From the NCBI RefSeq assembly GCF_030028105.1, contig NC_092376.1, forward strand, positions 169,475,613 through 169,539,612: a stretch of DNA of 64,000 bases, in the 5' to 3' direction. The stretch's first letter is position 1. Every line of letters begins with the position of its first letter. The position numbers and the translations under genes were made by a program. This document shows, piece by piece, positions 1-64,000 of the stretch. The notes under the pieces were generated by a model. That model had not been told where the DNA came from, ran no database searches, and worked only from the letters and a program-made list of their open reading frames with translations. The DNA is from Mobula birostris. Its lineage: Eukaryota.

Positions 1-351
1 TCTCTCTTCCCACAATGTAGACAGCCTCACTACAGTCTCACTTCAGGGAAAGGATTGGTTTAAACAGAATGTAAAAACTGATCACTTGTACCTTTTGATC
101 TTTTAGTCGACTAGTTCTTCTGTTCAACCTGAAACACTCAGCATCTGTGGAAAGAAAAACACAGTAGATTGTGGCAGTAAGCCTTTGTCCTGAAATATAA
201 ATTGTTTCTCTTTATTGACCTTTATAACATGGCAAATATTTTCTCTTTTTACATTAGTTTGCTATATTGCTTTATCTGCTTTTCTCAAGTTCGTCAATGA
301 AAGGGTGTTTAGCTGACTTTAGCAACTGCCACTTGCCATGAAACTGTTTTA

Positions 352-1560
352 GACCATAAGACATAGGGGCCCAAGTAGGCTATTTTGCCCCTCAAGTCTG
401 CTCTGCCATGTCAACTTGGCTGATCTATTTTCCCTGTCAACCCCATTCTCCTGCAACAGAAATTCCTCCTCATCACCGTTCTAAATCGATGTCTCTCTAT
501 TCTGAGATTGGGCCTTCTAGTCCTAGACTCCCTCACAATAGGGTACATCTAATCCATATCTACTCTATCTAGGCCTTTTAACATTTGATAGGTTTCAATG
601 AGATACTCCTCAATCTTCAAAATTCCAGCAGATGCAAGCCCAGAGCCTTGCAACACTCCGGAATCGTTTTTGTGAACCTCCTTTGAACTTTGTCCAATGT
701 CACACATCTTTTGACAGATAAGGGGCCCACAGCTGCTCACAATACTCAAAGTGTAGCCTCACCAGTGCCTTATAACGCTTCAGCATTACATCATTGTGTT
801 TATATTCTAGTCTTCTCAAAACTAATGCTAACATTCCATTTGCCTTCCTCACCACCGACTCAAACTGCAAGTTAACTCTTGGGGAATCCTGAAAGAAGAC
901 TCCGAAGTCCCTTTGCACCTCACATTTTTGAATTTTTTCCCCATTCAGAAAATAGTCTCTTTTTATTCCTTCTGCCCACGTGCATGACCATACACCTCCC
1001 AACACAGTATTCTATCTGACACTTCTTAGATTCTACTAATCAGTCGTACAATGTCGTACCGACCAATCATTCGTTGTGCCAAGATTTCATCCACCTTATT
1101 CCAAACGTTACATGCATTTAAATACAGAACCTTCAGTCCTGTATTCTTCGCCCTTTTGAATATCGCCTCTGTTGTACAATATAGCTCTTTTGTCTGTCTG
1201 TATTTGTACCCAATCATTGACTTGTCCTTCCTTACATTCATGTTACACCTATCATCTACTTGTAAACCTGCTGGCTCATCTGCAACATTGGCTGCCCACT
1301 TGCTTTCCTGACAGTTACCCGGGTACCTGACTCCAGGATCTTAGGGGTGACTATCTCTCTGTAGCTCCTATCAATTACCTCCTCAGTTGCCTGTACGAGA
1401 CAAAGATCATCAAGCTGCAGCTCCAATACCTTAAAAAGTTCTCTGAGGATCTGAAGTTCAGTTCACCTGGTGTCGATGTGATTATCCGGGATGAAGGAGG
1501 TCTCCCAGAATTCCCACATTTCTCAAAAAGAACACAACGCAGCTCCTGGAGCCATCCTCA
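352..1560 (-). mobile_element. CR1 LINE fragments (RT 3' end plus endonuclease N-terminus, internally deleted)
   Basis: ORFs 700..1005 (KANGMLA...KALVRLHFEYCEQLWAPY) and 1026..1241 (KVLYLNACNVWNK). Confidence 0.8.
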
Positions 1561-1674
1561 CTGTTGCAACTATGTACCAAAAGATGAGGAATGGAAAATG
1601 GAGAAGAAGAAACTTCCAGTTAAGTACCTCACACAAACTTGATAAAACTATGGTAGAAGTTATTGGTGGAAAAT

Positions 1675-2050
1675 ATGGAGACGGTGCAGAGGAGATTTTC
1701 AAGGACGTTGGAGGGACAGAGGATGAAAAGTGACGTGATAGATGTGTATAAGATGATAAGAGGCAATGATCGTGTGGCTAGGCAGAGGCTTTTTCCCGGG
1801 GCTGAAATGGCCAACATGAGAAGGCACAGTTTTAAGGTGTTTGGAAGTAGGTACAGAGGAGATGTCAGGCGTAAGTTTTTTACATAGAGAGTGGTGAGTG
1901 CGTAGAATGGGCTGCCAGTGACAGTGGCGGAGGCAGATACAATAGGGTCTTTTAAGAGACTCCTGTAAAGGGTACATTGAGCTTAGAAAACTAGAGGGCG
2001 AGGGGTCACCCTAGGTAATTTCTGAAGTAATTACATGTTTGGCACAGCAT
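1675..2050 (+). mobile_element. CR1 LINE 3' fragment
   Basis: ORF 1663..1887 (VQRRFSR...YKMIRG..RV...LFP...RRHSFKV). Confidence 0.75.
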
Positions 2051-2869
2051 AGTGGGACAAAAGACATGTTTTGGCTTGGTTAAAAGGCTAGGTTTTCTAT
2101 GTTCCCAAAACAAAGCCTCCCACTCAAACAGTTCCACTCACACAATGACCACTCCAACAATGGATGCTCTGTTTGTACCTACCATATGTTTATTTGTCCT
2201 TGCTAATGATTGCTGTTTCTTCGGGCCATCGGAAAATGGCGAATCCCGCGAATACTCTTTCTTACATCTGATGCATGGACCTGTGAAGTGCCTTCTCTCT
2301 CTCTCTTTCCCAACACAGCTAGGCTGCTGGAAAATTTCCATTGATTCTTCTTTTATTCTAGTGATGAATATCAATTCCTTAGTTTTCTTTTTAATTTTGT
2401 TCTTCTGGTTCCTTAAGAAATGTTCTTGTGCTGTTGTAGGATTCACTGTCAGCAAGTGGAACAATCATCATTGATGTGAGAGGAGACAATCTTCCAGAGC
2501 AAATAAGGTAGCTTTTGATCTGAAATTTATACAGAGAAGGATAAATGCCTATTTCAGTCATTGTTATCGTCAAAATGTCTAAATGCATAATGAATTTTAA
2601 ACAATAAGTGTTCCACATTTGTCTAGCTGGTGATGATTTAGGTTCAGATTTTACACAAATCAAACATTGGTTATTTGAAATTAACAATGTAACAGCGCAG
2701 AAGTTAAAAACCAGAAACAAACACGTAAAATTCTGGAAGAACTCAGCAGATGAAATAAATGTAGAAATAAAAACAGAGGCTATGTTTCAAATAGAAGATC
2801 AATCATCAGAATTGAAAAATACTGTTGAAAAAATGCAAGTTGTCAGGAACAGAGTGTGTTGAAATTGAT

Positions 2870-3520
2870 GGATTGGACAATGTGGTAATATCTGAGGGGT
2901 AAGGTCATAATTGTCATGGAACAAGGTGTTGATGAAGATAAATATATGAGAGGTTCATGAGGGCTTAAACAGTGAGAGGCAAGAACAAACAAAGGAAAGT
3001 AAAAGGAGATTTTAAGACAGGGCTGAACAAACTACTCAACAGGTTGTGCCATGATCATGGAGAGAGTAAAAAATGAACCAATATTAGAGGCTGATGTTTT
3101 ACCAGAGAAAAGACAGATCATGGAGACATAGAGAAATCATGGTACTTCATGCCACTAATTTTGATATTGAGACATGAAAGTTGTATTGTGCCTCTGTGGC
3201 AGCTGATGTGCTGTTTCTCAAGCTTATAGTAGGTGTCATTATAACTGCCCAGTCGATAGAACAGAGGTAGGTCAGAGTGGAGTTAGAATGAAGAATTAAT
3301 TTGACATGCAACAGGAAACTCTTTGTTGTTACAAGGCAGTCACCTGATATGCATTTGGTTTTTCCATTGTCGACGAGACTAACTTTCAGACAATTAATAC
3401 GGTATATTAGATTGTGAAATGTGCAAGTGAATCTCTGCTTCAGTAGCTTGCAATGTTTCAGTTCTGGGATAACGGCAGGGAAGTGGAATAAAGGCAGGTG
3501 ATGCATGTCCTGCAGTGGTC
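2870..3520 (-). mobile_element. Degraded Penelope-like GIY-YIG remnant
   Basis: ORF 3147..3506 (QRFTCTFHNLIYRINCLK...GKTK) resembles the 13647 copy. Confidence 0.55.
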
Positions 3521-4169
3521 TGGGTAAACGCTGTGACTTGGTGAAGATAATGATGCAGCCGAGGGGGGACTGTACTTTCAGAATGTTTATACCAAAGACT
3601 TGTCTACCGGTGGAATTTTGTTAAAGAAAACAGAAAGTCCAAAGGATGACCACTGAAGTCCATCAGTTTTAATGAATACCCATCACTCACCAAATCAGAG
3701 AGGAAGCTGGGCAATTTCAGAAAGTGATGGGTAGACATGTTTTGTGGAGGTGTGTTTGCATAGAGGATAGCCAAACGCAATTACAACACCAGAGTCATGG
3801 GTTTAATTCTCTCATAGGGTATGAGGAGTTTATACATTTTCCCCATGACTACGGGGATTTCCCCTGGATGCTCTGGTTTCCTCCTACATTTGAAACATGC
3901 ACAGGATAGTCTGTGAATTGGTCACATGTGTGATAAGTTGGAACAGGCTCGTTCGGCTGGAAGGGCCTGTTACTGTGCTGGAACTCTAAATACGAAAAAA
4001 ATCCAGAGATAGACTGTATGAAAATGTGAGCAGAGTGCAAATTTTCAGCACAAGTAAAGAAAGATTTGAGTCCTGTACAAGGGTAGGAAGCAGAGTCAAT
4101 AGATCTGACATTGTAGCAAAGAAATGGTTGAAGAAGGGAGCCCAAATTGTGTAGAAACTTCTCCACCTG

Positions 4170-4236
4170 TAGTGCTGTGCAAAAGTCTGAGGCACATATA
4201 TATAGCTAGGGTGCCTCAGATTTTGCAGAGTACTGT
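4170..4236. mobile_element. ~65-bp palindromic Tc1/mariner-type MITE
   Basis: cagtactgtgcaaaagtcttaggcac-like inverted arms; sister copies at 18117-18179 and 18774-18840. Confidence 0.65.
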
Positions 4237-4934
4237 AGTAATTTTATATATTTCACTCTACTTCTGATGCAAACGATCAAATTTCATCACACATGTGAGT
4301 GATGACATGCCTGATTCTGATATGGGTCTCAATTGTGGATGGAGAATGGGAAGGGAGCAAGGAGAGGGGATCATAGATGGGAAAATGGTAAGGACGATGG
4401 GAGCGTGACATTCTGTTGTGATGAATAAATCAATTTTCAAATACCTTGCCTGGTGTCTCAGGACTGGGTGTGTCTGCACCCGTGCCATCTCCCAATCCTG
4501 GCACTGCTTCTCTGCCACCTGTCCCACACCCTCGCCATTTCCAACATTGTTTGCTCTTGTCAGATTTACAACGTCGTTCTCCTCTCAACATTGATAAATA
4601 CAGTATACTGTAAAAGTCTTAGGTCCTCTCTGGTTCTCTGACTGCCCTGGATCATTTAACTTTAATCAGTTGCAAAATGCGTTTCAAAAGGGAAAACTGA
4701 CATTGTACACTGGGCAGACTGTTAGTAAGACTTTTGTGCTTAGACCATTGTCGGGTCTCTTGGAGAGGTTGGAAATGAGGATTACACCAGTATTGTTGAG
4801 TAACAAGTTTAGAAATTCATGTCAACAATGATGACAGACGAATAGTGAATGTCCATGTAAGGATGGACCAAGTCACAGAGTCGTGAGAGTACAGCGCAGA
4901 AACAGGCCCTTCGGCCCATCTATCCCTGAATGAG

Positions 4935-5141
4935 ATGAAGATCTTGCTGTTCCTTGCTTTCCATATTGCTTTCATGTCAATGGAGAATGTTGGATTCCAG
5001 GGTGCTGTTAGAGAAACTGTTGCCATATCACCTTCTTTATGGTGGGACCATGAGTCTACAGTGAACCAACAGAGAAAGGAATCAGTATCTGAGAGTATCA
5101 ATAGGCATCTCTTCCCGGCGGCCAATCTATTCTGGATATCA
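4935..5141 (+). CDS. Candidate first (leader) exon, ...INRHLFPAANLFWIS; start codon uncertain
   Basis: Consensus donor TCA|GTGAGT at 5142 is in phase 0 with the open frame from ATG 4935 (MKILLFLAFHIAFMSM...), which is the phase the 5896 micro-exon requires. The resulting 69-aa leader would be unusually long, and in-frame ATGs also occur at codons 14 and 16. Confidence 0.4.
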
Positions 5142-5895
5142 GTGAGTGTCTTTTGTTGTTAGAGCCTCACACTTCCATTAAATTAGAGAACATTACTTTA
5201 TATCTCTCACATACACTGTCAATGTCAGAGAATAAGAGAAGCATGAGACCTCACTGCCCACCTCCTCACAACATCCTGCTCTGATCTGGTCCATTGGCCA
5301 TTTGGCTGGTTCATTAGATTTTCTGATCATGTCAACTGTCAACAAGTGTTTGTTGGGATTTGCTGATACTCATTCCACAACATGATGTTACCGTGGAGAC
5401 CTGATCAACACATAGGCAGACACAAGAATATAATAATTTTTCTGACTTCCTATCCTCAGTTAGATCAATTTGTTTAGTTCCCGACCAGTGCAAATTATAA
5501 CAGTTCAGGACAATTTTAACAAGTGTGCTGTTCTTTACTGTTCTCACAACTGAAAGAGGAACCAAAACGATGCTGTCATTTTCTTTGGAAATGAAAAGAG
5601 TAATCTTTATCTATATTGTGACAGGAAGAGGGTGTGACTGTGAACAGTTACAGTTTGCAATTGGAATGAGCAAAATACTTTGTTTCTCTTTCCTTCAGAC
5701 TCCGAGGTGTTAAAAACATTGACTAAATCCACTCCAGATTTACTTCTGGTCATTTCAGAAGACTGGATCTACACGTTTCAGTATTTGTTTCACTCTGACA
5801 GGGAAAGAGATGGAACCTGTGAAATGAAGTTTTAAGCTGGCTGCAGCAAAATGTCCTCTCTTGTGATATTCAGTTTATTTGTTTCGCTCCTTCAG

Positions 5896-5911
5896 TCTGG
5901 TTTCACCCAAA
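5896..5911 (+). CDS. 16-nt leader micro-exon (SGFTQ + first base of K)
   Basis: Pyrimidine tract tttgtttcgctccttcAG precedes it and a perfect GTAAGT donor follows at 5912. Phase 0 in and phase 1 out join A+AA=K onto the D1 exon. Confidence 0.65.
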
Positions 5912-7269
5912 GTAAGTACTTTAGCTCACCGATTAGTCACTGTTGTTTTCTGCATTTTCAGTGCTTGTACATATCAGGAGGGACTGTGGATCCAGTGTGT
6001 CTGGACATTTAGTTGTTCCTTCAGTAAGGTTGTACGCAAGAAGTTAAAAGAAAATGACGTGGATGGTATTGGGTGTAATATGGAGATGTGCACCAAGGAT
6101 ATTCCAACAATTCAGGTGCTGTGGATATAGTTCAGCAAAACAGGTGAAGCGGACTGGAACTGAATTATTCAGAGGTTAAAAGAGTTCAAGATGATCTTAC
6201 CGAAACATACAAAATTCTGTGGTGTATAGAGTCAGGCCAAGAAAAATGAAAAAAAAAAGATCTTTTCTGTATACTAGTTATTGTTCAGGATTTTCAGTTG
6301 TATAGAGCTGTGTACACTCTGTCATAGCAAGTACAGCGATCAATAGCATTCTGGATGTTCAAGGAATTATGTAACATGGGGTCAGTAGAAGAAAGTGGTG
6401 CTGAGGGTCAGGTCAGACATGATCTTGTTGAATGATATAGCAGGAATGATGGGCTGAATGGTATACTGCTGCTTCAATATTATTACTTATTGAACAAAAA
6501 GGTTCTTGAACAAAAGGGGATAACGACACACATTTAAGTACTCTTTTATCTTTCTACTTCATGCTCATTATTTATTGCTATTTATTTATAACTGCATTTG
6601 CACAGATTATTCTCCATTGATCCTGTTTACAGTTACTGTTCTATAGATTTTCTATGTAGGCGCACAGAAAAAGAATCTCTGGGTTGTATGTGGTTCCATG
6701 TATGTACTCTGATAATATATTTCACTTTGAACTTTGAATTTCTTGAAGTCATACACTGGTTATTCAGAAAACAAGTGTGCTCTTGATGTCCACAGCTCCA
6801 CACCTTACAATCTGTCTAAAAATTCTTTCAGCTTCCACAAGACAAACAGCATCTCAGCTACTTTACCTGGAGTTTGGAGGAGCCATCACATTGCTTAATA
6901 TTATAAATATATTTTAGATGGGATACTTGTGTCCTCAGAAACTGAACAGGACAGCACAGCAATGGGCTATTCTTCCCACTGTGTCGATGTCAAACATGAT
7001 GTCAATTTAAACTGTATGACTGTCTGCACATTGTCTATATTGTTCTCCTCCTCTGTCTTCTCTCAAGCTTGTTTAAACACCTCTTCAATGTTGCTCCTGT
7101 ATCTGCTTCTACTAACTTCCCTGGCAGCAAATTCCAGGCCCCCTCTAATCTCTCCTTATAAAAACTTGTCTCATAAGTTTCATTTAAACATTCCCTCTCT
7201 CACATTAAAGCTATGCCATCTCGTGTTTCACTTTTACACACTGAGAAAACGAGTATCTCAGTTATGCCT

Positions 7270-8100
7270 CTTATAACTAAAAAATTCTCCAAAATCTCTC
7301 CTTGGCATTGGAAAAAAAGCAATACATTTGTCTAATTTCTCTTTATAGCTAATACTGTTTAATTCAAGCTACATCCAGATGAGACTCTTTCCCAGCTCTC
7401 CAAAGCCTCTAAACTGTCCACACTTTCTGTTTCACTGCGACTGGAACAGCACACAACACTCCAATGTGGCGTAACCAATGGTTTACACAGCTGCAACACA
7501 ACCTGCTGACTTTTATACTCAGCACCCTGACCATTGAAGGCAAGTATACTGCGAGGCTTCTTTACCAATCTATCAGAGACCAGTGGACTCGTACCACAAG
7601 GTGCTTGTGTACATCAGCAGCCCTGTGGGACATGGCATTTACTGTATATTTACCTCTTGCAATTGATGTCCTCAAGATCAACACATCACATTTGTGTGCA
7701 TTAAATTCCATCAGGCATTGCACTGTCCCAATTTATAACTGGTCTGTAAACTGCTGAATTCTATGACAACTTTATTCATTATCCACAATCCACTAACATA
7801 CCAAATTCCATTTTTCTCCAAATCATTGACATATATCAATGATCACTGTGGTACATGACTGGCAACAGACTTCCCGTCAGACTGACACCAATCTACCACT
7901 TCCCTCTGTCTCCTATGGCCAAACTGATTTGGAGTCCCACCTATCAACTCTCCATGGATCCTATGTGGTTTTATGTTCAGTATCAGTGAATCACTGGGGA
8001 TCATGTTGAAAGCTTTACCATGTCTGTGTATACAGCATTCACTGTCCTATCCTCACAAATCATTTGTTATCTCCTCAAAAAATGTCAATCAAGTTTGTAA
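7270..8100 (-). mobile_element. Degraded CR1 fragment
   Basis: ORF 7359..7568 (YKSQQVVLQLCKPLVTPHW). Confidence 0.55.
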
Positions 8101-8329
8101 GACAAGATGCCCCCATGCAGGGCATGCTGATTATTCCTAAAGCTGGTTGTCCAGATGTGAGAACTCCCCCTCCTAACAGGATTTTCAAACAATTTCCATA
8201 CAACTGATGTAAGACTCTCTAGCGTGTGTGGATTTTGTGAATAAAACATGTGAGATTCACCTGGCTTGGGTCTTATGTGCCTTGGTTGGAATAGCAACGT
8301 GTCTCTGAGCCGTCCTGGGGTGTGCTGAC

Positions 8330-11075
8330 ACCCACATGGTCATGTCGTGATGCAGAGGGTATGATAATGGAACCATCCAGGTCCTGTGGGCTAATTTAAG
8401 ACAATCTTCAAAACTACATTCAGGTTTACCTTTCCGAACTACAATAAAAGTCTTTTTGCTCCTTTTTCCAATGCAGAATAGACGATTGTAAGAGGGCTTA
8501 AGGAGGGATTGATGTGCATCATTGCAGACAAAAAGGAACGAGGCGGAACATAGGTCAACTGGAACCCAGTAAAGCTGTATGGCGTGGTGTGAGATAGGAA
8601 AAGGATTAAAGGAACTGATTTCTCTGAGCAAGGCAGATCGTTGCTGAGAAGCCAACCAAGTAGTCATGACATCAGGAATAAAATCACCCGCAGATAATGC
8701 CACTGCAGATAAACCAACTCACCTGCTGAGGGCAGCAAATCATGTTTTAGAGCCATTCCAAAACACAGGAGGACCCACAGGAGATGATCGTGCCAATATT
8801 TGACCATCAGAAGGGCCCTGAGAGCTGTCTTTAAGGAATAGTGAAACTGCTCACACAGGCCATTGGATTGCGGGTGATATGCTATGGTGTGATGTAGTTT
8901 AACACCGAGCTTCGGGACCACTGCAGCGCAGAGGTTGGGTGTGATTTGGGGACTACGGTCAGAAGAACTATCAGGTCGGGCCCTGAACCGAGTGACCCAG
9001 TTATTGTTGAATGCCCAAAACACGTCCACTGCTGTCATTGACACTCCAGAGACAAACTGTAGCCACCTGGTGGTGTGGTCCACCATGGTAAGGAGGTGTG
9101 TGAACCTACAGTTGTGGGCGGTGAGAGGACTAACCAGGTCCACTTTAATGTTGTCAAACCGTCTCTCTGGGACATGGAAAGCTTTGCCGGTGCCCGCATA
9201 TGACAATTAATCTCGCACTCCAGTCTCGCGCAACCTTTCTAAGGCCATGCCACACAAACTTTAGAGCAACCAGTTTCGGTGAAGCCTTGTCGCCAAGTTG
9301 CGAAAGGCTGTGAATGGAGTTATAAACTGTCTGCCTCCAGTTTGCAGGCACTATGGGGTGAGGGCAACCAGTTGAGACATCAGATAGGAGAGAAACTCCA
9401 GCGTCCCTTCAGCACGTGACCTCTATCCTGTAAGCCTCTATTCGGTAGTTTGGTCGGATGCCATGCCAGCTTAGTCAACCCTGATGTGTACGGCATCAAT
9501 GGCAGGCCATGAGAGGCAATCAGCCACAGCATTATTTTTCCCTTCAATGTGCTGTATGTCAATCATGAATTCCAAAATACAGGCCAGGTGGCATGGCTGC
9601 CATGCAAACCAAGGGCCTGATTCTTTGGCCATCACATACACAAAGGGTTTGTGGTCATTGAACACTGTAAACTGCTAACCCTCCAGTAGAAAACAAAATT
9701 GACAGATGACCAGATGTAGACCACGGAGCTCATGGTCAAACATCCCTCAGAGGGATAGAGGATCCAGCTGAAGAACATAAACGGCTACCACTCTCCTGTA
9801 ACCAACTGTCCACGCACGGCGCACACAGCAGAGACTAAAGAGTCAACAGTGATGGCTGTAGGTTATTGGCGAACAGGTGCGCCTGTTGAATCATGCTCGA
9901 AAGAGCTTGTTTAGTCTCATCAAATGCTCTGATCATGTCTGCTGACCACTCAAGAATGTGACTGGAGCTCTGCTTTTAAGGGCACTTTTCAATCGGAGCA
10001 GAATTTTAGCAGTTTGTGGAATTAAATGGTGATCGAAATTCATCATACTTTGAACTCTTTCTGTGCTTCAGTAGTGCGAAGCGGTGGAAGTCCATAATAG
10101 TGGTGCCCTTGATAGCTGGGGCCAGAAGGTGGCAAGAAATTTGATAGTAGACAACCAGAACAGGCATTTGGCGGGATCAATAAGCATAGAACGTTGGCTT
10201 AAGCACTTGAAAAGTATTCGGTTTTGGATGTGCTGGTGACAAGAATGTCATCCAGGTAAACAAAAAGATCATCTGAATCTTTTAACATAGAGTTGATTAG
10301 GCATGGCATTTTCAGCCCCAGTGGCAGGCATAGAAACTCAAATAGGCCAGACGGGTTTATAAACATGCAGCTTTGGGAATGTTCTCACTGCATGTTGGCA
10401 ATGAATGGTAGCTCCTGAGTAAGTCCACTTTAGAAAATTTCATCTTAATGACTAAACATGCTGAAAAACCTTGAATATGTGAGTCTGGGCAATAATTGGG
10501 TGTGGTGGTCTCATTCTGTTGGTGATAATCACTACATGGACGGCAACCACCATCGGGCTTAGTGACCATGTGGGGAGGTGAAGCCCGAGGGCGATTCGAC
10601 CCATGTACAATGTCAAGCATTTCCGTGTTTACAATCTCAGCTTTTGTTTTGGCCAGCTTTTCTGATACTTGTCTACACGGACGGGCATGGAGTGATGAGC
10701 CAGTTGTGCAAGTGTGGTGCCCAATCCCATGCTTTGTGACTATAGTGGAAACTGTGGGTTTGTTGAGGTTTGTGAGTTTGCCCAGCAAGTGAGTGAATTC
10801 ACATGTGCTGGTGCGTAGAAACATGGGAACATAGAAAGCCTGCAGCACAATACAGGGCCTGTCGCACACAGGAAATCTGCACCAAGCAGATGTCTGGCAA
10901 ATTTAGCCAAGACAGAATCCCATATGTAGCATCATCCACTGAAGCATCGCGTCACGTGTCGTGTCCCTGTTGCCACTGGCAGCCTCCATTGAGGATCCTT
11001 TGCTCTCTGCCTTATCGACGATGCCAGCAGCACACTCACTTCAGCAGCAAGATCACACAGCTAGTGTCACCAGCA
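8330..11075 (-). mobile_element. Decayed Ty3/Gypsy LTR-retrotransposon pol region (PR-RT-RH-IN)
   Basis: Minus-strand fragments in Gypsy order: protease remnant ~10830-11070; RT (ORF 10357..10869, YLDD at 10247-10258); RNase H (DHKP...HIEGKNNAVADCLS); integrase core (HPQSNGLCEQFH, ORF 8664..9206) and post-integrase tail. Many stops and frameshifts; LTRs not identified. Confidence 0.92.
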
Positions 11076-11614
11076 CATCCACTGCCAATTTCTCTCACCC
11101 TCCTCTCCACGCTAATACTGACCCCTGTCGATGAGCAATCAGAGTAAATTTTGTCTATCATCCCTTTTCAATGTCAATTGTTTTGTTTCAATGATACATG
11201 ACTGTAGCCATGACTACATTGAGCGTAGAGTATTATTGCCCATTTGTATTTGTAATGGATGCCACCTTGGTAAAGCAGGCAACATAATCAAAGTCTCCTT
11301 TCATCCTGGACATTCCTTTTTCTCCCCAATCCCATCGGGCAGAAGATGCAAAAGTCTGAAAGCATTTATCATCAGGCTCAATGAAAGCTTCTGTTCTGCT
11401 GTTGACGACAATGCAATGGATCTCTAGTACAATAAGATAGATTCTTGATCTCACAATCCACCTCATCATGGCTTTGCAGCGTATTACTTGCCTACACTGT
11501 ACTTCCTCTGTATCTGTAACAGTTTATTATGCATTGTGTAATTGCTTTCCCTTGTCCTGCCTGAAGTGCTGAAGCCATTATATGAACTGTGTAGAAGGCA
11601 GTTTAACAAAGCTG

Positions 11615-11995
11615 CCTCACCACCCCTCCCACAATGTGTATCTCCCACACCACCCTTCCCACAGTGTGTATCTCCCTCACCACCACTCCCACAGTGTGTA
11701 TCTCCCCCACCCCACCCCTCCCACAGCATGGAGTTCTCTCACCATCACCTCCCACAGAGTGGATTTCCCTCACCATCCCTCCCATTGCATTGTATTCTCT
11801 CACCACCCACCTACAATGTGGAGTTCCCTCACCATCACCTCCCACAGTGTGTATCTCCCTCACCACCTCTCCCACAATCTGTATCTCCCTCACCACCTCT
11901 CCGACAATCTGTGTCTCCCACACCACCACTCCCACAGTGTGTATCTCCCTCACCACCCCTCCCACAATGCACATTTCCCTCACCACCCCTCCCAC
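11615..11995. repeat. 30-bp minisatellite (unit ~ccacagtgtgtatctccctcaccacccctc), block A
   Basis: About 12 imperfect tandem units; source of the overlapping low-complexity ORFs. Confidence 0.92.
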
Positions 11996-12253
11996 AGTAC
12001 AGATTTCCCTCCTGTCCTTGGTACATATGGCAGTAATGAACCATCTTACCATTTTAATTGTGTTAGTGGTTTTTTTGTGATCAACTGATAATTGTAATAC
12101 TGCACCAATGGAACATTGATACTGAGTGAAATAGAATGAAACGTTTGTGATTTCATGTTGTAACATTTTCATTGTTTCTCTTTTTTAACAGAAAATCCAA
12201 AACATTTTTATATTTTTGATAAAATAGATATAATTGTCTTCACTGGACTGGAC
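11996..12253 (+). pseudogene. Duplicated intron end plus truncated D1 exon start (decoy acceptor AG at 12190-12191)
   Basis: About 260-bp direct copy of 12466-12727, offset 474 bp. It translates as NPKHFYIFDKIDIIVFTGLD and then runs into minisatellite. Confidence 0.9.
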
Positions 12254-12465
12254 ACAGTGTGTATCTCCCTCACCACCCTTCCCACAGTGTGTCTCTCCCT
12301 CACCACCTTTCCCACAGTGTGTATCTCCCTCACCAACCCTCCCACAATCTGTATCTCCCTCACCACCCCTCCCACAGTGTGTATCTCCGTCACCACCTCT
12401 CCCACAATCTGTATCTCCCTTCATCACCCCTCCCACAATGTGTATCTCCCTCACCACCCCTCCCA
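12254..12465. repeat. 30-bp minisatellite, block B
   Basis: About 7 units of the same repeat between the two copies of the D1 acceptor region. Confidence 0.92.
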
Positions 12466-12665
12466 CAGTACAGATTTCCGTCCTGTACCTTGGTACATAT
12501 GATAGTAATGAACCATCTTACCTTTTTAATTGTGTTAGTGGTTTTGTTGTGTTCAACTGTTAAAATAGTAATACTGCACCAATGGAACATTGATACCGAG
12601 TGAAATAGAATGAAACATTTGTGATTTCATGTTCTAACATTTTCATTGTTTCTCTTTTTTAACAG

Positions 12666-13007
12666 AAAATCTGAAACATTTTTATATTTTTGATAAGATA
12701 GATAAAATTGTGTTCACTGGACTGGACATTCCTGGAAATGGCTCTGTTGGCTGGGATTGGAAACCAAGCTACAAGCAAGGCACACAGCAACTTGTGACAT
12801 TTTATAAAGATGTATCCGGAGGGTGGAACCCACGTTGGGAAATACACTTCAAACGCTATGGCATCTTTCATGTTATGAACAATAAGGCTGGTACCATTGA
12901 TCTGATAATTACTCAGCCCACATCTAAATTTGCAGGATCTATCATCTTGGTGCAAAGAGAGCCCAGTTATGAAATCTTGAAGCAATATGAAATTTTTGCG
13001 ATCAAAG
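12666..13007 (+). CDS. Ig domain D1 exon (V-like, no cysteines): NLKHFYIFDKIDKIVFTGLDIPGNGSVGWDWKP...DLIITQPTSKFAGSIILVQREPSYEILKQYEIFAIK
   Basis: Acceptor tttctcttttttaacAG (12665), donor AAAG|GTAAAT (13008), 342 nt, phase 1-1, open. Contains a C-strand WxW, an E-strand L-I-I and an F-strand AG motif. Overlaps ORF 12710..13060. Confidence 0.85.
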
Positions 13008-13159
13008 GTAAATGGGACAAAGATTTGAAAAGTGTAAAAAATGTTTTTCTTCATGAATAATTTACTTTCCAGTACTGAACGTTTTACAGGGATCATGTGA
13101 GGTTTGTTTTCTCTGCTCATTTACACTCACAGGGAGAAAGTTCTGTTCATTTTGGTAAA

Positions 13160-13870
13160 CACAAAATAATCTGCAGATGCTGGGGTCAAAGCAACACTCA
13201 CAACATGCTGGAGGAACGCAGCAGGTCGGGCAGCATCCGTGGAAATGATCAGTCAACGTTTTGGGCCGGAACCCTTCGTCAGGACTGTAGGGGAAGGGGC
13301 AGAGGCCCTATAAAGAAGGTGGGGGGAGGGTGGGAAGGAGAAGTCTGGTAGGTCCCAGGTGAAAAACCAGTAAGGGGAAAGATAAAGGGGTGGGGGAGGG
13401 GAGGCAGGGAGGGGATAGGCAGGAAAGGTGAAGAAGGAATAGGGGAAAACACAATGGGTAGTAGAAGGAGGCGGACCATGAGGAAGGTAGTAGGCAGCTG
13501 GGGGAGGGGGCAGAGTGAAATAGGGATAAGGGAATGGAGGGGGAGGGAATTACCGGAAGTTGGAGAATTCAATGTTCATACCAAGGGCCTGGAGACTACC
13601 TAGACGGTATATGAAGTGTTGCTCCTCCAGTCTGAGTTTGGCCTCATCATGGCAGTAGAAGAGGCATATCCAAATGGGAGTGTGAAGCAGAGTTGAAATG
13701 GGTGGCAACCGGGAGATCCTGTCTGTTGTGGCGGACGGAGTGGAGGTGCTCGACAAAGTGGTCACCCAATCTGCATCGGGTTTCACTGATGTAGAGGAGG
13801 CCGCACCGGGAGCACCGGATGCAATAGAAGACCCCAACAGACTCACAAGTGAAGTGTTGCCTCACCTGGC
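13160..13870 (-). mobile_element. Penelope-like element 3' part (GIY-YIG endonuclease plus terminal repeat)
   Basis: Minus ORFs 13647..13892 (FTCESVGVFYCIRCSRCGLLYISETRCRLGDHFVEH) and 13550..13846 (LEEQHFIYRLGSLQALGMNIEFSNFR), followed by a purine/pyrimidine tract and a conserved terminal repeat. Confidence 0.85.
13250..13287 (-). ncRNA. Minimal type I hammerhead ribozyme relic in the Penelope terminal repeat (probably inactive)
   Basis: Minus strand reads CAGUC-CUGACGA-A-GGGUUCCGGCCC-AAAAC-GUU-GACUG. Stem I, the CUGANGA box and stem II are intact, but GAAA is AAAA. Confidence 0.65.
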
Positions 13871-14485
13871 CAGCTGAACCCTGACATTCCATCAGGTTCA
13901 GGAGCGGGATGTGGTAAAAAGTTAATTCCCTCTGCTCTGTCTCACTGAATTTGGTGTAACCAGACTGAGAGTTTGTGTGCCCATTGTGTTATTCTGTGTC
14001 GGAGACCCAGCACTCTCTGTCCTGTAGCAAGACACAAGTGCTGATCACGGTCAGCTCCTGAGGTCAGTTTGAACCGAGTCATTGGACATGTTACTACTCA
14101 CTCCACCCATCTAATATTCGGACCAAATATTGAAAGGCTGAGATAGATCAGATGCGCAGATGATGTTTCCGATAGTGGGGGAGGAGAGGACCAGTGGGCA
14201 CAGACTCAGACTACAAGAATTTCCCATAGAACAGAGGGTGAAGAATCTACGAAATTCATCGCCACAGGTGGCTGTGGAGACCAAGTCACTGGATCCATTT
14301 AAAGCAGAGGTTTAAATAAAGGTTCTTGATTAATAAAGTTGTGAAAGGTTACAGGGAGAAGGTGTATGAAAGTGGTTGGGAAAGAAAATAAATCAGGCAT
14401 GTTGGAATGGCAGAGCAGACGCAAGTGTCAGAATGGACTAATTCTGCTCCTGTGTCATTTTGACTTATGGTCTTATTTCTCACAG

Positions 14486-14755
14486 TTGTAGCAAATCCAC
14501 GATCACCTGTGGAGGGCAGTGACGTCACCCTCAGCTGTACCATCTCCAGACTCCCAGATACCGTCAGTCTCCACTGGAAACCAGTGGGCTCATCCCAGCC
14601 GAACAGGAGGAACACCGATCAGATCCGGCTCAATAACACCGTCTATCTGATGGTCCGACACGTTACAGTGGAGGATGGGAAGTTGTATCAGTGTGAAGTA
14701 CAGGAAAACGGAAACATTGTTGGAACAGGGCAAGCAGACTTTACTGTAGACACGG
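14486..14755 (+). CDS. Ig domain D2 exon (C2-set): VANPRSPVEGSDVTLSC...LHWKP...EDGKLYQCEV...FTVDT
   Basis: Acceptor tcttatttctcacAG, donor G|GTAAG at 14756, 270 nt, phase 1-1. C-W-C pattern with 52-residue Cys spacing. Confidence 0.95.
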
Positions 14756-15059
14756 GTAAGTGTTGTTACCTCACTGTACGTATTGGGCTGGAATACATCT
14801 GTCTGGTAGGAGGTTGTTAAAAATAGTACAGGAAGAGTTCATGGCCAGGTCTAAATGGATATTTCTCATTAATATTTACAATGCAGAGGAAATGGAAATT
14901 AGTGAATTCAGGCCAGAGAAAAGTGATAACGTGACGCATATCAACATTATGAAGGAGGAGACATTGGCAGTCTGTAAACTATGGAGTCGTACAGCATGGA
15001 AACAGGCTTTTCAGCACAACTGGTCCATGCGGATCTAAGCTCGTCCCATTAGTGTCAAT

Positions 15060-15880
15060 TTATAGTAATTTGTAATACATAGTATATACAACAGGACAGT
15101 CAATAAAACATAGAAATACAATTGTATCAGCATGAATTAGTCCGTCTGATGTCCTGTTGGAAGAAGCTGTTGGTCCTGGCTTTTATGCTGCAGTACAGTT
15201 TCCTGGATGGTAGCTGCCTGAACAGTTTGCGGTTGGTGTGACTCGGGTCCCCAATGGTCTTTCGGGCCCTTCTACACACCTGTCTCTGCAAATGCCTTTG
15301 TTGAAAATTCTTCGGATTTGGGGGCCGATACCAAACTTCCTCAACGGTCTGAGGTGAAAGAGCTGCTGCTGTGTGTTTTATACTACGCAGCCAGTTTGTA
15401 CAGAGCATGTGAGATCATCACTGATGTTTATCTCGAGGAACTTAAAGCTGTTCACCCTCTCAACCCCAGTCTATTGAGGTCAATAGGGGTTATCCTGTCT
15501 GCATTTATTCTGTAGTCCACAACCAGCTCCTTTGTTTTTGCGACATTGAGGGAGAGGTTGTTTTCTTGACACCACTGTGTCAGGGTGATGACCTCTTCTC
15601 TGTCGGCTACCTCACTATTATTTGAGATTACGCCAATCAGTATGGTGTCATCAGCAAATTTAATTAACAGATTAATTAACATTCATACAGTCATGGGTAT
15701 ACAGAGAGTAAAGGAGGGGGCTTAGGACACAGTCTTGAGGGACACCCGTTTTGAGGGTCAGAGTGGCAGTGGTGAGGGAGCCCACTCTTACCACCTGCTG
15801 GCGATCTGACAGGAAGTCCAGGATCCAGTTACACAAGGCAAAGTGAAGGCTGTGGTCTCTGAGCTTCTCGTTGAGCCTGG
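15060..15880 (-). mobile_element. Rex1/Babar-like LINE RT fragment
   Basis: ORF 15452..15682 (KFADDTILIGVI...WCQENNLSLNVAKTKELVVDYR) and the C-terminal fragment in 15127..15408. Confidence 0.75.
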
Positions 15881-16046
15881 AGGGAATTATGGTTTAGAAT
15901 GGTGAACTGCAGTCCAAGAACAGCATTCTCACATAAGTAGTTTTGATGGGAATCATACCGATCATTCAATATGTCAGCGCAACATTCTCCAACTCGGAGA
16001 CTAAAACCAATCATAATCACGATTCAGTACTGTAAATGTCCAACTG

Positions 16047-16208
16047 CAGTGGTGGATATTAAAGTGTTACTCATGTACTCAGTGGTGGATATTAAAATGT
16101 TACTCATGTACTCAGTGGTGGATATTAAAGTGTTACTCATGTACTCAGTGGTGGATATTAAAGTGTTACTCATGTACTCAGTGGTGGATATTAAAGTGTT
16201 ACTCATGT
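16047..16208. repeat. 33-bp tandem repeat (cagtggtggatattaaagtgttactcatgtact) x~5
   Basis: Nearly identical head-to-tail units with no spacers. Confidence 0.95.
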
Positions 16209-16424
16209 CAAAGTGTTACAGTGAAGGAGGAGTCAACACGACAACCACCAGCACTTCCAACTCACACTCAGCACTGGGTCCCGGTTCTCATAGCAACACT
16301 GAACAACAAACCATTCTCTCTCTCACTGACCCTTTCTGCCAAGTCTTTATCGTATTTGCTGTGATTCCAGCTTCAATGACAGACTCAGGCTTCAGTGGAG
16401 ATTAGGTCTCAAGTGTGGACCAAT

Positions 16425-17205
16425 GAGATGTTGCAGCACTTGAGGTCCATTCAGAAACTGAAGCTGAATATGTGACTTAAACAAATTAGGAGAATGGGCT
16501 ATTTTCTAAGCAGGGAGAAAATTCAAAATTCAGAAGTAAAAAGGGGCTCAATCGTCCTTGTGCAGGATTCCCTAAAGGTTAGCTTTCAGGTTGATTAAGT
16601 GGTGAGAAATGTAAATGCAATGTTAGTAATCATTTTGAGAGGATTAGGATATAAAAGCAAGGATGTCAAGGCTTTACAAGACATTATTGAGACTGGACTT
16701 GGAGAATGGTGAGCAATTTTGGGTCCCTTCTCTCAAAAAGGATGTTCTGTTTTGCAGATGGTCTAGTGGAGTGTCATCAGAATGACTCTGGGAATGAAAG
16801 GGTTAAGAATGAGGAGTATCTGATGGTTCAAGGCCTTTCCTCTGGAGTTTAGAAGAATGCGGGAGGTCTCATTGAAACCTATTGAAGTTTGTAAGGGCTG
16901 AACAGAGTGGATGCGGAGAGGATGTTTCCAATAGTGGGAGAGTCTAAAATCAGAGAGCACAACTCTGCATAGAATGTCATCCATTTATGGATGAAGAGGG
17001 TGGTGAATCCTTCGCCAGAGGGTGGGGAATCTGTGCAATTAATTTAAAGTAGTAAGTGATAGGTTCATAATTAGACAGGGCATCGAAGATTAACAGGAGA
17101 AGACAGAAGAATGGATTTGAGAGGGATAATAAATCTGCCATGTTGTAATGGCAGAAGAGACTCGATGGGCTGAATGGCCTAATGTTGCTCCTATGCTTTA
17201 TGGTT
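16425..17205 (+). mobile_element. Degraded CR1 3' fragment in the D2-D3 intron
   Basis: Nucleotide similarity to other CR1 3' ends in the window (gagaaaattcaaaattcagaag..., tttagaagaatg, atgggctgaatggcctaat). Confidence 0.7.
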
Positions 17206-17279
17206 TTATGGCGGCTTCTCATCACTGCCTCCAGAATGGCATTGTAACATTTTAATGAGTTCTCCTCTCTTTCATGCAG

Positions 17280-17618
17280 ATCGATATGATAAACGTTACA
17301 CACTTTATCGCTCAGTTACGGATCACAGTGAATTCCACCTCTTCTGTTACAGTCATTATGTTTACTACAGTGCTGCCTGGACTTGGCTGTCACATGTTCA
17401 TCAAAGTCCGTGGAAAACAATTGCAACAGCATTGGAATCTCAGCCCGTGAATGTCAGTGAGAGCCACTTTGTGAATCGACTGATGCTCACAGAGACACCT
17501 TTTAACGGCAAGAATTTCAGTATGAGGGTTTTTCCTGTGGTGTTTGAAGATGCAGGAGAATACAAGTGTACTCTGGAAGCAAATGTATTTATGACAATGA
17601 GACTAATCACAGTTAAAG
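17280..17618 (+). CDS. Ig domain D3 exon (V-set): ...HLFCYSHYVYYSAAWTW...NRL...NFSMRVFPVVFEDAGEYKC...ITVK
   Basis: Acceptor ctctctttcatgcAG, donor AAAG|GTAGG at 17619, 339 nt, phase 1-1. Canonical D-x-G-x-Y-x-C motif with 74-residue Cys spacing. Confidence 0.95.
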
Positions 17619-17731
17619 GTAGGAGACAGAATGTGTGACAACAGATTTCCCAAAACCACAGCATTTTGCTTTTGTGCAGTATGTCACTCCTGTTTTTAAG
17701 GAGACTAATAACGTTTTTCTTGTTTCCACAG

Positions 17732-17992
17732 TCACGGCTGAACCGTCTGATACAGTGACTGAGGGAGACGCCGTTGCCCTGAGCTGCTCTGTGTCTGGCG
17801 TCACTGCATCGACCAGACTGGTTTGGATCAATGGAGACGGTGAAACTGTTGGAGACAAAACACTGACTGGGGAAGAGAGATCACTGAGTCTGATCGTACA
17901 GAAAGCTGACAGAGGCAGAGGGAAATGGACGTGTGGTGTGTTTGATCAGAAAACTCTCCAGCTTTCAGTACCATATAATCTGGAAGTCAGAG
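17732..17992 (+). CDS. Ig domain D4 exon (C2-set with WxC): TAEPSDTVTEGDAVALSC...LVW...GKWTCGV...LEVR
   Basis: Acceptor tttttcttgtttccacAG, donor AGAG|GTAAG at 17993, 261 nt, phase 1-1. Cys spacing 49. The F-strand W-x-C is characteristic of CD4/LAG-3 family C2 domains. Confidence 0.95.
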
Positions 17993-18116
17993 GTAAGAGT
18001 CTCGTGTTTTTCCCAATGTACTGAGTTTCATGATGAGGCTTGGTTCTGTCTGCAAGCAGCATCCTTTTACTTCCACACTGTGTGGGAGAATCCCACAGAG
18101 GTAAAGCTTAGAATTA

Positions 18117-18179
18117 CAGTACTGTACAATAGTCTCAGGCACATACAGCTTGGATGCCCCAGACCTTTGCACAGTACTG
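18117..18179. mobile_element. ~65-bp palindromic MITE flanked by TA
   Basis: TA-cagtactg...cagtactg-TA hairpin. Confidence 0.7.
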
Positions 18180-18273
18180 TATTTATCAATGTGAGAGGAG
18201 AGCGAGTTTGTAAACTTGGTGGGGAGCAAAGGATTTTGGGAATGGAGTTGGTTGGGTGCTGGAGCAGAGGAGT

Positions 18274-18505
18274 GGGGCATGTGACAGAGGGGTGGGGCAT
18301 GTGACGGGTGGTGCTGGGGGGACATGTGACAGAGGGGTGCTGGGGTGTGGGACATTGACAGAGGGGTGCTGGGGGGGCCATGTGACAGAGGGGTGCTGAG
18401 GTGTGGGCCATGTGACAGAGGGGTGCTGAGATGGGGACATGTGACAGAGGTGTGCTGAGGGTGGGGGAATGCACGGGTGCTGAGGTGGGAGAATGCGCGG
18501 GTGCA
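18274..18505. repeat. G-rich ~30-bp minisatellite (catgtgacagaggggtgctg... core)
   Basis: About 8 imperfect units downstream of the D4 exon. Confidence 0.85.
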
Positions 18506-20015
18506 GACACAACAAGCCATGAGACACCAGGCAAGGACATTTGCTTCCAAGCAGTTGTTTTCTTGATCGTTATGGAATGTTTCTCTGTTGCTTCACGCTC
18601 CCTCCCCTCTCCCTGTCCCTTTTCCCAACCATGATTTCCGTCTCCTTACCCCCTTCCCACTCTCAGTCCACAACAGAAAACTGTATCAGAATCTGATTAA
18701 TCTTTATTCACATTTGTCATGAAATATGTAGTTTTTTTGCAGCAGCAGTATAGTACAATACATACAATTACTGCAGTACTATTCCAAAGTCTTAGGCACA
18801 TCAACTGTATATATGTACCTTAGACTTTTGCATAGTACTCTAGTTTGTATTGAAACCAGGTTTGTGTATGTGTGACACAACCTATCTTCTAAACTCTAGT
18901 GAATACTTGTCCAACCTCCCCAGTCTTTCCTCATTGATGCAAACTAGGTATCCAGATATCAGCCCAGTAAAATTAAATGAGATCAATACTCCTCAAAATA
19001 CTCCAGATATGGTGTCATAAATACTTCTATTTATTTATTTATTGAGATACAGCACAGGTCAACACTTCCAACCCTTTAAGCCATGCTGGCTAGCAATCAC
19101 CTGACTGCATCCTATACTAATCACGGGATAATTTACAATGACCAATTAGCCTACCAACCGATAGGTCTTTGGACTGTGGGAGGGAAACCCACGTGATCAC
19201 GGGGAGAGGGTACAAGCTCCTTAGAGGCAGCAGTGGGAATGCAACTTGGGTCGCCTGTACTGTAAAGCATTGTGCTAACCACTATGCTACCATGCCTCTA
19301 CTCAATATCATTGAAGTATGTAAGTATCATTAAAGTGTGAGATCCTACTTTTGTGTACAACTCTCTTTGCAGTAAATGGAACATGTTAACTTCCCCGTTT
19401 ATATACTCTGGCAGTATTTCATGCCCCAGGATCCCCAGATTCCTCTGGATCTCAAAGCTCTAATATCTCTCAACATTTAGATGATAAGCTTCTTTTTCCC
19501 TTTCATTTATTCAACCAGATTACTCCACCAACATCTGTATCATAAGAATGACAAGGGTGCATGGGAGCAGGTCCACCAGCATGTTTCCCCTCTAAGTTGC
19601 ATGATTTTGAAATGTATCTTTCAATGCTTATTGATTATAAGACCCAAATCCTGGACCTCCCCACCCAACAGCAACATGGGGGGACTTCACAAGAAAGTCA
19701 GTGTGAGTACTCCCACCACTTTGTCATGGACAATAAGCGAGCAACAATGAATGTTGCTCTTGGAACGACACCACATTCTGCAAAATAATTCCTTTGAAAA
19801 TAGATCTGTGCACGTTTAGGCTGTGATCAAGTGATGGAATATGAGTGAAGTCAGTAACTTTTTTCCAACAAGCACAAACATAATGGCTCAATGCCCTCTT
19901 GTCTAGTAAATTTTATATCAGCCCATGAAATATGTAATATTACACAAAGGCAATATCTTCCTTACCTTGTTTAGTTTTCCTCTGAAATAGTAATTATTTC
20001 AGTGTCAGTCTAGAA

Positions 20016-20096
20016 CAGGGGTTCCCAACTTTTTTATATGACATTGACCCCTGTCATTAATGGAGGGGTCCGTGGACCCCATGTTGGGAGCTCCTG
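20016..20096. mobile_element. ~80-bp hAT (Charlie-like) MITE
   Basis: CAGGGGTTCCCAAC...GTTGGGAGCTCCTG inverted termini with an 8-bp TSD GTCTAGAA/GTCTAGAC. Confidence 0.82.
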
Positions 20097-20117
20097 GTCT
20101 AGACAATGAGCAATATA

Positions 20118-20628
20118 CACTCCGTGTCCTTTTATTATGTACACCTGCTCCTTAATGCAAATATCTGATTAGTCAATCCTACATTGATAAGGCCAAGTGT
20201 TCATTTGTTGATAGGATCAAACATCTGAACGGGGAAGAAATGTAAACTAAGTGACTTTGATCATGGAATAATTGTTGGTGCCAGATGGAGTAGTTTTTGT
20301 ATCTCAAAAACAGCTGATCTGTAATATTCACACACAACAGTTTCTAGAGTTTACAGAGAATTGTCTGAGAGAGGAAAAAATCCAGTGGGAAGCAGTTCTG
20401 AAAGTGGCTTGTTAATGAGATAAGTCAGAAGAGAATGGGCAGACTTGTTGAAGCTGACAGGAAGTCGGCAGTAACTCAAATAACCACACATTACAGCAGT
20501 GGTGTGCAGAAGAGCACCTCGAATGCACAACAACTTGAACTTTCAAGCGGATGGGCTGCAACAGCAGAAGATCACAAGCATATTCTCAGTGCCCACTTTA
20601 TTTGGTACAATAAAGATTCCACTGAGTT
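20118..20628. mobile_element. Non-autonomous Tc1-derived element
   Basis: TA followed by a cactcagtggccactttattagg-like terminus and the inverted terminus; related to copies at 23509 and 40344. Confidence 0.7.
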
Positions 20629-20919
20629 TATGGCTGTTGTACAGCAAAAAGTGTAAAGCTGAATCAGATCCTTTATTGATCAGCCAACTCTCCATATCTT
20701 CCAGATGGAATCTTTCAGCTAATACCATGAATGAAATCCCTGTGTGATTTATTTTTGCTGTATCTCTGTCAGGAGGGTCATTTGTAATACTCCAGTCTTC
20801 TTGTTTGGTTAATTTGGATTAGGAATCTAATGCAAAAGCATTTGGTCTTTCAGAGATCTTTTAAATAATGATTAATTACTGTAATCTAAAGGTGAAATTT
20901 GTGCTTACTCTTCTGCCAG

Positions 20920-21024
20920 ATAACTACACCAATATTGCTATTATTGGAAGTCTAGTTCTTCTAGTTCTTCTTCTCATCATTATCCTGGGACTGGTGTTGT
21001 GTTTGAAGAAATGCAAGAGTAAAG
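20920..21024 (+). CDS. Transmembrane exon: DNYTNIAIIGSLVLLVLLLIIILGLVLCLKKCKSK
   Basis: Acceptor cttactcttctgccAG, donor AAAG|GTGAG at 21025, 105 nt, phase 1-1. About 23 hydrophobic residues followed by a basic stop-transfer stretch. Confidence 0.93.
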
Positions 21025-22129
21025 GTGAGATGCATGACAAAAATCTTAATGAAAGCCCAAATCCAAAACAAAATTATCATTGAGGATTTTATCTTAGATG
21101 CACTTACATGCAATCTGTTAAATATTGAGTGCATGCCAATGCCTGATGTGATACTTCTTAAGTAATTGTTTATGCTTTAAAACTTAGCATTGGTAGGGAG
21201 GGTTATGGTAAGGGTTTAGAATTCATTTGTGGTGAGAAATATGGTAGCTGCAGTTGTACCAAGAGTTAGAGCGATCGTTTTCACTCAAAGTTTGGACAAT
21301 AGTATATGCAATGAAAGGTCAATTTGCTGATAATTTGATGCTGGTGATGGGCAATGATCTTTACGTTCAAGCTTATTGTCATTCAACCGTACACATATAT
21401 ACAGCTAAACAAAACAACATTCCTCAGGAACCAAGGTGTAATTAGCTATGTAACTGACGGATGGAGTATAGTATAGGAAAACGGAGACCTTGAGAGGAGA
21501 ATGAAAAAAATAACTGATTATTTATATGAATGATACTACTAAATTTTGTGAGAAAAAGGGATACGAGTGCCCTATAGTGTGAAATACAAAGAGTTTGCAT
21601 GCAGATACAACAGGTAATTAGGAAGGGAGATAGAATATCTATGGAGAATAACAGTTAAGAAGTTTTTATTCAACTTTATAGAGCATGCTGAAATCGTATC
21701 TGGAGTATTTGTGATAGTATTGGTTTGCATACATAAGGAAGGATACGTGGATAAAATTCTCTGCATTGATTTCTGAAATGAAGGGCTTTAGAATTTACAG
21801 CAAAGTGTCCGTGTGCAGGTATCCAGAACTGGAGTGTGGGGAAATGGTTCAGAATAAGGGATTGTTCTTTTAAAATGGAATTTCTTCTGTGAGCTCTTGA
21901 TGCTTTGTAATTCTCTATTCTTGAGCAATGTGAAGGTGTGGATCATTCAAGGTGGAAATAGACATTTGTCTAAACTACAGTGGAGTTAAAGGGTGTGGAG
22001 AGAGTGGGAAGTGGTGTTATTCAATCATGATTAAACTGATTGGCACAGCAAGTTTTAGCGGTCAAGTGACTATTCTTGCTACGTCTTCTTAAGTTGATAG
22101 GGTTGTGAGTTGTGATTTCATTCCACCGG

Positions 22130-22360
22130 GATGCAACACAGAGCGTCATAGGAAGTCATTCCTGCCTGTGGCCATCAAACTTTACAACTCCTCCCTTGGA
22201 GGATCAGACACCCTGAGCCAATAGGCTGGTCCTGGACTTTTTTCCTGGCATAACTTACATATTACTATTTAATTATTTATGGTTTTATTACTATTTAATT
22301 ATTTATGGTGCAACTGTAACGAAAACCAATTTCTCCCAGGATCAATAAAGTATGACTATG
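22130..22360 (+). mobile_element. Rex1/Babar-like LINE 3' end
   Basis: Near-identical to the reverse complement of ~46095-46330; ends caataaagtatgactatgact. Confidence 0.75.
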
Positions 22361-23508
22361 ACTAGTATGCATTTGGATATCTATTTCAGTGTTCACAAAC
22401 TGACAACGGAGCTCTCCCTCAGTATTATATAGATGACCAGACCCAATCATGTGCCCATGATAAAGAAAAGGTCCTGATGCCAAAACACTTGAAAACAAAC
22501 TGCATTGTACTGTATCTTCATATCTGTGTCCAGTTTCATTACATGTTATAATAATGTATTTCATACAATGAAGCACTGCAGCAAATCAAGCATTTTATAG
22601 AGTTTTAGGAGAATACAAGGAAATCATAAGAAAAAATGAATGTGTTTTAATATGTGTCATCTATGTAAACAGATTCAGGAAATCAAAAACGAAAGCCTCT
22701 TCAAACAGGTGGAAATGAAGAAGAAACATCTCATCTTTATTCAAATACTGTTGAAATCCAGCAAATGCAAGGTAACATGGAAACATCTAAACCAAAACTG
22801 GGCTTTTACTCACCGAGTGTTCCAATGCTGTTGGCAATGGTTCAGTCACTTTTGCCATTTTCAGATTAGGAACTCTTTATGGCACAAGTTGTGTATTTAT
22901 TTAGCTTCACTCAAAACCTCAGAGGACTTGAGACAATTTGACAATTCTCCACAGTCTCACTTGTTGCTTTGTCACAGGCACACAAGACACACAAAGTGCT
23001 GAAACAACTCAGCACGTCAGGTAGCATCTATGGAAACGAATAGACAGACAACATTTTCCAACATCTGTAGACTTTCTCATGTTTATGATTTACGGATTTT
23101 ATATAATACATTTTCTCTATAGAGATCCTGAACAATTGCTCAAGTTGCTACAATCAGCCACCCAAAACCCAATGAATGTCATTCATTCAAAGCAGTGGAA
23201 ATGATCTGGAATATTTACAGTTGAGTTCACTACTAATTGATGATGTGATGTGGATACCAATGATTGTCAAATTTTACATGCAAGACAATGTATCACGTTC
23301 TAATTTTATTCTTCATTCCCTGTAAGCATTGGGAAAACATAGCATGCAATAATCACTTGCATGAAGTTAAATCTTACTGATGATTAACTTGCACCTTGAT
23401 GCATCCTAAAAATAATGATGCCATACTGACTGGATAATTGTTTACTTCCAGGAGTGATCCTGCATTGCTTGTGAAATCAGCCTTCTGCCATTAAAATAAT
23501 CTAATATA

Positions 23509-24067
23509 CACCCAGTGTACTTTATTAGGTACACCTATATACCTGCTCATTAACGGAAATATCTGATCAGCCAATCGTGTCAGAAACTCAATGCATAAAT
23601 GCATGCAGGCATGATCAAGAGATTCAATTGTTGTTCAATCCAAACATCAGATTGGGGAAGAAATTCAGTCTAAGTAAGTTTGACTGTGGAATGATTGTTG
23701 GTGCCAGACAGGGTGGTTTGAGTATCTTAGAAACTACTGATCTCCTGGGATATTCACACACACCCATCTCTAGGGTTTATAGAAAATGTTGTGAAAAACA
23801 AAAAAACATCAAGTGAGCAGTGGTTCTGAAAATGCCTTGTTAATGAGAGAGGTCAGAAGAGAATGGTCATAGTGGTTCAAGCTAACAGAAGGGTAACAGT
23901 AACTCAGATAACCACACATTACAGTGGTGGTGTGCAGAAGAGCATCTCTGAATAAACAACACATCAAATCTTGAAATGGATAGGCTACAGCTGTAGAACA
24001 CCATGAACATACACTCAGTGGCCATTTTATTAGTTACCGGTGATACCGAATAAAGTGGCCATTGAGG
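23509..24067. mobile_element. Non-autonomous Tc1-derived element
   Basis: Same terminal motifs, plus a remnant of a transposase N-terminus (LSKFDCGMIVGARQGGLSI, ORF 23577..23816). Confidence 0.75.
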
Positions 24068-24266
24068 ATATTTCACAAATTATCTTCAGAGATGAAGTTA
24101 TAGATTCTCTCTGCAATGAGCATTGCTTTTACATAGGATAGTTTTCTCTGATGGACAATACACATTCTGGTTGCTCTCTATAGCAATTGACTACTTTTTG
24201 TGTATATATATCTGGGAAAAATGTTTTAAAGTTAATCTGAATTAGAAAAATATGTATATTTTCCAG

Positions 24267-24341
24267 GAGATCAGACACCTGTAACTGAGACCAGTCATGT
24301 AGCTGAATATATGTCTGTCGATAACCAGTCAAAGCAAAAAG
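24267..24341 (+). CDS. Cytoplasmic exon 1: GDQTPVTETSHVAEYMSVDNQSKQK (Tyr motif AEYMSV)
   Basis: Acceptor tattttccAG, donor AAAG|GTAAG at 24342, 75 nt, phase 1-1, open, in non-repeat sequence. Confidence 0.8.
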
Positions 24342-26289
24342 GTAAGGAGATGAATCCAGTTATACACCTCTCAATGCAAGTTTTTTTTTGCTTGCACACC
24401 ACTGTTTCTGACTGGCAACAAGGTTGTTCTTGGCAAGCGGTTAAAGTTCCTGGACTTCATGCATCATCATTTCAGAGGCATTCTGTCAGAAACCTCAACG
24501 CAGGTTGTCATGATAGAACTGACAGTCCCTTAGGAAGAATGGATTGAGGATGAGTTTGAGTGTAAGAAAGTCAAACACCAGCAACAGCAGGTAGAGCAGT
24601 GCCAGAGACAGGGTGGAGCACACAGTGCAAGCTGATAGAGCTGGAGTGTTGAAGTTTGGCTGGCTGTTCGCTATGTAGAATCTACTCTCTCCTTGGCATA
24701 CCAGGGGCTGCAAAGAAAAGAGCTATCAAGACTGTAACAGAGGCTGCTGAAGCAGCCTCAAGATGGCTCTGGATCAAGAGGTGTAACTCGTGGACCAATG
24801 CTTCTGGGACACAAGCCAGGGCCTGATCTATCCTGGCCGGGTTGCCTGGGCGAGAGTGTCTGATGTTGAAAGACCAGAAACTCCCAATGACCCCAGGTTA
24901 CATCACAGATGATGTGTCCCAGCTCTTCCGAGGATGTATCTCAGCATTCTTTAAATAAAGACGCTGCCATATTTCACAGAGCTAAAGCTTTTGTTGGCAA
25001 TTTCGTATTTTGTACTGGAAGCCCTATATATTTGTCATGAAGTCTGAACAATCTTAGGTAATGTTTGATTTTGTACTGCTGTGTAATCATGTGTTATAAT
25101 GATGGTCCTGAGTTTTGATTTTTTTTTTCAGCAGTACCTTACCAAGCAAACCTTACAGAATGTTAAAAATCTTTATTGGCCTCTCACTACTTAATGTTCA
25201 CTTTACACATTCCAATATTTGCATCATTTATTAAAAATATCACTCCATATTTCTGAAATCATCCTTATGAAATGTTGTACCTTCTCCATTTGCTTTTCTA
25301 ATACAATGTCTGAATGTGGTCAAACTAACATTTGGTGAAAGTTCACTTCCTCTCAACAATATTTTCATTGTCCTTATTAAATTGTGACCCTACCTTTAGT
25401 GAGTTACGTATTTCGTTCCTGGACTCCTTTGCTTAAATTTGATTATTTTTTAATCCCTTCCATATTGTTCTTGCCAAACAATAAAATATTACCTTTATAA
25501 TTGACAACTGGATGTCAACACTGATAATTCTATTCTGAAGTTTCTTGAAACTTCCTGCAAACTTCCTCAGTCATGACAGTTCCTTCACCTGCACCAAAGG
25601 CCTGAATTAGATGGCCTTTCAGATGTTCCTCTACTCTCCCAAGGTCAGATTATTGTAAATTTGTTCCGTGTTTGTCTTGCTTTACATTCTCAAACTGCTG
25701 CTACTCAGCTGCAACAGTACAAATCCTTGATACTTCATAATCTTGATATTTCACATTCTCCAGTAATTTGTAGATGGGAAAATGAATAAATTATGTCCGA
25801 AGGAGCAAATGTGGCTGTCAGGAGCACATTTGACTTTGCGACTTCACATAATCATTTAGCTTCCCATCACTATTCAGGCTGAAGGAATAAAGCACGTTGG
25901 GTTACAAGCCAGAAAACTCTTGGTATTGGTAGAAACACAGCATGACTCTATTCTTAGTTGGTGCAACTATAACGAAACCCAATTTTCCTCGGGATCAATA
26001 AGGTATGACTATGACTATGACTATGACATCGCAGAGATAGGAGTAAAGAAAAATAACCTGGAAAAGAAAATGTGATTAATTGCAATGTTCTTAATTTCAG
26101 TTAGTTAGCTACATAAGACAGAACCTATTTGACAATAGTATAATTTTGAAAATAGAATTCTGGGTTCAAAGCCCACTTTATCTAATCTAATCTAATCTAT
26201 GGCTTTGAATGTGTTCTTTCTATTGACAAAACATTTGGAGAACTAAATTTGGAAAAGTGTCACCTTTCAGATGAAACCTTCCTTAAGAA

Positions 26290-26780
26290 CATATAACATA
26301 GAAATTTATAGCACATTACCGGCCCTTTGGCCCACAATGTTGTGCCAGCCATGTAACCTACTCTAGAAATTGCCTAAAATTTCCCTAGCACATAGTACCT
26401 CTATTTTTCTAGGCTCCATGTACCTATCTAAGAGGCTCTTAAAAGACCCTATTCCATGCACTCACCACTCTCTGTGTGAAAAACTTACCCCTGACGTCCC
26501 CTCAGTACCTATTTCCAAGCACCTTAAAACTATGCCCCCTCATATTAGCCATTTCAAACCCAGGAAAAAGCCTCTAGCTATCCACACGATCAATGCCTCT
26601 CATGATCTTAAACAGCTCTGTCAGGTCACCCCTCATCCTCCGTCGCTCCAAGGAGAAAAGGCTAAGTACACTCAACCTATTTTCATAAGGTACGCCCGCC
26701 AACATCCTTGTAAGTCTCCTCTGCACTCTCTCTATAGTATCCACATCCTTCCAGTAGCGAGGTGACCAGAACGGAACACA
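26290..26780 (-). mobile_element. CR1 3' fragment
   Basis: Reverse complement closely resembles 1675-2050. Confidence 0.75.
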
Positions 26781-27319
26781 GTAAAATTAATGTTCAAATT
26801 AATGCTGATTGTATTGATTGAGGGAAACCAGAGGAGTGGACGGGTGAAAACTCTTCCCTAAACTGATAAGACAACTACAGAGTAACTATTTGATTTTTCT
26901 TTCTTTTTCAATCTTTTTATTAATATCAAAATGTTAAACATAACATAGTATTAATACAAAGCTATTGGGATTACATTGTTAATAATTAATATATATTTAT
27001 ATATAAATATAAACTCAGTTGACACACAGGTATTAAACCTCCCAAAATCGTGCAAAATATGAATATAATATACAAAAAAAAACAAAAATAGCATGAAAAA
27101 AGAAAAAACAATACCTCCCCCCAATAAAAACTAATAACAATGCTCACCAACTAAACTAAGGAAAAGAAAAAGACATGGGCTGTTGTGTAATGTCAAAAAG
27201 AACCATTAGTGTCAATTTCCTATTTTTAGAAGTGTGAATAATGTTTGTCTGACATTAATATTTCCATTTTTAAGTCCAATGTATGCATTATGTAAGTTTT
27301 ATGTTACTTGTCTCTGCAG

Positions 27320-27373
27320 ATACAGAGAAAGCTATTCATTATGGGGATATATACTTCAAAAATGAATCATCAG
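27320..27373 (+). CDS. Cytoplasmic exon 2: DTEKAIHYGDIYFKNESS (ITIM IHYGDI)
   Basis: Acceptor ttacttgtctctgcAG, donor CAG|GTAAT at 27374, 54 nt, phase 1-1. Matches IxYxxI. Confidence 0.82.
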
Positions 27374-28944
27374 GTAATGAAAACACTTTTTTCAAATTTC
27401 TTTTTCATTTTTGCTTTATCTTTTCAGGCAGTTAGTGCTGTGTAAGAAAATTCATTGCTGTTAGTCTCCTTCGAACAGCTAAGAAGATGCTGGTGTAAAG
27501 CTTCTCACTATGTACCTCATCAGGAAATTAGCAGCAGAGGCACAATCAGTTACACATGCATCTCTGAGTCAAATCAGTGGTTTAATTGTTTTAAGAATGT
27601 TGGTTTACTGGTATCCATCTGTCTCAAAGGACAATGGGTGAGGATCATCATCATCCCAGGCCTGGGCAGAAGGTATGGAGATCCTGAGATGCCCAGTTGT
27701 CAAGATCCCTCTCTTGGCTTCACCAGTGTAGTCCAAAGGAAAGCTTATGAAGCAATATGTTTGGCATCAGCCTTGTTGCAAGAGCTGCTGGAAGGATGTT
27801 CAATGACATCCAGCCACCTTAGGAGCTCCACTCCAGATTTGCGGTCTAGGTTCACTTCCATAGCCTACGTCTTTCCTGAGACTGCCCACAAGGCAGGGGG
27901 GCTACTTACTCATAGCTGGGTATCTGCTTCACGAGCACCAGGCCGTGTCCACACACTGGTGGGCTTGTATGCTACATCTGCAGCGGCCAGACCTCCTCCC
28001 CATTCTCTGTGACTGAGTCCGAATAAGTTCGACTTCATATGTCACTAGCAAGGGGGCATTACATGAGGCTTGCTGTTGGAGAGGTTATGTACTGGCAGCA
28101 GACTTACACATTCAGCTCACCTTTTCGCAAAACTGCTAGCCAGTGATGTAAGCTGAAAGTGAGAGCGACAAGCACTACCCACTGCACTAACACTCTAGAT
28201 CCATCACAACAACCATTTTGACACCAGTATTTTAAGATTATTAAAACACAGGAAACTATAATAATGGCCAAAAGTGCTGCTTTTCGGATAAAATGTTACA
28301 CTGAGGCATTGTTTGCACACTCGGGTGATCACAAAGCTCTTCATTTCAGTGTTCCTTTTGATAAATACATTCATTTACATATCAAATAGGAACACAATGT
28401 GGAATTTTGAAAGAAATATTCTACATGTTGTCTCAAATTATTAGAAATTGTATTGAGATTTCAGAACTTGAAACAAATAACAAGAAAACATAAAGGGCAG
28501 CCCAAGCACTCAATTTGTTATCGAATATGACAAAGCTAAATTGAATTTGTCTTTCTTTACCAGGATAATGTTGAGGGCTTCACAGGACAATTTACATGAA
28601 AGCTGCTGGGACTTAAGGACATGAATTATAGGGAAAAGTTGAGGAGGTTAGGACTATTCCTGGAAAGTAGGAAAATAAGGGAAGATTAGATAGAGGTATA
28701 AAAGATTATGAGGAGTACAGAATGAGTTAATGTATGCTTTTACCATTGAGCTTCTGTGAGACTAGAAATAGAGGTCATATGTTCTGGGTGGAAAGTTAAA
28801 TATTAAAGAGGAAGCTAAGGGGGAAGCTCTTTACACAGAGAGTGACATAAATATGGAATGACCTGTCTGCGGAAGTGGTACTAGCAATTTCAATTGCAAA
28901 ATTTAAAACAAGCTTGGACAAGTACATTTATGCAAGGGGTTTAG

Positions 28945-31900
28945 ATCATAAGATATAGGAGCAGAATTAGGCCATTTGCCCAACCAGTCTCCCCAACAGT
29001 TCAATCACGACCAATCCTATTTTTCCCCCTCCTCAGCCCCATTCCCTGGTCTACTCCCCATAACCTTTGATCCCGTGGCAATCAAGACCTTCACAGCTGC
29101 CTATGGTAACAAATTCCACAAATTCACCACCCTCTGGCTAAAGAAATTTCTCCAGATCTCTGTTTTAAATGGATACCCCTCTACCCTCAGGCTGTGCCCT
29201 TTTGTCCTATACTCTCACACACGGGAAACATCCTTTCCACATCTTCTCCGCCTGGACCTTTCAACATTCAAATAGTTTCAATGAAATCCCCCTCATCCTT
29301 CTAAATTTCAGTGAATACAGGCCCAGAGACATCAGAAGTCACTCATATAATAACTCTTTAATTCCCAGAATCATCCTTGTTAAACTCCTCTAGACCGCTC
29401 CAATGCCAGCACATCTTTTCCTGGATGAGGAGCTCAAATCTGTTCACAATAGTCAAGAAAAGGGCTCACCAGTGCCTTATAAAGCCTCAGCATCACTTCC
29501 TTACTCTATGTATCCTAGACCTCTTGAAATGAATGCTAACACTCCATTTGCCTTCCTCACCAGCAATTCTACCTGCATGTTAACCTTCAGGGTGTTCTGC
29601 GCATGGACTCCCAAGTCCCTTTGCATCACATATATTTTGGATTTTCTCCCCGCTTAGAAGATAATCTGCACATTTATTTTTTCTACCAAGGTGCATAACC
29701 ATGCACTTTCCAGCACTGTATTTCATTTGCCACTTTCTTGCCCATTCTCCTAATCTGTCTAAATCCTTCTGCAGCCTCCTTGTTTCCTTGACACTACCTG
29801 TTCCTCCACCAATCTTCATATCATCTGCAAACTTGGTAACAAAGCCACCTATTCCATGATCTAAATCATTGATAAGCATAAGCATAAAAAGAAGTGGTCC
29901 CAACACCGACCCTTGTGGAACACCACTAGTCACTGGCAGCCAACCAGAAAAGGATCCTTTTATTCCCACTCACTGCCTCCTACCAATCAGCCAATGTTCT
30001 AACCATGCTAGAAGCTTTCCTGTTATACCATGGGGTTATAACTTAGTAAGGTGCCTCATGTGTAGCATCTTGTCAAAAGCCTGAAAATCCAAATATATAA
30101 CATCCACTGTATCCCCTTTATCTATCCTACTTGCAGTCTCCTCATAAATTCCTACAGGTTCATCAGGCTAGAGTTTCCTTGAAGGAAACCATGCTAACTT
30201 TGTACTATCTTGTCCTGTGTCACCAAGTACTTCATCACCTAATCCCCAACATTGACTCCAGCATCTTCCCAACCACTGAAGACAGGCTAACTGGACTATA
30301 ATTTCTTATCTACTGCTTCCCTCCTTTCTTAAAGAGTGGAGTGACATGTACAATTTTCTAGTTCTCCAGAATCATGCCAAAGTCTGAAGATTCTTGAAAG
30401 ATCATTACCAATGCTTCCATAATCTCTAGTGCTACCTCTGTCAGAACCCTAGGATGCAGTTCATCTGATCCAGGTGATTTATGTACCTTTAGGTCTTTTA
30501 GCTTTTTCAGCACCTCTTTTGTAATAGTAATTGCACTCACTTCTCTTCCCTCATATCCTTTAACACGTGGCACACTGTTAGAGTCTTCCACAGTGCGAGC
30601 TGATACAAAATATTTATTTAGTTCATCTGCCATCTCTATGTTCCCCCTTATCATTTCTCTGGCCTCATTTTCTTGTGGCCCTATATCCACTCTCATCTCT
30701 TTTTTTTATATACTTGAAAAGGATTTTTCTATCCATCTTGATATTATTTGCTAGCTTGCTTTCATATTTCATTTTTTCCCTCTTAATAATTCTTTCAGTT
30801 GCTTTCTGTAGGTTTTTAAATGCTTTCCAATCCTCTATCTTCCTCAAACATGAGAAAAGCTTCCCAATCCTCCATCTTTCTGCTAATTTTTGCATCGTTG
30901 TATGCCCTCTCTTTTATTTTTACATTAGCTTTGACATCCCTTGTCAGCCATAGTTGAACTATTTTGTCATTTGAGTATGTTTTTTTTGGATTACATCTAT
31001 CCTGCAACTTCCTCATTTTCCCCAGAAATTCAAGCCATTTCTGCTCTGCTGTCATCCCTGCCAGCTTCTCCTTCCAATTTACATTGGACAACATCTCTCT
31101 CCTACCAGTGCAATTTCCTTTACTCCAGTGAAATACTGCTATATCAGATTTTACTTTCTCTATATAACATTTCAAGTTGACCTCAATCATATTGTGATCA
31201 CTGTCTCCTAAGGGTTCCTTTACCTCAAGCTCCACCATCACCTCCGGTTCATTACATAATACCCAATCCAGTATAGTAAGCTCATCGACAAACTGCTCTG
31301 AAAGCCATCTCATAAGCAGTCAACAAATTCACTCATTTTGAGATCCATTACCAACCTGATTTCCCCAATTGACCTGCATGTTAAAATCTCCCATGACATT
31401 CATAACAGTTCCCTTTTGACTCGCCCTTTCTATTTCCTGTTGCCATCTGTTGTCCACATCCCAGCTACTGTTTGGAGGCCTGTATATTACTGCTATCAGA
31501 GTCCTTTTACCATTGCAGTTTCTAAACTCAACCCACAAGGATTCAACATCTTCTGATCCTGTATCACATCTTTCTAATGATTTGATGCCATTCTTCACCA
31601 GCAGAGCCACACCTTCCTATCCCTCTGATACAATGTGTAACCTTGGACATTCAGCTCTCAACTACACGCATCCTTCAGCCACGATTCAGTGATGGCCACA
31701 ACCTGATACTCGACAATCTGTAAAAGTGCAACAAGATCAAGCACCTGATTTCTTATACTCCATATATTGAGATATGACACTTTGAGAAATGCATTTTCTA
31801 TCTTTTTTTTTGTTTCCTGAATGCACTAATACTCGCCCTGCTGGCTGCAATTGTCCTGTCATCTATCTGCCCTTCCTGAAAGTCTAACTGTGCACTGTCT

Positions 31901-32020
31901 TTGTTCTCCTACTATCTGTCCTGTCCTGAGTACTTTCACTACAGTTCCCAGATCCCTGGCAAATGAGTTTAAACCCTTCTCAATACCTCTAACAAACCTG
32001 CCTGCGAGAATATTGGAGGG
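28945..32020 (-). mobile_element. Long decayed CR1 LINE (ORF2 endonuclease plus RT)
   Basis: ORFs 31329..31610 (AVIYRPPNS...MGDFN), 30816..31313, 30358..30696 (KSPGSDELHPRVL) and 29580..29969 (VTSGVPQGSVLGPLLF...KFADD). Confidence 0.92.
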
Positions 32021-32159
32021 CTATGATCTACATGCCAGTCGATAGGACTAGGCATAATATCAGCGTGTCATGGACTAGATGGGCAGAAGGGCCTGTTTCT
32101 GTGTGGTGCTGCCCTCTGATTCTACAATATTTCAGTACCTCAATAACTAAATTATCATG

Positions 32160-33110
32160 GGGGCAAAAGTGAAAAAGGTGATGAAGGCCAGACTGAAGGT
32201 GTTATATTTGAATGAAAACTGTATACGGAATGTTAGATCATGTTGTACCACAATTGCAGATTAGTAGGTATGATGTTGTGGGCATCACTGAATCCCGGCT
32301 GAAAGATTATAGTTAGGAGCTTGACATCCAAGGACACACCTTGTATCTAAAGGACAGGCAGGTAAGAAGAGGGGGTGAGATTTCTGTGTTTGTAAAAAGT
32401 AAAATAAAATCCTTCACAAGAGGTGACTTCAGATTGGAAGATGCAGGATCCTTGTGGGTAGAATTAGGAAACTGCAAGGGTAAAAAGATCCTGATGGGAG
32501 TTATGAACAGGCTTCCAGTGGTCAGGATATGGGATACAAATTGCAATCGGAGATAGATAAAGATTGTAAAAAAGGCAATGCTAAGATAATAATAGGGGAT
32601 TGCAAGATGCAGGTAGCTTGGAAAAATCAAGCTGATGCTGGATCCCTAGAAATGGAATTTGTAGAATTCCTACAAGTTTGCTTTTTACAGCAGTTTATGG
32701 TTGATCCTACTAGGGGATCAGCTTTTCTGGAGTAGGTGTTGTATAATGAACTGGAGTTGATTAGAGAGCTTAAGGTAAAAGAAACGTTAGGAGACAGTGA
32801 TCATAATATGACAGAATTCACTCTGCAATCTGAAAGGGAGAAGCTAAAAATCAAACGTATGGTATCAGTATTACAGTGGAATAAATGGAATTACAGAGGC
32901 ATGAGAGAAGAGCTGGCCAAAGTTGATTGGAAGGGGACACTACCACAGATGACAGCAGATCAGCAGTGGGTGGAGTTTCTCTGAGCAATTCAGAGTGTGT
33001 AGGATAGATACATCCCGAAGATGAAAAGTATTTTGAAAGGAAGGATGAGGCAACAGTGGCTGACAAGGGAAGTCAAAGACAGCATAAAAGCTTAAGAGAG
33101 GGCAGCGAAT
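32160..33110 (+). mobile_element. CR1 endonuclease-region fragment
   Basis: ORFs 32341..32556, 32529..32735 and 32736..32984 (LGDSDHNMTEF). Confidence 0.8.
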
Positions 33111-33639
33111 ATATGCAAAAATATATGCAGGATGTCAGAGGCTTCCAGTCAGAGAGTTAACCATCTACTACCACTCTCTAGCTTCTCTCACAAAACCAGA
33201 TTCCCTTGAGGTGAGTGCAGTTGGTTCCACCTCACAGACCCCTAGCCAAGCCAGCCTTGCCACCAGTCCTGACAAGCAATAGGTTGAGAAGGCTGTTTCC
33301 CAACTCCGAAACAGCAAGATCTCTGGAGCAGACAAAACAATCAAATCCAATGGATGGACAGTGAAGGGACAAAATTTATTGTGAATTGATGGGTAAGGTT
33401 CCCCTCCAGGTTACATACCATCCTAAATCAGAGACATATCCACTATGCGTCATTATCACCGTCTGAATTCAGAGATTAAAGACGTATGGTCATAGAACAC
33501 TACAGCACAGAAAGAGTTTTTTCAGCCCATCTGGTCCCCTTAAACATTTCACCTTTCTGACAGGCTGCATCACTGTCAGGCATGGGTGGGGGTATGGGGT
33601 TTGTTACTGCACGGGATTGACAGAAGCTTTAGAAAGTTG

Positions 33640-34040
33640 AAAACTTAGTCAGCTCCATCATGGGTACTAGCCTCCATAGTATTCAGGACATCTTCAAGGA
33701 TCGGTGCCGAAGAAAGATGGCATCCATGATTAAGGACCCCCATCACCTAGGACATGCCTTCTTCTCATTGTTACAATCAGAAAGGAGATACAGAAGCCTG
33801 AAGGCACACACTCCTTGTTTTAGAAACAGCTTCTTTCCCTCTGCCATCCGATTTCTGTGGACATTGAACCCATGAACACTACCTCACTTCTTTATCATTT
33901 CTGTTTTTGTACTATTCTTAATTTAACTATTTAATATATCTATTAAAAATTACTGTAAATGTTTTTATATTTATCATGTACTTCTGCTATGTTAACAAAT
34001 TTTACGATGTATATCAGTAATATTAAACCTGATTCTGATT
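33640..34040 (+). mobile_element. Rex1/Babar-like LINE 3' fragment
   Basis: ORF 33660..33875 (IKDPHHLGHAFFSLLQSERRYRSLKAHT...RNSFFPSAIRFL); a related piece lies at ~54590-55020. Confidence 0.65.
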
Positions 34041-34800
34041 CTGATCTCCCATAACTGTTAGTTGTAGTCTCACCCTACCTGAGTGGAAAAAGCCTGCTTG
34101 CATTTACCCTATCAATACCCCTCATAGTTTTGTATACCTCTTTCAAATCTCCCCTCAGTCTTTTATGTTCTTGGGAATGAAGTCCTAACCTATTTAACCT
34201 ATCCCGATAATGGAGATCCTCAAGTCCCAGCAACTACCTTGTAAACTTTCTCTGCACTCTTTCAATCTTAATCACAATTTTCCTATAGGTGGGTGACCAC
34301 AACTGCACAGAATACTCTAAATTGGGCCTCAACAATGTCTTATATAATTTCAACACAACATCCCAGCTCCTGTACTCAGTACATTGATGTTTGAAGGCCA
34401 ACAGGCCAAAAACCTTCTTTGCAACTTTTCTACCTGTGATGCTACTTTCAAGAAATTATGGATCTATATTTCCATATTTCTCTGTTCTACCACACTTCTC
34501 AGTTCTCTACAGCTTACTGTGTAATACCTACCCTGTTAGTCCTCCCAAAGTGCAACGCCTCATTTTGTCAGCCTATTTTTCCAGCTGGTCCAGATCCTGC
34601 TGCAAGCCTTGATAGCCGTCCCAGCTGTCCATTACACCCCCAACCTTGCTGTCATCAGCAAAGTTGCTGATCCAGTTTACCCAGTTATCATCCAGATCAT
34701 TGACATAGGTAACAACAACAAACAGACCCAGGACCAATCCCTACGGCACACCACTAGTATTAGCCCTCGGATCAGAGAGGCAACCATCCCTACCCAACCA
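34030..34800 (-). mobile_element. CR1 3' fragment
   Basis: Nucleotide similarity to 61380-62050 and 38900-39500. Confidence 0.65.
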
Positions 34801-35342
34801 TGGGAATATCTTAATCAGAAAATACCAGTGCTTTGCCAGTATCACTGCCAGGAGAGGTTGATGAGCAAATGGAGCCAGTTGGGAAATATGAAAGTAGAGA
34901 CAGAGGCTGGGAGGTGATAAGTGGAGAAATCAAAGGTTGTCAGGTTCTGGAATATGATCAATAAAGAGTAAGATAAGTGGATGTAAATAAGGGAAAAATG
35001 ATGACCTTCGCTAAATATTCCATCATCAATATTTTGGGAATTATCATTTCCTAGAAAATTAACTGTTCCTTGGATTCACTTGAAAAAACACATGGCCAAA
35101 AATTCCTAACTGAGTTATCAGTGAATAATACCACTCATAAAGGAACTTAGTCCACTTGCTTCCCTGTGTAAATACTATAATTAGTTTGGATTTGACTCTC
35201 AGAGATGGCAACTAAGTCACTGTCAATTTGTGCCTTTGTTGACCTATTGTCTGTAAAAGGCAAAGGCGACACAAAAAGGATAGTTGTATCTTATTACGTT
35301 ATTAATTAATATTATCTTTAATTGTGTTTGCAATTATCACAG

Positions 35343-35386
35343 ATAGCAGACATGTCATGCAGGGCAGTAACAAATCATCAACTGTT
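35343..35386 (+). CDS. Cytoplasmic exon 3: DSRHVMQGSNKSSTV
   Basis: Acceptor gtttgcaattatcacAG, perfect donor GTAAGT at 35387, 44 nt. It converts phase 1 to phase 0, exactly what the last exon needs. Confidence 0.72.
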
Positions 35387-35522
35387 GTAAGTAAATCAAT
35401 TCCTATTGATCAAATCTTGAATTATTTTTTACTTGATGTTGCAAATTTATAAATTGTTCTGTAATGAAAAAGGTCTAAAGATAGATTACCTTTACAAATA
35501 TTTATTCTGTCTTCTCTTTCAG

Positions 35523-35588
35523 GATGTTGGTGATTCAAAGGATGATCAACGTGTTGTCATTTATGCACAAATAGCACAAGTAACATGA
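35523..35588 (+). CDS. Terminal coding exon: DVGDSKDDQRVVIYAQIAQVT* (ITIM VIYAQI)
   Basis: Acceptor ttctgtcttctctttcAG, phase 0, stop TGA at 35586-35588. Matches VxYxxI near the C-terminus. Confidence 0.85.
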   Translation, partial: DVGDSKDDQRVVIYAQIAQVT

Positions 35589-35593
35589 ATAAA
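35588..35593 (+). promoter_or_regulatory. Candidate polyadenylation signal AATAAA overlapping the stop codon
   Basis: Sequence TGAATAAA at 35586-35593. Whether it is used cannot be shown from sequence. Confidence 0.35.
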
Positions 35594-35598
35594 CTCAT

Positions 35599-36215
35599 AA
35601 ACACAAGAAATCCTGCAGACGCTGGAAATCCAAAGCAACGTAAACAAAATGCTGGAGGAACTCACCAGATCAAACAGCATTCACGGAAATAAACAGTCAA
35701 TGTTTTGGGCCAAGACTCTTCTCCAGGACTGGAAAAGAAGGTGGAAGATGCTGATATAAAAAAGTGGGGGGAGGGGAAGAAGGATGGCTGGAAGGTGATA
35801 GATGAAGCCAGCTGGGTGGGAAAGGGAAAGGGAAAGGGCTGGAGATGAAGGAATCTGACAGGAGAAGAGAGTGGACCATAGGAGAAAAGGAAGGAGGAGG
35901 AGTACCAGTGGAATGTGATAAGCAGGTGAAAAGATGTAAGAAGTCAGATTGGGGAATTGAAGAAAAGGGGAAGGGAAAAATGTTGTACCACTCTTCTCTC
36001 CTATCAGATTCTTCCATCTCCAGTCCTTTACCTTTCCTACCCATTTGGCTTCACGTATCACCTTCTAGCTATTCTCTTTCCCCCTCCCTCCAATATTTTT
36101 TTTTCTGGCATCTTCCCCCATTTTCATTCCAGTCCTGAAGGAAGGTCTTGACTCGAAACACCAACTGTTCATTTCCATGAATGCTGCCTGACCTGCTGAT
36201 TTCACCCAACATTTT
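35599..36215. mobile_element. Inverted pair of Penelope-type terminal repeats with a purine-rich then pyrimidine-rich spacer
   Basis: Left arm aaaatgctggaggaactc...gttttgggccaagactcttctccaggact; right arm agtcctgaaggaaggtcttgactcgaaac...ctgctgatttcacccaacattttg. Confidence 0.7.
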
Positions 36216-36796
36216 GATATGAGTGAACCGTTCAGAATATAAACCAAAATTTTGTAATTGTATGTTTTTGGGATTTGAAATCTTTCCCTTGGAACTGTTC
36301 TGTACATGTTTTTCATGGGAATCTGTTCTGAGATAACATTATTCAAAGAAAATCCTCAATTTATGAAAAATTTCGTGGCAGTAAGAATTTTTTTTGAGTT
36401 TGAAAATGTTTTCACAATTGCTGAAGATGCTATGTAAAAATGCAACTCCATTATGCAAACTATTTTGAACATTAGTGGTGACTTTACAATTGACTCAACA
36501 AATATTTCAAAATTGCAACTTTTTATGACTTAATCTGAGCATGAAAAACACAAGCTGTCAGTGATAAGGGAGTGCAATACATTCTGGGACATTGTGCTAT
36601 TTACGTTGTCCACACTGGAGTGTCAAAAATGTAAAAATCACCTGCAGATTATTCCATTGACCCACCTTCAAAGTGGCTGTAATTGATCAGCTTGTGATGA
36701 GTAATTTGCAAGGCAAAAAACAAGGAAACAGCACAGCTGCCCAAGAATTATCAACTATTTGCACAGTACAGTGTTGTTACTACCTAAAAAGCCAGA

Positions 36797-36874
36797 GCAA
36801 TTTCTAGATTTCCATGGATACCAACCGAAAAGGGCAATTTCTAGATTTCCATGGATACCAACCGAAAAGGGCAA
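36797..36874. repeat. 37-bp perfect tandem duplication
   Basis: gcaatttctagatttccatggataccaaccgaaaagg occurs at 36797 and 36834. Confidence 0.9.
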
Positions 36875-37439
36875 CTGGCAGAAGGTGAAAGGCAACCAGA
36901 TGAATATTCAAGTGTCAGTCCCTGAAATAAAAATAATCACATATTGCCACTACTTAAATGTACATAAGGCAATTTCCATTTAATTTCTTGGAGAGAAGGC
37001 AATTTCTTTTTTGTTTAAGAGAAAGAGAAATTAAAGAGAAAATAAAACTTCTAAAATATTACTTCACTAAAAGAATGATGCATTTCTTTTTTACTTTACT
37101 GGGTAATAATTTTGAATGGTGTTTTTTCACATTTTTTGAAGCTGCAAAACATACTGTCGGTTACCATGTTTTTGATATTTATAAAATAGTGAAATTATAA
37201 AGGAAATTTAAAAGTAGAAAATGCTCAAAGGCTTGAATACAACAGAATGATTGCTGTAGAAGGACAGGAGAAAATTAAAGGGAAATGAGGAAGTACCAAG
37301 CATCAGAGTTGGTGATTGGTTCATTATTGACACCTGTACCAAGGTGCAGAAAAACATTTTGTTTGCATGCTGTTTAATCAATCAGATTATTCCAGATGTA
37401 GGGAGTATATGTTAAAATAATAAAAAAGATCAGAATGCA

Positions 37440-39770
37440 GAGGCTGATGTGAATTCAAGATTTCTCATCAATATTAGAGGTGTGTTTGCTTGTTTGGATG
37501 AGAATTTACCAAATGCAATATGGTAAAAGCATTATTAGATGTGAACAGTATTTGTTTCTTTAAGGCTCCTACCCCTTTAGGAGTCATAGGACTGAGTGCT
37601 CTCGGGGTTGCAACAAAATGTATGTAAAATTTTGAAGGAATAAACGTATTCGTGTTCCTTGTGTCTCCATGTGTATCAAATTTGTGCAAAGGTTTGCTGG
37701 AGCTGTATGAAGGGTGGAGGTTGTTAAACTAGAGTGCAGGAAAGAGGGAACCCGAATGCCAGACCAGATAGTGGAGTGGTTGAGTGGCTGTGGAGAAAGA
37801 TGATGTTAAGCCCACATACAAGGCTAGCTCAGAAAGTTGACTTATGTTCTGAGCTGTCAATGTAAGGAATATTGTAGTTAAGGCAGATGAGCTTAGGGTA
37901 TGGATCAAAATGTGGAATTATGACATTGACGCCATTAGTGAGGCTTGGTTGTAGGAGGGGGAGGACTGGCAGCTCAATGTTCGGGGGTGCCGCTATTTTA
38001 GATGTGATAAGAGTTGAAGAGATTAAAGGGGGATGGATGGCATTAATAGTTGGGGAATATGTCATGGCAGTGGTCAGTCAGGATAGACTAGAGAGCACAT
38101 CTAGTGAGGCTTTATGGGTAGAACTGAGGAATAAAAAGGGGATGACCATGTTAATGGGATTATATCATAGACCACCCACAGTCCATTGGATTTAGAGGAA
38201 CAAATTTGCAGAGAGATCGCAGACTGTTGCAAGAAACACAATGCTGTGACTGTAGGTGACTTTATTTTTCTACATATTGACTGGGACTCCAACACTAATG
38301 GATGGGAAAAAGTTTGACGTGTTCAAGAAAGTTTCCTTAATCAGTATAGCAGTCCCAACTAAAGTTTTAAACTAAACTAGATCTCCTATTAGGGAATGAG
38401 ACAGGGCAGGTGACAGACATTTGTGTAGAGGAAAACTTTGCATCTAGTAATCATAATGCCATTAGTTTCAAGTTAATTCTGGGAAAGGTGGGTCTGGTCC
38501 TTGGATTGAGATTGTAAATTAGCGAAAGGCCAGTTTTGATGGTATCAGAAAGGATCTGCCAAGGGTGTCCATGATAAACAGAAGGCTTCAAAATTGAAAT
38601 TTTGAGAGTCAGAGATTGTATGTTCCTGTTTGAATAAAAGGCAAGGATAACAGTTTTATGGAAAATTGGTTTTCAAGAGCTGTTGTGGGCTTGGTTATGA
38701 AAAAGAGGAAGTAAATAACAGTTATAGCAGGTAGAAACAAATGAGGTACTTCAGGAGTATAATAAAAGCAAGAGAACACTTAAGAAGGAAATCAGGAAGG
38801 CTAAAATAAGGCATTAGGTTGTTCTAGCAGACAGATGTATTCAGAACAAATGGAGAGCAAGGGACAAAATTGGTCCTCTGGAAGATCAGATGAGTAGGTG
38901 ATTGCTGGTAAACTAGATCAGCAAATTCGCTGATGATACCAAGATTAGGGATATGGTGGACAGTGAGGATGACTATCAAAACTTGCAGTGGGATCCGGAC
39001 CAGCCAAAAAAACTGTGCTGAGAAATGGTCAATGGAAATTAATGCAGACAAGTATTAAGTGTTGCACTTTGGGAGGTGTTGCACCTAGTGAGTGGTAGGG
39101 CACTGAGGAGTGTGGTAGAACAGAAGGATCTGGGAATAGAGATCTATAATTTCTTGAAAGTGGCGCCACAGGTAGATAGGGTCTTCAAGAATCAATGAGC
39201 TGAGTACAGGATCCTGTACTGAAATTGCATAAAACATTAGTGAGACATAATCTAAAGAGTTGTGTGCAGTTTTGGTCACCTGCTTACAGGAAAGATGTAA
39301 ATAAGATTGAAAGTGTGCAGAGAAAATTTACAAGGCTGTTGTTGGTACTCGAGGACCTGAATTGCAGGGAAAGGTTGAATAGGTCAGGGCTTTATTCTCT
39401 AGAACTTAGAAGAATTAGTGGAGATTAGATAGCTGTATAGAAAATTCTGAGGAGTATAGATAGGGTAAATATGAGCAAGCTTATTCCACTGAGGTTGGAT
39501 GAGACTGTAACAAGAGGCCTGGCTTAAAGGTGAAACATTTAAGGGGAACATGAGGGGGAAACAACTTCACTCAAAAGGTGATGAAGATGCGGAATGTGCT
39601 TCACATGAAAATGATGGATGCAGGGTTGATTTCAGCATTAAAGAAAAATTTGGATAGGTAAGTGGATGGGACGGTTATCCAGAGCTATGGTCCAGGTGCA
39701 GTTCAATGTCATTAGGCAGACTATATGGGTTAAACGACCTCTTTGTGCTCTATGACTTGATAACTTTATA
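37440..39770 (+). mobile_element. Decayed CR1 LINE (endonuclease through 3' end, internally deleted)
   Basis: ORFs 37887..38195 (SEALWVELRNKKG...GLYHRPP) and 39225..39428 (CVQFWSPAYRKDVNKIESVQRKFTR). Confidence 0.82.
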
Positions 39771-40343
39771 ATCTGCAATGGCCTGGCAAAGAATGATTAC
39801 AAACACGTGACAAAGCAGCAATAAAATACCTGGTTATCTTTTGACCATTTGGCCATGTTGACAGTAAGTCAGTGAAGATCACAATAAATCACGTCTAAAC
39901 AATAGACTTAAGAGTGAAAAAAAGAGGGAGAGAAAAGGCACTGTGTGCAAAATTAATTGCAGTTAGAAACAAATCTGGTGATTATCACAGTGTAAATAAT
40001 ATCGCATAGCAGGTCAGTCCCAAATTGGAGGAACACCTAGTGGTTTTGACATAGCCCTTGCATATTAAATAGAGTTATTGACATAGATGAGCATGCTCAA
40101 AACCAGGCCACCTGTGGATATGTGAAGGAGACATGTGCAGTTTAGTAAATTTACCTGCCTGTTATCAGTCAATTAATGCCCACTTCAATAAACCAATAGA
40201 GACAATCCTTTCAACCTTGCAGAAAAGTTCAAGTTTGGAAGGCATAACCAGAGTCAGGAGAAAATGTTTGGAATCGAGGATCTTGAAAGAGGGAGAAATG
40301 GAAAGAAGTACGAATTAGGGAAATTCATGAGAAGCCAATATAC

Positions 40344-40720
40344 ACTCAGTGGCCACTTTATTAGGTACACCTGTACACCTACTTGTTAATGCAAATATCT
40401 AATCAGCCAATCACCTGGTAGCGACTCAATGCATAAAAGCATACTGACATATTTAAGAGGTTCAGTTGTTCAGACCAAACATCTGAAAGGAGAAGAAATG
40501 TGATCTAAGTACTTTGACCCTGGAATTATTATTGGTGCCAGACAAGATGTTTTGAGTATCTCAGAATCTGCTGATTTCCTGGAGTTTTCACGGGTAACAG
40601 TCTATAGAGTTTATAGTTAATGATACAATAAACAAAAATATCCAGCAGAAGATCACTAAGATATATTCAATGACTGATTTGTTAGGTACATCCGTACACA
40701 ATCAAGTGGCCACTGGGTGT
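40344..40720. mobile_element. Non-autonomous Tc1-derived element (internally deleted)
   Basis: TAcactcagtggccactttattagg...aagtggccactgggtgtgTA. Confidence 0.75.
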
Positions 40721-40869
40721 GTACCTAGGTTCTGATAACCTACACTTCACAGTACTTCAGGAAGTGACTAGACACAGTGGATGAATTGACCATCATTTTC
40801 CAACATTTTTTTTGATTCTCCATCAGTTGCTATGGAGTATATCAATCATAGCTGATATTATTTTTAGCT

Positions 40870-41990
40870 CCATTGTCCTGCATTCTCCCTGTATGTAACT
40901 GTTAACACTTTATCAATGAAGAACCTATCAATTTTTACCATAGATACACCCAGTGACTGGACTGCACAGCCCTTTGTGATAATGAATTCCATAGATTCAC
41001 CATTCACTGGCTGAAGAAATTCCTTTTAAAGGGAAGTTTCTTTTAACTGAGGCTGTGCCCTAAAATCCCAGATTCTCTATCAATAGAAACATCCTCCCTG
41101 CATCCACTTTTTCTAGGCCATTCAGTATCTGGTAGGTTTCATGGAGATACCCTCATCCTTCTGAACTCTGTCGAGCGTAGCCCCAGAAATATCAAAAGCC
41201 TTCATATGTTAATTCTTGTGAACCTCCTCTGGACTCTGTCCAAGGCCAGTGCATCTTTTCTTAGATACAGGGCCCTGAATTGTTCAAATATTCCAAATGC
41301 AGCCTGGACAATACCTTGTAAAGCCCAAGGAATACAGTACATCTTAGCTTTTATATTCTAGTCCTCTAGAAATGAAGGCTAACATTTCACTTGCCTTCTG
41401 TACTACTGACTGAATCAAGAAGCTAATTGTAAAGAAATCCTAACCTAGGTCTAGCAACACACACAAAAAGCTGGTGAATGCAGCAGGCCAGGCAGCATCT
41501 ATAGGAAGAGGTACAGGCAACATTTTGGGCCGAGATCCTTCATCGTGTTTGCTAACCTAGGTCCTTTCTGGATTTTCTTCCTACTTAGATAATAGTCTAC
41601 ACCTTGATTCTACCTACCAAAAAGCATAAGCTTATATTTCCATAAGTGGTATTCTGTCCACCACTTCTTTACCCACTTTTCTAACTTATTAAAATAATTC
41701 TGCAGATTCCCTGACACTGTGACACTATGTTTTCTGCTTATTTTGCTATCTTCTGGAAATTTGACATCAGTTCCTTCATCGATTTCTTTAATGTTGAAAG
41801 GGAAATGATGCAATCCCAACATGAACCTTTGGAACACCATTTGTCACTGGCAACCATCCTGAAGAGGACCACTTTATCACCAGTCAATCTTCTCTCCATT
41901 CTGGTACCTTGCCTCTCATGCCATGGGCTACTACGTTGTTTAGCAGCCCTCTGAGCAGCACCTTGTCAAAGGCTTTCTGAAAATCCAAAT
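40870..41990 (-). mobile_element. Decayed CR1 3' fragment
   Basis: ORF 41610..41840 (KFPEDSKI...LEKWVKKW). Confidence 0.65.
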
Positions 41991-42357
41991 GAATAATATC
42001 CACTGACCCTCCTTTATCTAACCTGCTTGCAAATCCTCAAAGAATTTGAATAAATTTGTCAAATAATTACAATATTAACATAGAAAGTTGGGCATTGCAG
42101 GATGATTATGTTTGACAAATTTATGTAAACTCCAGAAGGCTTACTTATGACAAGGTCTTACATGATAGATTAGTGTTTGAAATTAATGTGTATGGGATTA
42201 GGGTTAATGTACTGTCATACAAAGAAAGCTGATTGGCAGCCAGGAAGAAAAACGATGGAATGAGTGGTTTTACCACTTTTTCCAAGTGGGAAATAGTGAC
42301 CAGTGAAATATCACAGGGTTCATCTCTTGTACACACAACTGTTCACTATATTAGTAA

Positions 42358-42598
42358 CACACACAAATTGCTGGAAGAACTCAGCAGGTCAGGCAGTATC
42401 TATGTAAAAGAGTAAGCAGTTGACGTTTTGGGCTGAGACCCTTTGTCCAGACCTTCACCAGTGCAGATGAAAGATCTCAGCCTGTAATGTCAACTGTTCA
42501 CTCATATCCACACATGCTGCCTGGTCTGCTGAGTTCCTCCAGCATTTTGTCAGCATTACTTTGATTTCAAGCACCTGCAGATCTTCTCTTGTTTGTGT
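42358..42598. mobile_element. Palindromic Penelope-type terminal-repeat element
   Basis: The two arms are reverse complements (gctggaagaactcagcagg... / ...ctgctgagttcctccagc). Single arms also occur at ~22980, ~41455, ~48058 and ~57150. Confidence 0.65.
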
Positions 42599-42629
42599 CC
42601 ACTAAGTTGGTAACTTAGATGAAAGAAGT

Positions 42630-44010
42630 AAGACCATAAGACCAGAAGATATAGGAGCAGAATTAGGCCATTAGGCCCATCGAGTCTACTCTGCCATGCA
42701 ATCTTGGTTGATCATTTTTCCCTCTCCTAAGCCCCATTCCTGGGCCTTCTCCTTGTAACATATGATGCCACGTCCAATCAATAACCTTCCAAACTCTATC
42801 ATAAATACACCCAACAAGATGGCATCCATAGCTGCCTGTGGTGATAAATTCCAGAAATTCACCATCCTCTAGCTAAAGAAATTTCTCTGCATCTCTGTTT
42901 TAAATGGATATCCTTCTATCCTGAGGTTATGCCCTCTTGTCCTAGACTCCCCCACCATGGAAAATATGCTTTCTACGTCTACTCTTTCAAGGGCTTTCAA
43001 CATTCAAAAGGTTTTCAATGAGATGCCCCCTCATCCTTCTAAATTCCAGCGAATACAGACCCAGAGCCATCAAGAGTTTCTCATCTGCTAACCCTTTAAT
43101 TCCCGGAATCATCCTCGTGATCCTCCTCTGAACCTCCTCCAATGCCAGCACACATTTTCTTCGATGAGGAGCCAAAACTGTTCATAATATTCAAGGTGAG
43201 GCCTCACCAGTGCCTTATTAAGCCTCAGCATCACATCCCTGCTCTTCTATTCTAGACCATTTGAAATGAATGACAACATTACATTTGCCTTCCTCACCAT
43301 CAACCCTAACTGCAAGTTATCCTTTGGGGTGTTCTGCACAAGGACTCCCAAGTCCCTTTGCATCTCAGATTTTTGGATTTTCTCACCATTCAGAAAATAA
43401 TTTGCACATTTATTTCTATTACCAAAGTGCATGACCATGCATTTCCAAGATTGTATTTCATTTGCCACTTTCTTGCCTATTCTCCTGATCTGTCTAAGTC
43501 CTTCTGCAGCCAGCCAGTTTCATCAATTGTACCTGCCCCTCCACCAATCATTGTATCATCTGCATACTTGGCAACAAAGCCATCTATTCCATCATCTAAG
43601 TCATTGATATACAGAATCAAAATAAGCGGTCCCAACACCGACCCCTGCGGAACACCACTAGCCACCAGCAGCCAAACAGAAAAAGATCCTTTTATTCCCA
43701 CTCACTGCCTCCTACCAATCAACCAATGCTCTAACCATGCCAGTAACTTTCCTGTAATACCATGGGCTCTTAACTTGATAAGCGGCCTCATGTGTGGCAG
43801 TTTGTCAAAAGCCTGAAAATCCAAACATACATCTACTGCATCCCCTTTAACTATTCTACTTGAAATTTCTTCAAAGAATTCCAACAGGTTTGCCAGGCAA
43901 GATTTTCCCTTAAGAAAACCATGCTGACTTTGTCCTATCTTGTCCTTGATCACTAAGTACTCTGTAACCTCATTCTTAACAATTGACTCCAAATAATAGA
44001 ATACTGTCTC
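42630..44010 (-). mobile_element. CR1 RT/3' fragment
   Basis: ORFs 43702..44028 (QHGFLKGKSCLANLLEFFEE) and 43477..43701 (SGVPQGSVLGP...KYADD). Confidence 0.88.
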
Positions 44011-44404
44011 TAGCTCACATGATCTCAAAGGGCAAAAAAAGCAGTTCAGGCAGGAAAGTTTGCTCCCATTGCTCTATGAATTGCTCAGGTTAGTGGGCTT
44101 CCACAAAACGCTGCTGTACAAATCCAGCAGCATCTTGAAAAGCCTATTCCATCTGCGTTTGACCTGCCTCCCTCTCTTCTCACCGTTACCTTTGTGTGGG
44201 AGGTACAGGAGTAATGGTTCCCATGCTGCCAGGTCTGGAACAGTTCATGCCCTGAAGCCACGAGTTTCTGAACCGGCTTCACCCTCCTCAGTGCTGAACA
44301 AACAAGTTTATTGTCATTTAACTATACACATGTATACCGTTAAACAAGACAACGTTTCTCTGAACAAGGATGCAAGACGCAGTAGTACACATAACGCACC
44401 CATT

Positions 44405-46027
44405 CAGTGCCTATAAAAAGTATTCATCCCCCCATGTAATATTGTTTTACATTGGATTTAATTTGGTTTTTCAACACTAATCAACAGAAAAAGACTCTTC
44501 TGTTCTCATTTTGACATTCTGTTCTCATTTTTAGATCTCTACAAAGTGATCTAAATTAATTATAAATATAAAACAGAAAATAATTGATTGCGTAAGTATT
44601 CACCCCCTTCATGTCAGTATTTAGTAGATGTACCTTTGGCAGCAATTATACCCTTGAGTCTGTGTGGATAGGTCTCTATCAAGTTTGCACAAGTTTGCAC
44701 ATCTGGACACTCAGATTTTCCCCATTCTTTTTTACAAAATTGTTCAAGCTCTGTCAGATTGCATGGGAATCCCGACTGAACAGCCCTTTTCAAATTCAGC
44801 CACAAATTCTCAATTGGATTGAGGTCTGGTGTTTGAATTGGCCACTGTAGGACATTAACTTTGTTGTCTTTTTTAAGCCATTCCTGTGTAGCTTTGGCTT
44901 TAAACTTGGGACATTGTCTTGCTAAAAAACAAATCTTATCCCAAGTTGCAATTCTCTTTTAGACTGCATCAGGTTTTCCTCCAGAATTTCCTTATATTTT
45001 GCTGCATTCATTTTACCCTCTACTTTCACAAGCCTCCCAGGGCCTACTGCAGTGAAGCATCCCCACAGCATGATGCAGCCACCACTATGCTTCACAGTAA
45101 GGATGGTGTGTTTTTGATGAAGTACTGTGTTTGGCTTATGCCAAAAATGGAGTTTACTCTGATGGCCAAGAAGCACAATTTTGGTTTATAAGCCCAAAGA
45201 ACCTTCTTCCAGCTGACTTCAGAGTCTCCCACAGGCCTTCTGGCAAACTCTAGCTGAGATTTCATGCCAGTTTTTTTCAACAATGGCTTTCTCTTTGCCA
45301 CTCTCCCATAAAGTGCCTGGGCAACAGTTGTTTTATGTGCATTCTCATCTGTCTCAGCCACTGAAGCTTGTAACACCTCCAGAGTTGTCATAGGTCTCTT
45401 GGTGGCCTCCCTCACTACTCCCCTGCTTGCATAGTCACTCAGGTTTTGAGGATGACCTGCTCTAAGTAGATTTGCAGCTGTGTCACATTCTTTCCATTTC
45501 TTGATGATTGACTTAACTGTACTCCAAGGGATATTCAGTGACTTGGAGATGTTCTTGTATCCATATCGACTTGTGCTTTTTAATAACCTTTTTGTGGAGT
45601 TGCTTGTAGTGTTCTTTTCTCTACATGATGTAGTTTTTGCAGGATACTGACTCACCAGCTGTTGGACCTTCCAGATCCAGGGGCATTTTTACTACCATCA
45701 ATTGAAACACCTTGACTGCACACAGGCCTCCAGAAACAGATCTCCAATTAACAAATTATGTGACTTCTAAAACCAATTTGCTGCACCAGTGATGATTTGG
45801 TGTGTCATATTAAAGGAGGGTGAATAATTATGCAATCAATTATTTTGTGTTTTATATTTGTAATTAATTTAGATCACTTTGTAGAGATCTGTTTTCATTT
45901 TAACATGAAAGAGTCTTTTATCCTGTTGATCAGTGTCAAAAAAGTCAGATTAAATCCATTGTGATTCAATGTGTAAAACGATAAAACATGAAAACTTCCA
46001 AGAGGGTTAAATATTTTTATAGACACA
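44405..46027 (-). mobile_element. Full-length Tc1-family DNA transposon, IR/DR type, with frameshifted transposase
   Basis: About 210-bp imperfect inverted termini, each with inner and outer direct repeats (aagtattcacccc-like). Minus ORFs 45092..45655 (HTH, YGYKNISK..., GRVAKRKPLL), 44922..45176 (VKHSGGCIMLWGCF) and 44614..44805 (C-terminus ...AKGTSTKY). Confidence 0.93.
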
Positions 46028-46094
46028 CAATATCTTAGCAGAGTAAGGATAAAACTTACAGATGAGTTACACATAAGTAAACAAAGTAAATAGT

Positions 46095-46750
46095 CATAGT
46101 CATACTTTATTAATCCCAGGAGAAATTGATTTTCATTACAGTTGCTCCATAAATAGTAATAGAACCATAAATAGGTAAACAGTAATATGTAAATTATGCC
46201 AGTACATTATAAAATAAGTCCAGGACCAGCCTATTGGATCAGGGTGTCTGACCCCCCAAGGGAGGAGTTGTAAAGTTTGATGGCCACTGGCGGGAATGAC
46301 TTCCTATGACGCTCAGTGCTGCATCTCGGTGGAATGAGTCTCTGGCTGAACGTACTCCTGTGCCCACCCAGTACATTATGTAGTGGATGGGAAACATTGA
46401 CCAAGATGGCATGCAACTTAGACAGCATCCTCTTTTCAGACACCACCGTGAGAGAGTCCAGTTCCATCCCCACCACATCACTGGCCTTACGAATGAGTTT
46501 GTTGATTCTTCTGCCACCCTCAGCCTGCTGCCCCAGCACACAACAGCAAACATGATAGCACTGGCCACCACAGACTCGTAGAACATCCTCCGGCAGATGT
46601 TAAAGGACCTCAGTCTCCTCAGGAAATAGAGACGGCTCTGACCCTTCTTGTAGACAGCCTCAGTGTTCTTTGACCAGTCCAGTTTATTGTCAATTCGTAA
46701 CCCCAGGTATTTGTAATTCTCCACCATGTCCACACTGACCTCCTGGATGG
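46095..46750 (-). mobile_element. Rex1/Babar-like LINE 3' fragment with (gactat)n tail
   Basis: ORF 46239..46733 (YKYLGLRIDNKLDW...RLYFLRRLRSFN). Its 3' end closely matches the + strand copies at 22130-22360 and 25958-26030. Confidence 0.78.
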
Positions 46751-49703
46751 ACGTGCATAAATTAAATACTGTAAGGTACAGAACAGATTAGCCAGTGTCA
46801 CTTCGAATGTGATCTGCCAGGGAGTTCAAAAGCCTGATGACTTGGGGGAAGAAACAGTTTCCCATCCTGATCATTCTTGTTTTTATGCATCAGAGTTTCC
46901 TGCCTAATGGTACAAAGTCAAGGAGAATGCTGGATGGACAGGTGAGATCCCAGATAATACTAAGAACCCTGTGTACTCAGCATTCCTGACAAATGTCCTC
47001 AGTGGATGCTAGGGAGACCCCACAAATGTCTCAGTACTTTGTAGAGACTTCCAGTCTGATGCTAGGCTGCTTGCATACCAGATTGAAGTGAAATTTGTCA
47101 GGACACTCTCAATGGTGCTCCTCTAAAAATCAGTTAAGATTTGGAGAGGGCAGTGGAGCCTGTGGGCTCACTTTCAGGGTCTCTACAGTTAGTATTCTAT
47201 GTATTATTTCTTTACTTTTTTATTATCTGCACAACTTGTTCTCCGTTGTGCGTTGGATGTGAATTGCTCTTTGTTATATGTGTTTTTTGTAGATTTCTTT
47301 GTTTTGCAGTGGGTGTCTACAAGACAATGAATCTCCAGGTTGTGTATGGTATGCATACTTTGATTATATATTTATTTTGTACTTTGAACTTCAGTGGTGT
47401 TGGTTGAAAGCAGCCAGTTGCTTTGTTTGTAAAGTGTGGAATATGGCAAACCTAAGGAGTGGCAATAGGCAGTGTTCAAACAGAAGAAAAACATCCCACC
47501 ACAGAACAGGGGATTACACAACCGTTACAAACCGATGGTTGAGTAAAGTGGGAATTGCATTACACCCTGTATACACAGATTAAATCAGATTACAAAAAGA
47601 CAAATTCCTGAGTTTAGATGTTGACCTTGCTCATGTTTGAAAAACAATCAGACATGAACATTTCATCCAAGAATGAACAGCTGATATTTAAAAATGTGTT
47701 AAGATAGACAGAAACATACAACATTTATCCATATAAAACAATACAGAATATTATTCTGATAATATGTTTTGGGTCTTGGGTCAATAAAATGTGAGTCCAT
47801 AGAGTTGCTGTAACACAAAATAAATCTCTCTCTGCATTCTCTACTGGAAAGTGTGATAAAATGTATTGTTACTTTAACCACAGCATGCTAGTATCATTGG
47901 CAAAGCCAATAGTTATTGTCTACTAACTGGTGAGCTGACTCCTTAAACAACTAAGATTCATGTGTCAAAGCTGCAACGATGGTAAGAGCTCTGTAATTTT
48001 GATCTGGTTACACATTTGCTTCCATATTTAGCAAACATTGCAACAGTTTAGCAGTGCAAACACGAGGAATTCTGCAGACACTGGAAATTCAAGCAACACA
48101 CATCAAAGTTGCTGGTGAACGCAGCAGGCCAGGCAGCATCTCTAGGAAGAGGTTCAGTCGACGTTTTGGGCCGAGACCCTAACTGAAAGAAGAGCTAGTG
48201 AGAGATTTGAAAAGAGAAATGAAACAACTAAGTTTCATGTGTCAAAGCTGCAACAGTGGTAAGAAATCTATGTTTTCATCTAGTTACACATTTGCTTCCA
48301 TATTTAGCAACTTGACAAATTATTTCCCTGTTTCAAACTGCCACAGTCTGTTAATATAAATGAGGAAGTGGATAATGACGATGTTTCCTCATCCATGTGT
48401 TGCAACAATTTAGCTAGTGTGTTCATTTCTAATTGATATTAACTATTTTTTCCCCTGAATTCCATAGGATGCAAATGTATTTCTTTCTCAATTCACACAT
48501 GGTGAACTGTAAAATCTGATTAAGTTAACAGGAAGTTTCTGAAAAGCTGACTGAATGTCAGAAAAGCTGAGAACTCATAAAAGTGGTGAAATCTTAATAA
48601 ATAGCCCCAAACAAAACTACCAGTTCCAAATTGTAACTTAGTCCGGTAAATTCCTATTTTAGTGCAAGGTTTTGGGATCTGAGCTTTCAGGTTACAACTT
48701 AAACTGAATTCCACTAAGTACACTCGATTATGCTAACAACACTCATGCCACAAAAGTTTTCGGAAGAGTGTTGTATAAAGCAAGACAAAAAATGTGTTAT
48801 ACAGTAGTGCATCCCCGAAAAGGGTATGAACATTGCAGATGTTGAAATTATTTGCAGACACCACTAGCATTTATTGTGCATTTTGGAATCTGGGATGAGG
48901 CAGCCGCCTATTAATGGAAGCATGTTTCAGATTTGCTCGAGGCTGATATCCAAAGACTGAGGAGCACCTTGGTGAGTGGCAGTGGATCTCTCGCTATAAG
49001 TGGGAAGAAGCAAATGAGGCTAAGGATGGGCCAAGAACATGGTAAAGCTGCAAACACCAAAGTTTGATGATGTTAGCAGTGGAACCTCATGAACCTACTG
49101 TAGTTGGACCTCCCACCTCTGCAGTTGGCTGGACAGACAGACTGCCTGGGTGCCAGATAGGAAGAAACTTAAATGTTACAGAAAATAGGGACACTAAACA
49201 TCATTCCTCAGGAAATAGGAGGAAGGGGTAAATCAAAAACTAATATTAACTGATAATTATTATAAATAGACTTGATCAGATGTCTGGATTATTGTCTTAC
49301 AATACGGCTGCCCCTTCTGGTTCAGCTCCTCCTGAATGTGACACAGAGGAAAGCGGAAGCTCCAACTGCACTGGGACTTTTTAATATAACATTTATAGTT
49401 CATGTGAAATCTGCTGCAATACAACAAATTTCATGACATACGTCAATGATACTGGACCTCATACTAGTTTCCATGTGATCAGTTTGCTACCAAACTTTAC
49501 ACTTACGTAAATGTTGATGCCAGATATTTATATTTGGGTTGGCTGAACGCAATACCAAGGAAGTGGAAGATGAAAGCTCGGGACCTTCTACATTAGATCA
49601 TCATCATGGTCCCAGAAATACTGTCATCCTTGGACAGATCTGAATGCTCATGTCACAACTGGAGATCAAGGGGACAGTGCAGGGTATCTGTGCATGATGG
49701 ATG

Positions 49704-49852
49704 TGTTATGAACCCACAGGTTTTGTTTACTGTGGGCTGTCACTTTAAGAGCACTTAAATGAGGCGGGACTATGATGTTCACTGACTGACTTGCAGCTTG
49801 TTTAACTTTAAAACAAGGACACAGACATTCATGGTCAGAAGTCAGAAGGGGG

Positions 49853-49888
<36 letters not shown>

Positions 49889-50489
49889 AAAAGAGAAAAA
49901 AAAAAGACCAGCTGCTGAAACTTCAGCTGGTCACTGTGATGGTTTGAAACTCTTTTGCACAACGAATGTGGGACTATCACTTCGTATAATCCAAAGGAGT
50001 GGATCTTTCGGGATATCCTGTGGAGACCACTTATGTATTAACCCTTGCCTGGGTATGTTGTGTGGTAATCATTTGAAGATGATATCCCTGTGACAGGTCA
50101 CTTTCGGTGATAACTAGTATGTGGATTTGGAACAATACAACAGAAAAAATCTTCGATGATAATACTTTCATTTACCTGTGAAATTCGACGCAACCACCTT
50201 TTCTCTACATTTCACCCTGGATTATAAATATCTCTCTCCTATCTTTCATTCCATGGATGAACTGAACTTCCCTACTTTACCATCTCAAGACTCTAAGACT
50301 TTGTTTCCCCAAGCTCAACATAGTTTAGGAGCTATATATACACATAACATTGTTAACTTTTGTTTATCTTGGTTAAGTTACTATATTATAAGTGGATACT
50401 AATAAAGATAGTGGTTTTAACATTAAAATCAGACTCAGTGTGAAATCTCTTGCTGCTGGTTTATTTCTAAAATGTTACAATTTGTAACA
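49704..50489 (+). mobile_element. Solo LTR (786 bp), TSD GATG
   Basis: Begins TGTTA, ends TAACA, with perfect 4-bp GATG on both sides. AATAAA near the right end (~50400) and an internal (GA)n tract. Confidence 0.85.
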
Positions 50490-52255
50490 GATGTCAACAA
50501 CAATGATCTTTCAACGATAGTGAATCATTGATTCGTACTCTCCTTGATTCATACAGAAGTTAAACTCCGACTTTAAAATTCTCAGGGAATCTTGTCAACA
50601 GTTAAAGAAAACGGTGTGATTTCAGTGTTGGAAAATCTTGGAGTCTTGGAGTTTTCTGTTTTCTTTTTCTTTTGAAGTATTGCTGGATTGCAGTTCTTGA
50701 ACACTGGCTGTTTTGATATTGATGACTAACAATGGCCAGCTCACTAGTACAGTTCATAACCAATCTGCTAAATGCAGATTTCCTTTGTCTCATGATTAGC
50801 TGGAGGAATTTTTTTAGCTGTTGGGAAAGTCTCACCAGCTGATGTCCTCACTCAGCCACTGTAACACAATGCTGGCCAATCTCTTGTCTTTACCTCGATA
50901 AATGAGGTCTACCAAAAATGTGTTGCTTGTGTTCTAAGTCACCCCCAGTCACTTTCACACATCACTCCGAAGTGTGACAATGTATGATGGCTTCCAGGTA
51001 AGCAACTTCACAAGCTTACATTCAATTTTTCTCTTTTCCCAAATCCTTTCAAGGAGTAACCTCTCCCTGTTTTGCAGTGGTCATGAGATTTCTCTGTTCC
51101 TTCAGTTATTTCCCTATGAGCTTCCCAGCCTGCATAATTGCTGATAGTGCCTTTGGGTGGATGTAATTGTACTGGAGAGGTTGCAGAAAAAATTCACCAA
51201 GGTGTTGCCTGAATTAAAATACTTTAATTATGGGAAGAGATTGGGTAGGTTGGTCTTGTTTACTTTCCCTGGAGCAAAGGACTGATCTTATACCTATCTA
51301 AAATTATAAGAGGCATAGATACAATTGAGCACATCTTGAGATATTGATTTATCCATTCACTGTTGTTGATGGTGGAGTTCTACTACACAGAGCAGAGACA
51401 CATTTCAAATCGATATACTGCTTCAACAGCTTAATTGATTGAATATGTAATAAATAATTTTAAAGTATTAAGAATATTAACATTTAATAAAATCTTTAAT
51501 TATTGAGATTTTGCTAAATTGAGTCTCCCCTATTGACTGAGTGGCTTGTTAATTTTATCAATATAAATATTCTGAACTGGCTCTGGAATAGAAAGATCTG
51601 AAAGGGGAACAATATCTGCCTCGCACATTCCAAAGACATACAGGTTAGTGTTAGTAAGCTGTGGACGTTCTTTGTTGGCACTGGAAGTGTGGCGATATTT
51701 GTGGGCTGCCCCAGCATATATTAAATTATGAACCTCAAATCCAGTGCAAGTTAGAGTTAGATTCTGGTATTCTTCTTGAGTATCCAGTCAGAATTTTGTC
51801 ACTGTTGTCATTGGACCGAAGACACACGATGATTTGGAGGTGAAAGTTCAGTCTAATGGCTGGCATTTACAGGCTGTTGTTAGAGAATAGCAGAATCTCC
51901 AACTGCACTGAAACTTTTTAATATAATATTTATGGCTCATAAATTTACTTTGAATAATAGAATATTTTACTTATGGTAGAGATATCAAAAACTATGCTCA
52001 GTTCACCATAACTAATGGTATCTTTTCACCTCAATATTTATCAAGAATATGTCTCAGATAATTCTGCTTTTAACAGCCTTTAAGGAGGAGTTCCAAAGGC
52101 TCGTGACCGGCTGAAGGGAAAATAGATGAACCCTTATCTTAAGACAGTGGTTTCCATGTTTCTCCCATAAGAGAATTTTGCCACCTTGTTAAACTCCCTC
52201 AGTACGTTGAATGTTTCACGTGATCATTATCTTCAAAGGGTGAATTCCTCTACAC

Positions 52256-52334
52256 CATGGGTTCACAACTTGGGGTCCACAACCCCCTTGGTAATTGTAG
52301 GGGTCCATGGCATAAAAGAGGCTGGGATCCCCTG
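52256..52334. mobile_element. ~80-bp hAT MITE, same family, opposite orientation
   Basis: Perfect 8-bp TSD CTCTACAC; its reverse complement aligns with the 20016 copy. Confidence 0.85.
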
Positions 52335-53311
52335 CTCTACACAGATCAAAATGCTGGTATTGAACAAAGCAGGGAAAGTTGACTCGTTTGTGCAGAGGCT
52401 GACATTATGTCATGTGAAGTTTTATTTTTTATTGAGTGTTCTATATTAGTTACATGTTGTGCAAAAGACCCACGCATGAGACTTGAGCACATAAACTGGG
52501 CTAACCATTTAACGCAATGCTGAGACAGTGCTGAGTTATCACGAGCTTTCATACGGATGAGATGATGAAGCAATACTCCCGTATGTCCACTCAGATAAAT
52601 GCTCATTATTTCAGGACAGTGCCTGAAGTTTGGTGTAGACTTGGTGGGCCAAGAAACCACTTTTTTTTTCTGTATGTTCCTGTGCCTTTGTCCAGAATTC
52701 AAAGTTAGCCAGCATAGTGATTCCTCTTTGGACCACCAGTCCAATCACGAACTTGATGATTCCCGGACTCATTCTGGGCACATCCTCTTTTGTGGATGTG
52801 ATGTTTTAACATTCTCACCTTCTGTATTTAGAATCATGTTCCAATGACAGAGATGTCTATTCCACTGCCTTCTTTCTTTTTTCAAGGCCACCAAGCAGTG
52901 ATCTTCAGATTTCTTCACCATTAGCCTTAAACAGATAGCTAGCTACCAGCCCAACTTCTACGTCAATCCCATCTCACCCCCATCCAGATCGATTTTCCAG
53001 CTCTGTTGAAAGTGGCACTTTTGATGTAATCTACATGGGTTTTAACACACAATCCAACATGATCGATTGCTCAAGATAGCAAAGGTCGATGGATTCCAAG
53101 GATCTCGTTAAATTGGATTATCGAATGGATCAGTGGAAAGCTGCAGGGTTTGAGATTGGATCCGATGGGTGGAGGGGTAAAACTTATTATCACGCAGAAG
53201 TATTGACAATGGGATAGGAATAACTAGCGTATCACTAAAAGTCACCGTAGATATATTGTTGGAAGTATCTCCTGATTGGTTGCATCATTGTCTGGTATTG
53301 CAATTCAGACT

Positions 53312-53565
53312 GGGGCAGCATAATAGCGTAGTGGTTAGCATAACAGTTTTACAGCAACAAGGGCTCGGATTCAATTCCGCTACGATCTGTAAGGAGTTTG
53401 TACATTCTCCCCATAACTGTGGGTTTCATCTGGGTGCTCCGGTTTCCTCCCACATTTCACAATCCTATGGCTTAGCAGGTTAATTGGTCACATAGGTATA
53501 ACTGGGCAGTGTGGGTCGTTGAGTTGGAAGACCTGTTACTGTGCTGTATCTCTAAAATAAAATAA
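53312..53565 (+). mobile_element. tRNA-derived V-SINE (HE1-like)
   Basis: A-box-like tagcgtagtgg, B-box-like ggattcaattcc, V-domain-like core gggtgctccggtttcctcccac and A-rich tail. Related degraded copies at ~3760-4000 (+), ~19020-19295 (-) and ~51550-51730 (-). Confidence 0.72.
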
Positions 53566-55502
53566 TATGCACAGGACCATACGTTGCAGAAAATGGTTGA
53601 CTTGGCCAAATACATCAACTTCAAGCGTAATTGTCATTCAACCATACGTGATAACCCATGAATACAACCAAACAAAACAGCTTTACTCTGGGGCCAAGGT
53701 GTGAAACGCAGTACCAACAGTCACACACAGCACAACGCACATATAGCACACATAAATCAGTAAAATACAGTCACACACAAAAAACTGCAGTCCAGACCCT
53801 GAGCCCCTGAATCTTACAGCAGTTAACAGTTGAACACAATATTACTTGTCTTCTGCCGAGCGATCAGAGGGTGGACAGCACTGACTTTAGCTTGGATGCA
53901 GCACCACATTGCCTCTGACACTTCGATGGAGCAGACCAACTCCAACACCTCTCTTCTGAGTGGCTATAAACAGGCAACATCGGGGCTTGAGGCCGAGTCC
54001 TTGCTATGACCGAGGCCACGCAGCTCCCCTGCCATCCCCCAATAAATCAGTGAATCAGACTTGCTGCAGTCCACATTGACAATGTCCAACAGAGTCTTGC
54101 GATCACAAGAAAAACAATTAAGATGATCAGTCACTGTTAGGCTTCACTTTGCCTTTGTGCACCAACTTCTCTGATGCAGGCAGCAGAATGATTGCACCAA
54201 GTCCAGCCCCTTCAGTTTCTCCACCAACAAGCAACTCACTGTTGAGGTAGACCTGCAGTACTTTAACTTCTTAATGTCCAGCAGGGTTTTGTGATCATTA
54301 CGCTGCTGATGTTTAGGGCAGCAATGAAGGTCCTCCATCTCTGTTTGTGTAGAAGAATTTGTCATGCTCTTTCTGTCACAATTGTTTTTTGACCAGTCAG
54401 GGCAACCGTACCAAGAGCCAAAGCACAAGACCCTCACTCCAGACAACAAAGTTCTCCGGGTCATAGCAGCACGCACACCTCCGAAGCTGACGACAAGGTT
54501 GTGGTCCTTTGGCGGTGTGAGGATAAAAAAGAATGTTTAAAAAGGACAATAACTTTGGTTAATCTCATAGAAGCCACTGTGGCTGAGCATGCTGCCATCT
54601 TAGCGAGTCCTTGCACATCCCTTTCCACTATTGATAATATCTACAGGAGGCATTGCCTTAAAAAGGCAACATACATCATCAAAACTCCCCACCATCGGGA
54701 AGGAGGTACAGAATCCTAAAGTTACACAGCACCATGTCCAGCAGCAGCTAATTCCTTCCCAGCAACCATTTGGTTCTTGAGTCAACCAACACAACTCGAA
54801 TCACTACTGTACAACATCACTATGACCACTTTGATTACTTACCACTAAAACACTGACTTCTTTTTTTGTTCTAATTCTGTTCTTTCATACAAAAGTGTCC
54901 AATTAATGTTTATGCTTTTTTGTGTGTGAATGTTTTCTACGTAATGCCTTAGCTTGTGATGCTGTTGCAGGTAAGTTTTCCATTGCACCTGTGCTTATGA
55001 CAATAAATTTGACTTTGATTTTGAATTAATGTTTTGTTTTACCGGTCACTGTGGGTCCTGTGATTTTTTTTTAATGCAGAGCTGACAATGCAGGCAGCTG
55101 CTTTCAGAGAGGAGCTGCAGAGCAACAAATATACAAGTGGACTTCCAAAGCATACTGATATGAAGCCCTTATAGATGCAGAGACAAGATGTGCACAATCT
55201 CAGAAGAGCTATGTGCTATGATATGTGGACTGGATAATATTCACCAGTGTGAAAATGGTAGAACTGTATATGTTCACAGTGATCATTAGCCTCAGGGAAA
55301 GATCTTTATTGCTATTAAGTCCCACCATAGAGCACCAAGGAGGCTTTAGAAAATGCTTAGGAGCGTGTAAGTTGTCTCCTTAATGTTTGGTGCATGTGAG
55401 TAGCCAACAGGCTTAACTCAAGGCCAGAAAAGTATTGATTGTGAGGCGGTCAACCTGATGAGATGCATTTCTGATCTCTCAGCCGCCAATGAAGATTGAG
55501 GA

Positions 55503-56348
55503 TGTTACATACCCCGTAACTGGGTTGCCAAACCAGCAGAAATGGACCACTCATTGGAGTCTGGATTACTAGGAACTAATAAAATTTTATTGAAGAAATA
55601 AGTAACGCAGTACTCTGATCGTAAGGGTATAAATGCAACAGGTTAGCAATGATAATACACACATGTACACAGAACTAGGGTAATAGGAATCAAACCAAGC
55701 TCTATCGCAGTCTAGGGGTAAAATGATCAGTCTTAAGTGACTCAGAGTTCGGTTCAGCTTAGTACAGTTCGCAGTAATCGCTGTTGTGCTGTTGGAGAGA
55801 GAGAGAGAGAGGGAGGGGGATGCAATTTGATTCAGGCAGACCTTTGATGTCTTCGCAAGTGGTTTTCGGGTGGACCCTTTTATGTCTTCTATCCTGCTGT
55901 GGTCACCGACTGTGATCCCTCTGTTCCGGTTACGATCGTTCTTCCGTGGTGAACCCGGCACCCAGGCAAGGGTGGACACACACACCAGGTTCCCACCGAT
56001 CGTACCTATACACCCTGTGAGCCTATGGTCGGTTCCCGTGAACTGGACCTCCAAACACTCACCAACTTGTGGGGGTGCACCACTCTTTGCAGGGTCTCAT
56101 TATCTCGTGATCTCGTGGTGTGTTCGTGTCTAGCGAACCTGCTCTTCTTATCCCCCTGCTGGGGTATCACTTGTCCATCAAACTTCAAATAGTTCAGTTT
56201 CAAAGTAACTGGTCTGTCAATAGCTGAATTGTGTTTCTTTTCTGTTAATCTCTCTCTACTCTTTCATTAACATTTTGAACGTTTTTCCATTGTCTCTCTT
56301 ATCTCTCTCATTAGCATCAATTGTCTGACAATTTGGTTTGGCATCACA
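55503..56348 (-). mobile_element. Solo LTR (846 bp), TSD AGGA
   Basis: TG...CA termini with perfect 4-bp AGGA flanks. Minus-strand AATAAA at ~55585-55590. Confidence 0.85.
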
Positions 56349-56369
56349 AGGAAATAAGATGAAAAGAGA

Positions 56370-56900
56370 ATAAAAGAAAGGTTGCTTTCTTTTACTGACT
56401 GAGGCATAGCAAACAAAAAGAAGAGTGGTTATGTTAGAACTGTATACAATGTCAATTGGACTGCAGCTTCATTACTGTGTAGAGATCTGGTCACTATTTT
56501 ACAGGGAATTATAGGTGATTTTCTTGGGCATGGACAGGAGGAAATTAAATAAGGATTGAGAACTGGAAGATTTAACTTGGAGGGGAGTCTGTGGTTCTTT
56601 TCTTGTGAAGTGTGCTGTATTTTGAGGGGCCTAGATAACTGGAAGGATTTACTTTTCCTTGCAGATGAATCATAAAATATAGGGGCTTAGTGCAGAAGAA
56701 TTACAGGGATGAAGAAGAAAAATATTTTTCAATTCAGAGCTTGCCGTGAGTCAGGAGATTCTGTCTGAAAGGATGGTAGAAGCAGAAACTATCATCACAT
56801 TTAAGGAAGTATTCGAGTATGCTCTTGAAGAGTTGGAACTTGCAATGCCACAAGGCTGGTGTTTCAAGGTGGGATTAACCTGATCTATTTTGTCTGGCAT
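56370..56900 (+). mobile_element. Degraded CR1 3' fragment
   Basis: Weak nucleotide similarity to the other CR1 3' ends in the window. Confidence 0.5.
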
Positions 56901-58499
56901 GGACATGATATGCCAAATGGCTTCCTTCTGGATTGTAACTGGAAAACTGTATGTTTCTATATTGCACTTGTTTTGGAAATTTTATGGCATCAGAAAATAA
57001 CTATGAAGGCCACTAAAGGAGCTTGATTGGCGAATTTAGAGATATTAGAGGGTGTGTAGTAAGAACACCACTACTTGACAACTGGTCAAAGGAGAATTGC
57101 AACTGTTAGAACTAGAATGAGAAGGACAAACAAGAAAAAATCTGTAGATGAAGGAAATCCAAGCAACACACTACAAAAAATGCTGGAGGAACTCAGCAAG
57201 CCAGGCAGCATCTATAGAAAAGAGTATAGTCGACATTTCGGGTTGAGACCCTTCGTCTGGACGTCCATCGACCCTATTATCTGGAGTGCTTGTTTACTGA
57301 ATAAAAAAGTATATTCTAGACTCTTTAGACAGTTACTTTGCATGTGTTATTTTGTCTTATAAAGGGAAGCATTCAGTTTGTATGTTAAATGTAATGTGTG
57401 GAACAAATGGTTTTATTTTAAGACCATTCTGCTTTCAGAAATTACCCTATTTGACCAATTGCTTTCTGTTTCAAAATGCGATTATTAGAGAAATGTAACA
57501 GTTTGACAGTTTTGTAAAGAATGTCACAGTCAAAAATATACTGATACTGTCAGCTTTCTTTTATTTAATAAAGATATCACATTCTGAATTTAATTAATGA
57601 TTATTTCCCAATGTTTGAGAGAGAGAGACATAGTGAGTTAGGCTCCTCTCCAATTGTATCTGATACCCTAGTCCTTCTGTGTTTCTTCCCATTCATATAC
57701 CTCACCAAACCCTGGACCTTGCCCCAATTAAGCACTAGACCTAATGCCCAATTGGGTTACAAGCCTGCTGACTATCTAATTGCGATGGTTCTTGAATATG
57801 TTGATCATTTTCACTAGCTGATTTTCTCTTGATATTCTATGCAAGTTAATAAAATTTGGCAGAGCACAAGAATTACTTTCACTGTTTTGAATGTATTTTA
57901 AAGTGTGATGTCAATGTGTTCACTGTGGTTTAAACATCCTCATATAAAGCAGGAACATTCATCTAAAAAAACTAGGCAATAGAATATAACGTGACAGGAT
58001 GTGTTATTGCAATGGGTATTTCTGAAATTCTCTGCTCTATCATGTCACATCTTTGATGGAAAGAACAAACTTGGATATTGTAAAGATAGAATTTGATATA
58101 CTTGCTTGGATGGTAATCAATCACTGTTCTTTTCAAGATCAAATTTTGCTGTATGGTGCTGCATAGATATTCACCATAGAATCAACACAGGACTGCAGTG
58201 TAAGTATTGGGCAAACGTGGGTTAACACTTGCCTTGTACTTGGACAGGTTTGGAAATGGCACCTACATTTCAAACATTAGTAATAGGAATTTGTGGAGTC
58301 TCTCATTAAGGATGTGATAACAGAACACCTTGAAAAACAATAATAATGTTGGGCAGAACCAGCACAGATTTATGATATCCATGTTTGATTAATCTACTGA
58401 GGTTCTTTGAGGATTTTACTGACAGAATAATTAAGGGGAAACCCGTGGATATGCAGTATTTACATTTTCAGAAGACCTTCAAAAAGATCTTGCATGAGA

Positions 58500-61050
58500 C
58501 CATAAGACCATAAGATATAGGAGCAGAAGTAGGCCATTTGGCCTATCAAGTCTGCTCTGCCATTCAATCATGGGCTGATCTAATTCTTCCAGTCATCCCC
58601 ACTCCTCTGTCTTTCCCCCATACCCTTTGATGCCATGGCTAATCAAGAACCAATCCATCTGTGCCTTAAATGCACCCATAGACTTGGCCTCCACAGCCAC
58701 TCGTGGCAACAAGTTCCACAGATTTACCACCCTCTGACTAAAATAATTTCTCCGCATCTCTGTTCTAAATGGAAGTCCTTCAATCCTGAAGTCGTTCTTT
58801 CTTGTCCTAAAATCCCCTACCATAGGAAAGAACTTTGCCATATCTAATCTGTTCAGGCCTTTTAACATTGGGAATGTTTCTATGAGATCCCCCCCTCATT
58901 CTCCTGAACTCCAGGGAATACAGCCCAAGAGCTGCCAGACGTTCCTCATAGAGTAACCCTTTCATTCCTGGAATCATTCTCGTGAATCTTCTCTGAACCC
59001 TCTCCAATGTCAGTATATCCTTTCTAAAATAAGGAGCCCAAAACTGCATGCAATACTCCAAGTGTGGCCTTATAGAGCCTCAACATCACATCCCAGCTCT
59101 TATACTCTATACCTCTAGAAATGAATGCCAACATTGCATTTGCCTTCTTCACCACCAGCTCAACCTGAAGGTTATAATTTTGGGTACCTTGCACAAGGAC
59201 TCCCAAGTCTCTTTGCATCTGTGCATTTTGAATTCTCTCTCCTCTGCCCATTTATTTCTTTCACCAAAGTGCATGACCATACACTTTCCAACATTGTGTT
59301 TCATTTGCCAATTCTTTGCCCATTCCCCTAAACTACCTAAGTCTCTCTGCAGGGTCTCTGTTTCCTCAACACTACCCGCTCCTCCACCTATCCTTGTATC
59401 ATGGCAAATTTAGCCACAAATCCATTAATCCTATAATCCAAATCATTGACATACATCGTAAAAAGCAACGGTCCCAACACCAACCCCTGTGGAACTTCAG
59501 TGGTAGCCGGCAGCCAGCCAGAATAGGATCCCTTTATTCCCACTCTCTGTTTTCTGCTAATCAGCCAATGCTTCACCCATGCTAGTAACTTCCCTGTAAT
59601 TCCATGGGCTCTTATCTTGCTAAGCAGCCTCATGTGCGGCACCTTGTCAAAAACCTTCTGAAAATCCAAGTACACCACATCTACTGCATCTCCTTTGTCT
59701 ACTCTGCTTGTAATTTCCTCAAAAAAATTGCAATAGGTTAGTCAGGGAGGATCTTCCTTTCAGGAAACCATGCTGGCTTCGGCCTATCATGTGCCTCCAG
59801 GTACTCCGTAATCTCATCCCTAACAATCGATTCCAGCAACTTTCCAACCACTGATATCAGACTAACAGGTCTATAGTTTCCTTTCTGCTGCCTCCCACCC
59901 TTCTTAAATAGCGGAGTAACGTTTGCAAATTTCCAGTCATCTGGTACAATGCCAGAATCTATCGATTCTTCAAAGATCATCGTTAACGCCTTCGCAATCT
60001 CTCCATCTACTTCCTTCAGAACCCAAGGTGCATTCCATCAGGACCAGGAGATTTATCCACCCTCAGACCATTAAGCTTCCGGAGCACCTTCTCAGTCATA
60101 ATTTTCACTGCACAAACTTCACTTCCCTGACACTCTTGAATGTCCGGTATACTGCAATGTCTTCCACTGTGAAGACTGATGCAAAATACACATTCAGTTT
60201 CTCTACCAACTCTGCGTCTCTCATTACAATATCTCCAGTGTCATTTTCTATTGGTCCTATATCTACCCTCAACTCATTTTTACCCTTGATATACTTCAAA
60301 AGTTTTTCATACCTTCTTTGATATTAGTCGCCAGCTTCCTTTTATAATTCATCTTTTTCTTCCTAATGACCTTCTTAGTTTCCTTCTGCAGGTTTTAATC
60401 CTCTGTCTTCACACCAGCTTTGGCTTCCTTGTATGTTCTCTTTTTTGCTTTTACTTTGGCTCTGACTTCACTTGTCAGCCACAGTAGTGACCTTCTTCCA
60501 TTAGAAAATTTCTTCTTATTTGGAATACATCTGTCTTGCACCTCCCTCATTTTTCACAGAAACTCCAGCCATTTCTGCTCTGCTGTCCTTCCTGCTAGTG
60601 TCCCTTTCCAGTCAACCTTGGCCAATTCCCCTCTCATGCCATTGTAATTTCCTTTATTCCACTGAAATCCTGACACATTGGAATTTAGTTTCTCCTTCTC
60701 AAATTTCAAAGTGAACTCAATCATATTGTGATCACTGTTCCCTAAGGGTTCCTTAACCTGAAGTTCTCTTATCACCTCCAGATCATTGCACAACACCCAA
60801 TCCAGCACAGCTGATCCCCTAGTGGGCTCAACAACAAGCTGTTCTAAAAAGCCATACCTTAGACATTCTCCAAATTCTCTTTTTTGAGGTCCAGTACTGG
60901 CCTGGTTTTCGCAGTCCACTTTCATGTTAAAATCCCCAACGATTATCATGACATTGCCCTTCTGACACAGCTTTTCTGTCTCCTGTTGTGATTTGTAATC
61001 CACATCCTGGCTGCTGTTTGGAGGTGACCAACAAGGTTGGAGCACTTCAT
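58500..61050 (-). mobile_element. CR1 LINE ORF2, relatively well preserved
   Basis: ORFs 60554..61096, 60105..60299, 59738..59980 (GNYRPVSL), 59388..59678 (YLDFQKVFDKVPH...PQGLVLGP), 58807..59061 and 58593..58868. Confidence 0.92.
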
Positions 61051-61084
61051 ACTGAGGCTGATATACATATAATTGAGTCGTAGA

Positions 61085-63660
61085 ATCATTGAACACTAAA
61101 GCAGAGAACCAGACCCTTCAGGCCATATAGTCTAGGTTGAACCATTAATCCGCCTAGTCCCAGCTACCTGCATAGCCCTCCATACACCTCTCATTCTTGT
61201 ACCTATCCAAATTTCCCTTTAATATTGAAATCAAACCCACATCTACCACTTGCACTGGCAGCTCATTCCGCACTGACACCACCCTCTGAGTGAAGCTGTT
61301 CCTCCTCATGTTCCCCTCAAGCGTTCTACTTTTCACTCTTAACCCATGACCTCTAGTTTTAGTCTCTCCCAACAATAGGGAAAAAGCCTTGCATCACCCT
61401 ATCTCTACCCCTTATAATTTTATATACCTCTATCAAATCTCCTCTCTATCTTCTACATTCTAGAGAATAAATTCCTAACCTGTACAACCTTTTCCTATAA
61501 CTGGGGTCTGAGCAACATCCTTGTAAATTTTCTCTGCACTCTTTCAATCTTTCCTCTAAGAAGGTGAACAAAGCTGCACATAATTCTCTAAATTAGGCCT
61601 CGTTTATGTCATATACAATTTCAGCACAACACCCCAGCTCTGCACTCTATACATTGATTTATTAAGGCCAATGTGCCCAAAGCTTTCTTTACAACCCTAC
61701 CTACCTATGACACCATTTTCAAGAAATTATAGAACTGTATTGTCAGATCCCTCTGTTTTACAGCACTCCTCAGTGCCCTACGTTTCATCGTTTAAGACCT
61801 ACCCTGGTTGGTCCTCCCAAAGTGCAACACCTCAAACTTGTGTGCATTAAATTCCATCTGCCATTTTCAGCCCATTTTTCCATCTGTTCCATGTCCCACT
61901 GCAAGCTTTACTAGTCTTACTTGTTGTCCACTACATCCCTGATCCAGTTAAGCATATTGTCATCCAGATTGTGGATATAGATGACAGACAACAGTAGACC
62001 CAGCTCCGATCCCTGCGCCACACTACTAGTCACGGGCCTCCAGTCAAAGAGGAAACCATTTATTACAACTCACTGGCTTCTCCCATGAAGCTAATGTCTA
62101 ATCCAATTTACTACTTCATCGTGAATGCCAAGTGACTGAACCATCTTGACCAACCTCCCATGTGGGACCTTGTCAAAGGCCTTGGTAACGTCCATGTAGA
62201 CAACATCCTCTGCCTTGCTGGTAGCCTCCTCAAAAAACTATAAGAATGGTTAGACGTGACCTAGCATGCATTGTTCCTATCAGTTCCCATCTATCCAAAT
62301 ACTTATATATATATCTTGTCCCTTAGAATACCTTCCAATAACTTTCCCGCTACTGATATCAGGCTCACCAGCCTATAATTTCCTAGTTTATTCTTAGAGC
62401 ATTCCTTGAACAGTGGAACAACTTTATCTATCCTCCAATCCTCCAGCGCCTCACACGTGGCTAATTATGTTTTAAATGTTTCTGTTAGGGCCCTTGAAAT
62501 TTCTGACCTAGCCTCCAATATGGTCCAAAGAGACCTCTTTTCAGGTACCACCCCAAATTCCCTCAAGACAACAAACACCTCCTCCTCTGTAATCTATAAT
62601 CTGTAGAGGGTTTATGACCTCGCTACTGCTTTGCCTTACTTCTGTGGAATCTGTGTCTGTTTCCTGAGTAAATACAGATACAAAAATCAATTTACAATCT
62701 CCCCCATCTCTTTCAGTTCCACGCATAATTATCACTCTGATCTTCCAGAGGACCTATTTTGTCCCTTGTGTAGTGATTTTATTTTCATAGTTTTCTGAAA
62801 AAGCTGTGTATCCTGCTGGTAGAATCTTCCTGGTTTCAAGATGGTAGGATTGGAATAAGGCTCTAGAGTGAGCCGGGCAGAGTGAGATCTGTGATGGACA
62901 GTGGAGGGGTCGTAATTACTTGATGGGAGATGCAAAGAAGGGAAGTTTGGGAAGATTGCCTAGATGATTTGATCCAATGGGAAGACACTGTTGCAAGGAG
63001 TGCTTTACAAGATGAAGGAGTTCAAGATGGGAAGTTCTGTCAGTGATTGGTGATGAGAATTCAGTGTCATGAGTAATGGCTATACCCAGCTTTTGGAAGA
63101 AATTAGCTGCAATGGTCATGTGCACATTTAGACTGGTCTAACTCTAATGGACCCTTTCATTTTTTTCTTTCTTTTCTTTCTCTTAATCCTTGTTTGATAA
63201 AATCGAAAGTGATAAATATACTTCCTTTATAATTTAATGCTAATGTACGATTTGTCATTTCTTGGTGACTGGTAATTCTGTATGGGCAATATTTACACAA
63301 CTTTCACTTAAATCGAGGTTCCGTTCATCAGAACATCCCAGCGTTCCTGTTTGGTTGAACCCCAAATCATAGCAATCCTAGACATACGTATATTGTTATA
63401 AAGGTGGTTCTTCTCACCACTGAGTCACGTGACTGTTAGCAGAGTTAGCTTTCAAGCCAAGTTCACATACGAACCCAGTGAGAGGGTTACATTTGTTACC
63501 CTTTTGCTATATTTACACTACAGAATCTGTAGAAACTCTTTGGATTATCCTTTACTTGTCTGCTTCAGCAACTTCATGCCTTCTTTTGGCCTTCCTGATT
63601 TCCTCCTTAAGTGATATCTTGCTTTTCCTATACTCCTCAAAGAGACATGGTTATTGGACA
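61085..63660 (-). mobile_element. CR1 fragment interrupted by the 62769-63491 solo LTR
   Basis: ORF 61154..61375 (TRGHGLRV...NSFTQRVV). CR1-like sequence resumes at 63492. Confidence 0.7.
62769..63491 (-). mobile_element. Solo LTR (723 bp) nested in a CR1, TSD CTTG/TTTG
   Basis: TG...CA termini. Removing it rejoins the CR1-like sequence gtcccttgttacccttttgct. TSD has one mismatch. Confidence 0.72.
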
Positions 63661-64000
63661 GAAGGCAGATTAGAAGAGTAATTACATATTTCTCTGTTTG
63701 GCAGGTTGAAACTACTGAGGTTCTGCAGAGATTAGTACTTCAGAGTCAGCTACTCTCAAAACAATATTAGCAATTTGGCTGAAGTGACCCAAAATGCTAT
63801 ATTTCTAAATTTGTTGATTTACATAACTGGCTAGGATTATACCGATGCAGCAGGATGTAAACAGGCTTCAAGAGAAAATGGAAAAGCTGAGTGGTATGGC
63901 AGTGAGGTGGTAAGCATTATGCTTGACAGAGCCAGATGTAAAATCATATTTCAATTCCCATTGCTCTCTGTAAGGAGCTTGTATGTTCTCCCAGTGTCTA

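Follow-up and report, generated by a model that had tools for sequence, protein, structure and literature searches.

Closest Described Systems

CD4 and LAG-3 (CD223) are both T-cell surface proteins with four Ig domains in the order V-C2-V-C2, the juxtamembrane CVRC of CD4 being palmitoylated. Sharks possess the two receptors as separate genes, CD4 with a CxH tail and LAG-3 with FxxL(D/E) in a single tail exon (PMC10768021). LAG-3 is a single-copy gene that adjoins CD4, and its tail carries (F/Y)xxL(D/E) with no tyrosine ITIMs (PMC10768021). A model of V-C2 tandem duplication has been described for both receptors in the same study.

We have analysed a window of 64,000 nucleotides from the manta Mobula birostris (NC_092376.1, positions 169,475,613 to 169,539,612), in which a first-pass annotation had proposed a 523-aa receptor, a third member of the CD4/LAG-3 family, with an ITIM-bearing tail of about 87 aa. 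The gene in this window is that of a manta type I membrane protein, which has a signal peptide and the V-C2-V-C2 order, crosses the membrane once and ends in a tail of about 117 aa. From its sequence and modelled structure, it is probably an inhibitory receptor, one of an undescribed family of paired receptors that is itself neither CD4 nor LAG-3 but a remote sister of the two.

Gene Model and Transcription

The corrected product has 571 aa and is the RefSeq entry XP_072120624.1 of M. birostris, with which the spliced translation shows 100% identity over residues 21-571; RefSeq calls it "uncharacterized protein", not CD4-like as had been anticipated. All coding exons lie on the + strand. The proposed first exon, 4935-5001 (MKILLFLAF...), is not used and has been replaced by coding exon 1 at 5851-5911, which encodes the signal peptide MSSLVIFSLFVSLLQSGFTQ and ends in phase 1, after the first base of a Lys codon. 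This placement is based upon the RefSeq model, of which the exon matches residues 1-22, the sequence context (ATG with A at -3, donor CAAA/GTAAGT) and the conservation of the signal peptide in all paralogues and orthologues, while the RNA joints cover the tail exons.

The remainder of the first-pass chain stands, namely the four Ig exons, the transmembrane exon and four small tail exons, all with AG/GT borders, and the tail peptides it had cited are indeed encoded. The ectodomain, which has the V-C2-V-C2 order originally claimed, is encoded by four exons of phase 1/1: D1 (12666-13007), a V-like domain without any cysteine, which matches XP_072120624.1 at 100%; D2 (14486-14755), of C2 type with a canonical YxC (LYQCEV) and a match to Pfam Ig_3 (1.9e-09); D3 (17280-17618), of V type (C247...W...C321); and D4 (17732-17992), of C2 type with the WxC motif reading WTC (KWTCGVF). 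D1 adopts an Ig domain fold in the AF2 model and aligns with D3 at an HHalign probability of 95.9%. A further phase 1/1 exon (20920-21024) encodes the stalk, the transmembrane helix IAIIGSLVLLVLLLIIILGLVL and the juxtamembrane CLKKCKSK.

Beyond this exon the tail is distributed over five exons, one of which had been missed: 22673-22771 (DSGNQKRKPLQTGGNEEETSHLYSNTVEIQQMQ, 99 nt, phase 1/1), which contains a YxN motif at Tyr482, is present in XP_072120624.1 and has about 60% identity to homologue tails by tblastn. Since its length is a multiple of three, the earlier chain stayed in frame despite skipping it; together with the new exon 1, it brings the product to 571 aa and the tail to about 117 aa. 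Then follow 24267-24341, with AEYMSV (Tyr507), 27320-27373, with the canonical ITIM IHYGDI (Tyr525), the spacer exon 35343-35386 (SRHVMQGSNKSSTV, phase 1/0) and the last coding exon, 35523-35588 (DVGDSKDDQRVVIYAQIAQVT), which contains the canonical ITIM VIYAQI (Tyr564) and the TGA stop, matching XP_072120624.1 at 100%.

RNA contigs from four runs connect all the tail exons, in the order 22673-22771, 24267-24341, 27320-27373, 35343-35386 and 35523-35671; the introns are bounded by GT..AG, mismatches number 0-1, and in each run exon 22673-22771 is joined to 24267 within one contig. The loose end of contig sequence before 22671 corresponds to the last 30 bases of the transmembrane exon, that before 35340 to the end of exon 27320-27373, and the transcript extends beyond the TGA to at least 35671. 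The gene is real, transcribed and spliced according to the corrected model, as these joints over the tail exons in four runs demonstrate.

Relationship with CD4 and LAG-3

By profile and predicted fold, the ectodomain has no closer known relatives than CD4 and LAG-3, and to this extent the original assignment was sound. When a profile of 49 family sequences was compared with 177,635 PDB sequences, LAG-3 occupied ranks 1, 3, 4 and 5 (1.4e-15) and CD4 rank 6; the LAG-3 alignments run from the F-G strands of the V domain across the V-C2 junction into the C2 domain and on to the membrane span, with WxC aligned to D2 and D4 of LAG-3 (per-domain E-values of 2e-05 and 8.5e-05). The AF2 model (pLDDT 88.5) shows 16-residue strands across both V-C2 junctions, and this continuity stiffens each V-C2 pair into a rod in the style of CD4/LAG-3. 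In fold searches with this model, which is itself a prediction from a network trained on CD4 structures, LAG-3 and CD4 fill Foldseek ranks 1-5 against PDB, LAG-3 being top, the first 18 matches in Swiss-Prot are all CD4 or LAG-3 (Ly-9, of the same V-C2-V-C2 order, appears at rank 22), D3-D4 superpose on rat CD4 D3-D4 at 2.4 Å, four-domain CD4 has the highest Z (17.2), and rigid two-domain superposition gives 2.4-3.5 Å for CD4 versus 4.7-10 Å for nectins, JAML and CD166. Moreover, D1-D2 and D3-D4 align with each other as a unit (HHalign probability 98.5%), in keeping with the tandem-duplication model of CD4/LAG-3 (PMC10768021). The relationship is distant: identity amounts to 13-19%, the per-domain E-values lie around 1e-05, and the CD4-specific Pfam models give no match. 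In the family profile, the D4 WxC is well kept (W in 45/49 and C in 47/49 sequences), while D2 has YxC instead of WxC in 45/49.

Could this likeness be generic or convergent, the family consisting of ordinary ITIM-bearing IgSF paired receptors that acquired the WxC of D4 independently? The true relatives would then lie among CEACAM, SLAM/CD2-Ly9, B7/CD276, nectin or pIgR-like proteins. We consider this explanation unlikely, even if several observations speak for it: CEA is the best match when D4 alone is searched against PDB as a single sequence (3.7e-10, with LAG-3 at 0.05), ranks first or second with profiles and almost equals LAG-3/CD4 on whole-sequence profile score; D3 alone weakly matches MXRA8 and pIgR; and, while nearly all family members are labelled "uncharacterized" by NCBI, a few are named CEACAM5-like, obscurin-like, VCAM1-like or CD276 homolog. 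The YxC of D2 points in the same direction, as does the cysteine-free D1, V domains without cysteines being a trait of CD2/SLAM. Furthermore, a WxC motif in a lamprey V-C2 protein has been judged insufficient by its own authors (PMC10768021). Against these arguments stand the ranking of LAG-3 by the deeper profile, its alignments spanning the junction and reaching the membrane span, and the search ranks and superposition values of the predicted fold, which together favour a distant sister relationship with CD4/LAG-3.

A Multigene Family of Paired Receptors

Rather than the single third member limited to cartilaginous fish that had been envisaged, the manta gene is one among the many copies of a clustered multigene family, in which both 4-Ig and 8-Ig forms occur. 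A phmmer search with the D3 exon alone (1.84 billion representatives) returned 66 matches and recovered the family; the family profile gave 135 matches from about 20 elasmobranch species, in gene clusters. The family was found in all elasmobranchs sampled and also in many bony fishes, with members in sturgeon, bichir, eel, tarpon, cypriniform and coelacanth, plus 88 further relatives in ray-finned fishes, mostly teleosts; the manta genome holds about a dozen copies. We found no paper on this receptor family. It is an unnamed and undescribed paired-receptor lineage with "on" and "off" versions, extending from sharks to bony fish.

Its members fall into two classes: in one the tail is long and carries conserved tyrosine motifs, in the other it is short and the membrane span contains a conserved lysine. 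The paired-receptor lineage that the first-pass annotation had suspected is thus borne out by the lysine-bearing, short-tailed partner XP_072120726.1 of the same species, identical to the manta protein at 111/114 positions of D1 and at only 9/35 in the transmembrane region. The sequence GYL(F/L)VKL occurs in the membrane span of about 29 members, and ITIM-type motifs in 71/169 sequences.

The long-tail class is characterized by the motifs YxN, S/A-E-Y-x-x-V, I-H-Y-x-x-I/V/L and V-I-Y-A-Q-I, and the manta tail accordingly has four tyrosine motifs conserved across elasmobranchs, HLYSNT (YxN), AEYMSV, IHYGDI and VIYAQI, one more than had been counted. IHYGDI and VIYAQI, previously recognized as canonical, fit the full ITIM consensus including position -2; AEYMSV has Ala rather than Ser at this position, so only two ITIMs are canonical in the manta copy. 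In the family, S/A-E-Y-A/M-x-V, the homologue form of AEYMSV, is present in 42 sequences, I(H/Q)Y(G/A)x(I/V/L)xF in 70 and (V/I)(I/V)YAQ(I/V) in 50, while the first motif, YSNT in this copy, is otherwise YSNV/I. Scanning of the corrected tail for the Cx(C/H) of CD4 and the (F/Y)xxL(D/E) of LAG-3 found neither, as originally reported.

Alternatively, the protein might act mainly in adhesion or scaffolding, its tail tyrosines being used for endocytosis or sorting (YxxΦ) or for positive signals (Grb2, PI3K) instead of phosphatase recruitment: YxxΦ motifs overlap ITIMs by definition, and across bony fish no conserved tail motif is older than the Grb2-type YxN(V/I). We regard this as improbable, given the two full-consensus ITIMs with flanks (EDIHYGSIxF, SSVIYAQIAQ) kept across sharks and rays, and the lysine-bearing counterpart with near-identical D1, a signature of paired inhibitory and activating immune receptors. 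Least tenable of all is the view that the gene is the manta's own CD4 or LAG-3, an orthologue whose tail is peculiar to the lineage. The domain order, the D4 WxC, the best fold matches and the CD4-like multi-exon tail speak for it, but it is already contradicted by the separate CD4 and LAG-3 genes of sharks (PMC10768021), the dozen or so manta copies, the tail devoid of either defining motif, a bichir LAG-3-like protein (XP_039619596) distinct from the family member XP_039615180, and the catshark, in which the family genes LOC119965406 and LOC119965407 lie on a 244-Mb record and CD4 on Chr 16.

The catshark copies appear to be on a different chromosome from CD4. Strict membership of CD4/LAG-3 fails, in view of the YxC of D2, the differing tails and these copies apparently off the CD4 chromosome.

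For an inhibitory paired receptor, the following mechanism can be proposed. The membrane-distal domains would bind a ligand, after which Src-family kinases would phosphorylate the tail tyrosines; the ITIMs at Tyr525 and Tyr564, perhaps also Tyr507, would recruit SH2 phosphatases of SHP-1/SHP-2/SHIP type, damping cell activation, while a Grb2-type adaptor could dock at Tyr482 (YSNT). The lysine-bearing paralogue with near-identical D1 may recognize the same ligand and deliver a positive signal via a DAP12-like adaptor.

Comparison with Known Receptor Systems

The manta protein shares with LAG-3 the V-C2-V-C2 order, the WxC of the D4 F strand and, as predicted from its ITIMs, an inhibitory function. 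It differs in D2, where LAG-3 has WxC too, in D1, where cysteines and a long loop are lacking, in its many copies and in its five tail exons with four Tyr motifs, as opposed to one exon. With CD4 it has in common V-C2-V-C2 rods in which the G-to-A strand is uninterrupted, a multi-exon tail and juxtamembrane cysteines (CLKKC in the manta), whereas the manta family has ITIMs, is multigenic and appears to reside at a different locus; lacking the LCK-binding Cx(C/H), the manta protein cannot act as an LCK-delivering co-receptor. Ly-9 (SLAMF3) resembles it in V-C2-V-C2 order, a disulphide-free V domain and a multi-exon tail with tyrosine switch motifs. However, the C2 domains of SLAM have two disulphides, and SLAM proteins are absent from the top PDB matches of the family profile.

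The tails of CD22/Siglecs, BTLA, SIRP-alpha and CEACAM1 combine, as in the manta family, a Grb2-type YxN with several ITIMs. The family motifs EDIHYGSIxF, IQYATLNF and SEYASV resemble EGIHYSELIQF of CD22, LHYASLNF of CD33, VTYSTLNF of CEACAM1 and SEYASV of SIRP-alpha, a likeness of short motifs only, for the ectodomains of CD22/Siglecs, BTLA, SIRP-alpha and CEACAM1 are unrelated to that of the manta protein in domain order and type. DICPs, known from teleosts, holosteans and coelacanth, include D1a-D2a-D1b-D2b forms; no family member found here or from zebrafish or carp bears the DICP name, and, unlike DICPs, the manta D1 is without the C23/C104 pair and the charged transmembrane residue is Lys, not Arg. 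In organization the family is comparable to KIR, LILR, SIRP and PILR, and to NITR, DICP and LITR of fish: these too are clustered multigene families of variable copy number and domain number, in which ITIM-tailed members and short-tailed members with a charged membrane span have near-identical ligand-binding domains. The Ig domains of the manta family nevertheless constitute a lineage separate from those of KIR, LILR, NITR and the others, forming V-C2 rods like those of CD4 and LAG-3.

Gene Structure and Transcription

The gene of the window is one copy of a large and ancient family, annotated but unstudied, which falls short of strict membership in the CD4/LAG-3 family. The interpretation of the first-pass annotation, that of a CD4/LAG-3-like, ITIM-bearing and paired receptor, survives in these attributes but has to be reframed accordingly, since the gene is a single family copy and strict membership fails. 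A profile search turned up its RefSeq product, XP_072120624.1, an "uncharacterized protein [Mobula birostris]" of 571 aa. All its exons lie on the + strand: those for the four Ig domains (D1, 12666-13007; D2, 14486-14755; D3, 17280-17618; D4, 17732-17992) have phase-1 borders and strong AG/GT sites, and a stalk/TM exon (20920-21024) comes next, ahead of the small tail exons. Four of the latter had been read from the DNA (24267-24341, 27320-27373, 35343-35386, and 35523-35588), and we located the corresponding tail peptides on the + strand near 21000, 24266, 27319, 35342, and 35523. Spliced with the originally proposed first exon (4935-5001), the chain gives an open frame of 540 aa. The Ig, TM, and four tail exons of this chain are sound; its first exon is wrong and one tail exon was missed.

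From residue 21 onward the RefSeq protein is identical to the spliced translation once an additional exon of 99 nt is included, the signal peptide alone being different. Its residues 1-20 (MSSLVIFSLFVSLLQSGFTQ) map to 5851-5911 (+ strand), coding exon 1, and the signal peptide encoded there is common to every close paralogue and orthologue. Because the RefSeq protein starts at 5851-5911 with a signal peptide that is kept in its relatives, the exon at 4935-5001 is not supported; in its place we adopt the predicted exon at 5851-5911, for which the protein mapping, a good Kozak context, a consensus donor, and the conserved signal peptide all argue. The missing tail exon emerged when the tails of phmmer relatives were compared with the window by tblastn, giving a match at 22681-22782 that the first reading had not used. 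It corresponds to a 99-nt exon (22673-22771, + strand) bounded by cag at the acceptor and gtaaca at the donor, in phase 1 on both sides, the omission of which keeps the frame, so that the earlier chain looked consistent.

RNA data corroborate the tail. The D3 and D4 exons are present in four RNA runs, all from one study, and every one of these runs yields one contig, 490-670 nt long, in which 22673-22771 is joined to 24267-24341 and then to 27320-27373 across GT..AG introns without mismatch. The 5' loose end of this contig matches the TM exon over its final 30 bases; the same contigs run on through 35343-35386 and 35523-35671, the loose end before 35340 being the end of the exon at 27320. These joints and loose ends show that all tail junctions are transcribed as in RefSeq, and the tail exons proposed at first are indeed transcribed and spliced. 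A tail devoid of the 99-nt exon is discarded, for all four RNA contigs include 22673-22771; neither a 21024 to 24267 joint nor any other exon-skipping joint is among those listed for the four runs, and a minor isoform skipping the exon may exist.

The AATAAA at 35588-35593, directly after the stop and formerly taken as the gene end, is not the sole 3' end, for contigs reach at least 35671. About 400 nt downstream of the stop there are clustered A>G differences between RNA and DNA, at 36003 in all four runs and at 36006, 36057, and 36060 in three runs each; a repeat-derived stretch may have undergone A-to-I editing here, or the differences may be allelic. RNA contigs of very high depth cover intronic repeats at 23.6-24.0 kb and 25.8-26.8 kb. 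Around the D1 exon, a 474-bp unit is repeated in 1.9 copies with 90% match at 11825-12700 (also 11615-11996 and 12253-12469), and a partial copy of the D1 exon acceptor and its first 23 or so codons lies upstream at 12185-12253, embedded in 30-bp minisatellites of Pro-rich appearance; this copy could be a decoy acceptor. The window holds no second family gene, and its remainder consists of LINE and Tc1 debris: LINE reverse-transcriptase/endonuclease ORF fragments, situated in the large last intron and downstream, and a Tc1/mariner-like transposase remnant (29583-31616, 59152-61117, and 44617-45688, all on the - strand).

Domain Organization and Cytoplasmic Tail

The mature protein follows a signal peptide of residues 1-20 and comprises D1 without cysteine (residues 21-134), D2 with the pair C152-C204 and the motif LYQC (135-224), D3 with C247-C321 (225-337), D4 with C356-C405 and the motif KWTC (338-424), a transmembrane span at about 430-451, and a juxtamembrane CLKKC (452-456). 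By Pfam, D2 and D4 are Ig domains, D3 gives a weak V-set signal, and D1 gives no match. Beyond the TM exon the tail is encoded by five exons and contains tyrosines at positions 482 (HLYSNT), 507 (AEYMSV), 525 (IHYGDI), 529, and 564 (VIYAQI). The motifs around Tyr525 and Tyr564 conform to the ITIM consensus (I/V/L/S)xYxx(I/V/L), which upholds the two canonical ITIMs recognized originally, and their counterparts are present in 70 and 50, respectively, of 169 family sequences.

From established ITIM biology the following mechanism may be envisaged. The distal domains would bind a ligand, upon which the tail tyrosines would be phosphorylated; Tyr525 and Tyr564, separated by 39 residues, would then recruit SHP-1, SHP-2, or SHIP, while Tyr482 could possibly recruit Grb2. 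To propose MHC class II as the ligand would be a guess, made by analogy; the MHC class II contact residues in D1 of CD4 are poorly conserved even among CD4 molecules (PMC10768021).

A Multigene Family with Two Signaling Classes

When the D3 exon was compared by phmmer with 1.84 billion representative proteins, 66 matches emerged, many of them full-length relatives, which rewarded the proposal to look for homologues by protein search. The close relatives are all from elasmobranchs and are annotated as "uncharacterized", with occasional members named obscurin-like, VCAM1-like, CEACAM5-like, or CD276 homolog; the NCBI names are thus neither CD4-like, the label that automated annotation had been expected to give, nor LAG-3-like. 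The genes are clustered, with consecutive LOC numbers: M. birostris has about a dozen on one 190-Mb chromosome, the cluster there comprising XP_072120621 to XP_072120630, XP_072120726, and XP_072120181, Hypanus sabinus has ten or so, and copy numbers are similar in skates, sawfish, white shark, whale shark, and catshark. Two size forms occur, of about 500 aa with four Ig domains and of about 1000 aa with eight. In the family members P0087, P0101, P0068, P0106, and P0001, at least eight Ig domains are present, with D3-type (YxC) and D4-type (WxC) modules repeated. The catshark model XP_038652085.1, of 1710 aa, matches D3 at four places and possibly represents read-through across tandem genes.

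Remoter full-length relatives, with 25-35% identity over 350-470 residues, are found in sturgeons, bichirs, eels, tarpon, a sucker, and the coelacanth. A search with the sucker protein added 88 relatives from ray-finned fish, mostly teleosts, encompassing cyprinids (including zebrafish), catfishes, characins, salmonids, Umbra, mormyrids, and eels. Only one of these bears a name, taken from the zebrafish clone gene si:ch73-7i4.3. Hence the gene is not the lone third CD4/LAG-3 member of cartilaginous fish that was at first envisaged, but one copy of a large family that extends to bony fishes. No tetrapod relative was seen in searches that were not designed to exclude one, among which a word-index search with the coelacanth member returned the query alone.

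The tails of the homologues are modular, combining YxN(V/I), (S/A)EY(A/M)x(V/I), EDI(H/Q)Y(G/A)x(I/V/L)xF, and a terminal SS(V/I)IYAQ(I/V)A; the last two modules, present in 70/169 and 50/169 family sequences, are distributed across sharks and rays, and bony-fish members retain mainly YxN(V/I), together with one or two ITIM-like motifs. In about 29 of the 169 sequences, a second class that likewise comes from sharks and rays, the TM and tail are replaced by a conserved segment of the form W-I-x-x-(V/I)-(S/A)-G-Y-L-(F/L)-V-K-L, with the lysine within the membrane, and a short tail. The possibility that the window gene itself carries an alternative activating TM exon was dismissed, for tblastn with lysine-TM C-termini found no such exon in the window; the ITIM and lysine-TM classes are therefore separate genes.

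One lysine-TM paralogue of M. birostris, XP_072120726.1, encoded outside the window, is identical to the window gene at 111/114 residues of D1, 78/90 of D2, 91/113 of D3, and 71/87 of D4, and unrelated to it from the stalk onward. By comparison of their sequences, the two present the pattern of paired inhibitory and activating receptors, in keeping with the paired-receptor lineage suggested at first; the lysine-TM partner would signal via a DAP12-like adaptor. The identity of D1 (97%) exceeds that of D2-D4 (81-87%), which suggests that gene conversion has occurred recently, or that selection has held the distal domains of the two partners alike.

This family is large, conserved, and apparently unstudied: our literature search found no paper on it or on si:ch73-7i4.3. 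An eight-Ig member from nurse shark, AGQ17915.1, was deposited as "obscurin-like" directly after a CD8-beta entry (AGQ17914); to judge by its number, the entry that follows is probably the CD4-like one of the elephant-shark genome study. No text on AGQ17915.1 was found in the literature consulted. Behind the clusters of "uncharacterized proteins" in the RefSeq annotations of elasmobranchs stands a coherent family, which ought to be named.

Relationship with CD4 and LAG-3

How close is this family to CD4 and LAG-3? CD4 and LAG-3 are treated as a two-member family of obscure origin. Their ectodomain has the build V-C2-V-C2, for which tandem duplication of a V-C2 unit is proposed (PMC10768021). 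Single exons of the window gene do not point to them when compared with PDB: the best match of D4 is CEA (3.7e-10), with LAG-3 at 0.05, D2 matches antibody constant domains, D3 weakly matches MXRA8 and pIgR, and D1 has no match. Family profiles do bring CD4 and LAG-3 among the top database matches. With a profile of 16 rows, LAG-3 ranks third and CD4 tenth among 177,635 PDB sequences, and the segment from the F-G region of D3 through D4 aligns both to the end of D1 plus D2 of LAG-3 and to the end of D3 plus D4 and TM; the WxC of the family falls on PWGC and PWQC of LAG-3, with per-domain E values of 2e-05 and 8.5e-05. With 49 rows, LAG-3 ranks first in PDB (1.4e-15) and again third, fourth, and fifth, CEA second, and CD4 sixth.

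The V-C2-V-C2 architecture with WxC in D4, as originally described, is borne out by the exon and domain structure and by KWTCGVF in the window; across the family, the W is present in 45 and the C in 47 of 49 sequences. Moreover, D1-D2 aligns with D3-D4 as one unit in HHalign (98.5%, E 2.7e-15), D1 pairing with D3 and D2 with D4, an arrangement that the V-C2 duplication proposed for CD4/LAG-3 would predict. Residues 19-428 were modeled with AlphaFold2 on the 49-row alignment (mean pLDDT 88.5, pTM 0.85); the model predicts four Ig domains in which DSSP strands of 16 residues (105-120 and 308-323) would cross both V-C2 junctions. Such a continuous strand from V-G to C2-A typifies CD4 and LAG-3 and is rarely seen in Ig proteins at large (Takizawa et al., PMC10768021). 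In rigid two-domain fits the model superimposes on rat CD4 D3-D4 at 2.4 Å over 169 residues and on human CD4 D1-D2 at about 3.1-3.5 Å, while nectins, JAML, and CD166 give 4.7-10 Å, or only one domain would fit. Foldseek searches with the model retrieve LAG-3, CD4, CD4, LAG-3, and CD4 as the first five PDB entries; among Swiss-Prot models the predicted whole ectodomain finds CD4 or LAG-3 in all of the first 18 positions, IGSF2/3 coming next and Ly-9 at rank 22. In the AFDB cluster library the best match of the model is the bamboo-shark member of the family (TM 0.87), and a fish CD4 ranks seventh, the others being mostly unnamed, a result that is consistent with the CD4 link without being decisive.

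Other features separate the family from both proteins. D2 has LYQCEV instead of WxC, the position of the W being occupied by Y in 45, F in three, and H in one of the 49 sequences, and the CD4-specific Pfam families and NCBIfam give no match to the window protein. Sharks have separate CD4, with a CxH motif and an extra tail exon, and LAG-3, with FPAL(D/E) and one tail exon, encoded by tandem genes (PMC10768021). The tail of the window gene contains no CxC or CxH despite its five exons, its sole cysteines being C452 and C456 of CLKKC, and none of its F or Y residues has a Leu at +3; nor is it the single-exon tail of LAG-3. The view that the tail carries neither the Cx(C/H) of CD4 nor the (F/Y)xxL(D/E) of LAG-3 therefore stands. 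In bichir, the LAG-3-like XP_039619596 is distinct from the family member XP_039615180; in catshark, CD4 lies on Chr 16 at 86.75 Mb and the family genes on a record of 244.3 Mb, which from its size alone would be one of the largest chromosomes, and thus presumably a different one. No neighbor genes of CD4/LAG-3 were seen in the 64-kb window. Given the YxC of D2, the silence of CD4-specific Pfam families, and the separate CD4 and LAG-3 of sharks, we deny the family strict membership: it is a distant relative with the CD4/LAG-3 ectodomain build.

Evolutionary Implications and Comparison with Known Receptor Families

In evolutionary terms, a distant relative that combines this rod-like build with classical ITIM tails and with lysine-TM partners provides a concrete outgroup for the origin of an MHC class II co-receptor and a checkpoint. 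Sharks were long thought to have no CD4 at all. A bolder proposal, which we consider rather unlikely, is that the family is what survives of a lineage sister to CD4 and LAG-3. On that view, a paired-receptor family would have given rise to the CD4 co-receptor and the LAG-3 checkpoint as specialized offshoots, the ITIM-like FxxL motif of LAG-3 would be a decayed ITIM, and binding of MHC class II or of MHC-like ligands might persist among family members in fishes. As a distant relative, the family already offers testable molecules with regard to ligand, SHP recruitment, and the cell type of expression.

With this family the innate-type receptors of fish gain a new multigene system of paired receptors, beside NITR, DICP, and LITR. 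One parallel to be weighed is DICP of bony fish, which is alike in its D1a-D2a-D1b-D2b layout, its split into inhibitory and activating forms, and its spread over teleosts, holosteans, and coelacanth. Going by names and descriptions, identity with DICP seems unlikely: no DICP name occurs among the 88 ray-finned relatives, which include proteins of Danio rerio and carp, and by description DICP differs from the window gene, where D1 is devoid of the C23/C104 pair, and in the charged residue of the transmembrane segment, which is Arg in DICP and Lys in the present family.
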